From the NCBI GenBank assembly GCA_030672305.1, contig DAOVGR010000064.1, forward strand, positions 33,080 to 97,079: a DNA stretch of 64,000 nt. The letters run 5' to 3'. The position numbers and the translations under genes were made by a program. A model generated the notes under the pieces. That model was not told the origin of the DNA. It searched no databases and saw nothing but the letters and a program-made list of their open reading frames with translations. Below are positions 1-64,000 of this stretch, one piece after another. How positions within the stretch are numbered: the first letter of the stretch is position 1; every line of letters starts with the position of its first letter. Source of the stretch: Thermoplasmatales archaeon. GTDB lineage: Archaea; Thermoplasmatota; E2; DHVEG-1.

Positions 1-1086
1 TTAAAGCGTGAAATTGGTCAATTATTCCCTTTTTATGATTTGAGATTTGATGCTAAAACTGCTGCATTCTATTGTAGGATTGATGAGGAAACTTTAGAAG
101 AAAAATTTGATATGCTTAGAAAGTCCCTTGCAGAAAAAGGATATATTCCAATGCTGAGGTATGAGAAAGGAGAACATATTATATATGTAATAAAAAAAAT
201 TAAGAAAAAAGAAAAACCTGTATGGATAAATATATTCCTCTTAATAGCAGTGATTATTACAACTATCATTACAGGTTCAATTTTGCATATTGGATATTCT
301 GATATTTGGAGTTTGTCAAATCCAATGGAGATTTTAACTCCAAATAATTTATTTTTTGGAGCAATTTTTTTTGCCTTACCCTTGATGAGTATATTAATAA
401 TTCATGAAATGGGTCACTACTTTATTTCAAAAAAACATGGTGTTGCGACATCCTTACCATTTTTTTTACCAATTCCTCCAATTCTTCCTAGTTTCAACAT
501 TGGAACATTTGGAGCATTGATTTCAAGCAGGGATCCTATGCCAAATAAGAAGGCATTATTTGATATTGGAATAGCAGGACCTTTAGCAGGATTCATTGTT
601 GCTATACCAGTAACAGCCATTGGTCTTATTACTGCAAAAATAATACCAGCAATTCCTTTAGATGAACTTCCTTCAGGACAAGCAGTTTTTAATCCTTCCT
701 TTCTAATTGAACTTTTGTCAAGAGGAATATTAGATATTCCAAAAGGTTTTATGATTGAAATGAATCCAATTTTATTTGCAGGATGGGTTGGACTTCTAAT
801 AACTTCTATTAATCTTTTACCAGCAGGTCAGCTTGATGGTGGCCATATTTTCCGTGCAGTTCTTGGTGAAAAACAAAAATATGCTGGATGGATAGCAATT
901 GTCATTATGATCTTTACGGGATGGTGGTTTTTTGCATTCATCATCATTTTTGCAATGGGTTTGATGCATCCACCACCATTAAATGATGACACAGGACTAG
1001 ATATAAAAAGAAAACTACTATTCTTTGTTGCAATTGCTATGCTACTCTTATGTTTTATTCCCGACCCTATTTATGTGATACCTTAA
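1..1086 (+). CDS. Site-2 protease family (M50) intramembrane metalloprotease, probably 5'-truncated by the window edge
   Basis: HEMGH zinc motif and NLLPAGQLDGGH motif, multiple TM segments; frame is open back to base 1. Confidence 0.9.
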   Translation, partial: LKREIGQLFPFYDLRFDAKTAAFYCRIDEETLEEKFDMLRKSLAEKGYIPMLRYEKGEHIIYVIKKIKKKEKPVWINIFLLIAVIITTIITGSILHIGYSDIWSLSNPMEILTPNNLFFGAIFFALPLMSILIIHEMGHYFISKKHGVATSLPFFLPIPPILPSFNIGTFGALISSRDPMPNKKALFDIGIAGPLAGFIVAIPVTAIGLITAKIIPAIPLDELPSGQAVFNPSFLIELLSRGILDIPKGFMIEMNPILFAGWVGLLITSINLLPAGQLDGGHIFRAVLGEKQKYAGWIAIVIMIFTGWWFFAFIIIFAMGLMHPPPLNDDTGLDIKRKLLFFVAIAMLLLCFIPDPIYVIP

Positions 1087-1150
1087 CAATTTTGAATAGT
1101 ATCGCAAAAATTTAATACCTTTATATCAATTTACTTTTGAAGCGATACAA

Positions 1151-1375
1151 ATGAAGACATACTTAACAATCATATTTAATAGTGAAGGAAGTTCTCCATC
1201 TCATGTAAGAGATCAACTATTGAACTTGGGTTTTAAAGTAACCAAAGGAAATTACGATTTTGTTTATGATTGGGGACAAGAGGATGCAAGTAAGGACGAA
1301 CTAATATGGTTTGCTGACAAAGTACATTCTGCATTAAAAGAGGGTAATGTTTATTTTACAATTGAAACCGTTTAA
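1151..1375 (+). CDS. Small conserved hypothetical protein
   Basis: 74-aa ORF with host-like composition in a compact gene context. Confidence 0.65.
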   Translation: MKTYLTIIFNSEGSSPSHVRDQLLNLGFKVTKGNYDFVYDWGQEDASKDELIWFADKVHSALKEGNVYFTIETV

Positions 1376-2082
1376 TTCTTTTTATTTTTCATTTCCTCAA
1401 TACTTTTACTAAATATACCCATCAGAGTATGATATTCCCATTTTGATGGCATTGCACGTCCCATTATTCTTTTAAACATAATCTCAGTTTTTTCTTTTTT
1501 ATGCTCTGGATAATTTATTTCTTTGAGTAACTGTGAAAAGTAATTGTAAAGTTTTTCTTTTTCAATATTTCCAATTGTTATCTTATCTCTTGGTTCATAT
1601 TTTTGCTTAATATAAAGTGAATATAATATCAAACCAACAGAATGTGATAGGTTAAGGGATGGATACGAATCACTAGTTGGTATTCTAAGCATAATATCAC
1701 ATGTGGCGATTTCTTTGTTAAAAAGACCATAATCTTCTCTTCCAAAAACAAATCCAACCTTTCCATCTATTTTAAAAATCTTATCAGTTAAATCTTCGAG
1801 AATAACTGCATTTCTTAGATGTCTTTTGTCATTTTTACTCTCAATTGATGACGTAGCTACAAGATAATCAATATTTTTTATTGATTCTTCAAATGATTTA
1901 AAAATTATAGCATTATCAATAATTTTATAGGCATGCATAGCTCTAGAATAACATTCATCATTTAGTTCACAAGGATTTACTAGATATAGATTTTCAAAGT
2001 CAAAGTTTGCCATAATTCTTGCTACTGCACCAACATTTCCACTATATTTTGGTTCAACAAGTATAATATAAAACTCTGGAAT
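1372..2082 (-). CDS. trmJ: TrmJ/TrmH (SPOUT) tRNA/rRNA methyltransferase
   Basis: VFGREDYGL and PSLNLSHSV SPOUT motifs; frame extends upstream of the track start through ILVEPKYSGNVGAVARIM to a probable ATT start at 2082 behind GGGGAG. Confidence 0.85.
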   Translation of the reverse strand: MPEFYIILVEPKYSGNVGAVARIMANFDFENLYLVNPCELNDECYSRAMHAYKIIDNAIIFKSFEESIKNIDYLVATSSIESKNDKRHLRNAVILEDLTDKIFKIDGKVGFVFGREDYGLFNKEIATCDIMLRIPTSDSYPSLNLSHSVGLILYSLYIKQKYEPRDKITIGNIEKEKLYNYFSQLLKEINYPEHKKEKTEIMFKRIMGRAMPSKWEYHTLMGIFSKSIEEMKNKKN

Positions 2083-2106
2083 TTTATCTCCCCATGATTA
2101 AGATTA

Positions 2107-2487
2107 TTATTTAATACCTAATTCTCGTTCTTTTTCCTTTAACATTTTTCGATATTTGGAGGGTAGATGTTTGACAACACTTTTAAGTTCAGCATGTTTT
2201 TTTATTAGTTCTGAACGTTTGTTAGTATTTATTTCCTTTAAAATAAATTTTCTGTTGTTATAATATGTATACAAATACCATATACCAGTTCCAAATATAA
2301 TAAAACCAATTATTAAAAAATATAAGCCCCATTCCAAAATCTCATTTGTGAGATTTAAAAAATTCATGGGATGATTCTCCAAAATACCTGTAATTCCAAT
2401 AAAAAGGATAAAAAAACCAATTATTGCCAATATAATACTAAACAATAGTACAAATTCTCTAAAAAATCCTGTTATTTTTCCAGCCAT
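2107..2487 (-). CDS. Two-TM membrane protein, hypothetical
   Basis: Hydrophobic helices; likely start is the ATG at 2487 (MAGKITG), downstream of the proS stop. Confidence 0.7.
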   Translation of the reverse strand: MAGKITGFFREFVLLFSIILAIIGFFILFIGITGILENHPMNFLNLTNEILEWGLYFLIIGFIIFGTGIWYLYTYYNNRKFILKEINTNKRSELIKKHAELKSVVKHLPSKYRKMLKEKERELGIK

Positions 2488-2501
2488 TTTTTCTAACCTC
2501 T

Positions 2502-3929
2502 TTAATACGATTTTGCATATCTCATCCAAGTTGTGCCAGGTTTGCCACATACTGGACAAGAATTATTACACGCATTATCTTCTATTGGTTCTCCTAGCGT
2601 GTTTCCATCTAGAATATTTTCTATCTCAAGTGCACAATCCTTAATTCCGCACCATGGAAGTTCCACAATTCCTTTTAAATTTTTTGCTTCATCAATAGTA
2701 TTAACCCTATTTATGTTTTCATTTAGAAGCCTATTTGCAGTTTCATACAAGTTTTTTGATAGTTTATTGAGTTCTTCTTTAATTATATTTACAGCAGAAT
2801 CATTTGAAATAGATTGCTTTTCAGCAGTATCTCTTCTTACAAGTACAACTTGGTTGTTCTTTATATCTTTAGGTCCTATTTCAACACGTAATGGGACTCC
2901 TTTTAATTCCCAATCATAAAATTTATTCCCTGGAGTAATATCACGTTTATCAATATGTGATTTAATACCCTCCTTAGAGAGTTTTATATTTAGATCATCA
3001 CATGCTTCCAAAACTACCTTTTCTTCCCCTCTGAATATAATTGGTATCAAAACCACTTGAACAGGTGCAACCTCAGGAGGCATAACAAGTCCTTTATTAT
3101 CTCCATGTATTCCAACAAGAGCCCCAAGGATTCGCTCACTCATACCATATGTTGTTTGATGACAATAATTATGTTTTCCATCCTCACCTTCAAAAGAGAT
3201 CTCATAGGGTTTTGAAAAATTATCTTTATATTGATGAATTGATCCTAGTTGTAATGTCCTAAACGAAGGCATTAATACATCTATACTTATTGTATAAAAT
3301 GCTCCAGCAAATTTATCCCATTCCGGTCTCTTGCTTAGAATATATGGTAGACTAAGTTTTTCAAATAGTCTATATGCAATATCCTTGTCTTCTTGAATTT
3401 GTTTTTCTGCATCGTTAAAATCCACGTGACATGTATGGGCTTCAAAGAAATGAATTTCTCTAACTCTAATAAATGCACGTGTTTGTTTTGTTTCATATCT
3501 AAATGTATTTACAATTTGAAAAGTTTTTAAAGGTAAATCAGCATGAGATCTAATCCAAATTGAGAAAATTGGATACATTGCTGTTTCAGAAGTAGGGCGA
3601 AGAAGCCATCTTTCTTCAAGTTTATTGAGACCTGCATGACTAATCCAATAAACCTCACTACCAAATCCCTCAATGTGTTCTTCTTCTTTCTTAAAAGAGG
3701 ATTCTGGAATTAACAGTGGAAAATTAACTTCTTGATGATCAGTCCTTATCATCTCCTCTCGTATCAATTGATCCACATGGGTCATCAATTTCCAACCATA
3801 TGGTCTCCATACATTCATACCTTTGATTGGATACCTTTTATCGCATAAATCTGCAAGCTCAACAATTTCGTTGTACCATTCATTAAAATCTTCGGTTTTT
3901 TTAACCTTTGTCTCTGGCATAGGCTCCAA
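2502..3929 (-). CDS. proS: Proline--tRNA ligase, archaeal/eukaryotic type
   Basis: LRPTSETAMY, FRYETKQTRAFIRVREI, QTTYGMSER motifs, anticodon-binding domain, C-terminal Zn (CxxC) domain. Confidence 0.97.
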   Translation of the reverse strand: MEPMPETKVKKTEDFNEWYNEIVELADLCDKRYPIKGMNVWRPYGWKLMTHVDQLIREEMIRTDHQEVNFPLLIPESSFKKEEEHIEGFGSEVYWISHAGLNKLEERWLLRPTSETAMYPIFSIWIRSHADLPLKTFQIVNTFRYETKQTRAFIRVREIHFFEAHTCHVDFNDAEKQIQEDKDIAYRLFEKLSLPYILSKRPEWDKFAGAFYTISIDVLMPSFRTLQLGSIHQYKDNFSKPYEISFEGEDGKHNYCHQTTYGMSERILGALVGIHGDNKGLVMPPEVAPVQVVLIPIIFRGEEKVVLEACDDLNIKLSKEGIKSHIDKRDITPGNKFYDWELKGVPLRVEIGPKDIKNNQVVLVRRDTAEKQSISNDSAVNIIKEELNKLSKNLYETANRLLNENINRVNTIDEAKNLKGIVELPWCGIKDCALEIENILDGNTLGEPIEDNACNNSCPVCGKPGTTWMRYAKSY

Positions 3930-3981
3930 CCTTCAAACCAAAAAAGAAAGATTACTATTAAAGATGACGGTTTATAAGGGA

Positions 3982-4131
3982 TTAGACTCCTCGTCCTTCC
4001 TTTGCTTTTAAACGCAGTTCTTTTGATCTACATCTTCTACATCTTTCTGCTTTTGGTGCATTTAATGCTCCACATTTCATACAAACCTTTTTGTTTAACA
4101 ACCGAGCTTCTGCTTCAGGAAATCTTGCCAT
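3982..4131 (-). CDS. rpl40e: 50S ribosomal protein L40e (not in ORF track)
   Basis: Manual translation [49 protein letters not shown]. Confidence 0.95.
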
Positions 4132-4290
4132 TTCATAACCGCCTTTTTAGTGTATCGGAATAATAGAATCATTATTTAAACATAATGTACTCTAAAATTT
4201 TATGAAAAATCAAGCAAAACTATAACAATCTTTGGAATTTATAGAAATATTCTTAACCATGAATGTATATTTCTCAGCGGTGGAACATTA

Positions 4291-5115
4291 ATGAAGGGGA
4301 GGACAACTTGTCCAAAATGTAAAAATGAAATAATTTTGGATTTACCCGATAAAGGAAAACATGAGGTTGTTTGCCCTAAATGCGACAATAAATTCTCAAT
4401 TCAAGCAAAATGTGATGATTCTAAATCATTTGAAGAATGCTCTTGGGAAGAACATGGTGAACCTCGTAAAACTGTTTTATCCTCAATGAAACCAAAGACA
4501 AAAATGCCAATGATCGCTGCGATAATTCTTGCTTGTGTTTTTATAATAGGAATTACAACAGCAGCATTTTCAGAAAGTTTTATTGAATCATCACTGGACG
4601 TAGCTTCGTATGCTGGGTTGACAGGGTCTATGAAAATATTAGTTACTGATCAATCAAATAATACTCTGAGTAATGTTAAAATAAAAATTGATGATATCAA
4701 CGGTGTTACAAATTCAGAGGGATATTTTTCTTCTGAAAAAATAGAATTAGGTATACAACAATTAGTAATCTCAAAAGAAAATTATAAAAATCAAACTCGT
4801 GAAATCTTAGTTACTCCTTTTTTCAAATCTGAGAGTATAATAAAGTTAGAAAATGAAAGTGGCAATGAAAAAAATATACAATTTAACAGTACAGGTTGTG
4901 CAATTATTTTAGTAATTTTTTCAGTTATTGCATTAATAGGAGCTATATCTTGTTTGAAACGGCAACATTTTGATATTGCAATTGTAGGGGCATTAATTGG
5001 TATATTTTCCTTTGGATTTTTCTTAATAGGATCAATACTTGCAATTATTGCATTTATAATCATTTTTAAATCTAAGGATGAATTTGAAAATGGAAAGAAG
5101 GGAAGGATCTTCTAG
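4291..5115 (+). CDS. Zn-ribbon plus carboxypeptidase-regulatory-like domain membrane protein
   Basis: Two CPKC motifs, central beta-rich segment, N- and C-terminal TM helices. Confidence 0.6.
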   Translation: MKGRTTCPKCKNEIILDLPDKGKHEVVCPKCDNKFSIQAKCDDSKSFEECSWEEHGEPRKTVLSSMKPKTKMPMIAAIILACVFIIGITTAAFSESFIESSLDVASYAGLTGSMKILVTDQSNNTLSNVKIKIDDINGVTNSEGYFSSEKIELGIQQLVISKENYKNQTREILVTPFFKSESIIKLENESGNEKNIQFNSTGCAIILVIFSVIALIGAISCLKRQHFDIAIVGALIGIFSFGFFLIGSILAIIAFIIIFKSKDEFENGKKGRIF

Positions 5116-5647
5116 ATGGATCATTCTTTTATTCATTCCATTTCTAATATGGATTATACTTCAGTTTATTGCTCCATTAATATTACCCTATGGAAGCGTT
5201 GATGACCTATCCGGAAATGTTGGAGTAGCTGATAATAAAATTCTGACAAATAAGATACCATCTCCATGGGATGCAATATATGATTGTGGTGATAGATTAT
5301 GTCATCAACAAGCAGAGCGTTCTTTTTTTATTAACGGAAATCAAATGTCTTTCTGTAGCAGATGCACAGCTATATGGCTAGGTTTTGCTGTTGGACTGGG
5401 TTTCATGGTTTTTTACAAAATTAAACTTAATGAAAAATTTCTATTTTTAATAATAATCGGTATTGTTCCTATTGGAGCTGATGGAATTGGTCAACTCTTA
5501 CAATTATGGGAAAGCACAAACATTATTCGATTGATAACGGGTCTTTTGGCAGGTATTGTTTGTGGTATTGCTATCGCGTTAATCATCGATGAAATAATTG
5601 AATTAATAGCCGTTAAAAAAACAAATAAACTAAATAAACAAAATTAA
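5078..5647 (+). CDS. DUF2085-like membrane protein
   Basis: CHQxxERSF...CSRCTAI motif with TM helices; true start probably the later ATG. Confidence 0.75.
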   Translation: MNLKMERREGSSRWIILLFIPFLIWIILQFIAPLILPYGSVDDLSGNVGVADNKILTNKIPSPWDAIYDCGDRLCHQQAERSFFINGNQMSFCSRCTAIWLGFAVGLGFMVFYKIKLNEKFLFLIIIGIVPIGADGIGQLLQLWESTNIIRLITGLLAGIVCGIAIALIIDEIIELIAVKKTNKLNKQN

Positions 5648-5657
5648 AAGAATTTAT

Positions 5658-6128
5658 TTATTGAAAGTTTTGCCTAGATAGAATCAATAGGACTAGTCCG
5701 ATTAGTGAAAGGATACTGGATGAAAACATGATTCCAATTGAAAATAAACCGATAATACTAGTTGCAATTGTTATATAATATAGTTTCTTTTTTATTGCTA
5801 GAAGACCACCTAAAATTGGAAAAACTGAAATAATAATTCCAATAATAGCACAAGTTTGAAGGAATCCAAGTAGTTGTTCATAAGTTATTGAAGGATTAAT
5901 GACTTGAATTTGACTAATATCTATGAATGATTCAATTGTTATAGCATCTAATAGAAAAAATTGAATCCAATTAAATATTCCAAGAATTCCTGCAACTATT
6001 AGTAATAAACCTGCGATTGTTGTAAACGACCTTCTATTTGAAGACTGTTGAGATGCAGGTTCAATATTAACAGAATCAAAAGGTTTTTTTTCATCAAAAT
6101 CAGAATTAAATCCTTTATTAAATTCCAT
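5658..6128 (-). CDS. Hypothetical membrane protein
   Basis: Four hydrophobic segments. Confidence 0.7.
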   Translation of the reverse strand: MEFNKGFNSDFDEKKPFDSVNIEPASQQSSNRRSFTTIAGLLLIVAGILGIFNWIQFFLLDAITIESFIDISQIQVINPSITYEQLLGFLQTCAIIGIIISVFPILGGLLAIKKKLYYITIATSIIGLFSIGIMFSSSILSLIGLVLLILSRQNFQ

Positions 6129-6143
6129 ATATACTCACATCAA

Positions 6144-6812
6144 TTATTTATTTTTTATATTGTTTAATTTTACATCTTTTTTACTTTCATTTAATATCCT
6201 TGGCATTATTTTTTTAGTAGCATACCAATAAACAATTAAACCATATATTATCAGAATTACTTGTAAATGTCCAACATTATATAAAGCTGTAAGAAAAATC
6301 GTAAAAGTTACTGGTAGATATACCAATATTGAAAACATTAGATATTTTCTCAGATTGTAGGTATATATCCCATAAGCAATTCCTAATCCTGTTGCAGCAT
6401 GCATTAGAATAATTCCAAAAGAACCCAATGCTACTAACACAACTAAAAGATCATTTCCACCTTCTACATTTGTAACAATTATTGAAAATGGAGTAAATAT
6501 TGAACCAAAACCAAGTCCAAGGGAAAGGCCATAAACTACAGTTTCTTTTTTACCATGAAATCTAGAGACGTTTAAAATTATGGTTTTAACCAGCTGTTCA
6601 AGTATTGGAAATAGAATAATAAACCAAATACCCACACCAACGGTGTACCATTCAATTAAAATAGAAATAAATCCTGCAATTATACCTGAAATGAAAGTAA
6701 GAAAGACTATTTTATCTTTATAAAAGCCATCATACCCCTTTAAACTTACAAATAATAAAACAAGGGCCGGAATAATCCCTAGAAAAAGTAATGTTTGAGG
6801 TAGAACGCTCAT
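6144..6812 (-). CDS. Polytopic membrane protein, PrsW-like protease
   Basis: PILEQLVK and MHAATG resemble PrsW EExxK and H motifs, partly degenerate. Confidence 0.5.
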   Translation of the reverse strand: MSVLPQTLLFLGIIPALVLLFVSLKGYDGFYKDKIVFLTFISGIIAGFISILIEWYTVGVGIWFIILFPILEQLVKTIILNVSRFHGKKETVVYGLSLGLGFGSIFTPFSIIVTNVEGGNDLLVVLVALGSFGIILMHAATGLGIAYGIYTYNLRKYLMFSILVYLPVTFTIFLTALYNVGHLQVILIIYGLIVYWYATKKIMPRILNESKKDVKLNNIKNK

Positions 6813-6889
6813 ATAGAATCACGAGTGAAATAGAGAAGAATATATTAAAGCCCATCGATTACCTTGATAGTGTTTTAGGAGAGTGTATT

Positions 6890-7561
6890 ATGCTAAAAAC
6901 TCCAGTTATTGTTTTAAATGTTAAAACCTATGCTGAAGCAACAGGAAATAAGTCAATAGAAATCGCTATGCTAATGGACAAAATATCTAAAGAATCTGGA
7001 GCTAGTATGGCAATTGCCGTACAACCAACAGATATTACAATATGTTCAAATAAAGTATCAATACCAATTTTTGCAGAACATATCGACCCAATTAAACCAG
7101 GGAGCCATACAGGTTGGATTCTACCAGAGGCAGTTAAAATAGCAGGAGCGGTTGGAACGCTTGTAAATCATAGTGAACATAGGTTAAAATTAGCTGATAT
7201 TGATGTTTGTATTAATCGAGCAAAAGAACTCGACCTCGATCATATTATATGTTCAAACAATGTTGCAACATCAAGAGCAATTGCAGCATTTTCACCTAAT
7301 TTTTTAGCTGTTGAACCACCAGAACTTATTGGAGGAGATATATCAGTTACAACGGCAAATCCAGATATTATAAGTAAAAGTGTTGAAGTTGTTAAAAATA
7401 TTGATAATAAAGTAAAAATATTATGTGGTGCTGGAGTAAAAAACGGAAAAGACGTATCCAAAGCAATTGAGCTTGGCGCAGATGGTGTTCTTTTAGCCAG
7501 TGGAGTAGTAAAAGCAGAAGATAAAGAAAGTGTCATCCGTAACCTAGCATCCGGATTATAG
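6890..7561 (+). CDS. tpiA: Triosephosphate isomerase, archaeal type
   Basis: LNVKTY, NHSE, AVEPPELIG, CGAG, GVLLASG; ATG at 6890 after GGAG. Confidence 0.97.
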   Translation: MLKTPVIVLNVKTYAEATGNKSIEIAMLMDKISKESGASMAIAVQPTDITICSNKVSIPIFAEHIDPIKPGSHTGWILPEAVKIAGAVGTLVNHSEHRLKLADIDVCINRAKELDLDHIICSNNVATSRAIAAFSPNFLAVEPPELIGGDISVTTANPDIISKSVEVVKNIDNKVKILCGAGVKNGKDVSKAIELGADGVLLASGVVKAEDKESVIRNLASGL

Positions 7562-7596
7562 TTGATATTTCAATTATGATAGAAAATCGAGATGCT

Positions 7597-7752
7597 TTAT
7601 TTTTTTAATTTTCTTATTTTAAACTCTCCGATCCCTATAGGGATGATTTCTATCTCATCTCCATCCTGAATATCATGTGCTTTAGCTATTTGGCTAGGTA
7701 TCGTCAGAACTAGACTACTACCTACCACTCGAGCTTTACGAGTTAGAGGCAT
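7597..7752 (-). CDS. AbrB/MazE/SpoVT-like small DNA-binding protein (not in track)
   Basis: MPLTRKARVVGSSLVLTIPSQIAKAHDIQDGDEIEII; GGTGG SD upstream. Confidence 0.8.
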   Translation of the reverse strand: MPLTRKARVVGSSLVLTIPSQIAKAHDIQDGDEIEIIPIGIGEFKIRKLKK

Positions 7753-7924
7753 ATCCCATCCACCACACGTTGTAATGTATACCTGAATATATATATGTTT
7801 TGATTTTTTTTAATATATCCAAACATATTTATCATGTGTTAGGAAATTTAACAATAATCAATAAATTAAAAGATTATGAATATTAGTAAAAAAACTTCAG
7901 GTTTGGGTTATTTTTTTAACTTTA

Positions 7925-7938
7925 CCAAATTCCTTTTT
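7925..7938. repeat. att core of element 1, distal copy
   Basis: CCAAATTCCTTTTT identical to 19046-19059; read on the minus strand it continues KEFGKVKKITQT-stop, the displaced gene end. Confidence 0.85.
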
Positions 7939-7995
7939 AGAAATTGTTTACAATATAATTATGTTTTTAACTTTGATTAGTTTTTTAGCATTCAA

Positions 7996-8080
7996 CAGAT
8001 ATAGACGGTTTTTTACTATTTTCATGAATCCATGTATTTTTGTTACAAATGTTATAAAATCATTAAAATTGTCTTAATCA
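7996..8080 (+). repeat. 85-bp subterminal sequence of element 1, repeated at 63740-63824
   Basis: 72/85 identical, ungapped manual alignment. Confidence 0.9.
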
Positions 8081-8246
8081 TGCTATAATACACCAATATT
8101 CCAATTTTTAATTAATGTATAGAAAAACCAATAGATCCATTTGAAATATGGAAAAAGCTCGATCAAAAAATTGGAAAAGAATACTTGAGACCAACACAAA
8201 AACAAGAAATGCTCATTATATAATCTATAATCTAAAATATTGATTT

Positions 8247-9962
8247 TTATTCGGCAGAATTTAAATGTTTTTTGAGATCGATAATGTATATGGGTCTTGT
8301 AAAACCTGACAACGATAACTTATGAGTCGAATTAGGAATAACATCATCGGATTTTGAAAAGATTGAAGCGGAAATTTCTTCCAGGTCAACGCCAACTTTT
8401 TTAAAGGCCTGTATATCTTCTTCTGTTACATCCCAACAAACAATACAATTAATTTCGTCAAACATTTTTTTGGCATCAGAAAAATCTTTTATGATATTTT
8501 TTAATTTAGATTTAAATTCAATTACTAATTTTTTACTACCCCATAAAGCATAAAGGTCATATTTGCTCCTGTAACCCATTGTTAAAGGTGTTATGTCGCT
8601 TATTCGCCCATTACCAATGCATTCAAAAAATAGTGCAAATACGCTTGCTTCTTGATTTCGTGGGTTCTTTTTCAGTTTAATTCCTTTAATAGTTAAATTG
8701 AGCATTTTATCTATTTCTGCAAATATTTCGTCCCTATCCCACTCTGAAGTTACAGTAACTTCTCCAGATACGTACTTAGTTACAAATTTCAAATAATCAT
8801 TGAATATCTGTCTTGAATATTGCTGTATTAATCTAGATTGAGCACCAGGTAGTGATTTTCTGCCAATATCAAATTTAAGCATCGGGTCCTCAATAAGTAT
8901 GAATATATTGGCCCAATAACCAGCATATCCTGTACTTGGACTATTTGTAGGAATCCCCGTAGGCATACCTTTTACAGATGTAAAAATTCCCTCCTCGAAT
9001 TTTGCGTATCCAAAACGATCTAACCATTCCTCTCGTTCCAATTGATCTTCGTCACATAATTTATTTTTTACCGAAAGTATATCCCAAACTTTTCTTTTTG
9101 GAACAAAACATGTGACATACTTTAACTTTCTTTGATCACTGTGCTTAAATTCCCCTTTTTTATAAATAATCCTATCTTTTAGTTTTTTTCTTTTTTCAGC
9201 ATCTGTTCTTTCTGCAGATCTTGCAAATGTGACAAAATCGTCATAATCAATTATAGAATTTGAAGGTAGATTTTCATATATTAACCAATATTTATATGGT
9301 AATTCTTCTTCAAAATCATTACCACTTTGGTCTTTAAAACGTAATATTATCTTGACATTCTTGTCTTCTTCCCAAATAGATTTAGTATTACCTAAAGCAG
9401 TTTTTGTTCTTAATATAAATTTTAATTGTTCAAAAGTCCATGTAAAAATCGGGCAATCAATTGTATCTGTCAAAATTAGTTCTGTTCCAAAAAAAACATC
9501 ATCTAATTTATTATACACTAAAGTAAGCGGTTCATTATCTGACCTATGTTTCCAATTGTGCCCATCTGTTACTTTACCAATGCTTGTTCCATTTTTATTA
9601 CCAGATTTAATTGAAAAATGATTACATGAGAACATTACAAAAGTTAGACCAACTCCTTTCTCACCTATTGAAATGGCTTTCCCTCTTTTATTTGTTGAAA
9701 ATGGTTTTAAAAGTTCTGGTAAATCATTCGGATCTATACCAATACCGTTATCAACAAGTCTTATTTTTTTTAACTGAGAATCAATTTCTAAAACTATTTC
9801 ACCTGTTTTATTGTCTGACTCCCTAATAGCGTCTATAGAGTTTTGACATAATTCAGCCAATAAATCCCAGTCATGATTGTAACTATCATCAATTTCTAAT
9901 ATTTGATGTCTAATTTGATTTAAACCAGGTTTTAAAAAATCTGCGATTTGTTTTTGACACAT
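8247..9962 (-). CDS. GHKL (MORC/MutL/Hsp90-like) ATPase with C-terminal PD-(D/E)xK-like nuclease domain
   Basis: ELCQNSIDA, DNGIGI, GEKGVG GHKL motifs; C-terminal YDL...IEFK...IVCWD. Confidence 0.75.
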   Translation of the reverse strand: MCQKQIADFLKPGLNQIRHQILEIDDSYNHDWDLLAELCQNSIDAIRESDNKTGEIVLEIDSQLKKIRLVDNGIGIDPNDLPELLKPFSTNKRGKAISIGEKGVGLTFVMFSCNHFSIKSGNKNGTSIGKVTDGHNWKHRSDNEPLTLVYNKLDDVFFGTELILTDTIDCPIFTWTFEQLKFILRTKTALGNTKSIWEEDKNVKIILRFKDQSGNDFEEELPYKYWLIYENLPSNSIIDYDDFVTFARSAERTDAEKRKKLKDRIIYKKGEFKHSDQRKLKYVTCFVPKRKVWDILSVKNKLCDEDQLEREEWLDRFGYAKFEEGIFTSVKGMPTGIPTNSPSTGYAGYWANIFILIEDPMLKFDIGRKSLPGAQSRLIQQYSRQIFNDYLKFVTKYVSGEVTVTSEWDRDEIFAEIDKMLNLTIKGIKLKKNPRNQEASVFALFFECIGNGRISDITPLTMGYRSKYDLYALWGSKKLVIEFKSKLKNIIKDFSDAKKMFDEINCIVCWDVTEEDIQAFKKVGVDLEEISASIFSKSDDVIPNSTHKLSLSGFTRPIYIIDLKKHLNSAE

Positions 9963-10020
9963 TATTTTTGAAAAGAAGTATATCCTTATATATTTTAAGG
10001 CTCACAATAGTTTAGATGAC

Positions 10021-10133
10021 CATAATAAAAATAAACCCTGTTGCAATCCTGTTTTTACATCTAAACTCCCTGCTTTACAGAAGAAAAACACCCTTTTAAG
10101 ACATTATTACTCCTTATTCCCTCCTGGAGAATT
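10021..10133 (-). other. Conserved non-coding element shared with element 2 (34113-34226)
   Basis: 94/110 identical in reverse complement. Confidence 0.85.
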
Positions 10134-10168
10134 TGACTATTTGCAATCTATCTTAAAAAAAGTAGTTA

Positions 10169-10348
10169 CTATTTTTTTGGTTTTTTAGTTTTCATCTCTG
10201 TTATAATACTAAGATCTTTTAATGTGTTACCAATTGCAGAACGTACAAAATCAGATCTGTTCATGCTATAGCCTAGTTCTACAGCTCGATCAATACCTTC
10301 TATTGTTTCTTTGGATATCACAATATGTAGAGTAGGTTTTACATCCAT
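10169..10348 (-). CDS. Ribbon-helix-helix (CopG/Arc/MetJ) regulator
   Basis: LHIVISKETIEGIDRAVELGYSMNRSDFVRSAI pattern; likely start ATG 10348. Confidence 0.8.
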   Translation of the reverse strand: MDVKPTLHIVISKETIEGIDRAVELGYSMNRSDFVRSAIGNTLKDLSIITEMKTKKPKK

Positions 10349-10386
10349 AGTATGGACATAGCATAAACCTTTTATATACATTGCTA

Positions 10387-10412
10387 TTACATAGTTATTA
10401 CATACTATGTAA
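10387..10412. promoter_or_regulatory. Inverted-repeat operator between divergent RHH and AbrB genes
   Basis: TTACATAG-N10-CTATGTAA, perfect 8-bp arms. Confidence 0.55.
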
Positions 10413-10441
10413 CTTGTATGTGATGGTAGGTGATGAATGAA

Positions 10442-10609
10442 ATGAAGAGAAAAGTAATAGTTGGTAAAAAAGGCAAGATAACTCTACCAAAAGAGATGCT
10501 TGATGCAATGAATTTAAAAGAAGGGGACACTATTAAATTTGAAGTGGAATGGTTTCATCAAGAAAATCCTCATAAGGATTACAAGGGAGTAGTAATATCA
10601 AAAGCATAA
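10442..10609 (+). CDS. AbrB/MazE/SpoVT-like protein (not in track)
   Basis: MKRKVIVGKKGKITLPKEMLDAMNLKEGDTIKFEV; GGTGA SD. Confidence 0.85.
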   Translation: MKRKVIVGKKGKITLPKEMLDAMNLKEGDTIKFEVEWFHQENPHKDYKGVVISKA

Positions 10610-10626
10610 ATTGGAGGATTTGAAAC

Positions 10627-10950
10627 ATGGAAATACCGATAAATAATAAGATTGGAGATATATATTCCGATCTTATAGAAACACAATGCTCAATAGATTA
10701 TGATAAATTGAGACCAACAGATATTACACGACATATTTTAATGATATTTGAAGAAAGAAATCTCAAAGATTTAACAGTAGATATAGTACACGGACTTATA
10801 CAAAAAATACATGAAAACTTCGAAGTACATGATTATTGTAATATGACTGATTTTATAGGTTTTAATTTGTTAAATGAAGTTACTGAAACTATAAATTTTT
10901 ACAAGGAAAACGACAAAAATAATAATCCAGAGGAATTAAACAATGACTGA
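10627..10950 (+). CDS. Hypothetical protein
   Basis: 107-aa ORF with GGAGG SD, in operon. Confidence 0.65.
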   Translation: MEIPINNKIGDIYSDLIETQCSIDYDKLRPTDITRHILMIFEERNLKDLTVDIVHGLIQKIHENFEVHDYCNMTDFIGFNLLNEVTETINFYKENDKNNNPEELNND

Positions 10951-11158
10951 AAAAGATATACATGAAAAAGATATACATGAAGGAGAAATCCAACATCTAG
11001 TTCAATGTTATGATGAAGAAGATATGTTTGAGCATCTATCAGGGAAACCAATAAGAGAATCAGACCTGAAAAAGTATAATCTAAAAGAGGGGGATAAAAT
11101 TAGATATACTATTGATAAAGATGGATATGCAGTTGTGGTTAGCAAATTAAATGAATAA
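10943..11158 (+). CDS. Small protein with AbrB-like C-terminal half
   Basis: YNLKEGDKIRYTIDKDG resembles the AbrB core; overlaps the upstream stop. Confidence 0.5.
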   Translation: MTEKDIHEKDIHEGEIQHLVQCYDEEDMFEHLSGKPIRESDLKKYNLKEGDKIRYTIDKDGYAVVVSKLNE

Positions 11159-11301
11159 ATCCTTCCTGTAATAGTTCCAATATCAGGGAAAAAGCAACAA
11201 AATCACCAAAATATATTTGCAATAGATGCAAGGAAGAATTTGATAAACCAGAAACATGATTTTTGTTTCCATACCTGTTGCTTCTGGTTAGTATAGTTAT
11301 T

Positions 11302-11799
11302 TTAAAATGAAATCGTTCTATATAAAGCAATTATTGCAACTATTATTACAAACAAAATTAAGAAATATCTTACTAATCTTATGTGTTTTTTTAGCTTTGG
11401 TTCTAGGATTTTTTCACTATATTTTATCAACTTATCACTTGAATTGGGTGACATAAATGCAAAAGTAAAAATTGCAGTCAATACAATAAAGGTAGTTATA
11501 AAATCAATGTCTGAGATTGGTTCGCCCTCGGTATTTACAAAGTGTAATAGAAGTAAACTAAACATGTAGGAACTGAAAAATCCCCAAAAATTGATAAAAT
11601 AATCATTTTCTGTTCTTGTTAAATAGATGTAATATAAGATCGCAAACAGGATGAATAAACTAAATAAAGGGATTATCGACTGCTTTGAATACGCTAAAAG
11701 AAAACCACTTATTATTAGAAAAACTTGCATTATTCTTTCTCTTGTCTGAATTTCCCGATAACGTTTCTCATCTTTCATTGTATTTTTCTTCCTCAACAA
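11302..11799 (-). CDS. Hypothetical multi-TM membrane protein
   Basis: About five hydrophobic segments. Confidence 0.7.
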   Translation of the reverse strand: MLRKKNTMKDEKRYREIQTRERIMQVFLIISGFLLAYSKQSIIPLFSLFILFAILYYIYLTRTENDYFINFWGFFSSYMFSLLLLHFVNTEGEPISDIDFITTFIVLTAIFTFAFMSPNSSDKLIKYSEKILEPKLKKHIRLVRYFLILFVIIVAIIALYRTISF

Positions 11800-11853
11800 T
11801 TATAATTATTCAAATGAGTAATAGTTAATTATACTATTTAAAAATAACAGAAA

Positions 11854-11959
11854 TGCCGTCATTTTAACACAGCTGAAGATCCTGCAGAAGACTATTTTGC
11901 CGTCAAAAAACTCCACGTGGAGTCAGGATCTGTGCGATATCACTTTCAAAATGACGACA
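11854..11959 (-). repeat. Phased palindromic site C, inverted copy of site A
   Basis: TGCCGTCA at 11854 and 11898, TGACGACA at 11952; 73/106 identical to 17565-17670 in reverse complement. Confidence 0.9.
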
Positions 11960-12136
11960 TTTTAGCATTCTGGGTTTAAAGAAAAACCTTTTTTCGCAGA
12001 TACAGTAAAAAAACAGATACAACTAAACCTATCATTGGAAAAGTTATCTCACAGCAAAAATCAGTCATATCCAATAGATTCATTATATTTACTCCATTAA
12101 CTTTCCATCTTTTTCTAATATTGTTTATTTGTTTCA

Positions 12137-12544
12137 TTAATTCCCTTTTAGTTTTAAAACACAGCCATATTCAACATAGAAATAATATTCAACATCGGGA
12201 TAAATAAAAATTAGTTCATTTATCTCCTTAGTTTCAAACCAGGCACAAACCCCAAAATCTGGATCAGAATTAGTAAAAATATTGACATCCCCACCGGTAC
12301 CAATAATTGATGATATCGCTTTTTCAACCTCTATTTTTCCTGAATCTGGAAAAACACATTCCGGGAATACCACAGTATTATATCGATTTCCCCCGGAACC
12401 TTCCGCATTTAATTGTTGTTTAAAATTACACGAATCATTAAAAAAACCTAGGCAACCTGAAAAAGCAGATACAATAATAAATAAAACTATTAGAATAAGA
12501 GAGATACTGGATTTCTTACTAATATTTCTGATACCTTTTTTCAT
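12137..12544 (-). CDS. Putative lipoprotein
   Basis: Basic N-terminus, hydrophobic core, FSGC lipobox-like motif. Confidence 0.65.
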   Translation of the reverse strand: MKKGIRNISKKSSISLILIVLFIIVSAFSGCLGFFNDSCNFKQQLNAEGSGGNRYNTVVFPECVFPDSGKIEVEKAISSIIGTGGDVNIFTNSDPDFGVCAWFETKEINELIFIYPDVEYYFYVEYGCVLKLKGN

Positions 12545-12614
12545 CTTTTATCAACTCTATACGATTAAATATACCTCACCACACCACACCAAAAAATAGA
12601 CAGAATTATACTTG

Positions 12615-12785
12615 TTAATCTTCCTCGACTATGACATAAACAGATTTACCTATCAACTCAAAGGGTAATGTGACCTTACCGCTCGAACTATTAGATTTGT
12701 GTACTCTCCGTTGATAGATCTGTTCAAATTTGATTTCTTTAAGAACCAATTGACCTTGAGTTTTTTTTACTGTCATGGTTGCCAT
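12615..12785 (-). CDS. DUF2080-like (AbrB-fold) small protein (not in track)
   Basis: MATMTVKKTQGQLVLKEIKFEQIYQRRVHKSNSSSGKVTLPFELIGKSVYVIVEED; paralog at 29146-29310. Confidence 0.75.
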   Translation of the reverse strand: MATMTVKKTQGQLVLKEIKFEQIYQRRVHKSNSSSGKVTLPFELIGKSVYVIVEED

Positions 12786-12908
12786 CTGTCCTAAATATAT
12801 AGCCTATAATTAGAATGAATATAGTCTACAATATTAATATTTTTCGAACCTGAAGAAGATAAGGAGGGATTGAAAAAACATGTTATCATAAAAGTATTCA
12901 TATTAAAA

Positions 12909-13004
12909 TGCCGTCAAAACAAACCATGATCAAGATCTGGCCATGCTGGAAATGACGGCAAAATAGCATGGTCCAGGATCTAGATCTATATCAAAATGAC
13001 GGCA
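12909..13004. repeat. Phased palindromic site B
   Basis: TGCCGTCA 12909, TGACGGCA 12953 and 12997 (44-bp steps); 46/52 identical to part of site D in reverse complement. Confidence 0.9.
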
Positions 13005-13089
13005 AAACACTATTTAGATATCATTATAAAAATTAATGTGAAGATATCTACCACGTGGGCCCAAGAATCAAATAATGATAGATTGAAGA

Positions 13090-13790
13090 TAAAGTATTAG
13101 AGATCAATTAATCAATATACTATAATGATATCACACTCTATGGTAGGATACACAATCAGAAAAATAATACAAAACAAGTAATTACTTCAAGAGATTAGTA
13201 TTGAATAAACAAGAAAATTATAAGAAATATTGAGAAACTCATTCATCAGATCCTGGTCCTTCTTATCTAGATGATAGAAGATTAGAGATCAATAAATCTA
13301 TAGTATTAATGATATCTCTCTCTATGGTAGGATACACTAAGAAAGATTCATAATAAAATACAAGATTATATCTAGAAAAATTCTAATAAAATTGAAAGAT
13401 TAATGCAAGACTATGCAAGATTTCCATTTTCTTTTATATCAATCGATGGCTCATCCAGAACTCTATATTGACCATGGCCTAATCTAGATGATAAAGATTA
13501 GAGATCAATTAAGTCATTACAATTACTTATAATATATTTCCCATCCCATTAGTTGTTTTAAAAGGTTAGTTAGTTATCACTTCTTCATTATTCTGAAGAA
13601 ATTCACCATGAATATCACATACACTTTGATAACTTGCCTTGTATTTTTTAAATAGAAGATTAGAGATAAGAAAGTCAATACAATTAATTAATAATATCTT
13701 TCCCATCCCATTAGTTGTTTTATAAAAACATACATACATACCAAATCAACCATTACTCCTGTAAAAATTAAAAAATAAATGTACACAATG
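13090..13790 (-). repeat. Non-coding tandem array of element 1, four units
   Basis: ATTAGAG-anchored repeats at 13096, 13281, 13497, 13659; homologous to 26700-27720. Confidence 0.9.
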
Positions 13791-13836
13791 GTAGGTTTTA
13801 AATATTTTAGATCTACTTCGATCTATGTTTTAGTAT

Positions 13837-14232
13837 CTATTTATCTTTCTTAACAAATCTACCCGTATTATCCCGTGGTTGATCTATCTTATTACCACGG
13901 ACAAAACGACCATGACCATTCCGACCACTACCATCTATAGACACATCTGAATCTTTATCGTCTAACTCCAAGAGTTTATGTTCTAAGTTCCTAGTCCTCT
14001 CTTTTTCATCATAATAAGAATTCTTCCAAGAGTCCACAGATTTTTCCAGATCTTTAATCCTTGAATGAGTTTTTTCTAACTCTAGGAGTTTATTCCTGAT
14101 TGCATCTGTATACAGATTAAAATATTTCTTTCCTTCAAATTTAATAAAACCGTGGTCAATAAGAGACACCAATGATTCCTCGCTATCTACAAAGATTACT
14201 TTTTTACCACGGACCGTATTAGTCATTTCCAA
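13837..14232 (-). CDS. Coiled-coil protein with two C-terminal GRFV motifs
   Basis: RNGHGRFVRGN and RDNTGRFV; function unknown. Confidence 0.65.
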   Translation of the reverse strand: MEMTNTVRGKKVIFVDSEESLVSLIDHGFIKFEGKKYFNLYTDAIRNKLLELEKTHSRIKDLEKSVDSWKNSYYDEKERTRNLEHKLLELDDKDSDVSIDGSGRNGHGRFVRGNKIDQPRDNTGRFVKKDK

Positions 14233-14242
14233 TTATACCTCC

Positions 14243-14470
14243 TCAATTTCTTTTTATAAATTTTTTAAATTTTACAACATTAATCGCGTGTACTCCTCTA
14301 TGATCTTCAACCAAGTCAAAGACCACAGGATCATCTTTTTTAAGAAAAACAGGAATGTTAGATACATCTGATTTATGAAAGAAAATACCCACGGAGTCAC
14401 CATTTGAATCACTACTATTGATGAATCCGTATCCCTTTTGAAGATTAAATGATTTAATTATTCCATTCAT
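14243..14470 (-). CDS. Cold-shock domain (CspA-like) protein
   Basis: GIIKSFNLQKGYGFI (RNP-1) and IFFHKSD (RNP-2). Confidence 0.9.
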   Translation of the reverse strand: MNGIIKSFNLQKGYGFINSSDSNGDSVGIFFHKSDVSNIPVFLKKDDPVVFDLVEDHRGVHAINVVKFKKFIKRN

Positions 14471-14473
14471 GTT

Positions 14474-14815
14474 TTATATTCTCCTGAAAGAATTTGAAAT
14501 AGGATTAAAATTTACAACATAGACCTCTGGATTTGAAGAAGACGGATTTTTAGGGTTGATTTCATCCCATTTCCTAAAAAATTCCTCCCGGGTATAACCT
14601 CCCTCACACCAAGCATCCTTGTCAGAAATATCAAGTAAAAATTCTTTATGAACACTAATTATGAAGAGCTCTGCGAAAAACTCTTTAGAAAGCATCTTTG
14701 TTTTTGCTTTATGAATAGATCCAGGTTTACAACGTGGTTTTTTCCAGATACATCTAGTCTGGATTTTAAGGCCCTGTTGAATCAGTCCTATATGCTCAGG
14801 TTTAAACAAAATCAT
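14474..14815 (-). CDS. ASCH domain protein
   Basis: LFKPEH...GLKIQTR ASCH motif, DAWCEGG; 90/113 identical to 26321-26665. Confidence 0.85.
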   Translation of the reverse strand: MILFKPEHIGLIQQGLKIQTRCIWKKPRCKPGSIHKAKTKMLSKEFFAELFIISVHKEFLLDISDKDAWCEGGYTREEFFRKWDEINPKNPSSSNPEVYVVNFNPISNSFRRI

Positions 14816-14933
14816 TATTTCATATCCTTACAATTTCGTGGGTTTCCAACATTTACCATCAAATAAATAGGGGCACCCACAACAATTTTTACTCCCCTGA
14901 TAATCACTACAATCATTCATTTTTTCAGATCCA

Positions 14934-16916
14934 TTATTTACCATCTAAATCCTCCCTATTTTCATTAAAATAATTATCATCAGAATCAATTTTTAAAGTA
15001 GTTTCAAAAGAAGAATCTGAAACAACTTGTTTCAAAATCCTTTCAATACGATCTATGTCTTTCAAGCTTTTTTTATTCATCCGTCTAGCAATTTGCAGGG
15101 CAGGTAATTTTTCAGATCCTAGAATTTTTTCTATTTGCTGAATTGTCATCTTATATTTTGATAAATCAATTTCTGGACCTGTTTTTTCAACAGTAGTATT
15201 TTCATTTTGAATCGTTTCTAACGTTTTCTGTTGATCTTCTTTATTTATCTTTTCTAATTTATCTAAATCTCTCTCTTCAAAATATTTACTATACCGTTTT
15301 TCGTCTCTCTCACGTAAATATTGCCTTAAAACTAAGAAAACCGCGAAAACCTTCCTGTTGAATGGTATTTCATGGCCTAAGAAAACCAAAGAAAACCCAT
15401 CGTCCTTCTTATTTTTTGGTTTTCTTGGTTTTATTTTATTATCAGAAAACCACTTTTCTAAGATATCGTCATCGTCGGTTTTCTTGGTATTCTTGGTTTT
15501 ATTAATGATTTTATCTATTTTTTGTTGTATCTCATACCATGTCGGGATAGCATTGAAATTTAATCCTGGTGAATATTGATAAGTAACGATGTTTTTGTTA
15601 GCATTTTCATCTGGCCTCTGACTTTTAACTACTAATTTTGTTTTAACTATCTTTGCTAAATTTCTATAAAGCCAATCTTTGCTTTTATCACATTTAAGAA
15701 AAATCTCTGCGACGCTCATTGGTTCGACGTTTTCTTGAAGTATTGTAAGGACATCTCGGTACTCCTTACTCATTGGTATCATTTTAGGATTTGAAGTAGT
15801 ATAGATCAACACTAATCTCGCGATCATATAGTCATCTGGTGTTGTAATCAGTTCTCCGTTCTCTGTTTTTTTCCTCTGGGCTTGATGAAAAACAGCACTT
15901 GCACAAATATAAATTAAAAATCTATGAAAATGAGTTCTCATAAGAATGTCATCTGGAAAAAAATGCTGTATTAATTCAGCATAAGGTATTATCACAGAAT
16001 ATGAATCTAAACTAATCAAAGCACTTCTCAGAATATTGTCAGGTTTATTGATTTCCCTTCCTGTAAATGCTTTTGAAATTTTATCCTTGACTCTCTTTGT
16101 TTGATCTATGGTATCGTTTAAACTTCCTATTGGAAAACGTCTTAATCCCTCGTCTTCAAGGTTCGCATGGTGAGAAGTAAGAATCATACAGGGTTTACCG
16201 TTGACTATAGGTTCTATGACTTTTTGATCTTTCAGCACTGCTGCTTTAGAATTTCCACTAGCCATTACCTTAAAAGTAGAGCAATTTAGAAGATCTTGAG
16301 TAATATCTTCAAAATGAATTACTTTTCCATCCCAACTCCAATCTTTTTCATCAGCATGCCAATAGGTAAATACTTGATTGCTCATTTTTGTTACATGTAA
16401 ATGATTTTTTTCTGGAATTATTGTTTTAAGGACTTTTTTTGTAGTATGATCTTTTCCTATACCTGTTGTATCAGATAATAGTAAATTTCTGCTTTCTGGT
16501 GTTGCATTTTTAACTAAACGAGTTGACGCAATAATTATTAATGTAATTATTGTGTCTTCTTCACCGGCTACACCGTTATTCTGCACTTCTTTAATTGTTT
16601 TGATTAAGAGTTCAGGATCTTTAAGAAATTTTTTTTGTTTTTCATGTTCATCTTTAATAATTTCTTTTGCAGGTTTAAACTCTGATTCTTTGAATTCTTC
16701 CGGGGTAACAAAATAAGTTTTTCTCCAACATCCACCTTTGGACTTATGCAGGCAACGTCCAATTTTACGGCCAATTTTATCTTTTTTAATTGGATGGTTT
16801 TTTGGTATTTTTTTACCGCATCTAAAACACTGTAATTGTTTTTTCTTTTCTTCTAGTTCTTTCTGTCTTTCTAGTTCTCTGATTTTCAGATCCTTAACTG
16901 TTTTCTTAGAATTCAT
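14934..16916 (-). CDS. Putative replication protein: N-terminal Zn finger, P-loop NTPase, HTH-like C-terminus
   Basis: CFRC...CLHKSKGGC; DTTGIGKD Walker-A-like; VIHFED Walker-B-like. Confidence 0.6.
   Translation of the reverse strand: MNSKKTVKDLKIRELERQKELEEKKKQLQCFRCGKKIPKNHPIKKDKIGRKIGRCLHKSKGGCWRKTYFVTPEEFKESEFKPAKEIIKDEHEKQKKFLKDPELLIKTIKEVQNNGVAGEEDTIITLIIIASTRLVKNATPESRNLLLSDTTGIGKDHTTKKVLKTIIPEKNHLHVTKMSNQVFTYWHADEKDWSWDGKVIHFEDITQDLLNCSTFKVMASGNSKAAVLKDQKVIEPIVNGKPCMILTSHHANLEDEGLRRFPIGSLNDTIDQTKRVKDKISKAFTGREINKPDNILRSALISLDSYSVIIPYAELIQHFFPDDILMRTHFHRFLIYICASAVFHQAQRKKTENGELITTPDDYMIARLVLIYTTSNPKMIPMSKEYRDVLTILQENVEPMSVAEIFLKCDKSKDWLYRNLAKIVKTKLVVKSQRPDENANKNIVTYQYSPGLNFNAIPTWYEIQQKIDKIINKTKNTKKTDDDDILEKWFSDNKIKPRKPKNKKDDGFSLVFLGHEIPFNRKVFAVFLVLRQYLRERDEKRYSKYFEERDLDKLEKINKEDQQKTLETIQNENTTVEKTGPEIDLSKYKMTIQQIEKILGSEKLPALQIARRMNKKSLKDIDRIERILKQVVSDSSFETTLKIDSDDNYFNENREDLDGK
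15334..15503. repeat. Convergent 9-bp iteron-like repeats inside the rep ORF, putative origin of element 1
   Basis: AAGAAAACC at 15334, 15379, 15389; GGTTTTCTT at 15418, 15477; variants at 15343, 15427, 15443, 15486, 15495. Confidence 0.6.
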
Positions 16917-17041
16917 GGTGTGAGTCTCCGATGTCTTTCCTCCATACGATCAATTATGTTCTTCATCATTTGAATGTCTGATTCCATAGATGCTAGTTTA
17001 AGCCTCATTAGTTCCAAGTCGTTCAAAGTCTGTGTTTGCAT
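16913..17041 (-). CDS. Small coiled-coil protein
   Basis: Likely ATG at 17041 after GGAGGT; heptad pattern. Confidence 0.55.
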   Translation of the reverse strand: MQTQTLNDLELMRLKLASMESDIQMMKNIIDRMEERHRRLTP

Positions 17042-17045
17042 CCCA

Positions 17046-17288
17046 TCAACCTCCGTTTCTCCTTCTGTTTTCATCAGAAAATTTTCTATCTTTATGGATA
17101 TCCAAGATTTCTTCAATTCTAATACTTTTAAAACCGCCGTCTTTGTGTAATTTCAGTAAAATAGTTTCTTGAGTTACCTCTATTAACTCTCCAAAAAAGA
17201 AGTATGGTATTTCCCTAAAGCGATTTGGTACCCCGATACAAACAAAAAATCCAATAAAACTAACTAAATTCTGCCGTTGCATCCCCAA
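17046..17288 (-). CDS. Sm/LSm-like small protein
   Basis: FFGELIEVTQETILLK...IRIEEILDI fits an Sm-fold pattern; paralog at 24050-24286. Confidence 0.55.
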   Translation of the reverse strand: MGMQRQNLVSFIGFFVCIGVPNRFREIPYFFFGELIEVTQETILLKLHKDGGFKSIRIEEILDIHKDRKFSDENRRRNGG

Positions 17289-17564
17289 CTCGCCTCACTT
17301 TTTTTATCTTATTTTGTGTCTTTTTCATTTCCACTCACCATCATTTACATCTTATTTTTTTTAGGTGAGATCCCGATCCCTTCCACAAAATCAATTTTTT
17401 AACTCAGATATTTGTTGATTAATATTTTCTAATGCCTCTTTTACCGTCAGACCTGTTTCTTCGAACAATTCATTTGCGGTCCGATATTTGGTAAAATCCA
17501 TCATTGCTAAAAAGAGTTAACCGGAATTATATAATACTCTCTATTTTTTCAAAAAATATGGTTT

Positions 17565-17670
17565 TGCCGTCAAATTGAAGTTGATATCGACTGGATCCTG
17601 CGATGGTCCATGTTGTTTTGACGGCAAAAAGGTGTTCTGCAGGATCTCAACGTGCATCAAAATGACGGCA
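17565..17670 (+). repeat. Phased palindromic site A, just downstream of integrase 1
   Basis: TGCCGTCA 17565, TGACGGCA 17619 and 17663 (54 and 44 bp steps). Confidence 0.9.
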
Positions 17671-17716
17671 AAATAAATTCTAGTAAATTATCTCAAATTA
17701 ATAAAATTACAGAAAA

Positions 17717-18982
17717 TCATTTAGAATTCAACTTATTTTTGATTTTTTCTTGTTCTACTTGCATTTCCAATAATTTAAGCAAGTGTTCTTTTTGATTCAT
17801 CAAAAATTCCATTTTTCCCATCTTTTCCTGCAATTCTTTTATCTGTATATCTTTTTCATCAAGCCGTTTCGTCGTCTCTGTTGATGTATCAGATTCAAAG
17901 ATTAATAAACAACTGGCATGTGTATCATATTCAGTTTTCAATTTGGTCTCCATAACTTTATTCTCAAATTTATATATGTTATCTAAAAATGTAGTGTGAC
18001 CTCCCATGTAGTTTATGAATTCTTCATTTGTCCGGTCAAACATTAAATTTGTAAACCAGAAACGACGGATACTGTGAACATTATACATATATCTGGGGTA
18101 TTGTAATTTTGGATTGTTATCTTTTTTATTGTACGGGTGTCCTGCTTTTTCGAGTAGATTCTCCCACATTCTTCGAGCCGTAACATAATCAAAAGGAAAT
18201 ATCCTTTTTTCTAATTGAATAATTTCTTCTTTTGTAAGTTCCTCCCCATCTTTAGAAATAATCCAATTATTATAAACAATACCGTTTGATTCTGCAACCT
18301 TCTTCTTGGTTAAAGTATAACCCATTTTTTCAAATTGATTTCTTACAAATACACTGGTTTTATAGCGTTTCTGTAGCATCCGCTTTCTTTCAGGTATCCA
18401 AAGCTCTAATAGTTCTTTGGCTTCGGTTGTAAAAAAGGTATATCTTGGTATCTCAAATTTTGCTTTATCTGTTAGCATTACCTTTTTTTCGTTTAAATCA
18501 ATGTCATCAAATGTCAGGTTCAATGCTTCATCAATTCTTAGCCCTGTTGATGCTAATAATACAAATAAAGACCGTGATTTTACACCTGTAGCATAGCTTA
18601 AAATCTTTTTAAGGTCATTACCTGTCGGAGTTTCTTTCTTCGTCAAAGGTCTACTTCCTCCTTTTTTCAGGTTATTTCTGATTTGTAGATCTTCCCATGT
18701 TAACTCAGGTATATCGATTCTATTTCTTGTCAAGAACTTTTTTAGTATTGATAACATTGTTTTCTGGGTTTTCTTAGGTTTATCCTCTATCTTTTTAGCA
18801 TATTCAAATAAGAGGTTCTGTATTTCTTCTAGTGGTAGTTGTACTAATTCATCTGGTTCTTTTTTAATCCTTTCAAAAAAAGCTTTCAAATATACTCTTA
18901 CAGTATCTCGTGAATCTTTATTTTTGTAGTATTTCACAAGATATGATTCTATTATTTTTGGATGCCAATCATGGGTTCTCAT
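17717..18982 (-). CDS. Tyrosine recombinase/integrase of element 1
   Basis: STGLRIDE, HSIRRFW, MGGH and downstream Tyr; C-terminal coiled coil. Confidence 0.93.
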   Translation of the reverse strand: MRTHDWHPKIIESYLVKYYKNKDSRDTVRVYLKAFFERIKKEPDELVQLPLEEIQNLLFEYAKKIEDKPKKTQKTMLSILKKFLTRNRIDIPELTWEDLQIRNNLKKGGSRPLTKKETPTGNDLKKILSYATGVKSRSLFVLLASTGLRIDEALNLTFDDIDLNEKKVMLTDKAKFEIPRYTFFTTEAKELLELWIPERKRMLQKRYKTSVFVRNQFEKMGYTLTKKKVAESNGIVYNNWIISKDGEELTKEEIIQLEKRIFPFDYVTARRMWENLLEKAGHPYNKKDNNPKLQYPRYMYNVHSIRRFWFTNLMFDRTNEEFINYMGGHTTFLDNIYKFENKVMETKLKTEYDTHASCLLIFESDTSTETTKRLDEKDIQIKELQEKMGKMEFLMNQKEHLLKLLEMQVEQEKIKNKLNSK

Positions 18983-19029
18983 TTAATAATTCACCAATGC
19001 TGTAATGCACCCAAAGTTAAAATACTTTC

Positions 19030-19329
19030 TTATTGCTTACGCTTTCCAAATTCCTTTTTTCGTTCTTTTGATGTTAAACCTGTGGCTTCTAAAAGGAATT
19101 CATTCCATTTTTTTATGATACTTGGGTCGCCATATACTTTTTTAGGTGGTTCAATATCTATAGCAAGAAAGTTTTTATCCTGTTTCATATCAATTTTTCC
19201 AATACCTTCGACCTCAAATGTTAATCCTTCAAATATGTCTCCTTTTGTTCCAAAATATCTCTGAATTAATGAGTTGATATCTGCATTATGACCTTTCTTA
19301 ATCCTATATTCTCGCATGTACAATCCCAT
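19030..19329 (-). CDS. DUF5611-like conserved archaeal protein, integration target of element 1
   Basis: MREYRIKKGH...FLLEATGLTSKERKK; likely start ATG 19317. Confidence 0.65.
   Translation of the reverse strand: MGLYMREYRIKKGHNADINSLIQRYFGTKGDIFEGLTFEVEGIGKIDMKQDKNFLAIDIEPPKKVYGDPSIIKKWNEFLLEATGLTSKERKKEFGKRKQ
19046..19059. repeat. att core of element 1, integrase-proximal copy
   Basis: CCAAATTCCTTTTT within the last codons (KEFG) of the host gene. Confidence 0.85.
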
Positions 19330-19367
19330 CCAGACATCTAAATCCCAAATATTAAATTTTGGTTTTT

Positions 19368-19865
19368 CTATAACTCATAAGCTTTTTCAACTGCTTCTTC
19401 AGCAGAATTAGTAATATAATAATGAGATTCAATATCCTGCATTAAATTTCCGTTTATTATTTGATCAACACATCCCCCTGTACCTTTTATAAGGATAAGA
19501 GGTTTTTCAGAAACCATACTAAATGATATTTCATTTAGTGTTCCCCATCTACCACCGATAGCAATAACAGCATCACCTGCGTTTGCCACTAAATAATTTC
19601 TTATATTGCCGATATTTGTTGGAATTGCAATATCGATAAATTCATTAGCTTCATTTTTTATATTAGGTAATATACCAACAGTAATTCCATTTTCTTCTTT
19701 TGCACCTCTGCATGCTGCTTTCATCACACCTCCAAGTCCACCACAAACAAGAACACCGCCTCTATGAGCAATTAGTCTACCAACTTGCTCAGCTACTTCT
19801 AATGCATGTTGTGATAAATTATTATCATCAACATCACTTCCACAAATCGATATTACCTTTTTCAT
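19368..19865 (-). CDS. LOG/Rossmann-fold nucleotide-binding protein (TIGR00725-like)
   Basis: LVCGGLGGVM, GITVGILP, IGGRWGTLNEI. Confidence 0.9.
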   Translation of the reverse strand: MKKVISICGSDVDDNNLSQHALEVAEQVGRLIAHRGGVLVCGGLGGVMKAACRGAKEENGITVGILPNIKNEANEFIDIAIPTNIGNIRNYLVANAGDAVIAIGGRWGTLNEISFSMVSEKPLILIKGTGGCVDQIINGNLMQDIESHYYITNSAEEAVEKAYEL

Positions 19866-19965
19866 TGAAAGGCCTTAATTACAAATTGTTTTTAACCATT
19901 TCTCCCAAAAATATTATAAATACCCCATCCTTACACTACAATTCTCACATCTGGTGTTATGGTCT

Positions 19966-20331
19966 ATGGCAAAGAAATATACTAAGACAAATCCTGCTCT
20001 TACAGCATTAATTCACGAGCTGAAGAAGCAGGCAAATGAAAATGATGCACCTATTTGGAAAGATATAGCGTTAAGACTAGAGAAATCTTCGAAGAACTGG
20101 TCAGAGGTTAATCTTGATAGAATAGATAAGTATACAGGTGAAAAAGAAATAGCTCTTATACCAGGCAAGGTATTATCCAATGGAAATCTGTCTAAAAAAG
20201 TTTCAATTGCTGCTTGGTCATTTTCTGAGAAATCTCAAGAAAAAATTAAAAATGCTGGCGGCAAATATATGACAATTCAAGAACTTATTAAAAGCAATCC
20301 AAAAGGTAAAGATATTAGAATATTGGGTTAA
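19966..20331 (+). CDS. rpl18e: 50S ribosomal protein L18e
   Basis: KTNP...APIWKDIA...VNL...IPGKVL; likely start ATG 19966. Confidence 0.96.
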   Translation: MAKKYTKTNPALTALIHELKKQANENDAPIWKDIALRLEKSSKNWSEVNLDRIDKYTGEKEIALIPGKVLSNGNLSKKVSIAAWSFSEKSQEKIKNAGGKYMTIQELIKSNPKGKDIRILG

Positions 20332-20333
20332 TT

Positions 20334-20747
20334 ATGACAACTATTATTGATGCAAGTGGGGCAATACTTGGTAGACTCAGTACATTTACTGCTAAACGTT
20401 TGCTAAACGGAGAAGAAATTGCTGTAGTTAATTCTGAAAAAGCAATTATATCTGGTAAAAAATCATCAATTAAAAATCGCTATAAACAGAAAAGAGAAGT
20501 CGGGACATACCGTAAGGGACCATTTTATCCAAGGATGCCTGATATGATTGTAAAAAGGACAATTAGAGGTATGATTCCTTATCAAACACCTCATGGCAGA
20601 ACTGCCTTTAAAAGGTTGAAATGTTATATAGGTGTTCCAAAGGAATTTGAAGGGGGAAAATTTGAAAGTATTAAGGCAGCTGAAAAACAACCTATTGATT
20701 ATTTAACAATTAAAGAATTATCAAAATCATTAGGAGCAAAGATTTAA
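20334..20747 (+). CDS. rpl13: 50S ribosomal protein L13
   Basis: [12 protein letters not shown]...GPFYPRMPD...RGMIP. Confidence 0.97.
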
Positions 20748-21151
20748 TGGCTAAAAAGGTAATAAATACATCTGGAAAAAGAAAAACTGCTGTTGCAAGA
20801 GCAAACGTTCAAAAAGGAACTGGGCTTGTGAGAATTAACAGCAAACCTGTTGAGCTTTATGAGCCTGACATTGCTCGTTGGAAAATACTTGAGCCAATAA
20901 ATATCGCAAGTGATCATGTAAGTAAAGTAAACATTGATGTTAGTGTACAGGGAGGTGGTTTTATGAGTCAAGCAAATGCAGTTAGAACAGCTATTGCTAA
21001 AGGACTAGTAGAATTTACGGGGGACCCAAGTTTGAAAATTGCTTTTTTAGACCATGATAGAAGCTTACTTGTAAGTGATTCAAGAAGAAAAGAACCGAAA
21101 AAGCCTCTTGGACGTGGTGCAAGAAAAAAGAGGCAGAAGTCATATAGGTAA
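20747..21151 (+). CDS. rps9: 30S ribosomal protein S9
   Basis: [11 protein letters not shown]...GGGFMSQA...[11 protein letters not shown]. Confidence 0.98.
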
Positions 21152-21201
21152 GTAAATAACTTACTGCGAAATCATTAAATATTCCAATTGTATTCTACTT
21201 T

Positions 21202-22323
21202 TTGATAATTATGGATCCAATTGAGGAATTTTTAAAAAATAAAGGTAAGGTTACTCAAAAAAACTATAGGTGGGTTTTAAAACAATATTTCGATGATATT
21301 AAACAAGATCCAGAGGTTTATTTTCAAAGTAATAGGAATTTTAAAGATGATATTCAAAACTGGTGGAACATTCATAAAAGCGAAGTTCCAAAGACCAGGA
21401 ATACAAAACTTGCAATACTCAGAGGACTCTTTGAAGAATACTCAAAGATAATTAGTGATTTACCACCTAAGTATTTTAAGAAACTTAGAAAACAGCAAAA
21501 AGGATCCAAAAAAGCAACAACTGATCATATTTTGAAAAAAAATGAATTTAAAAAAATATTGGCACATGGAACTATCAAAGACCGCGCTTTTTTTCTTTTT
21601 TTAATAAGTTCAGGTTGCAGAGTTGGTGAAGTTTTACAATTAAAACTTACAGATGGATTTGTTAAACGATTGGAGAACAATCCACCACAAATAGAGATAT
21701 CTGGAAAATTCACTAAAACTGGAAATCCAAGAACTGTGTTTATCACACCAGAATCAAAGGAAAACCTTGAAGAATGGCTGAAAATCAGAAATGATTATAT
21801 TAGAACAGCAGTCAAAAAATGCAACAAAGAAAAAGGTGGAATATGCACAAAAGATCCAAATGATGATCGGGTGTTTCCATTCAGTTATGATGTTGCTTGG
21901 ACTTCCTGGAATAGGTTAGTAAAAAAAACTGGTCTTGGTGAAAGAGATGAAACAACCAATAATTACAAACTGCATATTCATTGTTTAAGAAAATTCTTTT
22001 TAAGTAAGTTGAAACTTGAAATTCCTGAAGTTGTTGCAGAGATACTTGCAGGTCATGAAGGATACTTGCAGGGAACATATGATAAATACTCATTAGAAAC
22101 ACAAGCAGAATTATACAAGAAGGGAATGAAACATCTTACTATCTTTGATACAACTTCAAGAGAACTTGAGGAGACAAACGAAGAAGTAAATAAGCTTAAA
22201 TATCAAATCGATAACAAGGACAAACAAATCAATGAAATGCAGGATATGATGCAAGAGATGAAAGCACAGATCCTGGAGCTTAGACTTGAGAAACTTGAAA
22301 AGATTAATGGATTAAAAAAGTGA
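21202..22323 (+). CDS. Tyrosine recombinase/integrase of element 2
   Basis: SSGCRVGE, KTG, HCLRKFF, LAGH...TY; likely start ATG 21211. Confidence 0.94.
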   Translation: MIIMDPIEEFLKNKGKVTQKNYRWVLKQYFDDIKQDPEVYFQSNRNFKDDIQNWWNIHKSEVPKTRNTKLAILRGLFEEYSKIISDLPPKYFKKLRKQQKGSKKATTDHILKKNEFKKILAHGTIKDRAFFLFLISSGCRVGEVLQLKLTDGFVKRLENNPPQIEISGKFTKTGNPRTVFITPESKENLEEWLKIRNDYIRTAVKKCNKEKGGICTKDPNDDRVFPFSYDVAWTSWNRLVKKTGLGERDETTNNYKLHIHCLRKFFLSKLKLEIPEVVAEILAGHEGYLQGTYDKYSLETQAELYKKGMKHLTIFDTTSRELEETNEEVNKLKYQIDNKDKQINEMQDMMQEMKAQILELRLEKLEKINGLKK

Positions 22324-22440
22324 TATCATTTCCAGCTGACCTGTTGGCCATTTTTGATATCATTTTTGCTGTGATATCGTCTGGATCCGGTGCTATTGTG
22401 ATATCAAAACAATGATCAGCTGGATCTACAAATGATATCA
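22321..22440 (+). repeat. Phased palindromic site E, overlapping the integrase stop codon
   Basis: TGATATCA at 22321, 22355, 22399, 22433 (34/44/34 steps); 22355-22440 is 64/86 identical to site F in reverse complement. Confidence 0.9.
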
Positions 22441-22458
22441 TTGGTTGATTTTAAATCC

Positions 22459-23562
22459 CTAATAATTATTCTGTAAACTATAGTTATCGCTATAAATATG
22501 AAATTTTGAATAAGCAATCTCTATTGGAATTGCAAGTTTTATAAACTCTTTATTGTCCCATCCCCACTGTATCAATTCCTTAATTTCACCTAATGATAAA
22601 TCATAATCTTTATAAAAAAAAGATTTACTCCAAATTCTACAAAATTCTTCAAGATATGAATCAACAGATTTCTTATCTTTTAAATTAAATAGTTTATTCA
22701 TAGCATCAGAAATATTTTTTCTAATTCTTATTTCTTGATTAATGTTAATTTCTTTTTTTAGAGGATAACCAAAAACAAAAAAGAATAAAGTTTTTGATGT
22801 ACAAATATCAGCACCCTCATATAAGTTTAAAGCAATATAATTAAAAAAAATACCATATAAATGATCCTTAATTTCACTTAATATATTTTTTATTTTACTG
22901 CTTTTAGTGTTTCTTTGTAAAATATCTATAAGCTTGTCTCGTTCTTCAAAAAATCTTTTTTCCTTAATTTTATATATTTCATCCAGAAATATATCAATTT
23001 TCTTTAAATTATTCATTACCAAATTTCGATCATTCTGATTAAAAATATTCTTAAATAAATCATCTGATAATCCATAAATTATATGTTTTTCTAAATCATC
23101 TTTGCCTTGAAAAGCTTTTATTTTGTCTGATGGAAAAAAATCAATAGATTCTTTATTCTGATTTTTTAAACTCTCTTTATATGCAATATCATTTATAAAG
23201 TATTTAACTCCTTTATCATGGCCCTTACCATGTCCCTTTTTATGTATTAAATCTAGATCTTCTTCTCCCAATAGCTTTAGATAATATTTTAATTGTCCCC
23301 GATTCTTAATAATCCCTCTTTTAATAACATTATTTTTTTCTAATGACTCTAATCTTTTTCCAAAAAAGGTTTTCATTCGCGTTATATTCCGTTTCAATTC
23401 TGGATCATCTTTTATTTGTTTATTTGATGCATATTCAATTTGAAGTGCATATCTGATAAATCTAGGTGGTAATCCTTCTTCTTTGTATATACTCAAAAGA
23501 TTAAGGATACTTTTTGTAATTTTATTTTCAAATGCATCTTCAAATGTAATTGCTTTTTTTAT
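22459..23562 (-). CDS. Hypothetical protein, possible N-terminal winged helix, transcribed divergently from the core operon
   Basis: Track ORF extends in frame to a probable ATA start at 23562 behind AAGGAG. Confidence 0.6.
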   Translation of the reverse strand: MKKAITFEDAFENKITKSILNLLSIYKEEGLPPRFIRYALQIEYASNKQIKDDPELKRNITRMKTFFGKRLESLEKNNVIKRGIIKNRGQLKYYLKLLGEEDLDLIHKKGHGKGHDKGVKYFINDIAYKESLKNQNKESIDFFPSDKIKAFQGKDDLEKHIIYGLSDDLFKNIFNQNDRNLVMNNLKKIDIFLDEIYKIKEKRFFEERDKLIDILQRNTKSSKIKNILSEIKDHLYGIFFNYIALNLYEGADICTSKTLFFFVFGYPLKKEININQEIRIRKNISDAMNKLFNLKDKKSVDSYLEEFCRIWSKSFFYKDYDLSLGEIKELIQWGWDNKEFIKLAIPIEIAYSKFHIYSDNYSLQNNY

Positions 23563-23653
23563 GGTTATCTCTCCTTAGTTGTGGAATTTTAAATGATACA
23601 AATCACACAAATGATATAAAATAATCATTATTTAATCTTAGTGGAACTTATTT

Positions 23654-23806
23654 ATGAAAAATGATAAAATAACATCAATAGCGCTCAGTAAAAACGAACA
23701 AAATCTTATCGATTCCTATAGGAAGAAATATGGGTTGTCTAGATCTGCATGTATTCGCTTAATTCTGAATGATTTTTTTATTAAAAATCAGGGAGTAACA
23801 CAATGA
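23654..23806 (+). CDS. RHH-like small regulator (not in track)
   Basis: ITSIALSKNEQNLIDSYRKKYGLSRSACIRLIL. Confidence 0.7.
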   Translation: MKNDKITSIALSKNEQNLIDSYRKKYGLSRSACIRLILNDFFIKNQGVTQ

Positions 23807-23952
23807 TCTCTAATGAACTTCTTGATAAATATCCAAGAGTTCGTAAGTTTCTAAGAAAACACCCGGAGATGAATCTAGATTCAGCATTAGTTTATACAGA
23901 AAATAAACTTAAGGAATCAAGTAAAGCCGATTCCCCTATTTTGAGAAGATAA
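23803..23952 (+). CDS. Small hypothetical protein (not in track)
   Basis: 49 aa, ATGA-coupled to the upstream gene, GGGAG SD. Confidence 0.55.
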   Translation: MISNELLDKYPRVRKFLRKHPEMNLDSALVYTENKLKESSKADSPILRR

Positions 23953-24049
23953 ACCACTCTTCTCAAAGTAGATCTTAAATATAATTTCAGTAGGAGGAAG
24001 TCAAATTGATGGGATATAATAAGATAAATAAGGTGAGGAGAGGTCTAGG

Positions 24050-24286
24050 ATGCACCAAAAAGATCTAATTCCTTTTAATGGTTTATTTGTTGCTATTGGG
24101 ATCTCATGTTATTCTAGAACAGCGCCTTTCTTTTTTTATGGAGAATTATTAGAAATTAATGAAGCAAATATTCTTCTAAAGTTGGATAAAAATTCAGGAT
24201 TAAAATCCATAAGAATCGCAGAAATTGTTGATATCCATTTGGATCCGAAATACAATAACATAAACAGGAGGAAAAACAGGCATTGA
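24050..24286 (+). CDS. Sm/LSm-like small protein
   Basis: FYGELLEINEANILLK...IRIAEIVDI; paralog of 17046-17288. Confidence 0.55.
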   Translation: MHQKDLIPFNGLFVAIGISCYSRTAPFFFYGELLEINEANILLKLDKNSGLKSIRIAEIVDIHLDPKYNNINRRKNRH

Positions 24287-24531
24287 TCATATTTATTATT
24301 ACTCAAAGTGAAAGTGATTTTTCCGATATTTACAATTCTATTGGTGCTGTTCGCAATAAACTTAAAATTACAAAAGCTTGTGAGTTAACATTGAAATCTC
24401 CAGTTACAAAAAAGAAGATAAAAAAAACGGTAAAACTAGTTGGTATATTGTATAAAATAATTGACGGTGAAATGGATACAATTTTTAGAACAACTCAAAG
24501 ATTGGAGAATCGACACCGAGGGAAACAATGA
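24283..24531 (+). CDS. Hypothetical protein
   Basis: Overlap-coupled on both sides. Confidence 0.55.
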   Translation: MIIFIITQSESDFSDIYNSIGAVRNKLKITKACELTLKSPVTKKKIKKTVKLVGILYKIIDGEMDTIFRTTQRLENRHRGKQ

Positions 24532-25901
24532 CTTATCAAGTCTCAGAACCTGTAAAAAATGACAAAGGAGAATTATGTTGGTTAATTGATAAGGGAAATA
24601 AACCAGTATCTACAGTTTCAAAAGATAAATCGATAAAACAGATAATAAAACAGAATAATCCAATCGATTACAAACAAGTATTTGAATTAAAACCAGAAGG
24701 ATTATGGCAATGTCGAAAATGTGGAGCGCAAATGCAAAGCAGTCCAAATCCACCTTTAGAATGTTACAAAGAACAAGGTGGTTGTGATAGATCTACAAAT
24801 TTTGAAATAGTAACAAAAACAATAAATACTGATTTATGGAAATTACCAAATTGGAATGACATCCCACTAGATGATATAGATATTCAAGGATTATTTGTAG
24901 ATATAAAAAACTTGATGAAACAATGCTTGATTTTTGTAGAAGATATACACTATACAATACTTACATTATGGATTATAAGCACATGGAAATTAGAATCATG
25001 GAATACTGTAGGTTTCCCAACATTTTTAGGAATGGTAAGCAGTGGTAAATCAAAATGCCTAGACTTCATAAATGAAATAGGATACCGAATGATAAACAGT
25101 AGTGGAATAACATTTCCAGCAATAGTAAGAGCATCGCACTATCATAATGCTGGAATATTAATGGATGAAGTCCAAAATAGATTAAATCCTAAAGATGAAT
25201 CAGGACGAGAATATATTAATTTCATAAAACCAAGTTATAGACGTGGAAATAAATATACAGTAGCTGACAAAGAAGATCAAGAAAACCTACTTAGTTATAG
25301 AAATTTTGGATTCAAAGCATTTGCAGGTGAAAGAGGTTTTGATCTAGGTTTAATGGATCGAACAATACTTTTTGAAATGGAACAGGATTACCCAGAGGTT
25401 ACTAATTTTAAAGAAATAGAAACAGATTTTGACATTATGAGAACACGATTGCTAAATTATAGATATAAAACACAAGAACCAGAATCATTGGATACTAGGA
25501 TATTTAAAAACAGTAGAACACATGAAATATTTGAAAGTATAATAGCAACAGGAAAACACATAGGAACAGTTACAGATGATATAATTGATTATGCAAAAAA
25601 ATGTGAAATTGAAAAAGAGGAAGAATTACAAGATACAATTGAATGGAATATATTAGAAATAATTAAAAATAAGGAATGCAACGAAACATTAGACGATGCA
25701 CCAACAGAAACACAGTATGGGGATATAGTAACAGCATTAGGATGGGAACCTGGAAGAAAAAGCTCACAATCATTAGGATATATTATTACAAAAAAATTCA
25801 GACTAATAACTAAAAGAAAAACAAGTGGGACTGTTATCCTTTTGACCAATCCTAAAAACGAAAGGAAGTTAAAATATCTTTTTAAGAGGTATAAATTATG
25901 A
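24528..25901 (+). CDS. Putative replication protein: Zn finger, P-loop NTPase, C-terminal HTH-like region
   Basis: CRKC...CYKEQGGC; GMVSSGKS Walker A; ILMDE Walker B. Confidence 0.65.
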   Translation: MTYQVSEPVKNDKGELCWLIDKGNKPVSTVSKDKSIKQIIKQNNPIDYKQVFELKPEGLWQCRKCGAQMQSSPNPPLECYKEQGGCDRSTNFEIVTKTINTDLWKLPNWNDIPLDDIDIQGLFVDIKNLMKQCLIFVEDIHYTILTLWIISTWKLESWNTVGFPTFLGMVSSGKSKCLDFINEIGYRMINSSGITFPAIVRASHYHNAGILMDEVQNRLNPKDESGREYINFIKPSYRRGNKYTVADKEDQENLLSYRNFGFKAFAGERGFDLGLMDRTILFEMEQDYPEVTNFKEIETDFDIMRTRLLNYRYKTQEPESLDTRIFKNSRTHEIFESIIATGKHIGTVTDDIIDYAKKCEIEKEEELQDTIEWNILEIIKNKECNETLDDAPTETQYGDIVTALGWEPGRKSSQSLGYIITKKFRLITKRKTSGTVILLTNPKNERKLKYLFKRYKL

Positions 25902-25904
25902 ATT

Positions 25905-26152
25905 ATGAATACTTCTATGAATACTTTATGAATACTTTTATGAATACTTTTCTCCGAGAAATGAATACTATGTATACTTTGAGTGTAAATATACCCTTTT
26001 TTATTAAAATAAATAGGTTGTATACAACTATATTACTTATTATAATAGACAGACGTGAGTGTGTGTGTATTGTCATAAAGTATTCATTGTATTCATTAAC
26101 AGATATGAAGTATTCATGGAAGTATTCATTAACTATCCATTTGACTATTCAT
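25905..26152. repeat. Convergent 10-bp iterons flanking an AT-rich spacer, putative origin of element 2
   Basis: ATGAATACTT at 25905, 25917, 25928, 25940 (variants 25961, 25970); AAGTATTCAT at 26078, 26108, 26120 (variants 26087, 26143). Confidence 0.75.
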
Positions 26153-26169
26153 TTTTTGGAGATTGTTGA

Positions 26170-26319
26170 ATGATCTCTGCAAGTACAAAAATTCAACTAT
26201 TGAAAAACAGGATATCTAGACTTGAAAATGAGATTCATAAGAGACAGATTGAAATTGATAATTGTAAGGAGCAACTTGAACGTTTAGATAATAGAATAAA
26301 TTCAGAGGTGAAAGTCTAA
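26170..26319 (+). CDS. Small coiled-coil protein (not in track)
   Basis: 49 aa, heptad pattern; its end carries the GAGGTGA SD for the ASCH gene. Confidence 0.55.
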   Translation: MISASTKIQLLKNRISRLENEIHKRQIEIDNCKEQLERLDNRINSEVKV

Positions 26320-26320
26320 A

Positions 26321-26665
26321 TTGCTTCTTTTCAAACCTGAGCATATAAAACTGATTCAACAAGGTCTTAAAACTCAGACTAGACGTATCTGGAAAAAACC
26401 TCATTGTAAACCTGGATCTGTTCATAAAGCTAAGACTATGATGCTTTCAAAGGATTATTATGCTGAGCTTTTCATAATCAGTATTCATAAAGAACATTTG
26501 CTTGATATTTCAGATAAGGATGCTTGGTGTGAAGGAGGTTACACCCGGGAGGAATTTCTAAACAAATGGGATGATATCAATCCTAGATTTCCTTCTTCTA
26601 CAAATCCAGAGGTCTATGTTGTGCCTTTTAATCCTATTGTGAAATCTTTCAGGATTTTAGATTAA
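26321..26665 (+). CDS. ASCH domain protein
   Basis: GLKTQTRR ASCH motif; TTG start. Confidence 0.87.
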   Translation: MLLFKPEHIKLIQQGLKTQTRRIWKKPHCKPGSVHKAKTMMLSKDYYAELFIISIHKEHLLDISDKDAWCEGGYTREEFLNKWDDINPRFPSSTNPEVYVVPFNPIVKSFRILD

Positions 26666-26699
26666 CTATAATTAAATTTTACATTATTTTACATGAATT

Positions 26700-27720
26700 T
26701 GACGTTAGTATACTATTTTTTTCTAGGAGTAGTTGACAGTATTGTAATGTTTTGATGGTGCTGTGTCCACCTAGGGATGGGGATATATAATATATTGTAT
26801 AGATTTATTGATTCTCTAATCTTCTAATATCTTACTTTATTAGGTGTATAGAATAGATTCTTTTAGTATCCTATAGGTTATATCTAAAGAAAGTTAAAGC
26901 TGTTTAAAGTTGGTATACTGAAATCTCTAAGAAGAAACTTAAAGTAATGCAATGTATCAAAAGTTCACTGTCCACCATAGAGAGAGATATCATTATAGTA
27001 TATTGATTAATTGATCTCTAATCTTCTATCTATAAAAAACATGGGACTTCATACAGTTATGTTAGAGATCTTCATTCACATTTTCTTCAAGAAAATGAAT
27101 GACTTGTATGTATGTCTTAGAAATGTTTCACCTAGGGATGGGTATAATTTATTATTATTGATTTATTGATCTCTAATCTTCTATCTATAAAATTCATGAT
27201 AAGTTATCAGTATGTATGTAATAGTCATGGAGAATTTCTTCAGGAAAATCAATAATTAATAACTAACTAATCTATTATGTTTTACCTAGGGATGGGGATA
27301 TATAATATTGTTATTGATTTATACTCTAGTCTTATGATAATTGATGGTAATTGATATTGTGGTTATAGCTGGTATACTGATTTTTCCTAGGAAAAATTGA
27401 CAATATTGTACTATTTTGATATTATGGTGTCCCACCTTCGAGAGAGATATCATTATAGTATATTGATTTATATAATCTCTAACTTTGTTATGCAATGTTA
27501 CAAGGATGTTATAGAAATATTTTAAAAATTTCTAGAGAAGATGTTGTATAACCCATTCAATGTTATATGCAATGTCCACCATAGAGAGAGATATCATTAT
27601 AGTATATTGATTAATTGATCTCTAATCTTCTAACTAACTAACTATATATGTTTCACCTAGAGATAGAGTATAATTTATTATTATTGATTTATTGAATCTC
27701 AAATCTTCTAGATGATAAGG
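26700..27720 (+). repeat. Non-coding tandem array of element 2, seven units
   Basis: CTCTAAT-type anchors at 26814, 27016, 27171, 27324, 27477, 27620, 27698; each ~45 bp after a CCACC/TCACC/TACC motif. Confidence 0.92.
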
Positions 27721-27841
27721 TAGATATCGTCACTAGTGACGATTTAAGAGTCTAGGTAATATTCCATAGATTTTTTTTTAAAGGTTGATTATCATCCATG
27801 GATCCAATCGGTTTTTGTATTTGTTTTTCTTATTATAGAAA

Positions 27842-27980
27842 TGCCGTCAAAAAAGAAGATATCAAAAAATGGTCCAGTAAATAATGACGGCAAAATTGAG
27901 TTCGAACCAGCTGGACCTGATCTAGTTTTGCCGTCATTTCCTGGATGGCCCGATCTTGATCATGTATAGTTTTGACGGCA
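27842..27980. repeat. Phased palindromic site D
   Basis: TGCCGTCA 27842, TGACGGCA 27885, TGCCGTCA 27929, TGACGGCA 27973 (43/44/44 steps). Confidence 0.9.
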
Positions 27981-28035
27981 ATATTTAAGATTAAAAGAGA
28001 ATGAATAAATTTTATATTACAGATTTAAAAGGAAT

Positions 28036-28890
28036 TTAGTATGGAGTACTAGGATGTGGAATTACTCCGATAACATATAAAATTGAAAGGATGACTGCAA
28101 TGAGAACAATGATAGTTTTTTCATGATCTGAAATTCTATGACTGAATTCTCCAATCTTTTCTTTAAAAGTTTTAGTTTTTAAGACTCCATTTGTACCTAT
28201 AAATTCATTAAATAATTTCATATTTTCTTTAAGGATTTTACCAAGTAAAATATAATCAATACTATCCGTTTTAAAGCATTCACTTATTTTATAATACACA
28301 TTATTGACATCATTATTGTTGCAATAGATATTTAAATTTTCAAGAAAAACTACAAGATCATAAAGGGTTTTATAAATGAATTTTGCTCTATGATATCTAT
28401 AATCAGTATAGGACCTTATTGATGATGGATTAAGTCTTTTTTGAGGTGCATTAAAACAATAAAGGAGTCTTGATAAATTATAATAAATATGCATTAAAAT
28501 TTCATATTTTCTATTTTCATCAGGTTCTTTAGATAACTCTTTAAAAAACTGATTAATTATGATATATTCATTATATTTGTTATAGCGTATATACAACCTT
28601 TCATAGATTATAACACAGAGTGAAATAATTAATAAAATAAAACCAGAATAGATAAATCCAACAGTGACAATGATCATCAATAATAATTCAATTAAATTAT
28701 CAACTATTAAATTTCCAGAACCAAATAAAAAAAGGAAAAACACACCCAATACTAAAAAAACACTGGACAAGATAATAAGTCGCATTCCCCAAATATCTAG
28801 TTTTATGATTCTATTACCTATTTTTTCATAATTTTGGATCGTGATTTCTTCAGAATTTTTAGAAATTTTTTTTTGATTTGTTTTTTTCAA
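28036..28890 (-). CDS. Hypothetical membrane protein (cargo)
   Basis: Two N-terminal and one C-terminal TM helices; TTG start after GGGGGA. Confidence 0.7.
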   Translation of the reverse strand: MKKTNQKKISKNSEEITIQNYEKIGNRIIKLDIWGMRLIILSSVFLVLGVFFLFLFGSGNLIVDNLIELLLMIIVTVGFIYSGFILLIISLCVIIYERLYIRYNKYNEYIIINQFFKELSKEPDENRKYEILMHIYYNLSRLLYCFNAPQKRLNPSSIRSYTDYRYHRAKFIYKTLYDLVVFLENLNIYCNNNDVNNVYYKISECFKTDSIDYILLGKILKENMKLFNEFIGTNGVLKTKTFKEKIGEFSHRISDHEKTIIVLIAVILSILYVIGVIPHPSTPY

Positions 28891-29145
28891 ATAATCCCCC
28901 TGCTATATTTTGAACTTTTAATTGACTCTTAAATGTTTCTAAAAACAGGATATGTATAAGGAATTAAGAAAATTACGTAATAAAAATTTGTAACCCTAGG
29001 ATAGTTTTTACATTTGATGACTTTTTCAGAGTATCATTGTTTTTCTATAATTTTTTTATTTTTTTCTTCTAAAGGTTCTCCTGGTTCAAAATATTTAAAT
29101 AGTAGTCTACTAATAGACTATTGATAGACTATATTATTAGGACAG

Positions 29146-29310
29146 ATGGCAACTATGACAGCAAAAAAAACATCAGGCCGATTAATACTCAAAGAAATCA
29201 AATTCGAACAGATCTACCAACGAACAGTTAGCAGATGCAATGAAACAAGTGGTAAAGTCACAGTACCAAGTAAACTTATAGGTAAACGTGTCTATGTTGT
29301 AGTCGAATAA
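29146..29310 (+). CDS. DUF2080-like small protein (not in track)
   Basis: MATMTAKKTSGRLILKEIKFEQIYQRTVSRCNETSGKVTVPSKLIGKRVYVVVE. Confidence 0.75.
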   Translation: MATMTAKKTSGRLILKEIKFEQIYQRTVSRCNETSGKVTVPSKLIGKRVYVVVE

Positions 29311-29393
29311 ATCCTAGTATTATTACTGTTATAGTTCTGTCTTTTTTTGGTGAGGTGGGGTGGAAATATTAATTTCATTGGAGTTGTAGAAAG

Positions 29394-31016
29394 ATGAAGA
29401 GATTATTGATAATTGGTGTAATTATAGCTGTTTTCATACTCATAGGAAGTCTATTCTATACAGGTATAATCCCAGGGCTTGGAGTCCTGGATAACGATAC
29501 CAATACAATATCAAAAACCCATATATGCATCAAAGGAAATGGAAGAAGTGAACTACTGGATAAAAAAGGATACATCCTGAGTTATAAAAATGATGAATTC
29601 AGTGAAAAAATAAGCATCATAGGTCAACTGCAAAAAACTGGTTCTGATTGTGCTCATTGTGGTTTTTTGTATGAAAAAGTAAGATATCTTGTTTATCTGA
29701 AACTGGATTCTTCGCATGAGTATGAACTTATGAGTTCACCAGGAGATACAAAGAGATATTTTAGTAATCCTAACCCTGGTGAGATGTATAAACCTGCTCT
29801 TGGATGCTGGAAGGACAATGCAGGGAACCCCAGAGATGATGGATATCAAAGACCTTATGATTTTTACTTGGTTGGAAATGATTATTCAAATGGCGCAATC
29901 AAAGCGGTAATCCAATGTAAACTAGACTTGAGCATGTGGGATGATAAAGGTTCAAAATGGTACACCATGGCCATTGATGAAGCATTCCTATACAGCGGAT
30001 ATGGTGGACTACATCTCCCCAGGGGACTTGAAGATGAACTAGATAAACCATATAGCACATTTGAAGTAGGACAAACAGTCAAAATAGGAGTAGAAACCGC
30101 AAAAGGTGGACAAACCGGAGATAACCAAAACTGGCGCGTAACACTCAATAAACCCTATTCTGGAAACATTGACAGTCCTGAAGATGGAACAGTGGTGGTT
30201 TCTCAGAATTTCCCGGATGATTGTGATCCTAGTAATACATTTTTTGAATTTACTGTTACTGATGAAATGGCCAGGCAATCAATGAGTAATTCTTATCCGT
30301 ATACTGTTAGGATTTGGAATACACTTCTCCCCAAGGGTTCACTTCAGATTGATTTTGTTGATTTTGTTGCTGGTTGTCCCAGTGATGTTGATTTTGTAGG
30401 ATCAATAAAGGTCAAAGTTGGTGAAACTACAACTGTTGATCTTTCTGCAACTGTAAGCAGTGGATCCAGTGCAAGTATTGATTATTTCAGAGTTGCAGTG
30501 ATCTATGGAACCAATGATGCATTGCTTCCAGGGGATCATAGCAGTAGTCTTTGGATTATTCATACAACACCAGTTGGAAATGATGATAGCAAAGCATGTG
30601 GTGTTCCACAGACTATCCAGTTTAAAGCAGATAGGGAAGAATTTGTAACTGTTCATGCAAAAGCATTTGATACTGATGGAAGGGGATCTAAAACAACCCG
30701 GACATTTACAATGAAGATATGGGGTGAATCTGGTGAACCACCAGATGAAACCATTGCAGATGAAACAGGTGATGCTGATTATGGTGGTGGACATACAAGT
30801 GGATGGCATCCTTGGGATCCCAGTGAAGGAACCTGGGAACAAGGACTCCCAATAAAAATTGATACAACAGGAGTTATCATTGCTATAGTTATCCTGGCTA
30901 TTTTTGCATTGATTGCCTTACTTATTCCTAATCTGAATCAATATATCCGGTTCGCAATCATACTTGTTGGAGTTGCAATTGCAATCATCCAATATCTATT
31001 ATTCTTCATATCCTGA
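29394..31016 (+). CDS. 540-aa membrane-anchored surface protein
   Basis: N-terminal signal/anchor, beta-rich ectodomain with 8 Cys, acidic Gly-rich linker, two C-terminal TM helices. Confidence 0.75.
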   Translation: MKRLLIIGVIIAVFILIGSLFYTGIIPGLGVLDNDTNTISKTHICIKGNGRSELLDKKGYILSYKNDEFSEKISIIGQLQKTGSDCAHCGFLYEKVRYLVYLKLDSSHEYELMSSPGDTKRYFSNPNPGEMYKPALGCWKDNAGNPRDDGYQRPYDFYLVGNDYSNGAIKAVIQCKLDLSMWDDKGSKWYTMAIDEAFLYSGYGGLHLPRGLEDELDKPYSTFEVGQTVKIGVETAKGGQTGDNQNWRVTLNKPYSGNIDSPEDGTVVVSQNFPDDCDPSNTFFEFTVTDEMARQSMSNSYPYTVRIWNTLLPKGSLQIDFVDFVAGCPSDVDFVGSIKVKVGETTTVDLSATVSSGSSASIDYFRVAVIYGTNDALLPGDHSSSLWIIHTTPVGNDDSKACGVPQTIQFKADREEFVTVHAKAFDTDGRGSKTTRTFTMKIWGESGEPPDETIADETGDADYGGGHTSGWHPWDPSEGTWEQGLPIKIDTTGVIIAIVILAIFALIALLIPNLNQYIRFAIILVGVAIAIIQYLLFFIS

Positions 31017-31122
31017 AATATTTAGACTTGCCAAAATATCTAGAAGAAGGGCTAATGGCAAGAGGTTAAACTATTCACCTTCATAATAGCCCTCTTCTCT
31101 CCTTAAAAAAAGAGGTAAAAAA

Positions 31123-31521
31123 ATGAATCTAACAGATCTAACTGATTTATGCTGTGGAATCACTTTTCCAATAATTGGAATAGTTGTTACAGTGTTTTTG
31201 CTGTATCTTAGAAAGAAAGGATATTCTTTCAATCTTAGAAGTCTATGGGATGATGATGATGCTGTAATGGTTATTTCCAGAGCTTTTGCAATTGGCGTTC
31301 CATTGATCCTGGTAACAATTTTTCATACTGCTAATGCTTTTGGGATTGGAATATGGGAACCACTTCTCAGTATAGCATTAGCATCAGCAATTATAATTTC
31401 TGGTGCTGTTATCGCTGTTCTTGGTCTAAAAGTAGGTTTTTATTATCCGATGATGCTGATTTTCATCATCTGGGTTCTATTGATCTATGTTTATCTTCAA
31501 TTTGAAGCTAACATAATATAA
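31123..31521 (+). CDS. Small four-TM membrane protein
   Basis: Hydrophobicity pattern; AGAGGT SD. Confidence 0.75.
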   Translation: MNLTDLTDLCCGITFPIIGIVVTVFLLYLRKKGYSFNLRSLWDDDDAVMVISRAFAIGVPLILVTIFHTANAFGIGIWEPLLSIALASAIIISGAVIAVLGLKVGFYYPMMLIFIIWVLLIYVYLQFEANII

Positions 31522-31544
31522 AAAAAATAATAAAAAAAAGAGTT

Positions 31545-31853
31545 TTAGATATCTATACCAAATTGATGCATCAACTGATACCCACGATTCTTGAAATAAC
31601 CCTTTTCTAAAATCTGATTGAATAATAAATCATCGATATTATCGTTTATTATTCCCAGGTAATCACAACCTTTGGAATCTTTTTCTGGTTCTCCCTTTTC
31701 ATCTGTAAGTTGATTTTTCAAAACTTTATCATAGATCTTCCAGGTAACAAGAACACCATCCACAAAAGTTAATTGATTCTCTTGATCATCTGCATAATAT
31801 CTTTCTGTGTATTCACTTAAACTTTCTTTTTTTTTCTTTTTCAGTTCTGTCAA
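31545..31853 (-). CDS. Hypothetical protein
   Basis: 102-aa ORF with GAGGTG SD. Confidence 0.6.
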   Translation of the reverse strand: MTELKKKKKESLSEYTERYYADDQENQLTFVDGVLVTWKIYDKVLKNQLTDEKGEPEKDSKGCDYLGIINDNIDDLLFNQILEKGYFKNRGYQLMHQFGIDI

Positions 31854-31869
31854 GATTCAACACCTCTTT

Positions 31870-32094
31870 TTAATCTATTAAGAAATACTGATTCATTTTG
31901 TCGAATTTATCTTCTTTTAATCTTCGGATCATACTTCGAAGAGTCTCTTTAAGTTTTTCTAAAGGATCTTTATCCTTTTTCCACGTGTCACTGATCTCAT
32001 AAAGGAACTCTAGCACATCTTCAGAGCTCATATTCTTTATTTCTTCTAAAGCTTCTATTTTGTCTTCATTTTCCATATGTTTCAATTCTCCCAA
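31870..32094 (-). CDS. Hypothetical acidic helical protein
   Basis: 74-aa ORF in operon with the previous gene. Confidence 0.55.
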   Translation of the reverse strand: MGELKHMENEDKIEALEEIKNMSSEDVLEFLYEISDTWKKDKDPLEKLKETLRSMIRRLKEDKFDKMNQYFLID

Positions 32095-32140
32095 TTTTTT
32101 AAATTCATATTATAAAACTACTATTTAAATCTGCGTAGAA

Positions 32141-32338
32141 ATGTTTAAGTATGCGCAAAAGTATTTTAAGACTATGCCTGATTTAAAGAATTCTATGGGA
32201 TCTAAACCATTGAATATCAGTCTACCAGAAGAACAAAGAGATGAACTTAAAAGATTAGCAGAAAAAGAGAATAGAGCTATCAGTCATCAAATAATTCATA
32301 TGATGAAATTTTATATCAAACATAAAGATAAGATTTAA
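32141..32338 (+). CDS. Arc/CopG-like ribbon-helix-helix regulator
   Basis: LNISLPEEQRDELKRLAEKENRAISHQII. Confidence 0.85.
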   Translation: MFKYAQKYFKTMPDLKNSMGSKPLNISLPEEQRDELKRLAEKENRAISHQIIHMMKFYIKHKDKI

Positions 32339-32355
32339 TGATGAAAAGGTAGTAT

Positions 32356-32441
32356 TGATATCATTGTTAGATCCAACTGATCAGTGTTTTGATATCACTT
32401 TGTTGCGGGATCCTGTGGATATCCAACCGTTTTTGATATCA
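32356..32441 (-). repeat. Phased palindromic site F, inverted copy of site E
   Basis: TGATATCA at 32356, 32390, 32434 (34/44 steps). Confidence 0.9.
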
Positions 32442-32449
32442 TGATTAAT

Positions 32450-33148
32450 TTATTTAGTATTCACACATGTAAATTTAATTACATTTGGTGCAAAATTAAT
32501 ATCTTTTTCTAAAATAGAAATAGCTTTATTTGCTTCCTTAGAAAAATCTTTGACACGGGTATAACAATTAATAATAAATTCAATACGAGAATGAGTTGCC
32601 AATTCACAAAACGTATCTTTTAAAATTACATTTTTAAATCTAATTGATTTAATTGCTTGATGAATTTGAAAATATTTTTCAAAAACTATTCCATCCTCTA
32701 AATTTAATTCAATTAATAAAAAAGTTATTTTTTCTCTTAAAGCCGGAACAATAACTCTTATCATATTCAAAGACAGTTCTGAAAGATAATTTGATAATTT
32801 TTCAATAGGATTTCCTTTTAAAAAATCATATATTTTTTCATATAAAAACTTATAAAAATTTTCAGTTTTTTTATCCTCTTCAATAAGCTTATTAAAAGAT
32901 TTAATAAGATAAGAATCTCTTTCAAATTTAGAATCAATTTCAGCTATTTTTTTTATTTTTTTCAATGATTTTTCTACTACATATGTAATTTTGTGTCTTA
33001 TTTGCTCTTGTGTATTACTTATAGTACTTTCACAAAAAAAACAATCATTTTTCTCCTTTTTTAATAAATTAGTTACAAAAGAATGATTCTTATCAAATTT
33101 ATTTAATAAAGGTATAATAAGACTATAATCCAAAGTATAATATGCCAA
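32450..33148 (-). CDS. Hypothetical protein, weak PIN-like N-terminus
   Basis: YTLDYSLIIPLL...DKNH resembles the first PIN strand and helix. Confidence 0.45.
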   Translation of the reverse strand: MAYYTLDYSLIIPLLNKFDKNHSFVTNLLKKEKNDCFFCESTISNTQEQIRHKITYVVEKSLKKIKKIAEIDSKFERDSYLIKSFNKLIEEDKKTENFYKFLYEKIYDFLKGNPIEKLSNYLSELSLNMIRVIVPALREKITFLLIELNLEDGIVFEKYFQIHQAIKSIRFKNVILKDTFCELATHSRIEFIINCYTRVKDFSKEANKAISILEKDINFAPNVIKFTCVNTK

Positions 33149-33877
33149 TTATCCACCTAATAATCCTAATACAACATTATAATCAGATGATGTTATATAG
33201 TTAGCATCAGGAATTTTATTCATTTCCAAATAACTACAAGAAATAGATCTTTCAAGTTCTTTTAATTTAATCTTATTCCTTTTATAAGCTTCCATTTTTA
33301 AAACTAAATAAAGTGAAAAATTGAATTGTCTTACAATTTTTTTAGGATTCATATCAACTAAAATATCTTTTAAATTTTCTTCAATTTTGTAAAATAATTG
33401 ATCTGTTATCATTAATTCATTTATTTTAGAATTTTTCTTCCATATTCTATATCCAATTTCTCTTCTTAAAATATTAATGTTTGAAAACAATTTTAAAATG
33501 GCAAAACGAATAACTTGTTTTTTAAGAGTAGGATCTAATTTTTTAAATGATGTTTCTGCTGATTCAAAATATTTCTTTAAATCAGAGTCTAAAAATATAT
33601 CCCTAACATTATCTTTAAATTTTTCAAGATCGCTCATAATATTAATAGATATTAAATCGGTAAGCGAATCAATGAGTTTTTCTTGTTGTTTTGTATCACT
33701 ATTCAATATAAAATCAAAAACTTTTGCTTCGTGAGATTTTCTAATTCTTTTTAAAATATTTTTACCACTGACCATTGGTTCATATAGTATTACTGTTTGG
33801 TTATACATCTCATCAGAGAAATCATTTAATACTCCAACTGCTGATAAATAATTATCTTTATCTGATGAATTTCCCAT
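33149..33877 (-). CDS. Hypothetical protein, weak PIN-like motifs
   Basis: C-terminal D..YITSSD; directly abuts the next gene. Confidence 0.4.
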   Translation of the reverse strand: MGNSSDKDNYLSAVGVLNDFSDEMYNQTVILYEPMVSGKNILKRIRKSHEAKVFDFILNSDTKQQEKLIDSLTDLISINIMSDLEKFKDNVRDIFLDSDLKKYFESAETSFKKLDPTLKKQVIRFAILKLFSNINILRREIGYRIWKKNSKINELMITDQLFYKIEENLKDILVDMNPKKIVRQFNFSLYLVLKMEAYKRNKIKLKELERSISCSYLEMNKIPDANYITSSDYNVVLGLLGG

Positions 33878-34023
33878 TTATTGAACCACCAAACAGAATT
33901 ATAATGCTGTTATTATATTATATAGGCTTCTTATTATATTTAATTTTACTTACACTTTTGTTGTTCTTAGAGTAATAAAATAGTATAAATAAATCTTTTT
34001 ATTAAATTTTTATTCTTTTTTAT

Positions 34024-34073
34024 TACCGTCATTTGTTAAGATCCTGCGATGGACCAAGTCTTTTTTAATAGCA
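34024..34073 (+). repeat. Degenerate site G, related to site A
   Basis: TACCGTCA then GATCCTGCGATGGACCA, matching GATCCTGCGATGGTCCA in site A. Confidence 0.65.
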
Positions 34074-34112
34074 ATTTAACATTTTTTAATTAAGGTAAAA
34101 CTTGAACATTCT

Positions 34113-34226
34113 AATTCTTCAGGAGGAAATAAGGAGTAAAAATGCCTTAAAGGTATGTTTTTCTACTGTAAAACCAGGAGTTTAGTTGAAAAAACAGAGT
34201 TGTAACAGGGTTTATTTTTATTCATG
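34113..34226 (+). other. Conserved non-coding element shared with element 1
   Basis: 94/110 identical to reverse complement of 10021-10133. Confidence 0.85.
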
Positions 34227-34401
34227 ACTTATTTTAAAAAGAGCTGAGACAAATACTCAGTTGGTTGAGGGTTTATCATTGACCTGAAAGCTTTGTTTTA
34301 TCGTCATATGCCGAAAATTGGTATAATTGATAATTGGTCTATAATCACAACGCCTTATTATATTTCATAATAACATCTATTAACAAATAGTTTATTTTAA
34401 T

Positions 34402-35070
34402 TTGATTTTGAATATGAGCCAAAAAGAATTATTAAAAATAGTATTTGGTAGTCTTGCCCTAGCATTTAGTGGTATTGTAGTGATTTTTGGTTTAATGAAA
34501 GATATGCCAATGATGTTAGCATGTCTTTCTGTTTCTCTTGGTTTATTGTCTGCCTATCTGGTTTTTGAAGCTAGAGTAGAACGAGAAAAGAAACTTCAAG
34601 AAGAAATTCGAAGAAAATTAACTATAATGAAATGGGAAAATGATTCAAATCTAGAGCTATTAAAAAAATTTAAAGATAGAATGGATAAACTATATCCTAA
34701 GAAATTATTGGATAAAAAATTACAACAACCAAGTAGTCTAAAGTATTATCTTACTTCAGAAGAAATAGAAATAATCCGCGATGGTAAAATATGGATTCAA
34801 AAACAACATTGTTTGTATGATAGTGCAATTCAAGTTTTAGAAATTGGTCATTATTTTAACAATGAATTTATTGACGTAATCAAGGAAAGTATTAAAAAAT
34901 TAGATGATTTAAACCAACAGAAAGATTTTGTTCAATCATGGATTATTGAAAAAGGTTTTAGGCTTAATCCCGATGAAATGAACGATCTACGTAATAAAAT
35001 TAACGAAGCAGATGAAATAAGTAAGAAACTGCAAAAAATGATATTACATGAACAAAATACTATTCTTTAA
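34402..35070 (+). CDS. Hypothetical protein, two N-terminal TM helices plus helical domain
   Basis: Hydrophobic N-terminus, coiled coil. Confidence 0.7.
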   Translation: MILNMSQKELLKIVFGSLALAFSGIVVIFGLMKDMPMMLACLSVSLGLLSAYLVFEARVEREKKLQEEIRRKLTIMKWENDSNLELLKKFKDRMDKLYPKKLLDKKLQQPSSLKYYLTSEEIEIIRDGKIWIQKQHCLYDSAIQVLEIGHYFNNEFIDVIKESIKKLDDLNQQKDFVQSWIIEKGFRLNPDEMNDLRNKINEADEISKKLQKMILHEQNTIL

Positions 35071-35162
35071 AAATAACAACTCTCTCTTTCTACTTTTTTT
35101 TATTAAAGTTTATAAGTAATTTTTCTTTATCTATAAAAAAAGTAGGAAATGGGGGAGGAAAA

Positions 35163-36192
35163 ATGAAAGGATTTTTTGATAAAAAACATTATTATGAAAT
35201 TGTATTACCAATAGATAATTTAGAGTTGACTTATAAAAGTTTTACTATCGGTAAAGTAAAATTTTTTGAATACAATAAATATCATTACCAAAAATTTATG
35301 AAGGAAATCCGAAAAAAAATTAATCGAAATCAATATTATAGAGATAAACCTCAAGCAAAAAAAAATGTAATTAAAAATATCTCAAGATACTATAAACAAA
35401 ATATTAAAGATAATAAAAAAAAAAATATGTAGCATTACAACATCTTATGGTCATATAGATGATGCTTATCTACGTGCTCTTCATGATACGAAAATTGCAA
35501 TAAATGTTTTAAAATTATACCGTTATCCAAATGATGATTTTTATAAAAGATATTTCGGTATCCAGGGTGAAATAATCCCAAGAAATGCACGAGCAGTTCT
35601 TACAAAAGCACCTCCAGATAAGTATCGCCCTACTGTTGAAGCTTATGGTTGTAGTTATCCTTATATAATTAATAATCAAAGAATAAATTTTATGAAACAA
35701 AATGGATTCAATTTACTTAATAATCTAATCAAAAAGAAAAAACATAATGCTTTAGATAAAAGGATTATTTCTGCTATTAATTGGTTTGGAGAAAGTTTCA
35801 ACTCTCATATAGCTCTAAGGGAAAATTATAAATCAATACATCAAACAAAAAGAATTGGATCAGGACGGGCAAAAAATTATGGTTTATCTGAACCACAGAG
35901 ACTTGTTTATTGTATAACAGCATTGGAAGGTTTATTTTCTTTTAGTAATTTTGATGATTATAAAGAAATAGGTAAAAGAATTTCAAAGATTCTTGGGCAA
36001 GATATTACTGTAGAGTATAAGAGATTATACAAAATCAGATGTAGTATTGTTCACAGAGGTTTAAGCTATGTTGATAAACGAGATCTTAATTCTATTTTTC
36101 ATTTAACCAAAGTAGCAATAATAACTTTAATTAAAAGAAAAGGGCGGTTAGGAATTAATAATGAACCAGATCTTAGGAATTGGTTAAAATAG
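35163..36192 (+). pseudogene. HEPN-domain (ApeA-like) gene split by a frameshift in an A11 run
   Basis: ORF 35163-35432 and a frame open from 35425 to 36192 join if one A of 35415-35425 is removed (342 aa); ITALEGL and RCSIVH (RxxxxH). Confidence 0.75.
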
Positions 36193-36475
36193 TTTTTTTC
36201 TACAGTTATCAACTTTAACATATACTGCAAATATATGGAAGCAATATTAAAATCCAGGCTTTTAAAAAAAAATTAAAATTGTATAGCTAATAACTAGAAG
36301 GTAATTTTAATATACCCATTGGTTATAACAGTTGAAAAAATAATGGAAGATATTCAATGACAATTATTAACACGATTACATACAAAAGGTTTATATACTA
36401 TAATAAAAACACTCAAAATAATAAAAAAAAGAATGATTTAATCTCAGTTGGCAATAATATAATATAGGTGATATT

Positions 36476-36700
36476 GTGATAATTCCTGTAAGATGTTTTA
36501 CTTGTGGAAAGGTTATTAGTGACGTTTATGAGGATTACAAAAAGCGGTATGAAGATTATAAAAAAGCGATAAGTGCTGGCGAAAAACCAAAAGAAACTCC
36601 CAAACAGATTCTTGATAATCTTGGTCTTGATAGATACTGTTGCAGACGTATGGTCCTAACTCACGTTGATTTAATCGGAGAAGCAGCACCTTACGAATAA
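36476..36700 (+). CDS. rpoN: DNA-directed RNA polymerase subunit Rpo10 (N)
   Basis: [12 protein letters not shown]...RYCCRRM. Confidence 0.97.
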
Positions 36701-36763
36701 AAATAAAATCCATACTTTTATCAATTTTTATTTATTACATAGCTTTCCGATTAGTTTAATTTT

Positions 36764-36838
36764 GGGCGCGTGGCCTAGCCAGGATATGGCACTGGCCTTC
36801 TAAGCCAGTGATCGCGGGTTCGAATCCCGCCGCGTCCG
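36764..36838 (+). tRNA. tRNA-Arg (anticodon TCT)
   Basis: Acceptor GGGCGCG/CGCGTCC, anticodon arm CTGGC-CTTCTAA-GCCAG, GGTTCGAATCC T-loop. Confidence 0.97.
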
Positions 36839-37063
36839 TACCTCATCATACCGCTAATTTCTACTCGGAACAATAATTTATTCTGGTGTTTTTCATATTT
36901 CCCCACCGCCATTATAAACCTTAATTTTTTCATAGGTATGAAAATAATATCAATATTCTCAATATTTGTCAATAAATAATTAACAGAAATTTATAAATAT
37001 GATTTATAATAGTATAATATATAAAAATATTTACCATGTTATAATAGAGGTGAAGAACCAATA

Positions 37064-37195
37064 ATGATAATATATCACTGTAGAAACTGTAAAACTAATT
37101 TTGAGTTTCCAATGAAATTATCAGATGGATATGATCTTACACTATTAGTTTGTCCAAAATGTAAAAGCAATGATTGGGGAAATATTGCTGAATAA
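37064..37195 (+). CDS. Small Zn-ribbon protein (not in track)
   Basis: CRNC...CPKC, 43 aa, GAGGTGA SD. Confidence 0.65.
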   Translation: MIIYHCRNCKTNFEFPMKLSDGYDLTLLVCPKCKSNDWGNIAE

Positions 37196-37198
37196 GTT

Positions 37199-37642
37199 TT
37201 ATTCTCTAACACAGTTTAAAGTTAATATCATATTTTTTAATTTCATTATTTCATTATAATTATTATCTTTATCAATACCAGGTTCCTTTGTTACTGAATA
37301 TTGCTCAAGATGCTCAATATATATGTTTACAAGATGGAAAAAAGATAAAATGTGATTATCGATTGATATTTTATCTGATGAAATTTTCCAAAGGTCAGAA
37401 TTATAGTAATTTAATAATTCATTCAAAGATAAAATAGTATATTGATTGGTCTTGATTTTCCCTTCCTTTATTTTACATAAAAAATCTTTAATAACACAAT
37501 TTTGAAGTTCTAAAATAAATTCTATATCCTTTATTCTCTTTAAATCACTCTTAGATTCATTATTCAAATGAATTTCTTGGTTCTTAAGTAATCTTTGATT
37601 TTCTTCTTCCCTTAATTCCTTTACAATATCAGGTTCTATCAA
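37199..37642 (-). CDS. Hypothetical protein
   Basis: 147-aa ORF; N-terminal EPDIVKEL shared with the histidine kinase. Confidence 0.6.
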   Translation of the reverse strand: MIEPDIVKELREEENQRLLKNQEIHLNNESKSDLKRIKDIEFILELQNCVIKDFLCKIKEGKIKTNQYTILSLNELLNYYNSDLWKISSDKISIDNHILSFFHLVNIYIEHLEQYSVTKEPGIDKDNNYNEIMKLKNMILTLNCVRE

Positions 37643-37906
37643 TTTGCATCCCGTTTTTTTTATTGTAATAATGTATTTAAAATTATTATTTAATGTTTAT
37701 GAATTATTATCAATTTTTAAATTAAGGTCAAGCAATAATCAATCACAATAAACTCGATTATTCATTAAACTAGCCATACAATCGTAACACATCCCAGTTT
37801 CTATTTCATCTTTATCAATTAGTTCATTAACTCCACAAACACCACCTCTTTGCATTAAATCACTTTTAAAAAAATGGTAGGAATATTTAGAGAAGATTTC
37901 TTGTAA

Positions 37907-40045
37907 TTAAACTCTTATTAAATCTAAAAGATATTGCAAGGTTGGAAACATGTTAAAGAAATGCTCAAACAATCTAAAATATAATACCTTATTTGATAGT
38001 TTACTCCGTGGTATTTCTATTTCAAATTCAGCAAAATCACTTTCTTCATTATAAGAGTCCTTTGCTTTAGCTTTGATTGTATAATCTCCTTTATTTGCCC
38101 ATGCATGTGAGATATTAATTGTTTCACCTGAGTTATATGGGCCAATCCATGCTTCAATATAGCCATCATCCCAAATAATATAATAATAAATATCATCTAA
38201 TTCAGGATCCGTTGTTGAAAATGTAAATTCATATTCAATTCCTGGTTTTGCTGATTTAGGTCCATCAATTTCTGGAATTAGAGGTGGATTATTAATAAAT
38301 GGGATAATATGTTGTATTGCATCAATATCAGCACCAGGATTTGTTTCATACGGATCACCATCATTATCATCAATTATTTTTATAAATTGAGCTTGCTCAA
38401 CTGAGAAATCATTTAAATCAAACTCAGATGTTCCAGTTGCAAGTCCTAGATATGTCCATGGTCCTGACCAATTTGATGAAATATAAACATCATAGTTATC
38501 ATCTGAATCGTCTTCTTCAAATATTTTAAAATCAACAGAGTCTTCATGATCAATTATTATTCCTTCTTCACCCATATCTAAAATTATATATCCACCTTTT
38601 CCTAAAGATGCACAAATTCCATCTGGTGGACCTAGCGCTGAAATTCCCTCAGTTGGATTATTCTGAAAATTATTCGGGTAACTATATGGATCATAAAAAT
38701 TACACAATGTTACTTGTTCTGCATAAAAATTATCTTCAGAAGTTAAAGAAACATCAAGAACGGTTGTACTACCTTCATTTACAATAACTTGATGTGTTTG
38801 TTCTTGATACCCATTTGCTCTGATAATTACATTGTATGAACCTGGCATTAAGGGTTTATGAAAGTCACCGATTTTTGGATCAGTAAAACAAGGCCAATAA
38901 ACTTCCTCAATCCATATTGTTGCTGCAACTGGAAGGCCCGTATCGATATCAGTTATAACTCCGTTTAAACCCATATCTGCTGCGTCAATTATTTCAAGCA
39001 TTGCATCTCGATTATAATCCCATGCTTGTGGAATATCATTATTTTGAACTTCTATAGTCCAGTCAATATCACCTCGACAACCATATGAAAAATCGTTTGT
39101 ATCTCCTCTTGTTTGATACCAATCATATCCTTCGACAACCCAATAACCATTATGAGATCCATACTGATCTGAAAGAGCTACAATTACCTCATTATCAGCT
39201 ACAGGAGCTCCTTTGTAATTCCAAATATAATTTACTATATCACCAGATGTATGAAATGACAAGGAAAAAACAAAATTATTTTCAAGTGCATGTTTCCGAA
39301 TTACTTTTGTTTCAGGCTGAGAAAATGGTGAAGGACTTCCACCCTCTCCACCCCACATATAACCATAATCTCTATTCAGATCAACACCATTTGCATTATA
39401 TCTCGAAATCATTTCTCGCCCATCTGGATTAACCAGGGGTATAATCCATGTTTCTCTGTTATCAACAAGGTCTTTAATATATGGATCGCTTTCATAATTA
39501 TCAACCAAGTACCAAGCAAGCATTAGGGGAAGCTCTACAGACATTATCTCATTTCCATGATGGCATCCGCAAATTCTAACTTCAGCTTCATTTTCTTCAA
39601 TATCAGGATTATCAGTTAATTTAAGCCCACATATGTTTCTTCCTTCCACGCTGTTTCCAAGAGTATAGAGTTTAGAGATAGAAGGATAGGTATTTGCAAT
39701 ATTTTGTAATTCAGCTATCATTTCAGAATAACTATGAAAATCATCAAGAAATTCAGGATTATTTTTCCATCCCACCATTTCAGCATAATCATTATACAAA
39801 ATTTTTGGTTTTAGATTTTGAGCTTCTAGCCAATTTATTTCTTCATATGATGAAAAAATAATTACATAATTTTCTTTAATTTCAAGTATTGCAAAATCAT
39901 TATCAATTATTTTACCTAATGTCGTAGGCGTAGATAGAGTTATTTGAACCACTGCAGGATTAAACTTGTTATATTTTTGATTATTAATAGCTGAAGCTTG
40001 TGCAAAGGGTAATGCAAACATTAGAATTACTATTATTATTGCCAA
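37907..40045 (-). CDS. Secreted M14 zinc carboxypeptidase with regulatory and PKD-like domains
   Basis: Signal peptide, HHGNE, NPDG, RYNANGVDLNRD, LSFHT; C-terminal amphipathic tail. Confidence 0.92.
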   Translation of the reverse strand: MAIIIVILMFALPFAQASAINNQKYNKFNPAVVQITLSTPTTLGKIIDNDFAILEIKENYVIIFSSYEEINWLEAQNLKPKILYNDYAEMVGWKNNPEFLDDFHSYSEMIAELQNIANTYPSISKLYTLGNSVEGRNICGLKLTDNPDIEENEAEVRICGCHHGNEIMSVELPLMLAWYLVDNYESDPYIKDLVDNRETWIIPLVNPDGREMISRYNANGVDLNRDYGYMWGGEGGSPSPFSQPETKVIRKHALENNFVFSLSFHTSGDIVNYIWNYKGAPVADNEVIVALSDQYGSHNGYWVVEGYDWYQTRGDTNDFSYGCRGDIDWTIEVQNNDIPQAWDYNRDAMLEIIDAADMGLNGVITDIDTGLPVAATIWIEEVYWPCFTDPKIGDFHKPLMPGSYNVIIRANGYQEQTHQVIVNEGSTTVLDVSLTSEDNFYAEQVTLCNFYDPYSYPNNFQNNPTEGISALGPPDGICASLGKGGYIILDMGEEGIIIDHEDSVDFKIFEEDDSDDNYDVYISSNWSGPWTYLGLATGTSEFDLNDFSVEQAQFIKIIDDNDGDPYETNPGADIDAIQHIIPFINNPPLIPEIDGPKSAKPGIEYEFTFSTTDPELDDIYYYIIWDDGYIEAWIGPYNSGETINISHAWANKGDYTIKAKAKDSYNEESDFAEFEIEIPRSKLSNKVLYFRLFEHFFNMFPTLQYLLDLIRV

Positions 40046-40481
40046 TATTTTTTTGTTAACGAAATTATTAATAATTTACTCCCCCTATTATTAAATAATA
40101 ACACGTAATTATATATAAAAATTTCATTCCCGTATTAAAATAAATTTACACTTATACAAGAATTTCTTGTTTTTAATCAATTTTGAAAAAAGATAACAAT
40201 CATTTTATCAATGTAAATCTGTTAAATAGCCCTAGAGTTAATGATCTTTTTATTTCTCTGTTTATACCTAAAATTGTAGATAAGAAATCTAATCATTTAC
40301 TCTTAGTACTTTTTCTTTATTTACAATTAATTAATATAGTAAAAACTTATTTCGTTTTATATATAATGGGATGCAAGATGGGATGCAAAACGCAGTTAGT
40401 CTACTTTATTATTAGATTATTCTTTTTTACAAAATTTCAACTTAAGAAAAAGAATTTAAATAATAATTTTGAGGCTTTATC

Positions 40482-43301
40482 ATGGAAAATGAACCAGATA
40501 TTGTCAAAGAGTTAAAAAAAGCAGAGAAACTTGGTCAATTGAATAGTCTATCACAGACTACAATAGAGATACAAAAAACTAGTAAAAAAGATGATAAAAC
40601 AGTAGATTTTCTTGAAAATTACTTAAATAAAATCAATAGTAACCTTCAGCATAGTAATATAAAAAATATAAGAAGCAAAAAAACAACTAAAAAAAAATTA
40701 ATTGAATCAGAGGAATTCTATAGAACAATATTTGAAAACTCTGCTGTTGCAATTACATTAACAGATGAGAATGAAAATATTATTTCTTGGAATAAATATA
40801 CTGAGAAACTTCTTGGTATGAGCAAAAAAGATCTCTTTTTGAAACCAGTTAATTCTCTATACCCTCCAGAGGAGTGGAGGAAAATCCGTAAGGAAAATGT
40901 TCGACAGAAAGGAATGCAACATCATTTAGAAACAAAAATTTTAAAAAAAGGAAATAAACCCATTGATATAGATATATCAATAAGTGTTTTAAAAAATAAT
41001 CAAGGTTCAATTATTGGATCTATAGGAGTAATCAAAGACATAACTGAGCAGAAAAGGATGGAATATGAACTTGAATCTAAACACAATCTATTGCAATCAC
41101 TTCTAGATAATCTACCAGATTCTATATACTTTAAAGATAAAGAAAGCAAGTTTATAAAAGTCAATAGGGCAAAAGCAAAACAATGGAATACAACACCTGA
41201 AAAAATGGTTGGAAAAACAGATTTTGATTTTTTCTTAAGAGATATTGCTGAAAAAAGATTTGAGGATGATAAAAAAATAATGAAAACAGGGAAATCTATT
41301 TTTAATAAAGTGGAGAAAATAAAGGATAACAAAGGTATTGAACGATGGGTTTTAACTACTAAAATTCCAAGATATAACAGTAGAGGAAATATAATTGGAA
41401 CCATGGGAATATCTAGTGATATTACCAAGTTAAAAAAATCTGAGGAAAAATATAAGAATTTATTTGAAACAGCAATAGATCCTATTGCAATACTTGATAA
41501 AAATGGAAATTTTGTAGATATAAATGCACAAGTCACAAATATTCTAGGATATCATAAGAATGATCTTATTGGAAAGAAATTTAATAAAGCAGAGATTCTT
41601 ACAAAAGAAAGTCTCAATAAAAGTTTAGATATTTTTTTAAAAAGAATGAAAGGTGAAAATGTCCCTACTTATGAAGTTGAAATTATTTCAAAAGATGGTG
41701 ACCTTATACCTGCTGAAATAAATGCCAGTGCTTTGTATGAAAATAACGAAGTAATAGGTGATTTTGTCATAATTAGAGATTTAAGAGAGAGGTATAAAAG
41801 AGAAGAAATTGAAAAGGAACTTGTTGAATCAGAAAATAGATTCAGAGATATCTTTGATTCAACAAGTGATTTTCTACTCTATATTGAAAAGAGCATTATT
41901 CTAGACGTAAATGAAACTGCAGAAAAATTTGGCGGTCTAAAAAAGAATTTGATAATTGGTAAAACAATTTCTGAATTAAACAAACTTTTTTCAAATGAAG
42001 ATTTGAAGAAACATCATGAAGCAGTAAAAAATGCAAGTCGCGGAATTAAAGTCCGGGATTATGAAAGTGATTTAATTTCAAAGGATGGAATAAGATATAA
42101 TTATTTATTTTCAGTTGACTGTATTAGAGATGTCAGAGGAATCAAAGGAATTCTTATCAGAGGAAGAGATATTACACAGCGCCATCAAGCATGGGAAGAA
42201 TTAGTAAAATTAGAAGAAAAATATAGAGTTCTTGCAGAAACATCTGCAGATGGTGTAGTAATTATAGACTCTTTAGGTCGGCTAACATATGTGAATCCTT
42301 CTTTTGAAAAACTTTGTGCCAGAAGGAAAAGTCAGATTTTAGCAACACTTTTTAGGGAGTATCTATCAGACGAATCAGTATACTTCTTTGAGCAGGTATT
42401 TATTGATGCTAGAAAAAAAGATGAAAAAATTGAAAACGTAGAACTTGAACTTGTTCATGCTAAAGGCCAAATTATACCTATTGAAGTGAACATGGCTCCT
42501 TTTAAGAAAGATTGTGAATTTACAGGTATGGTTTGTACAATACGAGATATTACTGAAAGAAGAAGTATAGAAGATGAACTTAAAAAATCAGAGCGGCTAA
42601 AGACTGAATTTATGAATATTGCAGCTCATGAGCTCAAATCTCCAGTCACACCAATCAAGGGTTATCTTGATTTGATTATTTCAGATAAGGATGCAAGTGA
42701 TAGATTAAAGGATTGGGCAAAGGTAAGCTTGAGAAATGCCGAAAGATTACTAAAACTTGTTAATGACATTCTTGATGTTTCAAGGCTTGATACTGATACC
42801 ATGAGATTTGAAATGGAGAGACTTGAAACCCTCGAGATTCTTGAGGAGATTGCAGAGGATATGAAAGCTCCAATTGAAAGTAAAGGTTTAAAATTTTTAA
42901 TAAAAATTCCTAATAATTTACCAAATATTATGGGTGATAGACATCGATTATCTCAAGTTTTAAAAAATCTTCTTGGTAATGCTATTAAATTCACTGATAA
43001 TGGATCAATTGGTATTGAAGTTCAAAAGAAGGATGACCATATCCTAATAATAATTACAGATACAGGTATAGGTATCTCAAAGGATGAGTTAAAAAAGATT
43101 TTTAATAAGTTCTATCAAGCATATACTGGTGATGACAGGAAAAATGAAGGAACCGGACTTGGTTTATTTATCTGCAGAGAAATCCTACAAAAACACGATG
43201 GTGATATATGGGTTGAAAGTGAGCTTGGGAAAGGGAGCCAATTCATTGTAAAGTTACCATATTTACATAAAATGGTCATAAATCTTGGTAATAAAATGTA
43301 G
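40482..43301 (+). CDS. Cytoplasmic multi-PAS sensor histidine kinase
   Basis: Repeated PAS/PAC units, AAHELKSP H-box, NLLGNAIKF, DTGIGI, GTGLGL. Confidence 0.95.
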   Translation: MENEPDIVKELKKAEKLGQLNSLSQTTIEIQKTSKKDDKTVDFLENYLNKINSNLQHSNIKNIRSKKTTKKKLIESEEFYRTIFENSAVAITLTDENENIISWNKYTEKLLGMSKKDLFLKPVNSLYPPEEWRKIRKENVRQKGMQHHLETKILKKGNKPIDIDISISVLKNNQGSIIGSIGVIKDITEQKRMEYELESKHNLLQSLLDNLPDSIYFKDKESKFIKVNRAKAKQWNTTPEKMVGKTDFDFFLRDIAEKRFEDDKKIMKTGKSIFNKVEKIKDNKGIERWVLTTKIPRYNSRGNIIGTMGISSDITKLKKSEEKYKNLFETAIDPIAILDKNGNFVDINAQVTNILGYHKNDLIGKKFNKAEILTKESLNKSLDIFLKRMKGENVPTYEVEIISKDGDLIPAEINASALYENNEVIGDFVIIRDLRERYKREEIEKELVESENRFRDIFDSTSDFLLYIEKSIILDVNETAEKFGGLKKNLIIGKTISELNKLFSNEDLKKHHEAVKNASRGIKVRDYESDLISKDGIRYNYLFSVDCIRDVRGIKGILIRGRDITQRHQAWEELVKLEEKYRVLAETSADGVVIIDSLGRLTYVNPSFEKLCARRKSQILATLFREYLSDESVYFFEQVFIDARKKDEKIENVELELVHAKGQIIPIEVNMAPFKKDCEFTGMVCTIRDITERRSIEDELKKSERLKTEFMNIAAHELKSPVTPIKGYLDLIISDKDASDRLKDWAKVSLRNAERLLKLVNDILDVSRLDTDTMRFEMERLETLEILEEIAEDMKAPIESKGLKFLIKIPNNLPNIMGDRHRLSQVLKNLLGNAIKFTDNGSIGIEVQKKDDHILIIITDTGIGISKDELKKIFNKFYQAYTGDDRKNEGTGLGLFICREILQKHDGDIWVESELGKGSQFIVKLPYLHKMVINLGNKM

Positions 43302-43314
43302 ATTATATCTCTAG

Positions 43315-43665
43315 GTGGTGATATGTATTAAAAAGAAATGCCCAGAATGTGGCTCAAAAGCAGTGAAACTTTATCAAAATAAAAGTTTCGAAGGAAAAAG
43401 ATCCTGGATTCCTATAGTATGGAACTGTACAAAATGTGGTTATACATATTATGTTGCTGCAGATACTCTAATGTACAAGATGGGTGGTGATGTTTATTCT
43501 CAATCATTCAAGAAAAAATGTCCAAAATGCAGTTTAGGTCTAGTAAGATTATATAGACACATTAATCCAAAGTATGGAAAACAAAAATGGATTTCGCAAG
43601 GTTGGTTTTGTTCCAGATGTAAATATGTTTGGATGGATAAAAAGTCCACTCAAAAAGAAAATTAA
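43315..43665 (+). CDS. Multi-Zn-ribbon protein
   Basis: Four CxxC motifs. Confidence 0.7.
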   Translation: MVICIKKKCPECGSKAVKLYQNKSFEGKRSWIPIVWNCTKCGYTYYVAADTLMYKMGGDVYSQSFKKKCPKCSLGLVRLYRHINPKYGKQKWISQGWFCSRCKYVWMDKKSTQKEN

Positions 43666-44591
43666 ACTTGTTTTTTAATTTCTTCAGATATTGGTTTTTT
43701 TTCAAGGCCTTCTTCTCTTTTAGTGATATAGTTTATCCCTAGCTCAGTTAGTTCTATTACATTATATGAAATATATTGAAGGAATTCATATTCTAAAAGT
43801 CTCTTAACAATAGTATCAAATTGAGTTTTTGGTATATGTAATAAAACAACTGCAGTTTCAGCATCCATATCTCTTGATTGAAGTAACTTCAAAAGTTCAA
43901 ACTCTTTTTCAGTTAAGTCTATTTTTTTTTCTAACTCTTCAGGGATTTCACTGATTTCATCAGATAAGTTTTTTACATAATTTTCAATTATTGATTCTAA
44001 ATGTAAATTGTCTAAAACCTCACCCTCCTTGTTGTATAGAAGACAAGATTTTTTTGCAGGGTCATATTTCCAAGAAGCAACATTTTTCCAAGTATAACCA
44101 AGCAAACTAACCTCAGAAGTTCTACCCTTACCCAGTTTTGCTTTTTTTCGTTCTCTACTTCTATAAAGATAATGCTGTTCAATTTGTAAACTTGCTAGGT
44201 CTACACCATAATCAAGAAGTGCATTCATAAGATCATCACCTGCACGTCTTTTCAACTCAGCTATGAAAAAAAGTCCTGCTTTTCCGATAATGTCCATATA
44301 TACTATTCTAATAATTGCCTCAATAGCTCTTCCAACATGCTCTGGTTCAACAGTATCTATTTCAGGTGAAATAGCAATAACCTCATCATCAATTAACTTA
44401 CCTTTATCATCAATTCTTACAAATAACAAAAATTCATGTTTTTGTTCAAGTGTTTTTATTATCGAACCGATAACTTTTGCTGCAAAACCTTCAGTAGTAC
44501 GCCTTCCAGCAACATGATAAAGTGACCTTAATATCTCACCAAGGACATAAGAATTTTTATAGGTTCCCATCTTATTTTTAACGTATTGCAA
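43662..44591 (-). CDS. Hypothetical protein with C-terminal winged-helix-like segment
   Basis: 309-aa ORF; LTEKEFELLKLL...LTELG pattern. Confidence 0.65.
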   Translation of the reverse strand: MQYVKNKMGTYKNSYVLGEILRSLYHVAGRRTTEGFAAKVIGSIIKTLEQKHEFLLFVRIDDKGKLIDDEVIAISPEIDTVEPEHVGRAIEAIIRIVYMDIIGKAGLFFIAELKRRAGDDLMNALLDYGVDLASLQIEQHYLYRSRERKKAKLGKGRTSEVSLLGYTWKNVASWKYDPAKKSCLLYNKEGEVLDNLHLESIIENYVKNLSDEISEIPEELEKKIDLTEKEFELLKLLQSRDMDAETAVVLLHIPKTQFDTIVKRLLEYEFLQYISYNVIELTELGINYITKREEGLEKKPISEEIKKQV

Positions 44592-44710
44592 ACCTATTTA
44601 ATTATCTTTCTCTTAAAAGATGCCTTAAATAAAATAAGATAAGTTTTTCCTAAATCATTATATATTGGAATTTGTTTAGGGCAAGCTATAACTCTTAAGG
44701 AAATCAAATT

Positions 44711-44809
44711 ATGAAACGTAGTTCAAGGGTCTGGAAGAAGAGACACAAAATGCGCTGGAAATGGCGAAAAAAACGTATGCGACGTGAAAAAAGGTCTAGG
44801 AAGAAATAA
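44711..44809 (+). CDS. rpl41e: Ribosomal protein L41e-like (not in track)
   Basis: MKRSSRVWKKRHKMRWKWRKKRMRREKRSRKK. Confidence 0.8.
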   Translation: MKRSSRVWKKRHKMRWKWRKKRMRREKRSRKK

Positions 44810-44820
44810 AAAAACTAACT

Positions 44821-44960
44821 GGGGGCATGGTGTAACCCGGCATCATTGTGGGCTCCAGTTAGGAATGATTAAAAAAGGGTCATCTGATTTGGTGATGAAT
44901 AACTGGAGCGATGACCTTAGAAGAGACCCGCCGATCTGGGTTCAAATCCCAGTGCCCCCA
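44821..44960 (+). tRNA. tRNA-Trp (CCA) with a 67-nt intron at 37/38
   Basis: Acceptor GGGGGCA/TGCCCCC, anticodon CCA at 44855-44857; removing 44859-44925 gives a 73-nt cloverleaf. Confidence 0.93.
44859..44925 (+). ncRNA. Intron-encoded box C/D guide RNA
   Basis: ATGATT, CTGA, GTGATGA and ATGA boxes; guides GGGTC and CTGGAGC complementary to the tRNA exons. Confidence 0.75.
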
Positions 44961-44984
44961 TCCGACTTAATAGGTGAATAAAAT

Positions 44985-45203
44985 ATGGACATGATAAAAA
45001 AAATCAACATAAAAAATTTCAATTTCTATACAATACTATCAATATTAGTTCTACTTGCTGGAATTTTTCTTTACATTGATTGGGCTATAAAATATGGTGT
45101 TTTATATGATCTTGGGATATATTCACTAGTAATAGTCTTTATAATATCTGGAATTATTGGATTTATATTATCTTTAATGAAAAAAGAAGAAATTGAAGAC
45201 TAA
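44985..45203 (+). CDS. Small two-TM membrane protein
   Basis: Hydrophobicity, GGTGA SD. Confidence 0.7.
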   Translation: MDMIKKINIKNFNFYTILSILVLLAGIFLYIDWAIKYGVLYDLGIYSLVIVFIISGIIGFILSLMKKEEIED

Positions 45204-46642
45204 ATCATTTTCCAGGTCAAAATTGGATTTTTTGAAGCACTTACTTCATCAACACGTTTAACTGATGTATTATTTGGCGCACCTTTAACAATATCAGGAT
45301 CTTCATTAGCAATTTTAATTAATGCATCAACATACCGATCTATATCATTCTTAGATTCGGTCTCAGGTGGTTCAATCATCAAAGCTTCCTTTACAATAAG
45401 GGGAAAGTAAATCGTTGGTGGATGAAAGCCATAATCAAGTAGTCGTTTAGCAACATCCATTGCTCTGATTCCTTTTTCCTGTTTTAATTTTTCACAACTT
45501 AATACAAATTCATGTTTTCTAATGGGCTTATAAGGCATTTCATATTGTTTAGAATCAAGAATTTTTTTCTTCATATAATTTGAATTAAGAACAGCAATTT
45601 CAGATGCTTCCTTTAAACCATCTTTACCCATCATTAGTATGTAAATATATGCTTTTAGAAGAACAGAAAAGTTACCATAATAAGCTCTTATTTTCCCAAT
45701 TGATTCAGGAGCATCATAATCAAAAATGTATTTTCCCTCTTTTGTTTTTCCAATCCTTGGAATTGGTAAGAACTTTTCTAATTTTATTTTTACACCAACA
45801 GGACCACTACCTGGACCTCCTCCACCATGAGGTGTGGCAAAAGTCTTATGCAAGTTAAGATGAACTATATCAAATCCCATGTCACCCGGTCTTGCCTTTC
45901 CCATTATTGCATTAATGTTTGCTCCATCATAATAAAGAAGAGCACCTGCATCATGAACCATTTTAGATATTTTAAGAATATCAGATTCAAAGATACCTAA
46001 TGTATTAGGATTTGTTAACATAAAACATGCAGTTTTTTCAGAAAGTGTCTCTTTAAGGATCTCCAGATTGACAGTTCCGTCTTTATTTGAAGGTATTTCA
46101 ATTAATTTATATCCCGCCATTGAAACACTTGCGGGATTTGTTCCATGTGATGTATCCGGAAGAATTACCTCATCTCTAATCCCTTCATTATTATCTTCAT
46201 GATAAGCTCTGGTAAGAATCATTCCTAAAAATTCTCCATGAGCACCAGCTGCTGGTTGAAGAGAGAAAAAATCCATTCCTGTTATCTCACATAGCATCCT
46301 TTCAAGATCAAAGAGTATTTGCAGGTTTCCTTGTATTGTTGATATATCCTGACATGGATGTGTGCCTGTAAATTTATCCCAAGAGGCAATTTCCTCACAT
46401 ATTTTAGGATTATATTTCATAGTACATGAACCAAGTGGATAAATTCCTGTATCAATACCATAATTCATTTGGCTAAGTCTATGAAAATGACGAACAATTT
46501 GAGTTTCATCAAGATCGGGAATATCAATATTTTTATCCCTTTGAAGAGAGTTTGGAATTTTAGAAAAAGTATTAATTTTTTCTTTTTTAGATATTACAAG
46601 CTCATTTAGAAGAGGTTCATCATATATTGCAGATCTATACAT
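45200..46642 (-). CDS. gcvPB: Glycine dehydrogenase (decarboxylating) subunit 2
   Basis: PLGSCTMKYNP, QPAAGAHGE, HLNLHKTFATPHGGGGPG. Confidence 0.97.
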   Translation of the reverse strand: MYRSAIYDEPLLNELVISKKEKINTFSKIPNSLQRDKNIDIPDLDETQIVRHFHRLSQMNYGIDTGIYPLGSCTMKYNPKICEEIASWDKFTGTHPCQDISTIQGNLQILFDLERMLCEITGMDFFSLQPAAGAHGEFLGMILTRAYHEDNNEGIRDEVILPDTSHGTNPASVSMAGYKLIEIPSNKDGTVNLEILKETLSEKTACFMLTNPNTLGIFESDILKISKMVHDAGALLYYDGANINAIMGKARPGDMGFDIVHLNLHKTFATPHGGGGPGSGPVGVKIKLEKFLPIPRIGKTKEGKYIFDYDAPESIGKIRAYYGNFSVLLKAYIYILMMGKDGLKEASEIAVLNSNYMKKKILDSKQYEMPYKPIRKHEFVLSCEKLKQEKGIRAMDVAKRLLDYGFHPPTIYFPLIVKEALMIEPPETESKNDIDRYVDALIKIANEDPDIVKGAPNNTSVKRVDEVSASKNPILTWKMI

Positions 46643-47984
46643 ATGAAACCTCCCTTAATGAATTAACAAGTCTTTCAATATCCTCATCTGAATGAATTTC
46701 TGATATACCAAATAGAATGCAGTTTTTCAGTTCAGGAAAAAATTCATCAAGTATTAAACCGCCTTGAATATCTTTTTGCAGAAGTCTTTTGTTCACCTTT
46801 TTTGCGTCATCTGAACACTTTACAACAAACTCATTAAAATGCGTACCATTAAACCTTAATTTAAAATTATTAATTGAAGCTATTAACTTAGTAAGTTCTT
46901 GTCCTTTTTCAAAATTGATTTTTGAAAGCTTAAAAAATCCTTCAGAACCTAACCATGAAAGGTATACTACAGCAGCAAGCGCATATAAACCTTCATTTGT
47001 ACAAATATTGCTTGTTGCTTTTGCTCTTCTTATATGTTGCTCTCGAGTTTGCAATGTCATACAAAATGCTCTTTTATCATCGCTGTCTTTTGTTATTCCG
47101 ATAACTCTCCCAGGCATTTGTCGCAGGAATTCATTTTTACAAGCAAAAATTCCCAGAGAAGAGCCACCAAAATTCATTGGATTACCTAAAGCTCTACCCT
47201 CACCAATAACTATATCAGCACCATACTCTCCAGGACTTTTAGTAATACCAAGAGAGACTGGGTCAACTCCTACAACAAATAAAGAGCTAGCATCTTTTAC
47301 AATACCTTTAATTTCTTTGATATCATCTTCAAATATCCCAAAGAAATTTGGATTTTCAATATATACACCTGCAGTATCTCCATCGATTTTTTTATTAAGT
47401 TCATCAATATCTATTTTTCCTGTTTTATTATCATAAGAAACTTCTTTGATTTTAATTCCAGGTCCTTTTGCATAATTACTCAAAACATATTTTTTTTCCC
47501 TTGAGATGTTATGAGGCATAATAAAAGTCTTTTTTCTTGTAATACGAGTACACATCAATGCAGCTTCCGAAAGAGAAGTAACTCCATCATAAAGTGAGCA
47601 GTTTGCAACATCCATTCCAGTTATTTCTGCAATCAAGCTTTGGTATTCAAACATAGCTTGAAGAAAGCCCTGACTGGCTTCAGATTGATATGGTGTATAT
47701 GCAGTATAAAATTCAGAACGTGAAGTAATCGATTTTACAATAGCTGGAATATAATGAGGTTTAATTCCACCTCCTAAAAAGCTTAAGAAATCATTATATG
47801 ATTTGTTTTTAACTATAATTTGTCTTAATTTTCGTTCTGTATCTTGTTGAGATAAACCATCAGGAAGATTAATATTTTTAATTTTAATTTTTTGAGGAAT
47901 ATCTAAAAATAAATCATCAATATTGTTTAGTCCCAATTCTTTAAGCATTAGGGTTTTTACAGATGAGTTTGGAACAAACTTCAT
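46635..47984 (-). CDS. gcvPA: Glycine dehydrogenase (decarboxylating) subunit 1
   Basis: YTPYQSEASQG, TREQHIRRAKATSNICTN. Confidence 0.97.
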   Translation of the reverse strand: MKFVPNSSVKTLMLKELGLNNIDDLFLDIPQKIKIKNINLPDGLSQQDTERKLRQIIVKNKSYNDFLSFLGGGIKPHYIPAIVKSITSRSEFYTAYTPYQSEASQGFLQAMFEYQSLIAEITGMDVANCSLYDGVTSLSEAALMCTRITRKKTFIMPHNISREKKYVLSNYAKGPGIKIKEVSYDNKTGKIDIDELNKKIDGDTAGVYIENPNFFGIFEDDIKEIKGIVKDASSLFVVGVDPVSLGITKSPGEYGADIVIGEGRALGNPMNFGGSSLGIFACKNEFLRQMPGRVIGITKDSDDKRAFCMTLQTREQHIRRAKATSNICTNEGLYALAAVVYLSWLGSEGFFKLSKINFEKGQELTKLIASINNFKLRFNGTHFNEFVVKCSDDAKKVNKRLLQKDIQGGLILDEFFPELKNCILFGISEIHSDEDIERLVNSLREVSYV

Positions 47985-48069
47985 AAATTCCCCAAAACGG
48001 TAATAATAATATGTTAAAGAAGCTTTAGGTAATTGAAATAATTTTGTTAATTAGTATAGCGCCTTCGTT

Positions 48070-49374
48070 TTAACAATTGAAATAAAATTCATAGTCTAAG
48101 TCTGTAATTTCACCCATATATCTGTTCCATTCATTTCTTTTCTTTTCAATAAAAAGATCTGCAGCATCTCTACCGATACCATTTATAAGAACATTATCAT
48201 TTTCAAATTCTTCAAGAGCTTCCATTAGATTTGTTGGTAATTGTTTTATTTTATATTTTTTTATTTCCTCAGCACTCATCTTGTAGATATTTCTAGAAAC
48301 TGGTTTATAAGTAATTTTTTTCTTTATACCATCTAAACCAGCATAAATAAGAGCGGAAAAAAGCAGATATGGATTTGCAGCAGGGTCTGCATTTCTAATT
48401 TCTATATCTAAATTTTTTCTGGCAGGTATCCTTATCAAACTACTTCGGTTATACTGATCCCAAGCAATATAAATCGGTGCTTCAAAATTTGGAATTAATC
48501 TTTTATAAGAATTAAGAGTAGGATTGGCCAATGCAGCAATTCCCCTGGAATGGTCAAGAATTCCACCAATAAAATAAAGTGCTGTTTGACTCAAATGATA
48601 TGTATTAGAATTATCAAAAAAAATGTTTTTCCCTTTTTTAAATAATGCAATATGTGCATGCATACCGTTACCTGCTTCATCTGAAAGAGGTTTTGGCATA
48701 AATGTAATATCTATATTGAATAATGTGGCGATTTCACGCGCTAAAAATTTAAAAAAACTGCAAAAATCTGCTGCCTCAACTGTTTCTAATTCTTTTACTT
48801 CGATTTCATGTTGAAATTTTCCTTTCTCATGATGTTGGTATTTAACTTGATATCCACTTTCCATTAAAACATCTGATAATCTTTTTCGATATTCCATTAA
48901 ATTGTCCAATGGCGGAGGAGAAAAATAGCTAGTTTTTTCACTTGTATCAACATCTTGATTAGAATCTCTTAAGTTAAATGAACAAAACTCCATCTCAGGT
49001 GAAATTCTTATTTCATCATATCCTTCTTTTTTTGCTTTTGCTACTGCTTTTTTTAAGATATTTCGTGGATCAGCCCGGTATATCTTATAATCTGTATCAT
49101 AAAGGTCTGCACGTATCATAGCCTCGTCTTTTTTATATGGTAAATATTTGAAAGTTTCAATGTCTGGTAGGGCAATCATGTCAGATTTTTCTACCCTCCG
49201 AAATCCTATTGATGACCCATCGAAATTAATTCCTTTTTTCAAAATATTATCTTCTAAAAAACGACTTGCTGGAATGTGTAAAACTCTTAATCCACCAATG
49301 ATGTCTGTAAAATGTACTTGTATCCATTTTATGTCTTTTTTTTTGACTAGTTCCGCAATATCTTTTTTATTCAT
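48070..49374 (-). CDS. glnA: Glutamine synthetase type I family
   Basis: FDGSSI, HHE...QHEI, FMPKP...GNGMHAH, NRSSLIRIP, EIRNADPAANPYL. Confidence 0.9.
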   Translation of the reverse strand: MNKKDIAELVKKKDIKWIQVHFTDIIGGLRVLHIPASRFLEDNILKKGINFDGSSIGFRRVEKSDMIALPDIETFKYLPYKKDEAMIRADLYDTDYKIYRADPRNILKKAVAKAKKEGYDEIRISPEMEFCSFNLRDSNQDVDTSEKTSYFSPPPLDNLMEYRKRLSDVLMESGYQVKYQHHEKGKFQHEIEVKELETVEAADFCSFFKFLAREIATLFNIDITFMPKPLSDEAGNGMHAHIALFKKGKNIFFDNSNTYHLSQTALYFIGGILDHSRGIAALANPTLNSYKRLIPNFEAPIYIAWDQYNRSSLIRIPARKNLDIEIRNADPAANPYLLFSALIYAGLDGIKKKITYKPVSRNIYKMSAEEIKKYKIKQLPTNLMEALEEFENDNVLINGIGRDAADLFIEKKRNEWNRYMGEITDLDYEFYFNC

Positions 49375-49476
49375 AAAGGGATTAGAAAAGCGTTTTTGTT
49401 ATAAATATTTCTATTAAGTAAAAATAATAAAATCTTATTATGAAATCTTTAAATTGAAATATCTAATGTAAGGTTT

Positions 49477-50136
49477 ATGATAAATTATATTTTTAAAGAT
49501 GGAGTAAAAAGAGATATCACAATTGGAAAACTTATTTGTTTAGCTAGATCGTATAAAAAACATGCGCAAGAAATGAATTCTGATATTCCTAAAGAACCTG
49601 TGATATTTTTAAAACCTGCAAGCTCTGTAATATTTAATGGAGATAATATAAAGATTCCAAAAATGTCGAAATGTATACATCATGAAGTAGAATTAGGAAT
49701 TGTTATCGGGGAGAAATGTAAAAATATATTAAAAAAAGATGCAATGGACTATGTCTTTGGTTATTTAGTTGCTCTTGATATTACAGCAAGAGATATTCAG
49801 TCAGAGTTTAAAAAAAAGGGATGGCCTTGGACCATTGCAAAAAGTTTTGATACTTTTTCACCAATTAGTGAGGTTGTTTTAAAAGAAAATGTTACAAGTC
49901 CACAAAACCTTGACATTTCTTTAAAAGTAAATGGTGAAGTAAAACAGAATTCAAACACAAGCTTCATGATTTTTTCGATTGAAAAAATTATTGAATTTAT
50001 ATCCAAGGTAATGACACTTGAACGCGGAGATTTAATTATGACAGGTACACCTGAGGGTGTTGATGAAATTTTTAAAGGAGACATGTTAGAAGCAAAACTT
50101 GGAAATTTTTGTTCATTAAAAGTTAATGTTGATTAA
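49477..50136 (+). CDS. Fumarylacetoacetate hydrolase family protein
   Basis: FLKP, HHEVELG, DITARD, TGTPEGV. Confidence 0.93.
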   Translation: MINYIFKDGVKRDITIGKLICLARSYKKHAQEMNSDIPKEPVIFLKPASSVIFNGDNIKIPKMSKCIHHEVELGIVIGEKCKNILKKDAMDYVFGYLVALDITARDIQSEFKKKGWPWTIAKSFDTFSPISEVVLKENVTSPQNLDISLKVNGEVKQNSNTSFMIFSIEKIIEFISKVMTLERGDLIMTGTPEGVDEIFKGDMLEAKLGNFCSLKVNVD

Positions 50137-50204
50137 TTTTGGAAAATGTTTTAAGTATTAATCATATTGCCAGACTGCATTAGATATTGGAGGAGGTTTA
50201 ACAT

Positions 50205-51383
50205 ATGAAAGACGTTGTAATTGTTTCTGGTGTTAGAATAGCTCAGGGAAGATTTGCCGGAGCATTAAAGGGATTTTCAGCAGCACAACTTGGCAGTATT
50301 GTAATTAAGGAAGCAATTAAACATGCAGGAGTTAAATCAACTGATGTTGATGAAGTTATTATGGGTAATGTCGTATCTGCTGGTCTAGGTCAAAATGTGG
50401 CAAGGCAAGCAGCTATAGGAGCAGATATACCCTACGAAGTTGGAGCATTTCATGTCGATAAAGTTTGTGGTTCAGGTCTAAAAGCAATTGTTATTGCTGC
50501 TCAAGCTATTAAATGCGGAGATGCCGATGTCGTTATTGCTGGCGGTATGGAAAGTATGACAAATTGTCCATATCTATTACCAAAAGCACGTTTTGGTTAT
50601 CGGTTATTTGATGGTAAGATTGTTGATTCTATGGTTCATGATGGTCTTTGGGATGTCTATAATGATTTTCATATGGGCAACACTGGCGAGTATGTAGCTG
50701 AAAAACATAATATCACAAGAGAAGACTGTGATAAGTTTGCCCTTGGCAGCCATCAAAAAGCAGCAAAAGCAACAGAAAATGGATGGTTCAAAGATGAAAT
50801 AATACCTGTAGAAATAAAGCAGAAGAAAGGAGACCCAATTATCTTTGATAAAGATGAGGGTATTAGGGGAGACTCAAGCTTAGAAAAACTAGCTAAACTT
50901 AAACCTTTTTTTAAAAAAGATGGAGTAGTAACTGCAGGTAATGCCTCTCAAATAACTGATGGTGCTTCTGCTGTTGTTGTAATGAGTGAAGAAAGAGCAA
51001 AAAAAGAAGGAATTGAACCATTAGCAACTATAAAAGGTTACAATACTAGTGGTGTTGAACCTGCTTATGTTATGGGAGCTCCAATTCCTGGTGTGAAAGC
51101 TTTAATGAAAAAGATGAATCTTACTGTTGATGATATCGATTTATTTGAACATAACGAAGCTTTTTCATCTGCTTCAGTTGCAGTATTGAAGGAAATTGGT
51201 ATTCCTGAGAAAAAATTCAATGTTCATGGTGGTGCTGTTGCAATAGGTCATCCTATTGGTTGTAGTGGATCTAGAATTCTGATAACTTTGATGCATGCTA
51301 TGAAAAATCTTAATAAAAAGCGTGGTTTAGCGACTGTATGCCTTGGTGGGGGGAATGCAGTTACAATGGTAATTGAGAGGTGA
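50205..51383 (+). CDS. Acetyl-CoA C-acetyltransferase (thiolase)
   Basis: [26 protein letters not shown]. Confidence 0.96.
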
Positions 51384-52243
51384 AAGTTATGTCAGTGAAA
51401 AAAATTGGTGTTATTGGTGCTGGGCAAATGGGACATGGTATTGCTCTTGTTGCTGCTAAAGCAGGTTTTGATGTAGTTTTAAGAGATATAAAAGATGATT
51501 TTGTTCAGAATGGAATGAATAAAATTCAGCGTTTTCTTGATAAAAGTATCGAGAAGGGAAAAATGACTGAAAATGATAAGAAAAAGATACTATCTCATAT
51601 TAAGGGAACAATAAAACTTGAAGATCTTAAAGATGCAGATCTTGTTATCGAGGCGATATTTGAAAATATAAAGGTAAAAAAAGAATTGTTTAGAGATCTT
51701 GATAAAATCTGTAAGAAAGAAACTATTCTTGCATCAAACACATCTACTATTCCAATTACTGATCTTGCTTCTGTTACTGGCAGACCGGATCATTTCATTG
51801 GTATGCATTTTATGAATCCAGTTCCAATAATGAAACTAGTTGAAGTAATAAGAGGACTTCGAACAGATGATCAAACAACCAAACTCATAAAAGAGCTTTC
51901 AGAGAAAATGGGTAAGATTCCAGTTGAAGTAAACGATGGACCCGGATTTGTTTCCAATCGTGTTTTAATTCCTATGATAAATGAGGCAGTTTTTTGTTTG
52001 ATGGATGGAACCGGAACTGCTGAGGCAATAGATAATGTTATGAAGCTTGGTATGAACCATCCAATGGGACCACTTGCACTTGCAGATCTTATTGGTTTGG
52101 ATGTCTGTTTAGATATTATGAATGTCTTGTATGAAGGATTTAATGATTCAAAGTATCGACCATGTCCACTATTAAAAAAGATGGTGCAGGCAGGCAATCT
52201 TGGTAGAAAAACAGGCAAAGGATTTTATGATTATAGCAAGTAG
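51380..52243 (+). CDS. hbd: 3-hydroxybutyryl-CoA dehydrogenase
   Basis: GAGQMG, SNTS, GMHFMNP, HPMGP. Confidence 0.94.
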
Positions 52244-52254
52244 GAGTTGAATTT

Positions 52255-53037
52255 ATGACTTTTAAAAATATCAAAATTGAAAAAAAAGAGGGTATTGCAA
52301 CAATTAAAATCAATAGACCTCAGGTATTAAATGCTCTTAATAAAGATACAATTTCTGAACTAGCATCTGCTGTCGAAGAATTAGATGCAGATAAGAATGT
52401 AAAGGTTGTAATTTTAACTGGTGAGGGAGATAAGGCATTTATTGCAGGTGCAGACATAAAACAGATGGCTGATATGACTTCCTTAGATGCTAAAAAGTTT
52501 GCAGAGCTTGGACATAACATGCTTATGAAAATCGAAAACTCTCGACTGCCATTTATTGCAGCAATTAATGGTTATGCTCTTGGAGGTGGCTGTGAGGTTT
52601 TAATGGCATGCGACATTTGTATTGCTGTAAAAAGTGCAAAGATTGGCCAACCGGAAATAAACCTTGGCGTTCATCCAGGGTTTGGAGGAACACAACGACT
52701 ACCTAGACTTGTTGGAAGAATGAAAGCAAAAGAGCTTTTGTTTACTGGTAAAAATATCGATGCAGAAGAAGCATATAAAATAGGTCTTGTAAACATGGTT
52801 GTAGATGATGATAAACTAATGGAAACAGTTCATAAACTTGCAGGACAAATAGCTAGTAAATCCACAGTTCAGACTGCATTTATAAAATCACTTGTAAATA
52901 AAGGTACTGATATTGATATTAATTCAGCATGTTCACTAGAGATTTCATATTTTTCATCTAGTTTTTCTACAAATGATCAAAAAGAGGGAATGAAGGCATT
53001 TCTTGAGAAAAGAAAACCTGAGTTTAAAGGTAAATAA
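52255..53037 (+). CDS. crt: Enoyl-CoA hydratase (crotonase)
   Basis: FIAGADI, ALGGGCE, GQPEINLG. Confidence 0.92.
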   Translation: MTFKNIKIEKKEGIATIKINRPQVLNALNKDTISELASAVEELDADKNVKVVILTGEGDKAFIAGADIKQMADMTSLDAKKFAELGHNMLMKIENSRLPFIAAINGYALGGGCEVLMACDICIAVKSAKIGQPEINLGVHPGFGGTQRLPRLVGRMKAKELLFTGKNIDAEEAYKIGLVNMVVDDDKLMETVHKLAGQIASKSTVQTAFIKSLVNKGTDIDINSACSLEISYFSSSFSTNDQKEGMKAFLEKRKPEFKGK

Positions 53038-53058
53038 TTCCCAATTTTTTTCTTTTTT

Positions 53059-54000
53059 TTATTTTAAAATTTTTCCTAATATCTCCTCAGCAGCAGTATA
53101 TGGATCAACTTCTTTTTTACTAATCTGATCAATTAATGACTCAACTTTTCCTTTAAAAGTTGATTCATCAAAAATAAAATTCATCAATCTTTTTCTTATA
53201 ATTTCAACAAGTTCTGCTTCGTATCGCTTTCTTCTTTTAGCATCAAACATTTTTGTTTTTTTCAAGTGCTTTTTATGATTCTCAATTTCATTAATAAGTT
53301 CTACAATACCCTTGTTTTCTTTAGCAACTGTTGTAAGAACAGGTGTTTTTCTATCTTTTCCAGTACATGCAATATCTATTAAAGATTCCAATTCAGCAAC
53401 TGCCTGCTCCACGCCAAACCTATCAGCTTTGTTTACTATATATATGTCAGCGATTTCCATGATACCTGCTTTAATTGTTTGAATAGAATCTCCTAGACCT
53501 GGAACTAGGACAACAAGTGTTGTATCAGCAATCTTAATTACATCAACTTCAGCCTGGCCTACTCCAACAGTTTCAACTAATACTAAATCTTTACCTGATG
53601 CATCTAAAATCTCAACTACATCATAAACTGCACTTGTAAGTCCTCCAAGCATACCACGGGTGCCCATACTTCTTATAAAAACACCATCATCTGTTGCAAG
53701 ATCCATCATTCTGATTCGGTCGCCTAATAAAGCACCTCCACTGAAAGGACTTGTTGGGTCAATTGCTATTATTCCAACCTTTAAACCTTTTCTTCGATAT
53801 TCTTTAGTTAACTCATAAATTAATGTACTTTTTCCACTTCCCATAACACCAGTAATGCCGATAACATAGGCGTTTCCAGTATATGGATGAATTTTTTTCA
53901 TTCCACTAGCTGCTAAAGGGGAACCGTTTTCTGCAAGTGTAATTAATCTTGCAATTGATCTTTGATCACCTTCTAAAACTTTAGCAGCAATATCGTTCAT
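53059..54000 (-). CDS. meaB: MeaB/ArgK G-protein chaperone of B12-dependent mutases
   Basis: [35 protein letters not shown]. Confidence 0.95.
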
Positions 54001-54410
54001 TTTTTCACATTCTTGCGAATAAACCTAACAATATCTTCACAATGAGTACCAGGACCAAATACTCCAGACACACCTGCTTTTTTTAATTTTGAAACATCTT
54101 CTTCTGGTATTATTCCGCCACCAATAATCAATACATCATTCAATCCTTTCGCATTTAATAATTTAGTTACATCCTTAAACAATGTCATATGGGCTCCAGA
54201 CAACAAACTAAGACCAATTACATTGACATCTTCTTGAATTGCAGTTTCAACAATCATTTCAGCTGTTTGATGAAGTCCAGTATAAACCACCTCCATACCA
54301 GCATCACGTAGAGCACGAGCAACAATCTTTGCTCCCCGATCATGGCCATCAAGACCTGGTTTAGCTATTAAAACTCTAATTTTTTGATCCATAAAAAACA
54401 TCCTCCTCAA
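53997..54410 (-). CDS. Acyl-CoA mutase cobalamin-binding small subunit
   Basis: [12 protein letters not shown]12 motif, SLLSGAH. Confidence 0.96.
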
Positions 54411-56098
54411 TATATTGCAGGTTCAGTGTACTCTCCAAAAACCTCCCTTAATATATCACAAGTCTCACCCAATGTAGCATATGAATGAACACATTCAAGA
54501 ATAAATGGCATAAGATTTTTATCACCATCTGCAGCCTTTCTAAGATTAGAAAGATTTCGATCAACCTTAGAATTATTTCTATTTTTACGAAGCTTTTTCA
54601 AACGATTAATCTGACGTTCCTCTCCCTTTTCATCCATTTTTAAAATTGGAATTTCAATAGGTTCATCCATCTGATATTTATTAACACCAACCATAATACG
54701 CTCTTTTTCATCTATCTCTTTTTGGTATTTATAGGAAGATTCAGCTATTTCACGCTGGAAAAAACCTTTCTCAATAGCAGGTATTACACCACCTAATTTT
54801 TCAACCTTATCAAAATATTTGTAAGTCTCTTCCACCATCTTATCAGTTAACCACTCAATATAGTAAGAACCTCCCAGAGGATCAACAGTATCAGTAACTC
54901 CACTTTCTTCAGCAATGACTTGCTGAGTTCTTAAGGCAATTCGAGCGGCTTTTGCAGATGGCAAGGCCAATGCTTCATCCATTGAATTTGTATGAAGTGA
55001 CTGAGTTCCCCCTAGTATAGAAGAAAGAGCTTGCATTGTAACTCGAGCAATATTAATCTCAGGTTGCTGAGCAGTTAATGTACATCCAGCTGTCTGAGTA
55101 TGAAACCGCATATACAAAGATCGATCTTTTTTTGCTCCTAAATTTCTCATTTCCTGAGACCAAATACGTCTTGCAGCACGATATTTTGCAATCTCTTCAA
55201 AGAAATCATTATGCGCATTAAAGAAGAAACTTAAACGTTGAGCAAAATCATCGATTTTAAGACCACGTTTTATAGCCCATCTAACATATTCTAGACCATC
55301 ACCTAAAGTAAATGCTAACTCTTGGATTGCTGTGCTACCTGCTTCACGTATATGGTACCCACTGATACTAATTGTATTCCAACGCGGAACCTCCTTAAAG
55401 CCATATTCAAATGTATCAACAATTAAACGCATACTAGGTTCTGGTGGAAAAATAAAAGATTTCTGAGCAATATATTCCTTTAAAATGTCATTTTGTATAG
55501 TACCACCTATACTTTGTTTACTTATACCCCGATTTTCGGCATTGGCCATATAAAAAGCCCAAACAATAGCAGCAGGTCCATTGATAGTCATACTAGTAGT
55601 TACTTCATCAATAGAAATCCCATTAAATAAAATCTCCATATCCTTAAGAGAAGAAATTGCGACTCCGCATTTTCCAAACTCACCTCGTGAAAGTGGCTGA
55701 TCAGTATCATAACCATATAATGTTGGATAGTCAAATGCAACACTTAATCCAGTTTCACCATGCTCCAGTAGATACTTATATCGTTTATTAGTCTCCTCAG
55801 CAGACCCAAATCCACTAAATTGGCGCATAGTCCACAGGCGTCCTCTATACATAGTTGGATGAATTCCTCTTAAAAATGGATAAATTCCAGGGAAACCTAA
55901 GTGCTTATCATAATCAAGATGAGCGACATCATCAGGTGTGTAAATATTCTCAATCTTTAATGAGGATAGGTTATTAAATTTCTTCTTACGCTCTGCTCGA
56001 TTTTTTACATGTTGTGAATAACATTCTTTATTCCATTCTACTTTCTTTCTTTTAATATTATCCAACTCTTTTTTATCATACATAGAAGAAACCCCCAT
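54407..56098 (-). CDS. Acyl-CoA mutase large subunit, isobutyryl-CoA mutase-like specificity residues
   Basis: [36 protein letters not shown]. Confidence 0.92.
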
Positions 56099-56617
56099 TT
56101 AGAAATCAATACCTTTTCGAGCAGGTACACCTTGTTGATAAGGGTGTTTTATTTCAAGCATCTCTGTAACAAGATCAGCGTATCTTACTAGTTCAGGATG
56201 AGCATCTCTACCTGTTAATATAAGTTCAAGTTTTTCTGGTTTTCCTTCAAGAAGTTTTATCACATCTTTTAAGGAAATGAGATTATAATCAATTGCAACG
56301 TTAATTTCATCAAGAATAATCATATCATATTTTCCATTGTTTACAATCTCTTTAGAATATTTGAAACCTTTTTGAGCTAGATCAATATCAACTTGATCAG
56401 GTTTTTCTTTTGATACAAATTCGTCTCTACCATGCTGTGTAATTGTAAAATTTGAGATATTTTCAATAGTATCTATCTCACTGTATCTTCGACCTTTCAT
56501 AAACTGGACCATATGAACTTTCATTCCAGCACCAGCAGCACGAATTCCTAGTCCCAAAGCTGCAGTAGTTTTGCCTTTTCCTGGGCCAGTGTATACATGG
56601 ACATATCCTTTTTTCAA
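56099..56617 (-). CDS. cobO: Cob(I)alamin adenosyltransferase (CobO/BtuR)
   Basis: YTGPGKGKTTAALG, VQFMKG, ILDEI, LTGR. Confidence 0.95.
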   Translation of the reverse strand: MKKGYVHVYTGPGKGKTTAALGLGIRAAGAGMKVHMVQFMKGRRYSEIDTIENISNFTITQHGRDEFVSKEKPDQVDIDLAQKGFKYSKEIVNNGKYDMIILDEINVAIDYNLISLKDVIKLLEGKPEKLELILTGRDAHPELVRYADLVTEMLEIKHPYQQGVPARKGIDF

Positions 56618-56712
56618 TGAAATCTCCTCTCCGTGTATTGTCTACATTATTATATTTCTTTCCTTAGAGGGATATAGAAACCTTTATGATTAATAACTAG
56701 ATTCCAAGCCTC

Positions 56713-57852
56713 ATGAAATTAGAGTTAAATGATCAGCAAAAAATGATACAAAAAATGGTTCGAGAGTTTGCTGAAAAAGAGATTAGCCCAGTCGCCGCAG
56801 AACTTGATCAAAAAGAAGAGTACCCAACAAAAATTCTTGAGAAAATGTCTAAACTAGGACTTCTTGGAACAATTATTCCAACTGCGTATAGTGGAGCAGG
56901 CCTTGATACAATTAGTTATTCTATTGTTGTTGAAGAAATATCAAGAAAATGTGCTTCAACAGGGGTTATCACATCAGTTCATATTTCTCTTGTTAGTTGG
57001 CCAATAATGAAATATGGAACTGATGAACAGAAAAAAAAGTATCTTCCAATGCTTGCAAAAGGAGAAAAAATTGGTGCATTTGCTGCAACAGAACCAAATG
57101 CTGGTTCTGATCTTGGTGCAATGCAAACAACAGCAGTTCTTAAAGGCGATAAATATATTATAAATGGAGATAAAACATTTATCACAAGCGGGCCGGAAGC
57201 AGGTATCATTATTGTTTTTGCTGTAACTGATAAAAGTGCTGGGTCTAAAGGCATCAGTGCATTTATTGTTGAAAGTTCTTTCAAAGGTTATAAGGTTGGA
57301 AGTATCTTTGAAAAATTAGGAATAAATGCATCTAAAACTTCAGAGTTAATTTTTGAAAATATGGAAGTACCTAAGGAAAATCTTCTTGGTAAAGAAGGTG
57401 AAGGATTTAAAATTGCTTTAACTACACTTGATGGAGGAAGAATCGGAATTGGTGCTCAAGCTGTAGGTATTGCTCAAGCAGCTCTTGATGAAAGTATTGA
57501 ATATTCAAAACAAAGGCAACAATTTGGTAGACCACTTGCAAAATTTCAAGCAATTCAATGGATGGTTGCAGATATGGCAACTCGAATAGAAGCATCACGA
57601 TATCTTGTTTATAATGCATCTTATAAAAAAGATCTTGGGGAAAGATTTAGCAAGGAAGCTGCAATGGCAAAATTATTTGCTTCTGAGACAGCTGTTGAAT
57701 CGGTTATTAAAGCAGTTCAGATACATGGTGGTTATGGTTATACTAAGGAATATACAGTCGAGAGGTTATTCCGAGATGCTAAAATAACCGAAATTTATGA
57801 AGGTACTTCTGAAGTACAAAGGTTGGTAATTGCTGCAAGTCTTCTAAGATAA
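56713..57852 (+). CDS. Acyl-CoA dehydrogenase (short/branched chain)
   Basis: TEPNAGSD, GGRIGI, QIHGGYGY, IYEGTSE. Confidence 0.95.
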   Translation: MKLELNDQQKMIQKMVREFAEKEISPVAAELDQKEEYPTKILEKMSKLGLLGTIIPTAYSGAGLDTISYSIVVEEISRKCASTGVITSVHISLVSWPIMKYGTDEQKKKYLPMLAKGEKIGAFAATEPNAGSDLGAMQTTAVLKGDKYIINGDKTFITSGPEAGIIIVFAVTDKSAGSKGISAFIVESSFKGYKVGSIFEKLGINASKTSELIFENMEVPKENLLGKEGEGFKIALTTLDGGRIGIGAQAVGIAQAALDESIEYSKQRQQFGRPLAKFQAIQWMVADMATRIEASRYLVYNASYKKDLGERFSKEAAMAKLFASETAVESVIKAVQIHGGYGYTKEYTVERLFRDAKITEIYEGTSEVQRLVIAASLLR

Positions 57853-57873
57853 AATTTTACTGAGGTATACATA

Positions 57874-59502
57874 ATGGGGGAGTTTAATTACGAAAAAGAA
57901 TATCAGAGTTGGAAATGGGATATTCCAAAAAAATATAATATTGGTTATGATTGTGTTGATAAACATACTGAAACAAAAAAAAGAAACAAGGTAGCATTAT
58001 ACTGGGAGAATGCTGAAGGAGATTCTGATAAGTATACATATAATGATATGAAAAGACTTACCAATAAGTTTGGTAATGCTCTTAAAAAACTTGGTTTTAA
58101 GAAAGGGGATAGATTTCTTATAAGGCTTCCTAATCATCCAGAATTCCAAGTATCTTTCTTAGGTGGAGTGAAGATAGGTGCAATCCCTATTCCCTCAAGT
58201 GTTATGTTCAGGCCTCATGAGATAGAATATAGGATAAACAATAGTAATTCAAAAGCCGTTATTACAACGTCAAAATATGTTAATGAAGTAAACGAGGTAA
58301 AGGATGAATGTCCAAGCCTAGAGCAAATAATAATTGTTGATGATGCATATGGAGATCAGCTTTTATATGACGATTTAATGAAGGAATCATCTAGTAATTT
58401 AGATATTGAACCTACTAGTAACGAGGATATGGCTTTTTTCTGTTATACATCTGGAACTACAGGAAATCCTAAAGGCGCGGTTCACCTTCACCGCTGGGTT
58501 CCAGGTAATGACCCTAGTGTTTTATTTTGGCAACAAGGAAGGGATGATGATTTGTTGGCCCATACTGGTGATCTTAACTGGATTTTTCCACTTGGAAATG
58601 GTTTTCTTTATCCATGGCGATGGGGATTTTCTACATTAATATATGACGGTAGGTTTAATCCTGAACGTTGGTTTGAATTATTAGAAAAATATAAGATTAC
58701 AAACCTTGCATCAGTACCAACTGCGTACCGTATGTTTGTTGCAGTTAAAGATGCAGAAAAGAAATATGATCTATCATCACTTAGACATTGTATTTCAGCT
58801 GGTGAACCTCTAAATCCACGAGTTATTCAGCTCTGGAAAAAAAGGTTTGGACTTGATATCTATGATGGAATAGGAATGACAGAAATCATGGTATACCTAT
58901 CTAATTTTGAAGGTATGAAAATTAAACCAGGTTCCTGTGGAAAACCTCAACCGGGCAGAATTTGTAAAATAGTTGACCATGATGGAAAGGAGCTACTACA
59001 GGGAGAATCCGGAGTTCTTGCAATTAAGGATAGTGATCCTGGTTTATTCAAAGAATATTGGAACAAACCAGATAAAACAAATGAGAGTTTTAAGAATGGT
59101 TTTTTCCTTTCAGGTGATGTTCTTTATCAGGATGGAGATGAATACTTTTGGTTTAGTGGACGTGATGATGACTTAATTATGGCTGCAGGATACAGAATTT
59201 CACCTTTTGAGGTTGAATCAGCAATTATATCTCACCCGGAAGTATTGGAGTGTGCGGTAGTTGCTAGTCCTGATAAAATGAGAGGAGTTATTGTTAAAGC
59301 ATTTGTAATATTATTAGATCAATCTAAAGCATCTGATGATTTAGCTAAGGATATTCAGGAGCATACAAAAATGGTTGCAGCGCCTTATAAATATCCTCGT
59401 GAAATTGAATTTGTTGAAGAGCTTCCTAAGACCCAAAGTGGTAAGATTAAAAGGAAGCAATTAAGAGAATTAGAGATTGGTAGAAAAGGAGTGAAAAAAT
59501 GA
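57874..59502 (+). CDS. AMP-forming acyl-CoA synthetase
   Basis: YTSGTTGNPKG, YDGIGMTE, GRDDD, PKTQSGK. Confidence 0.93.
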   Translation: MGEFNYEKEYQSWKWDIPKKYNIGYDCVDKHTETKKRNKVALYWENAEGDSDKYTYNDMKRLTNKFGNALKKLGFKKGDRFLIRLPNHPEFQVSFLGGVKIGAIPIPSSVMFRPHEIEYRINNSNSKAVITTSKYVNEVNEVKDECPSLEQIIIVDDAYGDQLLYDDLMKESSSNLDIEPTSNEDMAFFCYTSGTTGNPKGAVHLHRWVPGNDPSVLFWQQGRDDDLLAHTGDLNWIFPLGNGFLYPWRWGFSTLIYDGRFNPERWFELLEKYKITNLASVPTAYRMFVAVKDAEKKYDLSSLRHCISAGEPLNPRVIQLWKKRFGLDIYDGIGMTEIMVYLSNFEGMKIKPGSCGKPQPGRICKIVDHDGKELLQGESGVLAIKDSDPGLFKEYWNKPDKTNESFKNGFFLSGDVLYQDGDEYFWFSGRDDDLIMAAGYRISPFEVESAIISHPEVLECAVVASPDKMRGVIVKAFVILLDQSKASDDLAKDIQEHTKMVAAPYKYPREIEFVEELPKTQSGKIKRKQLRELEIGRKGVKK

Positions 59503-60260
59503 ATATAATTGTTTGTGCAAAGCAGGTTATTGATGTATCAGAAATGAAGGTAGATCCTAGCACTAAAAAACCAATTTTACAAGGAGTCCCTCAAAAAATA
59601 AGTGATATCGATAAAAATGCTATGGAGGAAGCAATAAAAATAAAAGAAAAGCATGGTGGAAAAATAACAGTTGTGACAATTGGACCAACCGATGCAAAAG
59701 AAAGGATAAAAGAACTTCTTGCTATGGGCGCAGATGAAGGAGTTTTAGTTTCTCCTCCAGAAAAATATGACTATTATGTTATATCAAATCTCTTAGCTAG
59801 TGCAATAAAAAAAATTGGTGAATACGATATTATCCTATGCGGGGAAGCATCTATCGATATGTTTTCAGGTCAAGCAGGTCCTCGCTTAGCTGGACTGCTT
59901 GGTATTCCTCAAATAACCTATGCTCAGAACGTTGTTGTTGATAAAGATAAAGTGACTGCTGATAGAAATATGGGTGATACTGCAGTTACTACTGAATCCT
60001 CTTATCCTGTTCTAATTACAGTTACAAAAGAAATCAATGAACCTAGACTTCCTAGTTTAATGCAGATACTTGGTGCGGCAAATAAACCTATAAATGAAAT
60101 GACAGCTGATTCTCTTACTGATGGATTAAATCCTAAGGTTGAAATGCTTGAACTCAAAGGAGTTTCAATGGAGAGAAAAAATATTGTTTATAAGGATGAC
60201 ATTGATGAATCCATTAGTAAACTTGTGGATAGTCTTGCTAAAGAAGGAGTTTTGAGGTGA
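59499..60260 (+). CDS. etfB: Electron transfer flavoprotein beta subunit
   Basis: CAKQV, DKNAMEEA, EINEPRLPS. Confidence 0.94.
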   Translation: MNIIVCAKQVIDVSEMKVDPSTKKPILQGVPQKISDIDKNAMEEAIKIKEKHGGKITVVTIGPTDAKERIKELLAMGADEGVLVSPPEKYDYYVISNLLASAIKKIGEYDIILCGEASIDMFSGQAGPRLAGLLGIPQITYAQNVVVDKDKVTADRNMGDTAVTTESSYPVLITVTKEINEPRLPSLMQILGAANKPINEMTADSLTDGLNPKVEMLELKGVSMERKNIVYKDDIDESISKLVDSLAKEGVLR

Positions 60261-60266
60261 TAAAAG

Positions 60267-61223
60267 ATGGTTCTTGTTTTTTCAGATGATAAAAAATTAA
60301 CATTTGAGTTACTCAATAAAGGTAGTGAACTTGCAAAGGAGCTCGGTGAAAAACTCACAGCAGTTATTATCGGAAAAACTGATGACACACTTTCAAAAGA
60401 GTATATTTCGTATGGTGCAGATAAAGTGTTTGTCGCAGAAACAGATATTGATACTTTTAAGGCTGAAGAATATGCAAATTATTTTGAAAATATTATTAAA
60501 GAGACTAATTCAGAAACAATTATTATTGGATCAAATAAAAATGGTAAAGAATTAGCATCACGTTTAGCCGGCAGATTGGATGTTGGGTGCATTATTGATT
60601 GTACTAATATATATTTGAAAGATAAGAAATTGACTTCTGAACGTATTGTTTATAGTGGAAATGCAATTGCAGTTGAACAATTCAACTCTAAACCAGCAAT
60701 AATTACAGTTCCTTCAAAAGTATTTGATCCGTTACCAAAGGATGACTCAAGAAAGGGAGAGATAACAAAAAAGAAGTTTGATGTTGAAAAATCAGCATCC
60801 AAGATATTGAAAGTTCAAGAAATGAAAAGTGAAGATGTAAATGTTGAAGATGCTGAAATCATTGTTTCATGTGGTCGTGGATTTAAAAATAAAGAAGATA
60901 TCAAAATGGTTAAGGATTTAGCAGAGGCTATAAAAGGTAAAACTGTTGGGTGCAGTAGACCTATTGCTGCTGACTTAAAATGGCTTTCTGAAGATCATTG
61001 GATTGGATTATCAGGTCATAAGGTAAAACCTAAACTCTATATTGCTGCTGGTATTTCTGGTCAAATACAACACATTGCTGGAATGAGAGACTCAGGAATA
61101 ATTGTTGCAATTAATAAAGATCCAGATGCATTAATTTTTAAATCTGCTGATTATGGAATTGTAGGTGATCTTTATGAGGTTTTACCAAAGTTAACAAGTG
61201 CTGTAAAAGAAAAAATTGGATAA
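60267..61223 (+). CDS. etfA: Electron transfer flavoprotein alpha subunit
   Basis: GCSRP, IGLSG, GISGQIQH, AINKD. Confidence 0.95.
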   Translation: MVLVFSDDKKLTFELLNKGSELAKELGEKLTAVIIGKTDDTLSKEYISYGADKVFVAETDIDTFKAEEYANYFENIIKETNSETIIIGSNKNGKELASRLAGRLDVGCIIDCTNIYLKDKKLTSERIVYSGNAIAVEQFNSKPAIITVPSKVFDPLPKDDSRKGEITKKKFDVEKSASKILKVQEMKSEDVNVEDAEIIVSCGRGFKNKEDIKMVKDLAEAIKGKTVGCSRPIAADLKWLSEDHWIGLSGHKVKPKLYIAAGISGQIQHIAGMRDSGIIVAINKDPDALIFKSADYGIVGDLYEVLPKLTSAVKEKIG

Positions 61224-61349
61224 AACATACAATCTTCGTTAAAAGATTGGTTTAACCATTGTTCAAGGGGGTATAAGGTTATTAGTAGAGAGATAGATAG
61301 AAAGCTTATTTCTAAAATACCTAAGGATAAGCTAGCTGATTTTATTTTT

Positions 61350-61817
61350 ATGCATTTAAGAAATATGTGGGCTGTAGATGGATTATATTACCTTGGAATC
61401 GAAGAGTCTATTGGAACTGAGGTTGCAACTGAAATTGATAGAAAAGTATGGGATGTAATGGGTAGGATTGAGGCTCAGCGAATAAAAAAGCTTTTTAATA
61501 TTACTGGTACAGACATAAAGTCTATGATCAAAGCTCTTGGTTATTCTGGATGGGCTCTTGATCTTGAGGATAAAGAAATATTTGTTGAAAAAAATAAGGC
61601 AATTGTTAGAAATACTAAATGTCGAGTTCAAAATACAAGGATTAAAAAAGGATTAATAGAATTTGGTTGTAAACCAGTTAGATTTGGATTTCTAAAGGCT
61701 TTTGCTAAAGAGTTTAATCCAAATATTGTTGTAACTTGTAATGTCTGTCCACCTGATAATCATCCTGAGGACCTTTGGTGTGAATGGGAGTTTAAAATGA
61801 AGGGAAATAAAATATGA
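61350..61817 (+). CDS. Conserved hypothetical protein (DUF6125-like)
   Basis: MWAVDGLYY and terminal CPPD...WCEWEF motif. Confidence 0.65.
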   Translation: MHLRNMWAVDGLYYLGIEESIGTEVATEIDRKVWDVMGRIEAQRIKKLFNITGTDIKSMIKALGYSGWALDLEDKEIFVEKNKAIVRNTKCRVQNTRIKKGLIEFGCKPVRFGFLKAFAKEFNPNIVVTCNVCPPDNHPEDLWCEWEFKMKGNKI

Positions 61818-63271
61818 AAACATCAGATGAATATAAAAAAAGTCTAAAAAAAATGAGACCAAATATTTACAAATTTGGTAAATTAATAAAGGATGTAACT
61901 ACTCATCCTGCAACTAAAAGGACAGTTGAAGGTCATGCACAAATATTTGACGCTGCTAAAGATGATGAATACAAAGATATTCTTACGACAAAGTCGAGCC
62001 TAACGGGAAAAAGAATCTCTAGGTATCTTTCTATTATAAACAGTGCTGAGGATATGATTTCAAATGTTCGTATGAAACGGCTTATGTTTAATTTAACAGG
62101 AACTTGTACAGGAGGAAGATGTGTAGGATTCAATGCACTAAATTCTATGTGGGCTACAACATATGATATGGATAAAGATTTAGGAACTGATTATCACAAA
62201 ATTCTTAGGAAATGGTTAATAGATGCCCAAGAAAGAGATATTACTCTTTCTGGTGCACTTACAGATCCAAAAGGTGAACGTTCATTATCTCCATCACAAC
62301 AAAAAGATCCAGATATGAATCTACATATCATTAAAAAGAGAGACGAGGGCATAGTTGTAAGAGGAGCAAAAGTAATGATCTGTGGTGTGGCTGCAGCAAA
62401 TGAAATTTTTGTTATGCCCGGATCAGGTTATAAAGAGGCTGATAAGGACTATTCAGTTTCTTTTGTAATACCAAGAGATATCGAAAATCTTACAATTGTT
62501 GAAACAAGAAGACCTAGTGATGAAAGAGAACTCAGTGAAGGTTTTGACAATCCTGTTAATATTGGTGGTATTACACAAGCATATCTTTTATTTGAGGATG
62601 TATTTATACCAAAAGAAAGAGTTTTTATGTGTGGAGAGTTTGATTATTCAAATAAAGCAGTTTTGAATTTTATTGCTCCATATAGAACTGCTATTGGTGG
62701 CTGTGTTGCTGGTCAAGGAGATGTTATGATAGGTGCTGCAGCATTGATGGCACGAGCAAACGGTCTATCAGAAAAGGTTTTTAGAGAAAAAATAACACAG
62801 ATGATAATTAACAATGAAACAACCTTTGGAATGGGTGTAGCAGCTGGAATTCTTGGAAAGAAACATCCATCAGGAGTATGGATTCCAAACCAATTAATTT
62901 CAAATGTAAATAAGGTACATGTTGCTACACTTCCTTATGACACAAAACGTTTAACACAGGAGATATCTGGTGGAATTGCTGAAACAGGATGTTTACCTTC
63001 ATGCAGAGATATTAACGACTCAAGATATGGTGATCTTCTTAAGAAATATTTGAAGGCAAATTGTTCTGGGGAATCTCGTGCAAAGATTGCAAGACTTATT
63101 GAGTGGTTGACTATCGGTTCAGGTGTACCAGGTTGTATGCATGGAGGAGGTTCGCCAGAAGGTGCTAAGTTAATGATTAACGCAAAAACAGATATCAATA
63201 ATTACATCGATCTTGCAAAACGTCTTGCAAATATAAAAGAGGATATTAAAGTTAAAAACAACAAGAAATAA
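61814..63271 (+). CDS. 4-hydroxybutyryl-CoA dehydratase / HpaB-family homolog, divergent
   Basis: GTCTGGRC, GALTDPKG, RGAK, GGC, MHGGGSP. Confidence 0.85.
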   Translation: MKTSDEYKKSLKKMRPNIYKFGKLIKDVTTHPATKRTVEGHAQIFDAAKDDEYKDILTTKSSLTGKRISRYLSIINSAEDMISNVRMKRLMFNLTGTCTGGRCVGFNALNSMWATTYDMDKDLGTDYHKILRKWLIDAQERDITLSGALTDPKGERSLSPSQQKDPDMNLHIIKKRDEGIVVRGAKVMICGVAAANEIFVMPGSGYKEADKDYSVSFVIPRDIENLTIVETRRPSDERELSEGFDNPVNIGGITQAYLLFEDVFIPKERVFMCGEFDYSNKAVLNFIAPYRTAIGGCVAGQGDVMIGAAALMARANGLSEKVFREKITQMIINNETTFGMGVAAGILGKKHPSGVWIPNQLISNVNKVHVATLPYDTKRLTQEISGGIAETGCLPSCRDINDSRYGDLLKKYLKANCSGESRAKIARLIEWLTIGSGVPGCMHGGGSPEGAKLMINAKTDINNYIDLAKRLANIKEDIKVKNNKK

Positions 63272-63378
63272 AATTTTTAATTATAAATAAGATATTTTGC
63301 TATTAAATCATTTTTTAATTTTATAGAGATATATTTTTAAACTAGTGTGTTTATATTCATTTTGGGGACTATATTACT

Positions 63379-63522
63379 ATGAAAAAAGAGAACTGTCCAT
63401 TTTGTGGGCATAGATGGACTAGAAGCACACAAGAATCACCAGTTGAATGTCCAAGTTGTCATAGTAAATTTTATACTCAAGAAGAATTGGCAGAAAAAAG
63501 ACTTGAAAAAGATAACGGATAA
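63379..63522 (+). CDS. Small Zn-finger protein (not in track)
   Basis: CPFCGHRW...CPSC, 47 aa. Confidence 0.7.
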   Translation: MKKENCPFCGHRWTRSTQESPVECPSCHSKFYTQEELAEKRLEKDNG

Positions 63523-63616
63523 TCATTTACTTTGAATATGTTTTCATTTTGACATTTTTACCCACTAGATTTAAATATTATAATTCACAGAGATTATTCT
63601 GGTATGTGATAGTAAG

Positions 63617-63682
63617 ATTGGAGATATTTGGTATCTACCTATCTTACTGCCACGAGGAAATTGGAGATATTTGGTATCTACC
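63617..63682. repeat. Two exact 23-bp direct repeats with internal dyad, 43-bp period
   Basis: ATTGGAGATATTTGGTATCTACC at 63617 and 63660. Confidence 0.9.
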
Positions 63683-63739
63683 AATTTATCACTTGTGGCT
63701 TATTCATACCAAACAATTATTATTTTGAAATTAATTTTA

Positions 63740-63824
63740 CAGGTATAGACGATTTTTTGTTTATTTCACGAAATCGTGTATTTTTGTTACAAATGTTATA
63801 AAATCGCTAAAATTGTCTTAATCG
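63740..63824 (+). repeat. Copy of the element-1 subterminal sequence
   Basis: 72/85 identical to 7996-8080. Confidence 0.9.
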
Positions 63825-63843
63825 TTGCAATATTATGTTAATC

Positions 63844-63978
63844 TTAATTATCAAGTTCGAAAGCAGGGCAATTCTCATCACCAGTACATGTAGACTTCTT
63901 TAATGGTGAATATGAACAACGATCCCCTAGTTCTTCTTCTTTATACCACATACAATCTTTCCGATTACATTTTTTCAT
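63844..63978 (-). CDS. Small Cys-rich protein (not in track)
   Basis: MKKCNRKDCMWYKEEELGDRCSYSPLKKSTCTGDENCPAFELDN, 5 Cys. Confidence 0.55.
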   Translation of the reverse strand: MKKCNRKDCMWYKEEELGDRCSYSPLKKSTCTGDENCPAFELDN

Positions 63979-64000
63979 TTAAATCATGTCCTTTATTTCA

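Follow-up and report, generated by a model that had tools for sequence, protein, structure and literature searches.

In an uncultured sediment archaeon of the Thermoplasmatales, a ribosomal-protein operon is flanked by two site-specifically integrated mobile elements, A and B. Both lie within the 64,000-nucleotide stretch of DNA that was analysed (the window, in which all positions are counted): A, of about 11 kb, occupies 7939-19045 with its genes on the minus strand, and B, of about 15 kb, occupies 21150-36461. Very probably they are two integrated copies from a single modular family of integrative elements, self-replicating and hosted by sediment Thermoplasmata. The family would consist of undescribed integrating replicons, which may be plasmids or capsid-less viruses. 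An earlier reading made without database searches (the sequence-only reading) had proposed two sister elements of the same gene order around the ribosomal operon. Comparison of the reverse complement of A with B by blastn and tblastx gave matches in a single order, and the sites are filled or empty within one genus, in agreement with that proposal. The order common to both is integrase, small conserved ORF, zinc-ribbon helicase, ASCH protein, repeat array, DUF2080 protein and membrane-protein module.

Insertion sites and integrases

Element B is inserted in the 7-nt gap between the stop codon of the S9 gene and rpoN, and element A in the 3' end of a gene encoding a DUF5611 protein. The junctions and integrases are as follows.

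7925-7938: left att core of A (CCAAATTCCTTTTT), a 14-bp direct repeat, matched in alignment by one copy in the unoccupied sites of G002 and G001
19046-19059: right att core of A, within the 3' end of the DUF5611 gene (empty-site alignment; junction at the same place in G003)
21142-21149: left att core of B (ATATAGGT), at the last S9 codon (empty-site alignment; same junction in G003 and L004)
36462-36469: right att core of B (empty-site alignment; the AGGTGA ribosome-binding site before rpoN, GTG at 36476, is kept)
17717-18982, minus strand: tyrosine integrase of A, 421 aa (Pfam PF00589 at 6.8e-15)
21202-22323, plus strand: tyrosine integrase of B, 373 aa (Pfam PF00589 at 1.4e-9)

The core measures 14 bp in A and 8 bp in B; each is a perfect direct repeat, present in one copy at an empty site. 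Two congeneric genomes, G002 and G001, lack an insertion at either site and thereby fix the junctions of A and B to the base; the joins anticipated by the sequence-only reading (19045/7939 and 36461/21150) are exact against these genomes, which also hold the empty attB sites that it envisaged for both elements. A third genome of the genus, G003, carries homologous integrases at both sites on one contig, 80% identical to that of A and 88% identical to that of B at the respective sites, and the B site is also occupied in L004 (integrase 52% identical to that of B). The junction nucleotide in S9 is identical in these three independent elements (B, G003 and L004).

The integrases of A and B are only 27% identical to each other, but the R...HxxR...Y residues are readable in both translations, and each element combines the catalytic domain of a tyrosine recombinase with att direct repeats. 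Integration of the SSV type (type I), in which attP splits the integrase gene, was rejected because both genes are intact, with the cores located 52-63 bp outside them. Each element would recombine through its short core with the integrase beside one end, and the host genes would regain their ends from the duplicated core. Transcription of rpoN may now be driven by a TATA-like box (TTTATATA, 36389-36396).

Replication proteins and a candidate origin

Each element would encode its own initiator-helicase, composed of a zinc ribbon, an AAA+/SF3-like ATPase and a winged helix.

14934-16916, minus strand: Rep-A, zinc ribbon, P-loop ATPase and winged helix, 660 aa (family of 1533 representatives)
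24528-25901, plus strand: Rep-B, zinc ribbon, AAA+/SF3-like helicase and winged helix, 457 aa (more than 190 homologues)
25903-26131: candidate replication origin of B, with five direct ATGAATAC iterons, an AT-rich spacer of about 100 bp and four inverted iterons

Judged by their profiles, which are non-homologous, Rep-A and Rep-B belong to unrelated helicase families with the zinc-ribbon motif as the sole common part. Together with the divergence of the integrases, this upholds the earlier description of the elements as mosaic. Several relatives of Rep-A are fused to Prim-Pol/PriCT_1, and its winged helix matches regulators in the PDB. Among the more than 190 homologues of Rep-B none has a Pfam domain and two are fused to Prim-Pol/PriCT_1. 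The AF2 model of Rep-B (pLDDT 89) has Foldseek matches that include the NrS-1 helicase region, MCM, the SaPI5 primase-helicase, PriRep1, AAV Rep and E1; at the profile level its sequence resembles no PDB helicase.

The matches to NrS-1, SaPI5 and PriRep1, and the Prim-Pol/PriCT_1 fusions among relatives of both proteins, resemble the pRN1-/NrS-1-type primase-helicases (Prim-Pol with an SF3/D5-like helicase). In contrast to that type, Rep-A and Rep-B lack similarity to PDB helicases at the profile level and contain a zinc ribbon where the primase domain stands. A Prim-Pol domain is absent from both, but found in their relatives and in the sister element L064; as Rep-A and Rep-B have no recognisable primase domain, priming would depend on the host. 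Replication modules would appear to be swapped among members of the family, which carry Rep-A, Rep-B or the classical PrimPol-D5 type.

The iteron layout directly follows the Rep-B gene in all 12 elements examined, and although the iteron sequence differs per element, both arms of the origin change in step; in B the iterons are intact and the arms match. Rep-B probably binds these iterons, and it would act on an origin just 3' of its own gene, where inverted iteron sets surround an AT-rich stretch. Other origins with inverted initiator repeats around an AT-rich region (archaeal oriC with ORB/orc1-cdc6, SV40, papillomavirus) likewise adjoin the initiator gene and have an AT-rich stretch of about 100 bp, whereas the arms of the candidate origins of the B type consist of 4-6 tandem 11-12-bp iterons of element-specific sequence. 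On this comparative evidence B would possess both the initiator-helicase and the cognate origin of a self-replicating replicon. The sequence-only reading had assigned a Rep protein with iterons to both elements, which is clear for B, but no iterons were found beside Rep-A and no origin was located for A. Its broader claim of integrative elements with their own replication module is supported by the empty and occupied sites, the helicase matches of Rep-B, the Prim-Pol-fused relatives and the co-varying iterons.

Conserved backbone, non-coding elements and cargo

The backbone that is kept would comprise the ASCH gene, the repeat array, DUF2080 and the membrane-protein module, with variable cargo at the far end.

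8247-9962, minus strand: GHKL-type ATPase cargo of A, 571 aa (Pfam HATPase_c_3 at 1.4e-10)
10024-10136, minus strand: copy in A of a shared 113-bp element, with a T-run at its end
10169-10381, minus strand: ribbon-helix-helix-like small protein of A (Pfam RHH_8 at 8.6e-4, 19.8 bits, below the cut-off of 25.4)
11854-11905: distal box cluster of A (TGACGGCAAA type; box search)
12137-12544, minus strand: 135-aa protein of A with an N-terminal hydrophobic signal-like segment (ORF translation), in the position of the 540-aa protein of B
12615-12785, minus strand: DUF2080 protein of A, 56 aa (Pfam PF09853 at 2.3e-5, above cut-off)
12909-13006: box cluster of A (TGACGGCAAA, 44-bp spacing; box search)
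13081-13723, minus strand: repeat array of A, 4 units (nhmmer with the unit profile)
14243-14470, minus strand: cold-shock-domain protein of A (Pfam CSD at 1e-13)
14474-14815, minus strand: ASCH-family protein of A (many homologues with PF04266)
17046-17288, minus strand: small conserved ORF of A, labelled "Sm-like"
17440-17672: box cluster directly downstream of the integrase gene of A (box search)
22321-22440: box cluster of B (TGATATCA four times, spacing 34/44/34; box search)
22459-23496, minus strand: 345-aa protein kept in relatives (tblastn identity 35% in L004, 28% in L007)
24050-24286, plus strand: small conserved ORF of B, labelled "Sm-like" (similarity to the A copy)
26321-26665, plus strand: ASCH protein of B (Pfam PF04266 above cut-off)
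26756-27719, plus strand: repeat array of B, 7 units of about 150 bp (nhmmer with the unit profile; also in L004)
27843-27982: cluster of B with the A-type box (TGACGGCAAA; box search)
29146-29310, plus strand: DUF2080 protein of B, 54 aa (Pfam PF09853 at 1.4e-5, above cut-off)
29394-31016, plus strand: membrane-anchored surface protein of B, 540 aa, an Ig-like beta-sandwich stack with two C-terminal TM helices
31123-31521, plus strand: multi-pass membrane protein of B, 132 aa, which travels with the surface protein (pair in L001 and L058)
32141-32338, plus strand: CopG-like RHH protein of B (Pfam RHH_5 at 4.1e-6)
32356-32441: second TGATATCA box cluster of B (spacing 34/44; box search)
32450-36192: variable cargo of B, proteins of 232, 242, 222, 89 and 166 aa, including the 113-bp element at 34110-34222

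Similarity between the elements extends over the small conserved ORF (66% in nucleotides, 51% in amino acids), the ASCH gene (84% and 80%, the latter as stated in the sequence-only reading), the array units (75-95%), the box site (12909-12976 against 27911-27980, 86%), the DUF2080 region (72%), the N-terminus of the 132-aa membrane protein (78%) and the 113-bp element (10024-10136 against 34110-34222, 85%). Pfam and PDB sequence searches gave no match to the small ORF and no support for its Sm-like label. In L063 the protein in the position of the 345-aa protein has a FUR-like winged helix. The DUF2080-like gene predicted in both elements passes the Pfam cut-off in each. A secreted protein had also been predicted in both; each encodes a protein at that position, but the two are unrelated and of 540 aa (B) and 135 aa (A).

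The wealth of non-coding cis elements noticed earlier was recovered as box clusters and repeat arrays. The TGACGGCAAA box occurs 13 times in the window, where chance would give 2.2, and in both elements the module of DUF2080 and surface protein has a box of this type upstream; the phased clusters are probably operators of element-encoded regulators. The 113-bp element contains no open frame and is predicted to form a hairpin with one compensatory pair, and the repeat array of B gave no RNA structure signal. No secure family was found for the variable cargo of B. The only matches behind the description of the cargo as defence-like were weak PADLOC hits of the GHKL ATPase domain of A to the ATPase part of TmtA (4e-8) and of the 166-aa protein of B to DzbB (8e-5).

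Relatives and the nature of the elements

Relatives with the gene order of A and B are found in L001 and L004, whereas L064 combines an integrase, a PrimPol-D5 helicase and the surface protein, and L063 an integrase, a winged-helix protein, DUF2080 and the surface protein. Distribution is patchy, with full-length Rep-B in about 9 of the 197 genomes of the class. Rep-B had no match in PLSDB or INPHARED, and Rep-A none in INPHARED and only bacterial primase-helicases (22-24% identity) in PLSDB. In IMG/VR, Rep-B led to one contig and ASCH only to distant homologues (at most 53% identity) on otherwise unrelated contigs. The marker searches of phage records, plasmid records and IMG/VR gave no member of a described provirus or plasmid family.

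Cryptic integrated elements and integrative plasmids of archaea, with an integrase and primase or SF3-helicase modules, have been catalogued for Thaumarchaeota (PMC6563490) and as "dark matter islands" (PMC4158269). They share with A and B a similar size, a tyrosine integrase, a helicase-type replication protein, exchanged replication modules, small DNA-binding proteins (RHH, AbrB/MazE-like), variable cargo and the absence of virion genes. A and B differ in their host lineage (sediment Thermoplasmata), in helicase families that have no Pfam model, in targeting the ends of protein genes rather than tRNA genes, in conserving a backbone of ASCH, repeat array, DUF2080 and surface protein, and in that no sequence match to a deposited plasmid or phage record was found.

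As in the sequence-only reading, no capsid or terminase gene was found, nor was a portal gene, by Pfam and PHROGs searches of the larger ORFs of both elements, and neither has a Pfam match to a VirB4/TraG-type ATPase or relaxase; a head-tailed or otherwise capsid-bearing provirus (no major capsid protein, terminase or portal) and a conjugative or integrative-conjugative element were rejected accordingly. It is extremely improbable that the paralogy is an assembly or binning artefact, such as a chimeric contig of strain variants. Although the genome is a MAG of 86 contigs, common segments are just 66-86% identical in DNA (copies differ by 15-35%), A and B carry different Rep and integrase genes, a relative represented by one contig has colinear host flanks, and the independent genome G003 has both sites filled on one contig. 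We also consider it quite improbable that A and B are old immobilised islands that arrived by integrase and have lost the ability to excise or replicate. The large surface protein is missing from A, which retains a 32-codon remnant of the 132-aa membrane gene (11988-12083), neither the JGI metagenome contigs nor the assembly yielded attP joints, and no overlapping ends indicating a circle were found among the related contigs examined; yet open frames run the full length of both integrase and both Rep genes, no mismatch separates the two copies of either att repeat, occupancy of the sites varies within one genus, and the origin iterons of B are intact and matching on both arms. Excision and replication are probably still possible for both integrative elements, and A may be a reduced derivative.

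A more serious, though still rather unlikely, alternative is that A and B are proviral forms of a pleolipovirus-like virus group, enveloped in membrane and without a capsid, with the 540-aa protein as spike or fusion protein, the 132-aa protein as virion membrane protein and the spike-less A as a defective copy or satellite. The size of 11-15 kb, the integrase and the conserved pair of anchored surface protein and small multi-pass membrane protein are consistent with it. The surface protein (39 homologues; AF2 model pLDDT 83) is accessory and rare, being encoded at full length by 3 of the 197 class genomes, rather than a host core gene, and also occurs in larger one-direction gene arrays almost without known domains. 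Such arrays are common in archaeal viruses. The A-type box upstream of the module in both elements would allow cross-regulation. Against this, neither INPHARED nor IMG/VR yielded a sequence match to the surface protein, its fold matches (Foldseek against PDB and BFVD) are generic Ig/FN3/macroglobulin domains with TM-scores of 0.13-0.27, and the top 50 include no pleolipovirus spike, the sole viral fusion protein being the SARS-CoV-2 spike in one generic match (TMq 0.14). There are no PHROG structural matches, and Rep is the sole P-loop protein, with no second NTPase like pleolipovirus VP8.

Pleolipoviridae, exemplified by HRPV-1 and the integrase-encoding SNJ2 (PMC5861418), do resemble A and B in genome size, tyrosine-recombinase integration and the absence of a capsid gene, and B in an anchored surface protein of about 500 aa beside a small membrane protein. 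Membership of that family was nevertheless rejected, as the searches found no sequence similarity, no VP4-like spike (INPHARED; only generic Ig-like matches in PDB and BFVD) and no VP8-like NTPase, and the replication proteins are different; in place of the conserved membrane-protein core of the family there is one small multi-pass membrane protein, for which no known relatives were found. A bolder version, which we regard as less likely still, is that the elements represent a new capsid-less enveloped virus group of Thermoplasmatota in which the Ig-stack protein is a new spike or fusogen, A is a spike-less satellite co-regulated with B via the TGACGGCAAA boxes, and B puts rpoN under its own promoter. 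If so, insertion between S9 and rpoN would place the gene for an RNA-polymerase subunit under the control of an element promoter.

Insertion sites and element ends

The source assembly, from an uncultured archaeon, comprises 86 contigs (2.8 Mb, G+C about 30%), the window being C65:33080-97079, and Thermoplasmatota or Thermoplasmatales appears in the titles of contigs that carry relatives of its elements. The genes surrounding element A, whose own genes lie on the minus strand, and element B are listed below.

Genes around elements A and B (window positions)
6791-7561, host triose-phosphate isomerase gene
about 7606-7760, minus strand, small AbrB/MazE-like gene (by-eye reading)
19030-19329, minus strand, host DUF5611 gene at the A site
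host SLOG gene
19954-21151, host genes for L18e, L13 and S9
36476-36700, host RpoN gene
36763-36839, tRNA-Arg, the sole tRNA, beyond the att sites

S9 was found in 29 of 31 related genomes, and flanking DNA was retrieved for four. The empty attB sites expected under a sequence-only reading of this DNA are both present in G002 (one contig) and G001, which belong to the same genus; there RpoN directly follows S9, and about 350 bp separate DUF5611 from the isomerase gene. G003, a third genome from this genus, has integrases at both sites (80% identical to that of the window for the A type and 88% for the B type), and in the metagenome contig L004 a sister element fills the B site and nothing is inserted beside the DUF5611 gene. 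Alignment to the empty sites showed that the joins predicted earlier (19045/7939 and 36461/21150) are exact.

The empty B site reads ...CAGAAATCATATAGGTGATATTGTGATAATT..., with the S9 stop codon TGA and the RpoN start codon GTG 7 nt beyond. Copies of the element B core, the 8-bp direct repeat ATATAGGT, are located at 21142-21149 and 36462-36469 and enclose 15,312 bp; S9 acquires a new TAA stop from the element, and the right-hand core preserves the AGGTGA ribosome-binding site of rpoN. The 14-bp core of element A, CCAAATTCCTTTTT, is found at 7925-7938 and 19046-19059 within the final DUF5611 codons, enclosing 11,107 bp, and the last four codons and stop of DUF5611 come from the element. The window, G003 and L004 have their S9 junction at the identical nucleotide, with conserved sequence on the element side. 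This target is unusual, as it is a 7-nt spacer in a conserved ribosomal-protein/RNA-polymerase operon that has been used by three independent elements, and it raises the testable question of how rpoN is expressed afterwards. A TATA-like TTTATATA box preceded by AAAAGG was read by eye at 36389-36396, within the right end of element B and about 80 bp upstream of rpoN (36476). With this by-eye box in mind, rpoN is probably transcribed after insertion from this putative element-borne promoter or via read-through from the cargo genes.

Homology, mosaicism and replication modules

Comparison of element A (reverse complement) with element B by blastn and tblastx gave one colinear series of matches, comprising the 'Sm-like' ORF, ASCH, the repeat array, one of the box sites, DUF2080, the start of the 132-aa membrane gene and a 113-bp element. 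This single series, together with the site polymorphism among relatives, bears out the sequence-only reading of A and B as two sister elements. Their proposed mosaic nature is likewise borne out: the ASCH proteins share 80% amino acid identity but the integrases only 27%, and the replication proteins Rep-A and Rep-B have the zinc-ribbon motif alone in common, no relation between the two families being detectable by hhalign.

Rep-B (457 aa) has more than 190 close homologues, with Pfam domains in none, and two Rep-B homologues are fused to Prim-Pol or PriCT_1. A PDB profile search returned zinc ribbons and nothing else. The AlphaFold model, built from 40 sequences, is confident (pLDDT 89), and Foldseek matched it (E-values 5e-7 to 6e-5) to the helicase region of NrS-1 polymerase, MCM subunits, ASFV PrimPol, the SaPI5 primase-helicase, PriRep1, AAV Rep, SV40 large T and papillomavirus E1. 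On the strength of these fold matches to replicative helicases, the modelled Rep-B is an AAA+/SF3-like replicative helicase that bears a zinc ribbon at its N-terminus and a winged helix at its C-terminus. A 463-aa ORF elsewhere in the same genome (C19:27624-28007), with no Pfam match, matches the ATPase core of the Rep-B profile (E ~1e-12) and, judged by this similarity, is a distant member of the family.

The family of Rep-A (660 aa) numbers 1533 representatives at E <=0.001. Among nine long members scanned, four carry an N-terminal Prim-Pol domain, one of these also with PriCT_1, and one other matches the primase large-subunit family. The C-terminal part of Rep-A matches winged-helix regulators, and a PDB profile search of the protein found only such regulators. 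A third module type, a Prim-Pol/PriCT/D5_N/DUF5906 protein of the classical kind, takes the Rep position in an element of genome G105 (L064) that also carries the integrase and the surface protein. A mosaic relative on a 14-kb ENA contig (L007, 5064-13028) encodes a Rep-A-type protein of 84% identity as well as ASCH, and carries four TGACGGCAA boxes; beyond these come genes for a serine resolvase and another tyrosine integrase, its second. For the Rep of L007 the precomputed Pfam match is PF27228 (MTBMA_p00010_2nd, named from a Methanothermobacter plasmid protein).

In the stretch immediately 3' of the Rep-B stop codon (25903-26131), five direct ATGAATAC iterons recur every 11-12 bp; an AT-rich spacer of roughly 100 bp comes next, and then four copies in inverted orientation. 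The iteron is ATGAATACTT in element B, with variants ATGAACACTT in the related L001 and GTGAATGCTT in L004, and the identical layout is made of ATGAACAC/GTGTTCAT in L001 and of TGAATGC/GCATTCA in L004. All nine further Rep-B loci retrieved have this layout, each with its own iteron (for example GGTGAAGG/CCTTCACC, GTGAACAC/GTGTTCAC, TGTAGGGT/ACCCTACA and GTTACCG/CGGTAAC), and in every element both arms shift in step. This pattern is what one would expect of an initiator-binding origin evolving together with its Rep, and the co-varying iterons are the strongest evidence that the elements would be autonomous replicons. A 91-aa ORF called at the same positions was rejected as a gene, being a by-product of the repeats. 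The earlier description of a Rep with iterons is borne out for B, and no comparable origin-like structure was found for Rep-A. Between the candidate origin and ASCH, element B has a frame of about 49 codons (26170-26319) that appears coiled-coil-like by eye; coiled-coil proteins of greater length are encoded after ASCH in A (131 aa), L001 (257 aa) and L004 (251 aa).

Other cis elements, membrane module and cargo

With one mismatch allowed, TGACGGCAAA occurs 13 times in the window against 2.2 expected, in clusters with a spacing of about 44 bp, and L007 also has such a cluster directly 3' of ASCH.

Box clusters in the window
11854-11905, 12909-13006 and 17440-17672, element A, TGACGGCAAA
27843-27982, element B, TGACGGCAAA
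22321-22440 and 32356-32441, element B, B-specific box TGATATCA, spacing 34 and 44 bp

In A and B alike one box cluster lies just past the integrase stop codon. Because the phasing is by whole turns and the sequences are element-specific, the clusters suggest operators for element-encoded DNA-binding proteins. The repeat array has seven units in B, four in A and four in L004. No consensus structure emerged from RNAalifold, and the majority of unit hairpins are no stabler than shuffled sequence; an RNA reading of the array is therefore not supported, and protein-binding repeats, associated with partition or an origin, are equally unproven. The 113-bp element, in which no open frame was found, has a T-run at its end and a single compensatory pair in its predicted hairpin, and may be a small RNA.

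The 540-aa surface protein of element B has 39 homologues and no Pfam domain, and is present at full length in just 3 of the 197 class genomes. DUF2080 and the 132-aa membrane protein travel together with it. In its model (pLDDT 83) beta-sandwich domains form a chain, after which come two membrane helices at the C-terminus; fold matches were generic stacks of Ig, FN3 and macroglobulin domains and phage tail proteins at TM-scores of 0.13-0.27, which are uninformative as to specific identity. The protein is found too in larger one-direction arrays of unknown genes. On JGI/Logan contigs (L058-L062) these arrays are at least 15 kb long and encode an Rce1-like protease and giant proteins of 1237, at least 1491 and 1602 aa, the last with DUF2341, with hardly any further known domains; they may represent an undescribed virus or element, of larger size, from these same hosts. 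PHROGs gave no structural matches on these larger elements, and the surface protein itself had no match in INPHARED or IMG/VR. That the elements of the window form virus-like particles we regard as rather unlikely.

At this module element A has only a membrane-gene remnant and a 135-aa protein carrying a signal-like segment. The cargo is a GHKL ATPase in A and five proteins without secure families in B. It had been described as defence-like; PADLOC gives weak matches, and nothing beyond them supports a defence role.

Classification and further integrase-linked loci

Neither PLSDB nor INPHARED contains a match to Rep-B; the only matches to Rep-A are bacterial primase-helicases in PLSDB at 22-24% identity, with none in INPHARED. 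IMG/VR contains one Rep-B relative, and only distant ASCH genes on otherwise unrelated contigs; the scan of the genome collection detected Rep-B only in Thermoplasmatota and Thermoplasmatales MAGs. A literature search found no description of this element family, which agrees with its earlier designation as undescribed. To our knowledge, very few mobile elements are known from Thermoplasmatota. Archaeal integrative replicons with an integrase and a helicase are a well-known kind (PMC6563490, PMC4158269), which cannot be said of the present family, its two helicase families, its origin or its target sites.

Elements A and B very probably belong, as integrated copies, to a modular family of integrative elements that replicate themselves, as the sequence-only reading had proposed, a view favoured by the base-exact att sites, the predicted helicase fold of Rep-B and the co-varying candidate origin of B. 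An unlikely alternative is immobilised islands that no longer excise, in favour of which exact searches of JGI metagenome contigs matched neither attP joint, both joints are also missing from the source assembly, and overlapping ends, a sign of circularity, were found in none of the related contigs checked. Other readings were rejected, since the scanned ORFs include no Cas1 family match (casposon) and no relaxase or VirB4 (conjugative element), and the sole tRNA (36763-36839) is not within the att sites (tRNA-targeted island). The family combines base-exact att sites and two unannotated replicative-helicase families with a candidate origin whose specificity determinants can be read through co-variation. 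We know of no genetic tools for the host lineage, and a replicon with two integrases of defined target would supply needed parts.

Further integrases occur in the same genome. An island at C50:1644-7757 encodes an integrase of 382 aa that shares 36% identity with that of B, a protein of 246 aa on the opposite strand, and a family A DNA polymerase of 682 aa (PF00476, 1.6e-24), an enzyme unusual in an archaeal mobile element. Integrases of the same clade adjoin a 486-aa D5_N/DUF5906 SF3 helicase at C2:23574-27461 and a 424-aa protein without an assigned family at C73:2359-4860. With A and B, the genome thus contains at least five integrase-linked elements, among which four replication-protein types were identified.

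Follow-up and report, generated by a model that had tools for sequence, protein, structure and literature searches.

Paired, mutually inverted arrays of putative protein-binding sites at the core junctions of two neighbouring archaeal mobile elements

A 64,000-nucleotide stretch of DNA from a Thermoplasmatales archaeon, an uncultured sediment organism (contig DAOVGR010000064.1; hereafter the window), contains two neighbouring mobile elements, and the first of them, which is integrated and plasmid-like, raises a question: what is the role of two 106-bp sequences, A and C, that stand in inverted orientation on either side of its replication core? A preliminary description took them for the ends of an invertible core, possibly an amplification switch like that of the yeast 2-micron plasmid. 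Here, we ask whether the pair is real, whether related elements have a counterpart, and which kind of function its architecture suggests.

Element 1 is proposed to be delimited by a direct repeat, CCAAATTCCTTTTT, at 7925 and 19046, from which an 11,121-bp circle is predicted. The two copies are the proposed attL core (7925–7938, plus strand; boundary uncertain) and attR core (19046–19059, plus strand), the latter in the 3′ end of a DUF5611 gene. In another genus a 54%-identical integrase adjoins the same host gene (locus L010). The left end is in doubt: related elements contain homologues of an AbrB gene (7597–7752) that here lies beyond the proposed att. Integrase 1 (17717–18982, minus strand; 421 aa) is encoded by an intact tyrosine recombinase gene; it matches Phage_integrase (PF00589), its R..HxxR..H..Y residues are readable, and it ends in a C-terminal coiled-coil tail. 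Integrase 2 of element 2 (21202–22323, plus strand; 373 aa, PF00589) is 27% identical to it and has the same type of tail. The replication proteins are of different kinds. Rep 1 (14934–16916, minus strand; 660 aa) belongs to PF27228 (MTBMA_p00010_2nd, named after a Methanothermobacter plasmid protein), and some of its homologues are fused to primase domains. Rep 2 (24528–25901, plus strand; 457 aa) has only a short Zn-ribbon in common with Rep 1 and is otherwise unrelated; its family is large, and some members are fused to Prim-Pol. Directly after rep2 lies an iteron origin (25899–26152) composed of direct ATGAATACTT repeats, an A/T-rich spacer and inverted AAGTATTCAT repeats. L491, L493 and L494 have their iterons at the corresponding place, those of L491 with the altered sequence ATGAACACTT.

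Site A (11854–11959, minus strand) and the reverse complement of site C (17565–17670, plus strand, inverted relative to A) are identical at 73 of 106 positions (69%) without gaps, as the preliminary description had reported. When all 5.6 million 106-mers on both strands of the 2.8-Mb genome were compared, the next best match reached only 55 of 106, against a background mean of 27.8 (sd 4.5). The local alignment score of the pair is 44 in inverted and 13 in direct orientation; random windows score 9.3 ± 1.3, with a maximum of 15. Each site contains three boxes, in A at 11854 (minus), 11898 (minus) and 11952 (plus; TGACGACA, with one mismatch) in steps of 44 and 54 bp, and in C at 17565 (minus), 17619 (plus) and 17663 (plus) in steps of 54 and 44 bp. 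Box number and steps thus agree with the earlier account, but its TG-N4-CA consensus is too loose: the box is an exact, near-palindromic 8-mer, TGACGGCA, with A/T tracts on both sides. There are 33 exact copies of TGACGGCA in the genome. Twelve fall into four clusters, all on the contig of the window (element 1 has arrays A, B and C, element 2 has array D), and the other 21 are singletons in about the number expected by chance. Site A starts 17 bp past the end of an open reading frame (11976–12137) and ends 55 bp ahead of the start of a membrane-protein gene (11302–11799). Site C begins 47 bp past the integrase 1 stop codon and lies 277 bp ahead of another open reading frame (17046–17288). Judged from these sequence comparisons, the pair is real and under selection and is no chance repeat.

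A lack of paired inverted sites in homologous elements would have spoken against the preliminary interpretation. Element 2, however, contains such a pair, E and F, around its syntenic core. Site E (22321–22440, plus strand) has four palindromic TGATATCA boxes at 22321, 22355, 22399 and 22433 (steps 34/44/34), the first of which overlaps the integrase 2 stop codon. Site F (32356–32441, minus strand) has TGATATCA at 32356, 32390 and 32434, begins 18 bp past an RHH_5 gene (32141–32338), and is an inverted match to E at 64 of 86 positions. Both lie between convergent 3′ ends, and no gene leaves either of them. What unites the four sites, here called class 2, is a core motif, GATATC-N5-GATCC, of which there are exactly four in the genome: at 11926–11941 in A (minus strand), 17583–17598 in C, 22373–22388 in E and 32408–32423 in F (minus strand). 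In A and C, counted from the centre of box 1, GATATC lies at +17, RGATCC at +27 and box 2 at +54; beyond box 2 follow GGATCT at 22 bp and box 3 at 44 bp. Sites E and F retain these offsets apart from two deletions of exactly 10 bp, one helical turn each, which place box 2 at +44 and box 3 34 bp past box 2. The switch of the box itself is concerted, with TGATATCA in all seven boxes of E and F counted and exact TGACGGCA in five of the six boxes of A and C. In the aligned class-2 sites the identical runs are short and comprise the boxes, GATATC, GATCC and TTCTGCAGGATCT. Each pair is mutually inverted and occupies both junctions between the syntenic replicon/membrane-protein core and the integrase–att–cargo arc, while relative to the neighbouring genes and the bracketed core the sites of one element point opposite to those of the other. 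It is the same design with a different box in a neighbouring element that leads us to read A and C as functional protein-docking sites.

The remaining two arrays (class 1) lack the GATATC-N5-GATCC core. Site B (12909–13004, plus strand) lies inside the A–C interval in the same orientation as C and consists of three TGACGGCA boxes (−,+,+) in steps of 44 and 44 bp. It is found between a 150-bp repeat array (13087–13730) and a DUF2080 gene and is the positional homologue of site D of element 2 (27842–27980, plus strand), which has four TGACGGCA boxes (−,+,−,+) in steps of 43, 44 and 44 bp. The box is element-specific in class 2, but D carries the element-1 box within element 2. Site D keeps weak similarity to the C-terminal half of an RHH-like open reading frame of about 122 aa, and in relatives that frame overlaps such arrays. 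Between the outer boxes of arrays A to D there are 11 GATC (1.4 expected) and 16 G/C-containing 6-bp palindromes (4.4 expected).

Of 108 genomes of the archaeal family, the present one counted, 5 have arrays of this wider kind, and a further 89 genomes of the class have none; the arrays are confined to mobile elements of that one family. The arrays of related elements have steps of 43/44 or 54 bp, spacers rich in GATC and palindromes, and variable box number and orientation, as expected of binding arrays. Class-2 sites were found in no other genome, so their generality rests on two elements of one genome. The close syntenic relatives L273, L491 and L010 have the same integrase/core junction without a site there, and such sites are also missing at two other integrases of this genome (on C50 and C73) whose C-terminal tail is the same. 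No protein is common to all array-bearing loci. Only one gene accompanies the TGACGGCA arrays of both elements and of L273, L274, L275 and L369, an ASCH-like gene (14474–14815, minus strand; 81% identical to 26321–26665 in element 2). The RHH homologue of 10169–10381 co-occurs with arrays only loosely, since five loci in other genomes (including G015) have it without arrays nearby.

Several functions can be considered for such paired sites. In the one nearest to the preliminary description, A is synapsed with C, and E with F, by the adjacent tyrosine integrase or another recombinase, and the replicon core is flipped against the integrase–att–cargo arc. We regard this as a serious but rather unlikely possibility. 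The inverted sites flank a segment and have a recombinase gene next to them at C and E, and both pairs are mutually inverted although their orientation to flanking genes differs. This mutual arrangement is expected if only mutual orientation matters, because direct repeats would delete half of the element; pairing or tethering leaves it unexplained, and recombination fits it better. In addition, recombination sites with accessory subsites typically have an architecture that preserves phase, differing boxes would block recombination between the neighbouring elements, and in the related locus L271 two 60-bp inverted arms, 98% identical, surround a single 1.07-kb cargo gene. The haloalkaliphilic virus phiCh1 is a likeness within archaeal mobile elements: its Int1 tyrosine recombinase is flanked by inverted clusters of 30-bp repeats, which are tandem units inside tail-fibre genes and themselves the crossover points. 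The arrays described here are likewise mutually inverted, with a tyrosine recombinase gene that adjoins them or lies between them, but they are intergenic and consist of 8-bp boxes in 34/44/54-bp steps. Precedents for archaeal inversion, namely that within the haloalkaliphilic virus phiCh1 and that by IntSNJ2, which is stimulated by two small helper proteins, are cited in PMC8371274. On the other side, neither likeness to att nor binding motifs point to recognition of the inverted sites by the recombinase. No word resembling an att core occurs in A, B or C, and TGACGGCA and TGATATCA boxes are absent near either att, which also eliminates A and C as att-type or arm sites. In the aligned sites no pair of recombinase arms around a 6–8-bp overlap, a 13-8-13-type core included, is recognisable; the repeats are only 69–74% identical, syntenic relatives and the two integrases of the same type do without them, and the assembly holds no alternative junction. 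Subsites of Tn3 and γδ res also come in threes, with spacings near 34 and 53 bp at which helical phase matters, and class-1 arrays stand just upstream of a serine resolvase gene in relatives (L273–L275 and L007). However, res subsites are 25–34-bp dimer sites present in one copy per replicon, whereas elements 1 and 2 have two inverted copies and no resolvase; none is encoded on the contig. The special case of inversion in which a 2-micron-type amplifier raises copy number, in place of a switch, appears very improbable. In both the yeast plasmid and element 1 a small circle is split into two arcs by two inverted sites, one of which has a tyrosine recombinase gene (PF00589 here) beside it, and the origin is off-centre. 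The 2-micron repeats, in contrast, are 599 bp long and identical, with a defined 13-8-13 FRT core, and the pairs described here (73/106 and 64/86) are short, diverged and built, in element 1, of three phased boxes without a recognisable core. The near bisection of the predicted circle holds in element 1 (5,605 bp between A and C; outer arc 5,304 bp) and fails as a rule, since the arcs of element 2 are about 9.9 and 5.2 kb; the 2-micron details of the preliminary description are unsupported.

Control of transcription is distinctly unlikely, either by tripartite operators of an element repressor, like lambda OL and OR, or by insulation of the core from the integrase and cargo arcs through terminators or protein roadblocks. 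Three pseudo-palindromic boxes per site, two inverted sites around a region and boxes that differ between co-residents recall the immunity-specific operators of heteroimmune lambdoid phages, with OL and OR looping together. Downstream of A, of B and of C there is a minus-strand transcription unit, T-runs border every box, and a stop codon precedes the start of class-2 sites by 17–47 bp or, at E, overlaps the first box. Lambda OL and OR, however, overlap outward-firing promoters and have sites about 23 bp apart. E and F cannot be promoters of this kind, given their place between convergent gene ends; at A and C the sites are inverted but all genes are on the minus strand, so that the geometry of mirrored promoters is missing, and no repressor candidate is common to both elements. 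Control of replication, by Rep iterons for handcuffing, secondary origins, or polar fork barriers oppositely oriented around the origin, is improbable. The boxes show iteron-like phasing of 22/44 bp, arrays flank rep as P1 incC and incA do, B and D adjoin repeat arrays formerly taken for the origin, and inverted orientation around an origin is what polar barriers require. Yet the boxes do not co-vary with Rep: the same TGACGGCA box is found in arrays beside a PF27228 Rep, Rep 2 and an MCM-like protein, which are unrelated to one another, and rep2 has iterons of its own, which excludes the boxes as Rep iterons. Moreover, the spacers are G+C-richer than the genome and contain no unwinding element, and relatives with homologous Rep proteins lack class-2 sites. 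We give as little credence to the view that the sites are terminal inverted repeats of an element that is nested or was once independent, that they are MITE-like insertions, or that they are what is left of a decaying RHH-like gene. Their absence from the same junctions in relatives marks them as add-ons, the outer boxes are inverted in every site and each site folds as a dyad (z −3.7 to −6.1), arrays adjoin variable cargo genes at several loci, and the protein-level similarity at D would suit a remnant. But no target-site duplications or direct repeats were seen in the inspected flanks of A, C, E and F, and class 2 has only four copies, all within two elements. The flipped orientation relative to the core means that A–C and E–F are not homologous ends of one unit, and exactly conserved boxes and offsets amid diverged spacers argue for current function.

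The reading that we tentatively favour is that a composite, helically phased, putative protein-binding site is present twice, as A and as C, and has a role that does not involve strand exchange: centromere-like, tethering or boundary. It stands slightly ahead of inversion, its main rival. Two known systems share features with such sites. Plasmid centromere and regulator arrays (omega heptads of pSM19035 at three promoters, R1 parC, the dispersed N15 centromeres) are likewise dispersed short-repeat arrays of variable orientation and plasmid-specific sequence, the last of which also distinguishes A/C from E/F (D apart), and an RHH protein is plausible as a binder. In contrast, known arrays have contiguous 7–11-bp repeats and an adjacent NTPase operon, and the boxes here are separated by four to five helical turns, with conserved motifs between them and no par operon alongside. 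Neither element yielded a partition NTPase or a known centromere-binding protein; a search of 30 open reading frames of the window against Pfam, nine of them also against PHROGs, returned no member of the ParA, ParM, TubZ or ParB families. The Ss-LrpB control region of Sulfolobus solfataricus has three semi-palindromic boxes at a regular spacing of about four helical turns, at which cooperative binding is accompanied by DNA wrapping. It differs in being a single chromosomal autoregulatory site with 15-bp boxes, not paired on a mobile element. Putative protein-docking sites of the kind found here appear to be without previous description.

If A and C are such docking sites, an element-specific dimeric protein would read the boxes and a factor common to both elements would read the GATATC and GGATC motifs. 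The DNA would be bent over about 100 bp, with both proteins assembled on the same face, and one copy of the pair would be brought to the other across the core. On the excised circle, the pair would then serve its centromere-like, tethering or boundary function, and the differing boxes would keep the two co-resident elements from interfering with each other.

Site A (11854-11959) and the reverse complement of site C (17565-17670), both in element 1, are identical at 73 of 106 ungapped positions, as the preliminary description had claimed, and each contains the three boxes ascribed to it. When A was scored against all 106-mers on both strands of the 2.8-Mb assembly, the mean was 27.8 (sd 4.5); A itself scored 106, C 73, and the next best 106-mer 55. 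The local alignment score of the pair is 44 in the inverted and 13 in the direct orientation, and random windows give 9.3 +/- 1.3 with a maximum of 15. Each box is an 8-mer that matches TGACGGCA or its complement TGCCGTCA exactly and has A/T tracts on either side; the exception is the third box of A, which reads TGACGACA. They are located at 11854(-), 11898(-) and 11952(+, TGACGACA) in A, and at 17565(-), 17619(+) and 17663(+) in C. Genome-wide there are 33 exact box copies, 12 of which fall into four clusters, all on the contig of the window. The remaining 21 are scattered singles, close to the number expected by chance.

The preliminary description, which read A and C as bounding an invertible, possibly 2-micron-like, core, named the absence of paired inverted sites from homologous elements as a point against that reading; in element 2 they are present. 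Site E (22321-22440) has four copies of the perfect palindrome TGATATCA, the first overlapping the stop codon of integrase 2, site F (32356-32441) has three, and the two form an inverted pair with an identity of 64/86. For comparison, the four sites, referred to as class-2 sites, were all turned to the direction of their internal core, and the position of each motif centre was expressed as its distance from that of box 1 (0 in all four). GATATC then lies at +17 and RGATCC at +27 in both pairs, followed by box 2, GGATCT and box 3 at +54, +76 and +98 in A and C, and at +44, +66 and +78 in E and F. The two designs differ solely by two 10-bp deletions, one helical turn each, and by the replacement of all boxes. 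The genome has four copies of the core GATATC-N5-GATCC, one in each class-2 site; the class-1 arrays B and D lack it. A search of the order (118 genomes with the host's own) for an extended form of the pattern gave no match in the other 117 beyond chance, and in IMG/VR there were only single matches at chance level; triple arrays of TGATATCA were not found beyond the host's own genome. To judge from sequence, the combination of exact boxes, fixed offsets and phase-preserving indels, as against diverged filler, is probably what proteins leave when they dock along a single helical face.

The regions enclosed by the outer boxes of arrays A-D contain 11 copies of GATC (1.4 expected) and 16 G/C-containing 6-bp palindromes (4.4 expected). 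The spacers (11862-11951, 12917-12996, 17573-17662 and 27850-27972) resemble a multiple cloning site, with GATATC, GGATCC, CTGCAG, CAGCTG, AGATCT, TGATCA, TGGCCA, CACGTG, TCTAGA and TTCGAA. GATC is positioned halfway between boxes and an ASCH/PUA-like gene travels with the arrays; methylation-dependent binding is a possibility. The class-2 sites are also roughly dyad-symmetric, with outer boxes inverted and AGATCCTG opposite CAGGATCT. As a result of this symmetry, single-strand folds beat those of shuffled sequences in five of six sites (z -3.7 to -6.1), all but F. A single-strand hairpin or attC-like reading was set aside, given that covariation is absent.

The class-1 arrays form a wider family. 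In the window they are represented by B (12909-13004), which lies within the A-C interval of element 1 in the orientation of C with steps of 44/44, and by D (27842-27980), which has four boxes and lies in element 2. Class-1 arrays have two to five TGACGGCA boxes at steps of 43/44 bp or 54 bp, and their spacers are likewise rich in palindromes. Other mobile elements carry them too, in four further genomes of the same family (G071, G088, G089 and G098), in degenerate form in G015, and in several A+T-rich metagenome contigs. Among the matches listed in a three-box metagenome scan, most are unrelated 22/43/44-bp tandem repeats and at least about seven are genuine A+T-rich loci. Collection scans with the loose pattern TGACGGCA-N(34-48)-TGACGGCA returned chance matches in G+C-rich bacteria only, and none of 89 other genomes of the class had such arrays. 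Box number and orientation are variable, with one to three arrays per element.

In seven related loci (L007, L270, L273-L275, L325 and L369) the arrays lie within a conserved ORF of about 122 aa with an RHH-like appearance and the motif VKYTFxRSKxDI, the coding sequence of which is dense in TGACGGCA boxes (L007:4832-5221; L270:6060-6431; L273:11498-11860; L274:12185-12562; L275:12431-12799). The boxes encode MTAKK, DGK, NAVKK, LTAKL and FCRIF, in different frames. From sequence, either a gene has been overprinted here on an array of binding sites, or an array lies embedded in the gene of its own regulator. The ORF adjoins an ASCH-like gene, and a serine resolvase and a tyrosine integrase are encoded downstream of it. 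No intact copy was found in the host's own genome, where D retains a weak remnant, and elements 1 and 2 have no serine resolvase.

At several loci, arrays abut variable cargo genes, mostly membrane-anchored. In L271, 60-bp inverted arms (10478-10537 and 11611-11670, 98% identical, each with two boxes and a spacer) enclose 1,073 bp that contain a single 291-aa gene without a family match; the only contig found to encode this gene was that of L271 itself. At the equivalent position in L268 a different gene adjoins the array, an arrangement that resembles a slot for variable cargo with arrays at its borders. Small membrane-anchored proteins of unassigned function adjoin arrays in elements 1 and 2, L268 and L269, and in element 1 a 571-aa GHKL-type ATPase (HATPase_c_3, 8247-9962) is encoded by the largest of the outer-arc cargo genes. 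These may be defence or exclusion cargo.

In both elements the class-2 pair marks the two points where a syntenic core meets the arc carrying integrase, att and cargo. The core comprises a small Sm-like ORF, Rep, an ASCH-like gene, a repeat array, B or D, a DUF2080 gene and membrane proteins. The predicted 11,121-bp circle of element 1 has its defining 14-bp direct repeat at 7925 and 19046, and the right-hand copy lies within the 3' end of the DUF5611 gene. L010, from another genus, has a 54% identical integrase adjoining this same host gene. The proposal that the sites nearly bisect the circle holds for element 1, with inner and outer arcs of 5.6 and 5.3 kb, and fails for element 2 (9.9 and ~5.2 kb); the outer arcs of the two elements are of similar length, but since the inner arcs are unequal, bisection is no design principle. 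The left boundary of element 1 is insecure, because an AbrB/MazE-type gene (7597-7752) lies outside the proposed attL, between it and the host triosephosphate isomerase gene, while its homologues lie inside related elements, adjoining the Rep module (L268, L007 and L273). The true left end may be nearer 7565.

Elements 1 (7925-19059) and 2 (21152-36475) are related and integrated in opposite orientations, 2.1 kb apart, on either side of DUF5611, a TIGR00725-like gene (assigned by reading the sequence) and rpl18e-rpl13-rps9. Element 2 is confirmed as an insertion by L274, in which rpoN comes directly after rps9. Three blocks are common to both elements and inverted, namely the ASCH-like gene (84% DNA identity), 150-bp repeats and the DUF2080 gene, and these could mediate homologous inversion of the host genes between the elements.

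Replication control by the sites is very unlikely. Their reading as origin iterons was rejected because TGACGGCA boxes occur alongside replication proteins of three unrelated kinds, namely the PF27228 Rep 1 of element 1 (14934-16916, -), Rep 2 of element 2 (24528-25901, +) and an MCM-like protein in L269, and because Rep 2 has its own textbook iteron origin at 25899-26152, directly 3' of rep2. This origin consists of direct ATGAATACTT repeats, an A/T-rich spacer and inverted AAGTATTCAT repeats; L491, L493 and L494 have inverted repeat arrays at the equivalent position, with the iteron altered to ATGAACACTT in L491. It overlaps a listed 91-aa ORF (25898-26173), which may therefore be no gene. 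A DNA-binding domain common to Rep 1 and Rep 2 was dismissed, their match being confined to a short Zn-ribbon (E 0.026). Within the Rep 1 gene, AGAAAACC / GGTTTTCT repeats (15390-15484) at 54- and 33-bp steps lie in the part that codes for the C terminus. L274 and L275 have them at the same place in their Rep homologues, and L268 has a similar phased word, ATAAAACC/TAAAACCA; this may be an in-gene origin or control site. Transcriptional control or insulation is quite unlikely as well. All four class-2 sites begin 17-47 bp past a stop codon or overlap one, E and F lie between convergent 3' ends and were rejected as promoters, and the genes flanking A and C are co-directional despite the inverted sites. 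Ends or relics of a nested element are very doubtful: the orientation of the sites relative to core and integrase is opposite in the two elements, the spacer with GATATC pointing towards the core in element 1 but towards integrase and cargo in element 2. That A/C and E/F are each mutually inverted all the same rules out homologous transposon ends. Target duplications were not found, and the MITE or transposon reading was rejected.

Of all the features, only this flipped yet mutually inverted pattern favours recombination over simple binding, since directly repeated recombination sites would delete half of the element. With two pairs, plus L271 and, weakly, L268, it is suggestive and not significant. 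Inversion is possible, on the unlikely side, and a 2-micron-type amplifier, as a sub-case, is highly improbable. As att or arm-type sites A, B and C were rejected: they have no word resembling the att core, and neither att has boxes nearby. Nor do integrases of this type generally come with such sites. In L010 the integrase/Rep gap has no array, the syntenic integrase/core junctions of L273 and L491 have intergenic gaps of 25 and 13 bp without a class-2 site, and two more integrases of the same genome with the same C-terminal tail (contigs C50 and C73) have none; class-2 sites are thus an addition particular to elements 1 and 2. Four tyrosine integrases of this genome share a coiled-coil tail (…KDKQI.EMQDMM.EMKAQILELRLEKLEK…) past the catalytic domain (window 17717-17880 and 22150-22323; C50 ~6612-6728; C73 ~3726-3843), an unusual extension that might have a role in oligomerisation.

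We tentatively prefer a mechanism in which A and C would be paired, helically phased protein-binding sites. An element-specific dimer would read the boxes, a factor common to both elements would read the GATATC/GGATC motifs, and the two site copies would be brought together across the core. It is plausible, and somewhat more so than inversion, that this occurs without strand exchange and that the sites serve the excised circle in the manner of a centromere, a tether or a boundary; the differing boxes would then prevent interference between co-resident elements. No protein common to all array-bearing loci was found with jackhmmer among all ORFs of at least 30 aa. Homologues of the RHH protein at 10169-10381 are enriched in array-bearing genomes and co-occur loosely with arrays, and five loci in other genomes, including G015, carry one without arrays nearby; it is a weak lead as box binder. 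The orf80/orf78 family was discarded as DNA-binding, being Sm-like on an alignment judged by eye.

A bolder and unlikely reading is that crossover can take place at A/C and E/F themselves and that they belong to an archaeal inversion system not described before, with a three-box phased accessory scaffold, an element-specific box and a shared GATATC-N5-GATCC core. The adjacent integrase and small element proteins would flip the replicon core against the integrase-att-cargo arc, resulting in 2-micron-like amplification of the excised circle or in a switch between integrated-silent and replicative states. Archaeal analogies are the invertible region of the virus phiCh1 and IntSNJ2, whose inversion activity is raised by helper proteins; inversion in both is cited in PMC8371274. 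Besides these two, the closest known systems are the FLP/FRT repeats of 2-micron, lambda OL/OR, Tn3 res, dispersed RHH-bound centromere/operator arrays and the three-box Ss-LrpB site. The sites lack at least one of the defining features tested for each of these families, and are therefore filed under none of them.

Literature searches on the host lineage returned nothing about its mobile elements. The sites make up a family of cis-acting DNA sites that is specific to one lineage, and their grammar is unusually easy to read: exact 8-bp boxes, two further motifs at fixed offsets, one-helical-turn indels and a concerted box switch between co-resident elements. This makes them directly testable. 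Distinguishing the class-2 sites from the iteron origin proper of element 2 amends the working map for both. If inversion takes place at the sites, site-specific recombination in Archaea would gain a new architecture; if their role is that of a centromere or boundary, they would provide a first handle on plasmid maintenance in this host group.

Follow-up and report, generated by a model that had tools for sequence, protein, structure and literature searches.

A 15.3-kb integrative element at the rps9/rpoN junction of an uncultured sediment archaeon, with a candidate promoter facing rpoN

Thaumarchaeal elements of the NitEve-E2 type integrate in the 3'-distal ends of protein-coding genes (Krupovic et al. 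2019, PMC6563490), and streptococcal ICEs and IMEs integrate in the 3' end of rpsI (S9), rplL or rpmG (Ambroset et al. 2016, PMC4701971). In ICEKp1 and ICEclc, an outward promoter at the int-distal end reads across attP into the integrase gene (int) after excision; in integrated ICEKp1, int is driven by the promoter of the host gene that lies immediately upstream (PMC13023037). With the pTN3-like integrases of Thermococcales, the host tRNA gene is expressed from an element-supplied promoter after integration (review, PMC8371274). Here we compare these systems with a 15.3-kb integrative element that occupies positions 21150-36461 of the window (the whole 64,000-nucleotide stretch of DNA analysed), between rps9 and rpoN of an uncultured sediment archaeon. 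Its catalytic signature, its direct repeats with a matching empty site and its intact int place it in the classical, non-suicidal tyrosine recombinase type. It is a member of a recurrent family that always uses the rps9/rpoN site: a new target and a new integrase clade within a known kind of element.

The host operon begins with rpl18e (19954..20331, +; Pfam Ribosomal_L18 / L27A), followed by rpl13 (20334..20747, +; Pfam Ribosomal_L13, 8.5e-18) and rps9 (uS9; 20747..21151, +). As the initial annotation stated, both genes that flank the element are full length despite the insertion: rps9 encodes 134 aa (Pfam Ribosomal_S9, 6.4e-38), and rpoN (Rpo10; 36476..36700, +) encodes 74 aa from a GTG start (Pfam RNA_pol_N, 1.6e-28). 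An 8-bp identity block, ATATAGGT, stands at each border. The left copy (attL core; 21142..21149, +) ends where identity with attB ends, at 21149, and the right copy (attR core; 36462..36469, +) was placed by junction comparison and an alignment of right ends, in which the invariant element-side block is TATAATATAGGT. Both copies and the continuations that had been read for them are correct to the base. The left core continues AA, so that the end of rps9 reads TAT AGG TAA; the last two bases of this stop codon (21149-21151) are derived from the element, and the stop is TGA at empty sites. The right core continues GATATT GTG, giving the GGTGA(T) Shine-Dalgarno and the rpoN start at 36476, and junction comparison shows that this Shine-Dalgarno, GGTGAT (36467..36472, +), is preserved through the crossover. 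The att core identity is 8 bp in this element and 12 bp in genus g9, and a repeat search found no long direct repeat at the element borders.

Comparison with relatives for direct rps9-rpoN adjacency, which the initial annotation had named as the test that could refute its proposal, gave the junction that it predicted. Two genomes of the same genus, G002 and G001, lack window positions 21150-36461: in blastn alignments, window 19043-21149 is directly contiguous with 36459-37753 in both, so that exactly 21150-36458 is absent. Their junction reads TCATATAGG-TGATATT-GTG, with TCATATAGG joined directly to TGATATTGTGATAATTCC to give TCATATAGGTGATATTGTG, and contains the predicted TAT AGG TGA TATT GTG. 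The exact rejoined junction is present in G001, G002, G068 and G069. Empty sites number 19 in all, with rps9 followed directly by rpoN in 17 of 19 relatives, plus G068 and G069. Occupied sites number 11 (five reference genomes and six metagenome contigs), and the junction is common to all of them. Beyond the window's genome (G000), the reference genomes G003, G011, G070 and G072 carry 48-88% identical integrases about 60 nt after rps9, and the same rps9-integrase arrangement recurs in six metagenome contig sets, located by protein search followed by contig look-ups; the exact attL pattern itself had 0 matches in JGI metagenome contigs and IMG/VR, and a search of genome contigs with the window's integrase matched only the G003 record. 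All integrases at the rps9 site form one clade (support 100/99). An unintegrated attP form was observed for one clade member, contig L079 (integrase 51% identical), in which right end, core and left end are joined in the absence of rps9 and rpoN, with the same spacings as in the window: 72 nt from TATA box to core and 69 nt from core to the int ATG. The comparative evidence from empty sites, occupied sites and the attP contig settles the case. It shows that tyrosine-recombinase recombination of the element's attP with a chromosomal attB produced the insertion, splitting the operon by 15.3 kb at the overlap of the rps9 stop and the rpoN Shine-Dalgarno, and that the S9 sequence was retained with an element-derived TAA while rpoN kept its Shine-Dalgarno and GTG.

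The target, attB, is a near-palindrome, AAATCA-TATAGG-TGAT(T/A)T, to which rps9 contributes its final four codons and its stop codon, and rpoN its Shine-Dalgarno. Its 16-18 bp are thus held constant by three overlapping constraints (S9 C-terminal codons, stop and Shine-Dalgarno), which give it a stability and symmetry like those of a tRNA anticodon stem-loop. In both occupied genomes of the window's genus the left half-site is AAGTCA, not AAATCA, through a synonymous AAG change that might lower excision. As in NitEve-E2 (PMC6563490), a tyrosine integrase uses a short att site at the 3' end of a conserved protein gene, the original stop is replaced by an element-derived TAA, and empty-site comparison provides the validation. 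Unlike NitEve-E2, the window's element is found in another archaeal lineage, uncultured Thermoplasmata-type MAGs, has an integrase of a different clade, uses a site that is reused by at least 11 elements, and targets a junction inside a polycistronic operon where the stop overlaps the next Shine-Dalgarno. Because the target lies within an operon junction, the downstream single-copy rpoN is severed from its promoter. The streptococcal ICEs and IMEs likewise pair tyrosine integrases with the 3' ends of conserved ribosomal protein genes and with direct repeats that restore the gene end, but they are bacterial and conjugative or mobilizable, with repeats of 12-54 bp. Kinship of the integrases is not assumed, and the two cases represent convergence on a shared type of target.

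The integrase gene (21211..22323, +) is co-oriented with rps9 and encodes an intact tyrosine recombinase of 370 aa (Pfam PF00589 Phage_integrase, 1.4e-9; PHROG 1 integrase, 2e-28), whose catalytic residues R137, K169, H257, R260, H282 and Y290 are invariant in the five integrase sequences compared. The attP core lies outside the int ORF: attL and the attP contig both place it 69 nt before the ATG. The gene is unsplit, unlike the SSV-type 'suicidal' arrangement in which attP is within int and the gene is split. The pTN3-type integrases are also 'suicidal', with attP inside a split int, and target the 5' halves of tRNA genes; the window's int is intact and its target is a protein-gene junction.

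Between the left core and int lie several short features. The left arm, ACTGCGAAATCATT (21163..21176, +), a candidate integrase-binding site, is separated from the core by 13 nt; it is conserved in every attL as well as in the attP contig and has AAATCAT in common with the left half-site of attB. Its inverted partner, the right arm AATGATTTAATCTCAGT (36432..36448, +; 88% mean identity over six right ends), is also 13 nt from its core. A TATA-like box, ATTAAATA (21174..21181, +), lies 37 nt upstream of the int ATG and is invariant in five attL; its position matches the TATA boxes of paralogous integrases and the genome-wide TATA peak (about -62 to -28), making it a candidate promoter of int itself, with a short or absent leader. 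A T-tract, TTTTT (21199..21203, +), just upstream of the ATG, is a possible terminator of the truncated ribosomal operon; 4-9 T occur there in 5/5 attL. It had been proposed that int is transcribed from the ribosomal operon. Given its own conserved TATA-like box at -37, together with the T-tract, operon read-through is not required, although it could still occur. The initial annotation had also pointed out a dyad, GTAAGT-N5-ACTTAC, which is indeed present at 21149..21165. It is specific to the window's element, being broken in the other four attL (G003, G011, G070 and G072), and we estimate that a 6-bp dyad near any given point is a roughly 10% event in such AT-rich DNA; we treat it as chance.

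The right end of the element carries an outward-facing consensus TATA box, TTTATATA (36390..36397, +), a candidate promoter found at the same offset in five attR and one attP. It precedes the right core by 72 nt and the rpoN GTG by 86 nt, with a purine-rich CAAAAGG upstream that resembles a transcription factor B recognition element (BRE), and its predicted transcription start site is near 36420. Across the six right ends the box is 96% identical, compared with 41-46% in the diverged flanks. Genome-wide, TTTATATA and TTTAAATA concentrate at about -62 to -28 from ORF starts, and TTTATATA matches the genome's promoter motif. The claim that rpoN needs an element-supplied promoter gains support, at the level of sequence only, from a consensus TATA (TTTAWATA) whose position, -86 relative to the rpoN GTG, is constant in 5/5 occupied reference genomes. 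We infer a double role for this box: transcription of rpoN from the integrated element, and transcription across attP toward int in the excised form. The layout resembles that of ICEKp1 and ICEclc in that int sits just 3' of a host gene and a conserved outward-facing TATA box, a candidate promoter, stands at the int-distal end. Those systems are bacterial, target tRNA genes and have been tested experimentally, whereas the window's candidate promoter consists of a conserved archaeal TATA motif and a BRE-like stretch; unlike theirs, its box faces rpoN, which has no other evident promoter in the integrated state. The second, neighbouring element in the window lacks a consensus TATA box at the corresponding distance from its core and has just TTTTATAA, at 121 nt, so that an outward promoter is not a general feature of these elements.

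The same box might instead serve mainly int, across attP in the circle, with rpoN transcription an accidental by-product or due to another promoter. In the attP contig the box does point at int, 141 nt upstream of the ATG, and ICEKp1, ICEclc and ICEEc1 are documented to have a promoter at their 3' end that serves int once the element has excised, and not before (PMC13023037). Nevertheless, a conserved TATA-like box at -37 is already present for int, and some promoter must sit in the right end, since rpoN is single-copy (one match in the window's genome) and has lost the operon promoter. The gene is essential. In the complete genome G011, rps9-attL-int lies at 562 kb on the minus strand and attR-rpoN at 1804 kb on the plus strand, 1.24 Mb apart, which makes co-transcription of the single-copy rpoN with rps9 impossible. 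There an ORF running in the same direction stops 155 nt before rpoN and could be a further source of transcription into it; read-through from this one small ORF is the sole alternative to the box. We regard an int-centred role as rather unlikely, and the two roles are in any case compatible. Our preferred reading, in which the box acts on rpoN, may be extended: the right end would be a portable archaeal promoter that has taken over rpoN transcription and also serves int across attP after excision, a proposal on which belief and doubt are evenly balanced.

The element's cargo (22324..36389) was characterised by Pfam, PHROG and repeat searches. It includes a Rep-like protein of 457 aa (24528-25901), an ASCH protein (26321-26665), a repeat array (about 26700-27700), a membrane protein of 540 aa (29394-31016) and a ribbon-helix-helix (RHH) protein (32141-32338). 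Among the larger cargo ORFs, Pfam and PHROG gave no capsid, terminase or conjugation (type IV secretion) matches, so that the element, unlike the streptococcal ICEs and IMEs and unlike ICEs of the ICEKp1 / ICEclc kind, shows no conjugation genes or type IV secretion module there; it may be plasmid-like or possibly a provirus. Cargo differs among the rps9-site elements, while integrase and att arms are conserved.

It is conceivable that the element is a fixed, immobile remnant of one ancestral integration and that the empty lineages never had it, as the synonymous AAG change common to both occupied genomes of the genus would suggest. However, the integrase is undamaged and retains every catalytic residue, the two att sites and the two arms are likewise intact, and one clade member is known in a free attP form. 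Moreover, the S9 protein of the window's genome is closer to that of the empty G002 (97%) than to that of the occupied G003 (94%), and G003 has different cargo behind an 88% identical integrase. We therefore consider a fixed remnant unlikely. That the 8-bp repeat is coincidental, the segment having arrived by tRNA-Arg targeting or transposition or the relatives having suffered a deletion, has a negligible probability and is already refuted by the empty sites, the occupied sites and the attP contig: ATATAGGT alone does occur at chance level (3 copies in the window, where shuffles predict 3.02) and a tRNA-Arg(TCT) gene (36763..36839, +; ARAGORN) does lie 290 nt to the right, but in two empty genomes the boundaries fall, to the base, at the 8-mer, the tRNA gene is host DNA outside the element and contiguous with rpoN in empty genomes, which excludes it as the true target, the core lies in the rps9/rpoN junction and not in a tRNA gene, the same junction recurs at eleven independent occupied sites, 0/24 paralogous integrases have a tRNA gene within 1.5 kb, and the attP contig has the same core.

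Site-specific integration of attP into attB, with arm binding, a promoter of int's own and an outward promoter for rpoN, best explains the whole, and we think it very probably correct. Strand exchange lies inside the shared ATATAGGT, probably within the TATAGG spacer, and the integrase would bind two inverted arm sites that flank the core at a distance of 13 nt. The TATA-like box at -37 would transcribe int, and the outward box 72 nt inside the right end would, while the element is integrated, substitute for the operon promoter that rpoN has lost; after excision, in the circular form, it would read across attP toward int.

The locus provides an archaeal case in which attB, attL, attR and attP have all been observed, with an integrase clade that targets a protein-gene junction, not a tRNA gene, in a host lineage known from metagenomes only. 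It is a natural test of archaeal tolerance to the uncoupling of rpoN from the ribosomal operon, and the compact integrase with an att pair of defined geometry is a possible genetic tool for Thermoplasmata-like archaea. If the promoter assignment is right, the host depends on element DNA for rpoN expression, and a mobile element has re-wired a core transcription/translation operon while compensating with a built-in promoter. In G011, where a rearrangement has carried attR-rpoN 1.24 Mb away from rps9, such dependence would be permanent.

Integrases of the pTN3 type themselves drive chromosomal inversions. Inversions associated with mobile elements are covered in the review cited above (PMC8371274). 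Between the two loci of the G011 rearrangement (60 kb and 39 kb compared), the only repeats in common were two multi-copy repeats of about 190 bp, far from the ends. Set against five congeners, G011 is a patchwork of host segments and multi-copy repeats.

The 8-mer ATATAGGT, placed at both borders of the 15.3-kb element (21150-36461) by the initial annotation, is present at 21142-21149 and 36462-36469. As claimed, the left copy is followed by AA, so that rps9 (20747-21151) ends TAT AGG TAA; the right copy runs on into GATATT GTG, which supplies both the GGTGA(T) Shine-Dalgarno sequence and the start codon (GTG) of rpoN (rpo10; 36476-36700). Both genes are indeed full length (Pfam: Ribosomal_S9 6e-38, RNA_pol_N 2e-28), and a Phage_integrase-family ORF (Pfam), int, begins 60 nt past the rps9 stop. 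The 8-mer by itself proves nothing about integration; the window holds three copies, and 3.02 are expected. A tRNA-Arg(TCT) gene (36763-36839) lies outside the element, in host DNA.

We surveyed empty sites by an S9 search of 30 relatives followed by tblastn for RpoN, which yielded 19 loci; in 17 of these, rpoN starts 8 to about 20 nt downstream of the rps9 stop. In two genomes of the same genus (G001, G002), window 19043-21149 is contiguous with 36459-37753 (blastn), and both therefore lack 21150-36458. Comparison with such element-free relatives had been set beforehand as the refutation test, and both read ...TCATATAGG|TGATATTGTGATAATTCC, matching the predicted rejoined junction exactly. Two genomes of another genus, g9 (G068, G069), are also empty, with the sequence TCATATAGGTGATTTTGTG.

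Rps9-rpoN adjacency is absent from G003 (same genus) and G011 (g9, a one-contig genome), both of which carry a related integrase at the same rps9 position, and G070 and G072 (g9) are likewise occupied, the G070 integrase copy being interrupted by a contig end. Among 118 genomes of the order, a close integrase is found only in these genomes. A protein search of public metagenomes returned about 37 clusters at 43% or greater identity to the integrase; six of the eight contexts looked up show the order rpl18e-rpl13-rps9-integrase, the gap again being about 60 nt, and all ten rps9-adjacent integrases fall within one maximum-likelihood clade (support 100/99). The seventh context is contig L079, which is 11.6 kb long, encodes a 51% identical integrase and lacks both rps9 and rpoN. 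Its right end, core (the shared short repeat) and left end are continuous, ...TTTATATA-(64 nt)-ATATAGGTGATT...ACTGCGAAATCATTAAATA...ATG, with TATA-core (72 nt) and core-int ATG (69 nt) spacings equal to those obtained by joining the window's two ends. Since L079 carries joined ends, the empty site (attB), the rps9-side and rpoN-side ends (attL, attR) and the junction of the unintegrated form (attP) have all been observed for this clade. Empty sites, recurrent occupied sites and attP thus agree with the proposed integration at the overlap of the rps9 stop and the rpoN Shine-Dalgarno sequence, and we regard site-specific integration at this junction as very nearly certain. L079 is JGI 3300033149 Ga0366834_1020686; its integrase (P0025) also appears in NCBI in a MAG labelled 'Deltaproteobacteria bacterium', probably a mis-binned archaeal mobile element.

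The attB site is a near-palindrome, AAATCA|TATAGG|TGAT(T/A)T, to which S9 contributes its final four codons (K-S-Y-R) and its stop codon, and rpoN its Shine-Dalgarno sequence; the exact 16-mer AAATCATATAGGTGAT is retained in 10 of 19 empty relatives, across many genera. The C-terminal tail of uS9 is strongly conserved, and AGGTGAT is a match to the 16S rRNA 3' end. We infer that three overlapping constraints keep attB constant, as structure holds the tRNA anticodon stem-loop. Two inverted arms on the element side, each exactly 13 nt from the core (right, AATGAT.TAATC.CAGT; left, ACTG.GAAATCATT), both contain AAATCAT, the attB left half-site, and are candidate integrase-binding sites. The identity block is 8 bp in the window's genus, where the rps9 stop becomes TAA, and 12 bp (ATATAGGTGATT) in g9, where TGA is retained. 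In both occupied genomes of the window's genus (window 21138-21141 and G003 attL) the left half-site reads AAGTCA, a synonymous Lys codon, versus AAATCA in empty genomes. The GTAAGT-N5-ACTTAC dyad noted earlier after the left core is not conserved in other elements. The integrase retains R137, K169, H257, R260, H282 and Y290, and integration leaves it unsplit, indicating a classical integrase. An SSV-type integrase, whose gene would be split on integration, is ruled out.

Integration of this kind has precedents: 14 of 68 thaumarchaeal elements use protein-gene 3' ends with stop-codon replacement (PMC6563490), and streptococcal ICEs target the 3' ends of rpsI, rplL and rpmG (PMC4701971). The mechanism is already known. 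What is new is the clade of the integrase, the lineage of its host and the target, which is a junction within a conserved operon; use of this target cuts single-copy rpoN off from its promoter. The rpoN gene is essential.

In each of the five occupied reference genomes, the distance from a TTTAWATA box to the rpoN GTG downstream is exactly 86 nt, and the attP contig has the box at the matching offset; it faces outward, with no element gene downstream. Across the right ends, mean pairwise identity rises from 0.41 upstream of the box to 0.96 within it, falls to 0.46 over the 34-nt spacer and climbs again to 0.88 for the arm and 1.0 for the core. In the integrated state this box would drive rpoN, while after excision it would read across attP toward int. 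For the role after excision, ICEKp1 and ICEclc are bacterial precedents that have been tested (PMC13023037); pTN3 is a precedent for a host gene expressed from an element promoter (PMC8371274). The G011 minus strand carries rps9-attL-int at 562 kb, and its plus strand carries attR-rpoN at 1804 kb; with rpoN single-copy, co-transcription with rps9 is impossible there. On these sequence grounds, we find it plausible, and somewhat favored, that the element supplies the rpoN promoter. The second element of the window has no consensus TATA box at the equivalent offset, and an outward box is thus not a universal feature. On G011:C1 (loci L057, L058) a distance of 1.24 Mb separates the two ends, which lie on opposite strands near 561.9 kb (minus) and 1804.0 kb (plus). 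One large inversion, with one of its breakpoints in the element, would fit this layout, as might an assembly error; no shared repeat explaining the arrangement was found at these loci.

Genome-wide, the positions of TTTATATA and TTTAAATA relative to ORF starts cluster between about -62 and -28, and R-N-A-A is favored upstream; this is the pattern predicted for an archaeal TATA box after a transcription factor B recognition element (BRE). An invariant ATTAAATA precedes int at -37, the TATA box position in 20-odd paralogous integrases; a T-tract lies just 5' of the ATG, and no Shine-Dalgarno sequence is found upstream of the start. The -37 motif, its position and the missing Shine-Dalgarno sequence argue that int probably has its own promoter, with a very short leader. 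Ribosomal operon transcripts may end at the T-tract; read-through into int is possible but not required.

Pfam and PHROG scans of the larger cargo ORFs found no capsid, terminase or conjugation matches. What the cargo does encode includes a Rep-like protein (457 aa), an ASCH protein, a membrane protein (540 aa) and a ribbon-helix-helix (RHH) protein, and it also contains a repeat array. Elsewhere in the clade, MCM, Prim-Pol or a syntenic protein of 458 aa is found, and in G003 the integrase is 88% identical, yet the DNA behind it differs. Different replicons therefore share the integrase and att module as a cassette. In G011, a head-tailed-virus module (intein-containing large terminase, SPP1-type portal, Mu F-like protein) lies 9-15 kb from the rps9-site integrase (L057 4787-9610; G011:C1 about 547.3-552.1 kb). 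L057 1-13000 has no DNA match in five congeners, so this element may be a large provirus.

A nested subclade, P0037, is located away from rps9, at the start of an FG-GAP gene, where its core, AATCATACAGGTGAT, resembles that of the rps9 clade and the arm is shared. Its representative on L072 (9929-11062; JGI 3300035688 contig, 132 kb), 44% identical, lies at the FG-GAP start codon, has the ACTGCG-AAATCATTAAATA arm of the rps9 clade and neighbours genes for DNA polymerase A and HNH; the arrangement resembles a target switch or the use of a secondary site.

G001 and G002 also lack a second integrated element (7939-19042; 11.1 kb), whose orientation is inverted. The core of this element, TTT(A/C)CCAAATTCCTTTTT, is at 7921-7938 and 19041-19058. 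Its tyrosine integrase (17717-18982, minus strand) shares about 29-31% identity with the first and lies 48 nt past the end of a DUF5611 gene (19030-19329, minus strand), whose last codons integration replaced (...KEFGKRKQ* in the window vs ...KEFGKIKKPK* in G002). Two elements thus enclose a block of five host genes, DUF5611-SLOG-rpl18e-rpl13-rps9. In the G003 MAG (G003:C45; L060, 5501-10067) this block is again flanked by both integrase types; the region is 87.5% identical to window 17826-22309, and the DNA beyond each integrase has no match to the window. Modules are shared between window 10024-17313 and 24018-36461, among them the ASCH gene (84% across 333 bp) and portions of the repeat array; the two elements differ in integrase and target despite these common modules, which points to modular exchange of integration cassettes.

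In family relatives (L030-L055), no tRNA gene occurs within 1.5 kb of the paralogous integrases, which are 30-43% identical. Several of them lie 69-105 nt past the end of a co-oriented housekeeping gene; these genes are RtcA, an arginase-family member that is probably agmatinase, DUF63 and an apparently Elp3-like radical SAM gene. A preference for protein-gene 3' ends seems to extend to the whole integrase family in this archaeal family. Some g9 genomes hold up to 20 integrase paralogues, and the g9 genomes (G011, G068-G072) contain many scattered multi-copy repeats of 100-400 bp, with matches, for example, to L057 13000-17100 and L058 9100-11750.

Follow-up and report, generated by a model that had tools for sequence, protein, structure and literature searches.

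Multi-subsite recombination sites such as Tn3 res, Tn4430 IRS, attC and the pdif sites of Acinetobacter plasmids contain several motifs for a recombinase or its accessory proteins. The subsites of Tn3 res are spaced by 53 and 34 bp, an attC site is an imperfect palindrome whose terminal boxes are conserved, and pdif modules are gene modules bracketed by sites that are often inverted. For Ss-LrpB, three boxes lie four turns apart, and sopC of the F plasmid is built from 43-bp repeats, each with a 16-bp dyad. The window, the whole 64,000-nucleotide stretch of Thermoplasmatales archaeon DNA analysed here, contains two sites, E and F, within an integrated plasmid-like element (element 2) of this uncultured archaeon. 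They are best explained as copies, diverged and inverted with respect to each other, of a portable non-coding unit, the phased-box array. The family of such arrays is apparently undescribed, as we found no published description of an 8-bp box with 44-bp phasing that ranges from Thermoplasmatota to Bacteroidota.

Array E (22321..22440) holds four TGATATCA boxes at 22321, 22355, 22399 and 22433 with steps of 34/44/34 bp. Its inverted partner F (32356..32441) holds three, at 32356, 32390 and 32434, with steps of 34/44; no strand is assigned to either. Positions 22355-22440 and 32356-32441 form an 86-nt inverted repeat with 64/86 complementary positions (74%) and arms 9,915 nt apart. Our recomputation thus returns the 64/86 inverted repeats around ~9.9 kb, and the first box overlapping the integrase stop codon, that the earlier note had described. 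The alignment score of E and F is 84 in inverted and 52 in direct orientation. In the linkers outside the three common boxes 40/62 positions match, where 25% is expected (binomial P = 5e-11). TGATATCA is a perfect palindrome with 11 copies in the window, against 3.1 expected (0/100 shuffles reach 11). Seven of the 11 copies fall in E (4) and F (3), and the 2.8-Mb assembly has no other phased cluster of TGATATCA. The linkers of E contain CAGCTG (22333 and 22417), TGGCCA (22345), TGATATCG (22372), GGATCC (22383), TGATCA (22413) and GGATCT (22422), those of F contain AGATCC (32369), TGATCA (32378), GGATCC (32408) and GGATATCC (32417). G+C is 38% in E and 28% in its flanks, and the single-stranded DNA fold z is -4.8 for E and -1.1 for F.

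E lies between the tyrosine recombinase gene Int2 (21202..22323, + strand), whose TGA stop forms the first three bases of box E1 (22321-22328), and p345 (22459..23496, - strand), which converges on Int2. The gap between the two genes is 135 nt here and holds E; in L045, L046 and L047 it is 5-31 nt without an array. These neighbours are directly adjacent in relatives, and E was probably inserted between Int2 and p345. The paralogues of Int2 have a TAA stop at the same codon and no array behind it. F begins 18 nt after the stop of a gene for a ribbon-helix-helix (RHH) protein (32141..32338, + strand), and a 232-aa gene (32450..33148, - strand) converges on F with its stop 9 nt from F3. The only homologue found of this RHH protein, on L117 (78% identity), has no array behind it, and the homology ends at 32332.

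Four further arrays of the window carry a different box, TGACGGCA, with 12 copies where 0.33 are expected; again no strand is assigned. In element 1, array A (17565..17670; boxes -++; steps 54/44) lies 47 nt after the stop of Int1 and has C (11854..11959) as its inverted partner, and array B (12909..13004; boxes -++; steps 44/44) is a long imperfect palindrome with a fold z of -6.0. Array D (27842..27980) lies inside element 2, has four boxes (-+-+; steps 43/44/44) and is homologous to B. A one-gene insertion of 1.1 kb (28036-28890) begins at the outer box of D. The six arrays are all that the 2.8-Mb assembly contains, at window positions 11854-32441 and within two mobile elements. A of element 1 and E of element 2 stand in direct orientation around the essential ribosomal protein genes L18e-L13-S9, and the two elements differ in how their sites are oriented towards the Int and Rep arcs.

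Beyond the window, arrays of 90-190 bp with 3-5 identical 8-bp boxes in short A/T tracts are present in four Thermoplasmatota genomes, several metagenome contigs and Bacteroidota contigs. The usual box is TGACGG(C/T)A and the usual step 44 bp, sometimes 54. From 60 boxes in 18 arrays we obtain the consensus W4-TGACGG(C/T)A-W3 with steps of 44/43/54, the lone exception among these 18 being one 23-bp step to a degenerate box. Arrays of the form TGACGGCA-N36-TGACGGCA occur in G047 (two contigs), G048 and G063 and on the metagenome/MAG contigs L103, L104, L106, L108, L110, L113, L115, L116, L090 and L093. A box-agnostic scan of 108 genomes gave 32 hits, and all those with two identical boxes (8/32) were TGACGGCA. 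Box and phasing are kept across genera, bacterial contigs included. At 11 bp per turn, steps of 34/44/54 correspond to 3.1/4.0/4.9 turns, so the arrays have at least three identical dyad-like boxes at whole helical turns, as phased operator and centromere arrays do.

The linkers are G+C-rich and dense in GATC, GATATC, GGWCC, CTGCAG/CAGCTG and other short palindromes. They hold 55 palindromic hexamers containing G/C vs 18.9 +/- 4.1 in shuffles (maximum 33 in 1,000). GATC reaches 20 per kb in linkers and 2.6 per kb in the genome, CTGCAG and CAGCTG together 12.9 and 0.37 per kb, respectively. Most arrays are imperfect palindromes overall, with a fold z of -3.4 to -6.0 in 5/6 window arrays, and a comparison with Rfam gave no match to them. 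The pairs A/C, E/F, L046 a/b and L047 a/b are inverted; the last has 65 nt in common at 97% and brackets one gene. The L103 pair appears direct. The lengths enclosed by pairs range from 1.1 to 9.9 kb.

Within this family, E and F are the sole deviant box class found, and a 34-bp step is seen in them only. The spacings of E/F had been called one helical turn shorter; this holds against A and C with 54/44 but not against the family norm of 44/44. Aligned on the same strand, E and A do share the linker words TGATATCG-N-CTGGATCC and GGATCT, and the earlier observation of 44/34 steps in E with linker words in register with A was seen again. GATATC also recurs in ordinary arrays, as a secondary motif of their linkers, and TGATATCA is therefore not an arbitrary new word. 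The alignment supports the view that E/F share the architecture of the TGACGGCA sites and descend from the same kind of site.

The arrays are discrete units, optional in otherwise homologous elements, and one of them has exchanged flanks. L049 and L116 share 151 nt at 96.7% identity between unrelated flanks, and L108 joins the left flank of L049 and the array to the right flank of L116 (99.86%), with the switch within the first ~60 nt of the array. Arrays are sharply bounded at their outer boxes, abut stop codons and are located at synteny breaks or at the starts of single-gene insertions. The breakpoint at E lies at 22309-22321 relative to G085 and that at F at 32332-32356 relative to L117; breakpoints at the outer boxes 12909/27980 accompany the p284 insertion. 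In L045 the break is at 7068 and the box at 7075, and a Bacteroidota trio diverges ~20 nt past the last box. The assembly contains no alternative junction, and no related contig was found in metagenomes. Ordinary homologous recombination between shared islands of 150 bp, or joins made at a repeat by the assembler, would also produce breakpoints at the edges and an exchange of flanks.

We consider it possible, with a probability of about 40%, that the arrays are a phased platform for a putative DNA-binding protein and act as recombination or insertion junctions between modules. The 44-bp spacing places the boxes on one face of the helix. A putative sequence-specific, probably dimeric protein may bind the phased boxes cooperatively and wrap the DNA, and two such protein-array complexes could then pair. 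DNA exchange in or beside the arrays would join, insert or invert modules, either by a site-specific route or by a homologous one through 100-150 bp of common sequence. E/F, a single instance, would represent a second specificity class (TGATATCA, 34-bp steps) whose members could pair only mutually and not with the nearby arrays A-D. Seven boxes at two distant sites have changed in concert, which makes a sequence-specific reader hard to avoid; the reader itself is hypothetical, since no protein family co-occurs with the arrays. Other points that speak against this reading are that no recombinase accompanies the arrays consistently, that the boxes have no arm-spacer-arm layout, that the L103 pair appears direct, that no flipping is indicated and that site orientation is not the same in elements 1 and 2. 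We regard as distinctly unlikely the more far-reaching proposal that the arrays form a previously undescribed, cross-domain class of portable synapsis/recombination sites at which mosaic archaeal and some bacterial mobile elements swap, insert and invert modules by means of a putative box-reading protein, with E/F being orthogonal and selected to spare the L18e-L13-S9 genes. In that proposal selection would act because recombination of compatible A and E sites would delete these genes.

The earlier note had proposed a common architecture with an element-specific recognition code and a cognate protein for each element. The common architecture stands; an element-specific code does not, as element 2 also carries the TGACGGCA array D. 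If the integrases acted on the arrays, E/F would be the inversion sites of Int2 and A/C those of Int1, similar to the 2-micron plasmid, and the 9.9-kb core would flip, for example as an expression switch or for copy-number amplification as with FLP/FRT. Both pairs are indeed inverted, E touches the Int2 stop codon and A closely follows Int1, on L110 a serine recombinase gene is followed by an array at a distance of 14 nt, and the box is changed in concert in both partners. We nevertheless consider this reading very unlikely. The closest homologues of Int2 (88% identity) and of Int1 (80%) occupy the same chromosomal positions in the congeneric G085 and have no arrays. Arrays are likewise lacking at the paralogous integrases of C50 and C73, contigs of the same genome, and at 30 further homologue loci examined. 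An element of G048 with Int2-like, p345, Rep and DUF2080 genes carries no array at all. TGACGGCA arrays are found with Int1, with a Zn-ribbon integrase, with a large serine recombinase, between ordinary chromosomal genes and on Bacteroidota contigs; the same box thus adjoins four unrelated recombinases or none, and no recombinase is consistently linked to the arrays. Int2-like elements integrate via a duplicated host-gene end and not via arrays. The palindrome TGATATCA leaves no 6-8-bp asymmetric spacer, the arm-spacer-arm layout of tyrosine-recombinase core sites is not conserved in the boxes, and the enclosed lengths vary. Nothing points to flipping, as Int and Rep keep one relative orientation throughout the five elements seen. 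The expected co-variation of box type with integrase in other genomes did not emerge: across homologues, box type is unrelated to integrases and Rep proteins. As a code, the boxes are specific neither to an integrase nor to an element. It is highly improbable, too, that the arrays are replication-related sites on either side of the replication module, serving as fork barriers, in Rep handcuffing or in centromere-like partition. Rep genes are indeed flanked by A-B and by the L103 pair, and a dyad box in repeats of 43/44 bp is reminiscent of F sopC, but the Rep types found with arrays are three and unrelated, some arrays have no Rep, separate iterons adjoin Rep2 at 25905-26152, and no partition ATPase is present.

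Two readings without a recombination function compete more closely with that of recombination or insertion junctions. The arrays could be operator or roadblock platforms, bound by a small regulator (RHH, AbrB or similar), that end or insulate transcription together with flanking T-runs, the edge breakpoints merely reflecting homologous recombination at conserved islands. Arrays lie 0-60 nt from stop codons, E, D and F lie between convergent genes, and T4-T6 runs flank the boxes, in E and F on the strand of the upstream gene despite the inversion of the sites. RHH genes stand immediately upstream of F and of Bacteroidota arrays, and whole-turn phasing is typical of cooperative regulators such as Ss-LrpB, and of F sopC. 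Against this, no regulator was found that varies together with the arrays; the RHH proteins have only their fold in common and were not found at other arrays, the RHH65 homologue has no array, and the L049 array lies between divergent genes. A terminator also needs no invariant 8-bp box across two domains, no palindrome-rich linkers and no inverted pairing, and we judge this explanation unlikely. Nearly the same holds for selfish, non-autonomous elements of the MITE/REP type, moved by a transposase encoded elsewhere, of which E/F would be two subfamily copies functionless for element 2. Such elements would account for discrete units with inverted terminal boxes, for near-identical copies in unrelated flanks, for the imperfect palindromes and for an Int|p345 junction that is filled in element 2 and empty in relatives, and the genome contains about ten IS200/IS605 Y1 transposase genes. 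However, none of these genes is linked to an array, just six copies exist in 2.8 Mb, all in two mobile elements, and no target-site duplication is visible at the edges of L049, L116, E or F. The flank combination of L108 requires recombination and not insertion alone, and we regard such an origin as unlikely.

For annotation, these sites should not be assigned to the adjacent integrases, either for attachment or for recognition. A role of the arrays as recombination junctions, if real, would account for the mosaicism of poorly known archaeal plasmid-like elements and would provide a small, sequence-defined system in which two apparent specificities can be tested. Even if the data are read conservatively, it is unusual that an 8-bp box keeps a fixed phasing of 44 bp, with spacers resembling a polylinker, from Thermoplasmatota to Bacteroidota. 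The conserved box and phasing point, at the level of sequence, to a probable DNA-binding protein yet to be found.

Compared with known systems, the arrays resemble REP/BIME, ERIC and Correia-type elements as short non-coding imperfect palindromes, intergenic and near gene ends, that are discrete units in unrelated flanks and combine conserved short boxes with variable linkers. They differ in having six copies confined to mobile elements instead of a chromosome-wide distribution, in their strict 44-bp phasing, and in a box common to archaea and Bacteroidota, and neither a target duplication nor a linked RAYT or transposase came to light. With Tn3 res, Tn4430 IRS, attC and pdif they share several motifs within 100-150 bp, spacings similar to those of Tn3 res, bracketed modules, cassettes that start at the edge of a site and, as in attC, the form of an imperfect palindrome with conserved boxes at its ends. 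In contrast to these systems they have no consistent recombinase, no evident IntI-type integrase and modules of several genes, and strand exchange is only proposed; 3-5 equal boxes stand against one R/L pair or one arm-spacer-arm core. An integron (IntI with attC) was considered and rejected in view of 3-5 boxes at 44-bp steps, inverted pairs and multi-gene modules. The integrases of the window match the general Phage_integrase family only. As with FLP/FRT of the yeast 2-micron plasmid, a small replicon with a tyrosine recombinase gene carries E/F as an inverted pair of sites, but they show no co-variation with the recombinase, no FRT-like core and a variable geometry, and inversion or amplification is hypothetical here. 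Unlike Ss-LrpB and sopC, the arrays have no evident cognate protein gene next to them, their linkers are palindrome-rich and not repeated, and they are dispersed, often as inverted pairs. What they have in common with these two systems are identical dyad-like boxes four helical turns apart, which by analogy would imply cooperative binding on one face of the DNA and wrapping.

Arrays E (22321-22440) and F (32356-32441) form an inverted repeat of 86 nt in element 2, with 64/86 matches and 9,915 nt between the arms. Outside the boxes, 40 of 62 positions still match (P = 5e-11). The box TGATATCA occurs 11 times in the window, and seven of these occurrences fall in E and F, at steps of 34/44/34 and 34/44. 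E aligns with array A of element 1 (17565-17670) on the same strand via TGATATCG-N-CTGGATCC and GGATCT, each of its linkers being shorter by about 10 bp. Box E1 supplies the TGA stop codon of Int2, the tyrosine recombinase of element 2. We thus confirm three claims of the earlier note, namely an inverted pair with its own box, linker words that align with site A and a first box that overlaps the integrase stop.

The source MAG is archaeal, 2.8 Mb in size and A+T-rich (about 30% G+C), and its relatives carry the title 'Thermoplasmatota archaeon'. Its ribosomal protein genes L18e-L13-S9 (19954-21151) are flanked by two related plasmid-like integrated elements in mirror orientation. Element 1 runs leftward from its integrase Int1 (17717-18982, minus strand); element 2 runs rightward from Int2 (21202-22323), separates S9 from rpoN (36476) and is bounded by the word ATATAGGT at 21142 and 36462. 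Int1 and Int2 are 27% identical. The gene order common to both elements is integrase, array (A/E), replication module, ASCH gene, ~150-bp non-coding units, array (B, 12909-13004, and D, 27842-27980), DUF2080 gene, membrane/surface genes, array (C, 11854-11959, and F) and cargo. The ~150-bp units lie at 26700-27720 and 13090-13790, with copies up to 97% identical and no family match in Rfam. Dense ATGAATACTT iterons in inverted blocks (25905-26152) directly follow the Rep2 stop and are likely a replication origin separate from the box arrays. A 571-aa GHKL-ATPase protein at the far end of element 1 (8247-9962), with a weak match to PADLOC TmtA models, may be defence cargo. The assembly also contains about ten IS200/IS605-type Y1 transposase genes (contigs C27, C56, C77, C68, C40, C22, C83, C9 and C75).

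Arrays of the E/F type were found nowhere else in 108 genomes of the family, metagenomes, IMG/VR or BLAST searches. Matches to the TGATATCA 44-bp pattern among the family genomes are confined to the window's own genome, the exact 42-nt E/F pattern has no match in metagenomes, and BLAST with E returns weak coding-sequence matches only. Five IMG/VR candidates (L080-L084) were rejected as relatives, being unrelated 14/20/22-bp iterons of ~56-kb phages. The box of arrays A to D occurs as TGACGGCA-N36-TGACGGCA arrays in three other genomes of the family and on metagenome contigs from several sites, one with 53% G+C. IMG/VR matches to this pattern were discarded as chance matches in coding DNA. The consensus of 60 boxes from 18 arrays is W4-TGACGG(C/T)A-W3, and nearly all their steps measure 44 or 43, with an occasional 54 and no 34. 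A box-agnostic scan of the 108 genomes for TGA-N3-CA at a 44-bp step returned 32 hits; the eight that have identical boxes are all TGACGGCA, and no other box class of this form and step was found in these genomes. Since E/F-type arrays are found nowhere else, the family consists of one widespread box and one private deviant. On contig C56 of the same assembly (17712-17830), a phased array of GTGCGACAC boxes with steps of 44/33/33 and no palindrome-rich linkers probably represents iterons of a different element.

The widespread box is not restricted to archaea. Three related contigs carry typical TGACGGCA/44-bp arrays (L104 4386-4481, L093 1505-1600 and L090 4499-4594); they are binned as Saprospiraceae and are assigned to Bacteroidota because they encode proteins with the T9SS sorting domain Por_Secre_tail. 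Here the same box and phasing recur in a second domain. A ribbon-helix-helix (RHH)/coiled-coil gene precedes each of these three arrays, and the L104 array is followed by an ASCH gene at a distance of 0.8 kb.

The linkers also have a characteristic composition. Their G+C content is 37-48% in almost all arrays, compared to 24-28% around E and F, and the array from the 53% G+C contig reaches 66%. Palindromic hexamers are in about three-fold excess (55 versus 18.9 +/- 4.1 in shuffles, shuffle maximum 33). GATC is present in every array and eight-fold enriched, and CTGCAG/CAGCTG is 35-fold enriched. Palindrome density as a genome-wide array detector was dropped as too unspecific (332 clusters). 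In A, C, D, L046a, L106, L110, L103 and L113, a GATATC stands within a few bases of a box. Given this recurrence near the boxes of ordinary arrays, the E/F box is the family's secondary motif (GATATC) shifted into the box positions.

The earlier note had further proposed an element-specific recognition code with a cognate protein per element. For the integrases this is contradicted from two sides: the closest homologues and paralogues of Int1 and Int2 lack arrays, and the same box stands beside unrelated recombinases. In the congeneric genome G085, both integrases occupy the same loci (80% and 88% identity), and homology to the window ends at 17826 and 22309 with no arrays beyond. Two paralogues in the same assembly (C50, C73) share the last ~115 nt of Int2 at 80-87%, have TAA at exactly the E1 TGA codon and are followed by nothing array-like. 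Phased boxes were absent within 1.5 kb of 30 homologue loci. Genome G048 has an element with Int2-like, p345 (a function-unassigned gene converging on Int2), MCM-like Rep and DUF2080 genes and no array inside. This 10.3-kb element is bounded by 410-nt direct repeats (74%; L047 1863-2274 and 12540-12947) in which the 3' end of a gene for a membrane protein is duplicated, and this shows the integration mode of the Int2-like family. With element 2 bounded by ATATAGGT and the G048 element by a duplicated gene end, we reject the arrays as integrase att sites. The same box lies next to an element with a Zn-ribbon integrase (L046), 14 nt downstream of the gene for a large serine recombinase (L110), between genes for peptidase and transporter proteins (L049) and on the Bacteroidota contigs.

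The 3' end of Int2 (22204-22319), encoding a C-terminal coiled-coil, is 87% and 80% identical in DNA to C50:6612-6728 and C73:3726-3843; over their full length, the encoded proteins share only ~40% identity with Int2. The 3' ends of Int1 and Int2 in G085 are alike, too (75%). This suggests that integrase 3' ends undergo gene conversion or hold a conserved cis element.

No other protein consistently travels with the arrays, as judged by all-against-all BLAST of ORFs around 16 arrays, an ASCH profile and an RHH alignment. Rep types also differ among array-bearing contexts, and not every Rep has the N-terminal zinc finger. ASCH genes recur in five contexts, one of them bacterial (14474-14815, 26321-26665, L046 6649-7002, L047 15574-15927 and L104 5272-5709), within an RHH/Zn-ribbon/ASCH operon in L046 and L047; they were not found at other arrays, and the association is weakly suggestive. 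For p345 and other array neighbours, Pfam, PHROGs and PADLOC gave no function.

The arrays behave as discrete and optional units at junctions. The gap between the convergent integrase and p345 genes is 5, 31 and 10 nt in L045, L046 and L047, and 135 nt in the window, where E fills it. For the RHH gene that precedes F (32141-32338), a single homologue was found (78%); homology ends 24 nt before F1, and a different gene follows there. The B/D match extends to the outermost box, and a one-gene 1.1-kb insertion starts directly beyond it in element 2. A common block of L045 and L046 (96% identical) stops 7 nt short of the L045 array; at this point L046 carries a further 760 nt. A single 151-nt TGACGGCA array is found with three flank combinations: L049 (4377-4527) and L116 (1169-1319) share it at 96.7% with unrelated flanks, and L108 (1670-1820) joins the left flank of L049 to the array and right flank of L116 (99.86%), with the switch in the array's first ~60 nt. 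Such a pattern is what attB x attP-like exchange would leave, as would a plasmid integrating via a shared repeat; it may also stem from joining at the repeat during assembly. More generally, homologous recombination at shared islands could give the same breakpoints, as could assembler joins at repeats. Inverted pairs enclose 1.1 kb in L047 (a single gene, with 65 nt shared at 97%), 4.3 kb in L046, 5.7 kb between A and C and 9.9 kb between E and F; the pair in L103 seems to be direct. There is no sign of inversion, and five elements have the same Int-to-Rep orientation. With respect to the Int and Rep arcs, the sites of element 1 are oriented opposite to those of element 2.

Five of the six window arrays give long imperfect hairpins that clearly exceed shuffles (z -3.4 to -6.0). 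The inverted boxes account for much of this folding; in B, complementarity extends to the two linkers. The arrays match no known RNA family. A terminator or insulator function and a MITE-like nature are the less likely readings, with about equal weight. The strict phasing of an invariant box points to a sequence-specific protein that would bind cooperatively on one DNA face, and the array edges, optional presence and flank exchange point to DNA joining at, or within, the arrays. On both grounds we tentatively favour the arrays as junction or recombination elements bound by a protein, E/F forming a second specificity class (probability about 0.4). The claim that E/F has its own specificity holds in part: it is not tied to the integrases, and its best point is that seven boxes at two sites changed in concert, in a single instance. 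Such a change would need a reader with altered specificity or a second reader, perhaps the one seeing GATATC in ordinary arrays. Since A and E lie in direct orientation around essential ribosomal protein genes, compatible recombining sites would be dangerous there, a candidate rationale for the divergence of E/F.

We found no description of the motif or the arrays in the literature, searches on Thermoplasmatota mobile elements brought up nothing relevant, and Rfam gave no match. As a kind of object, an interspersed palindromic array that binds protein, or a recombination site with several boxes, is already familiar; what appears to be new is this array family, including its E/F variant.
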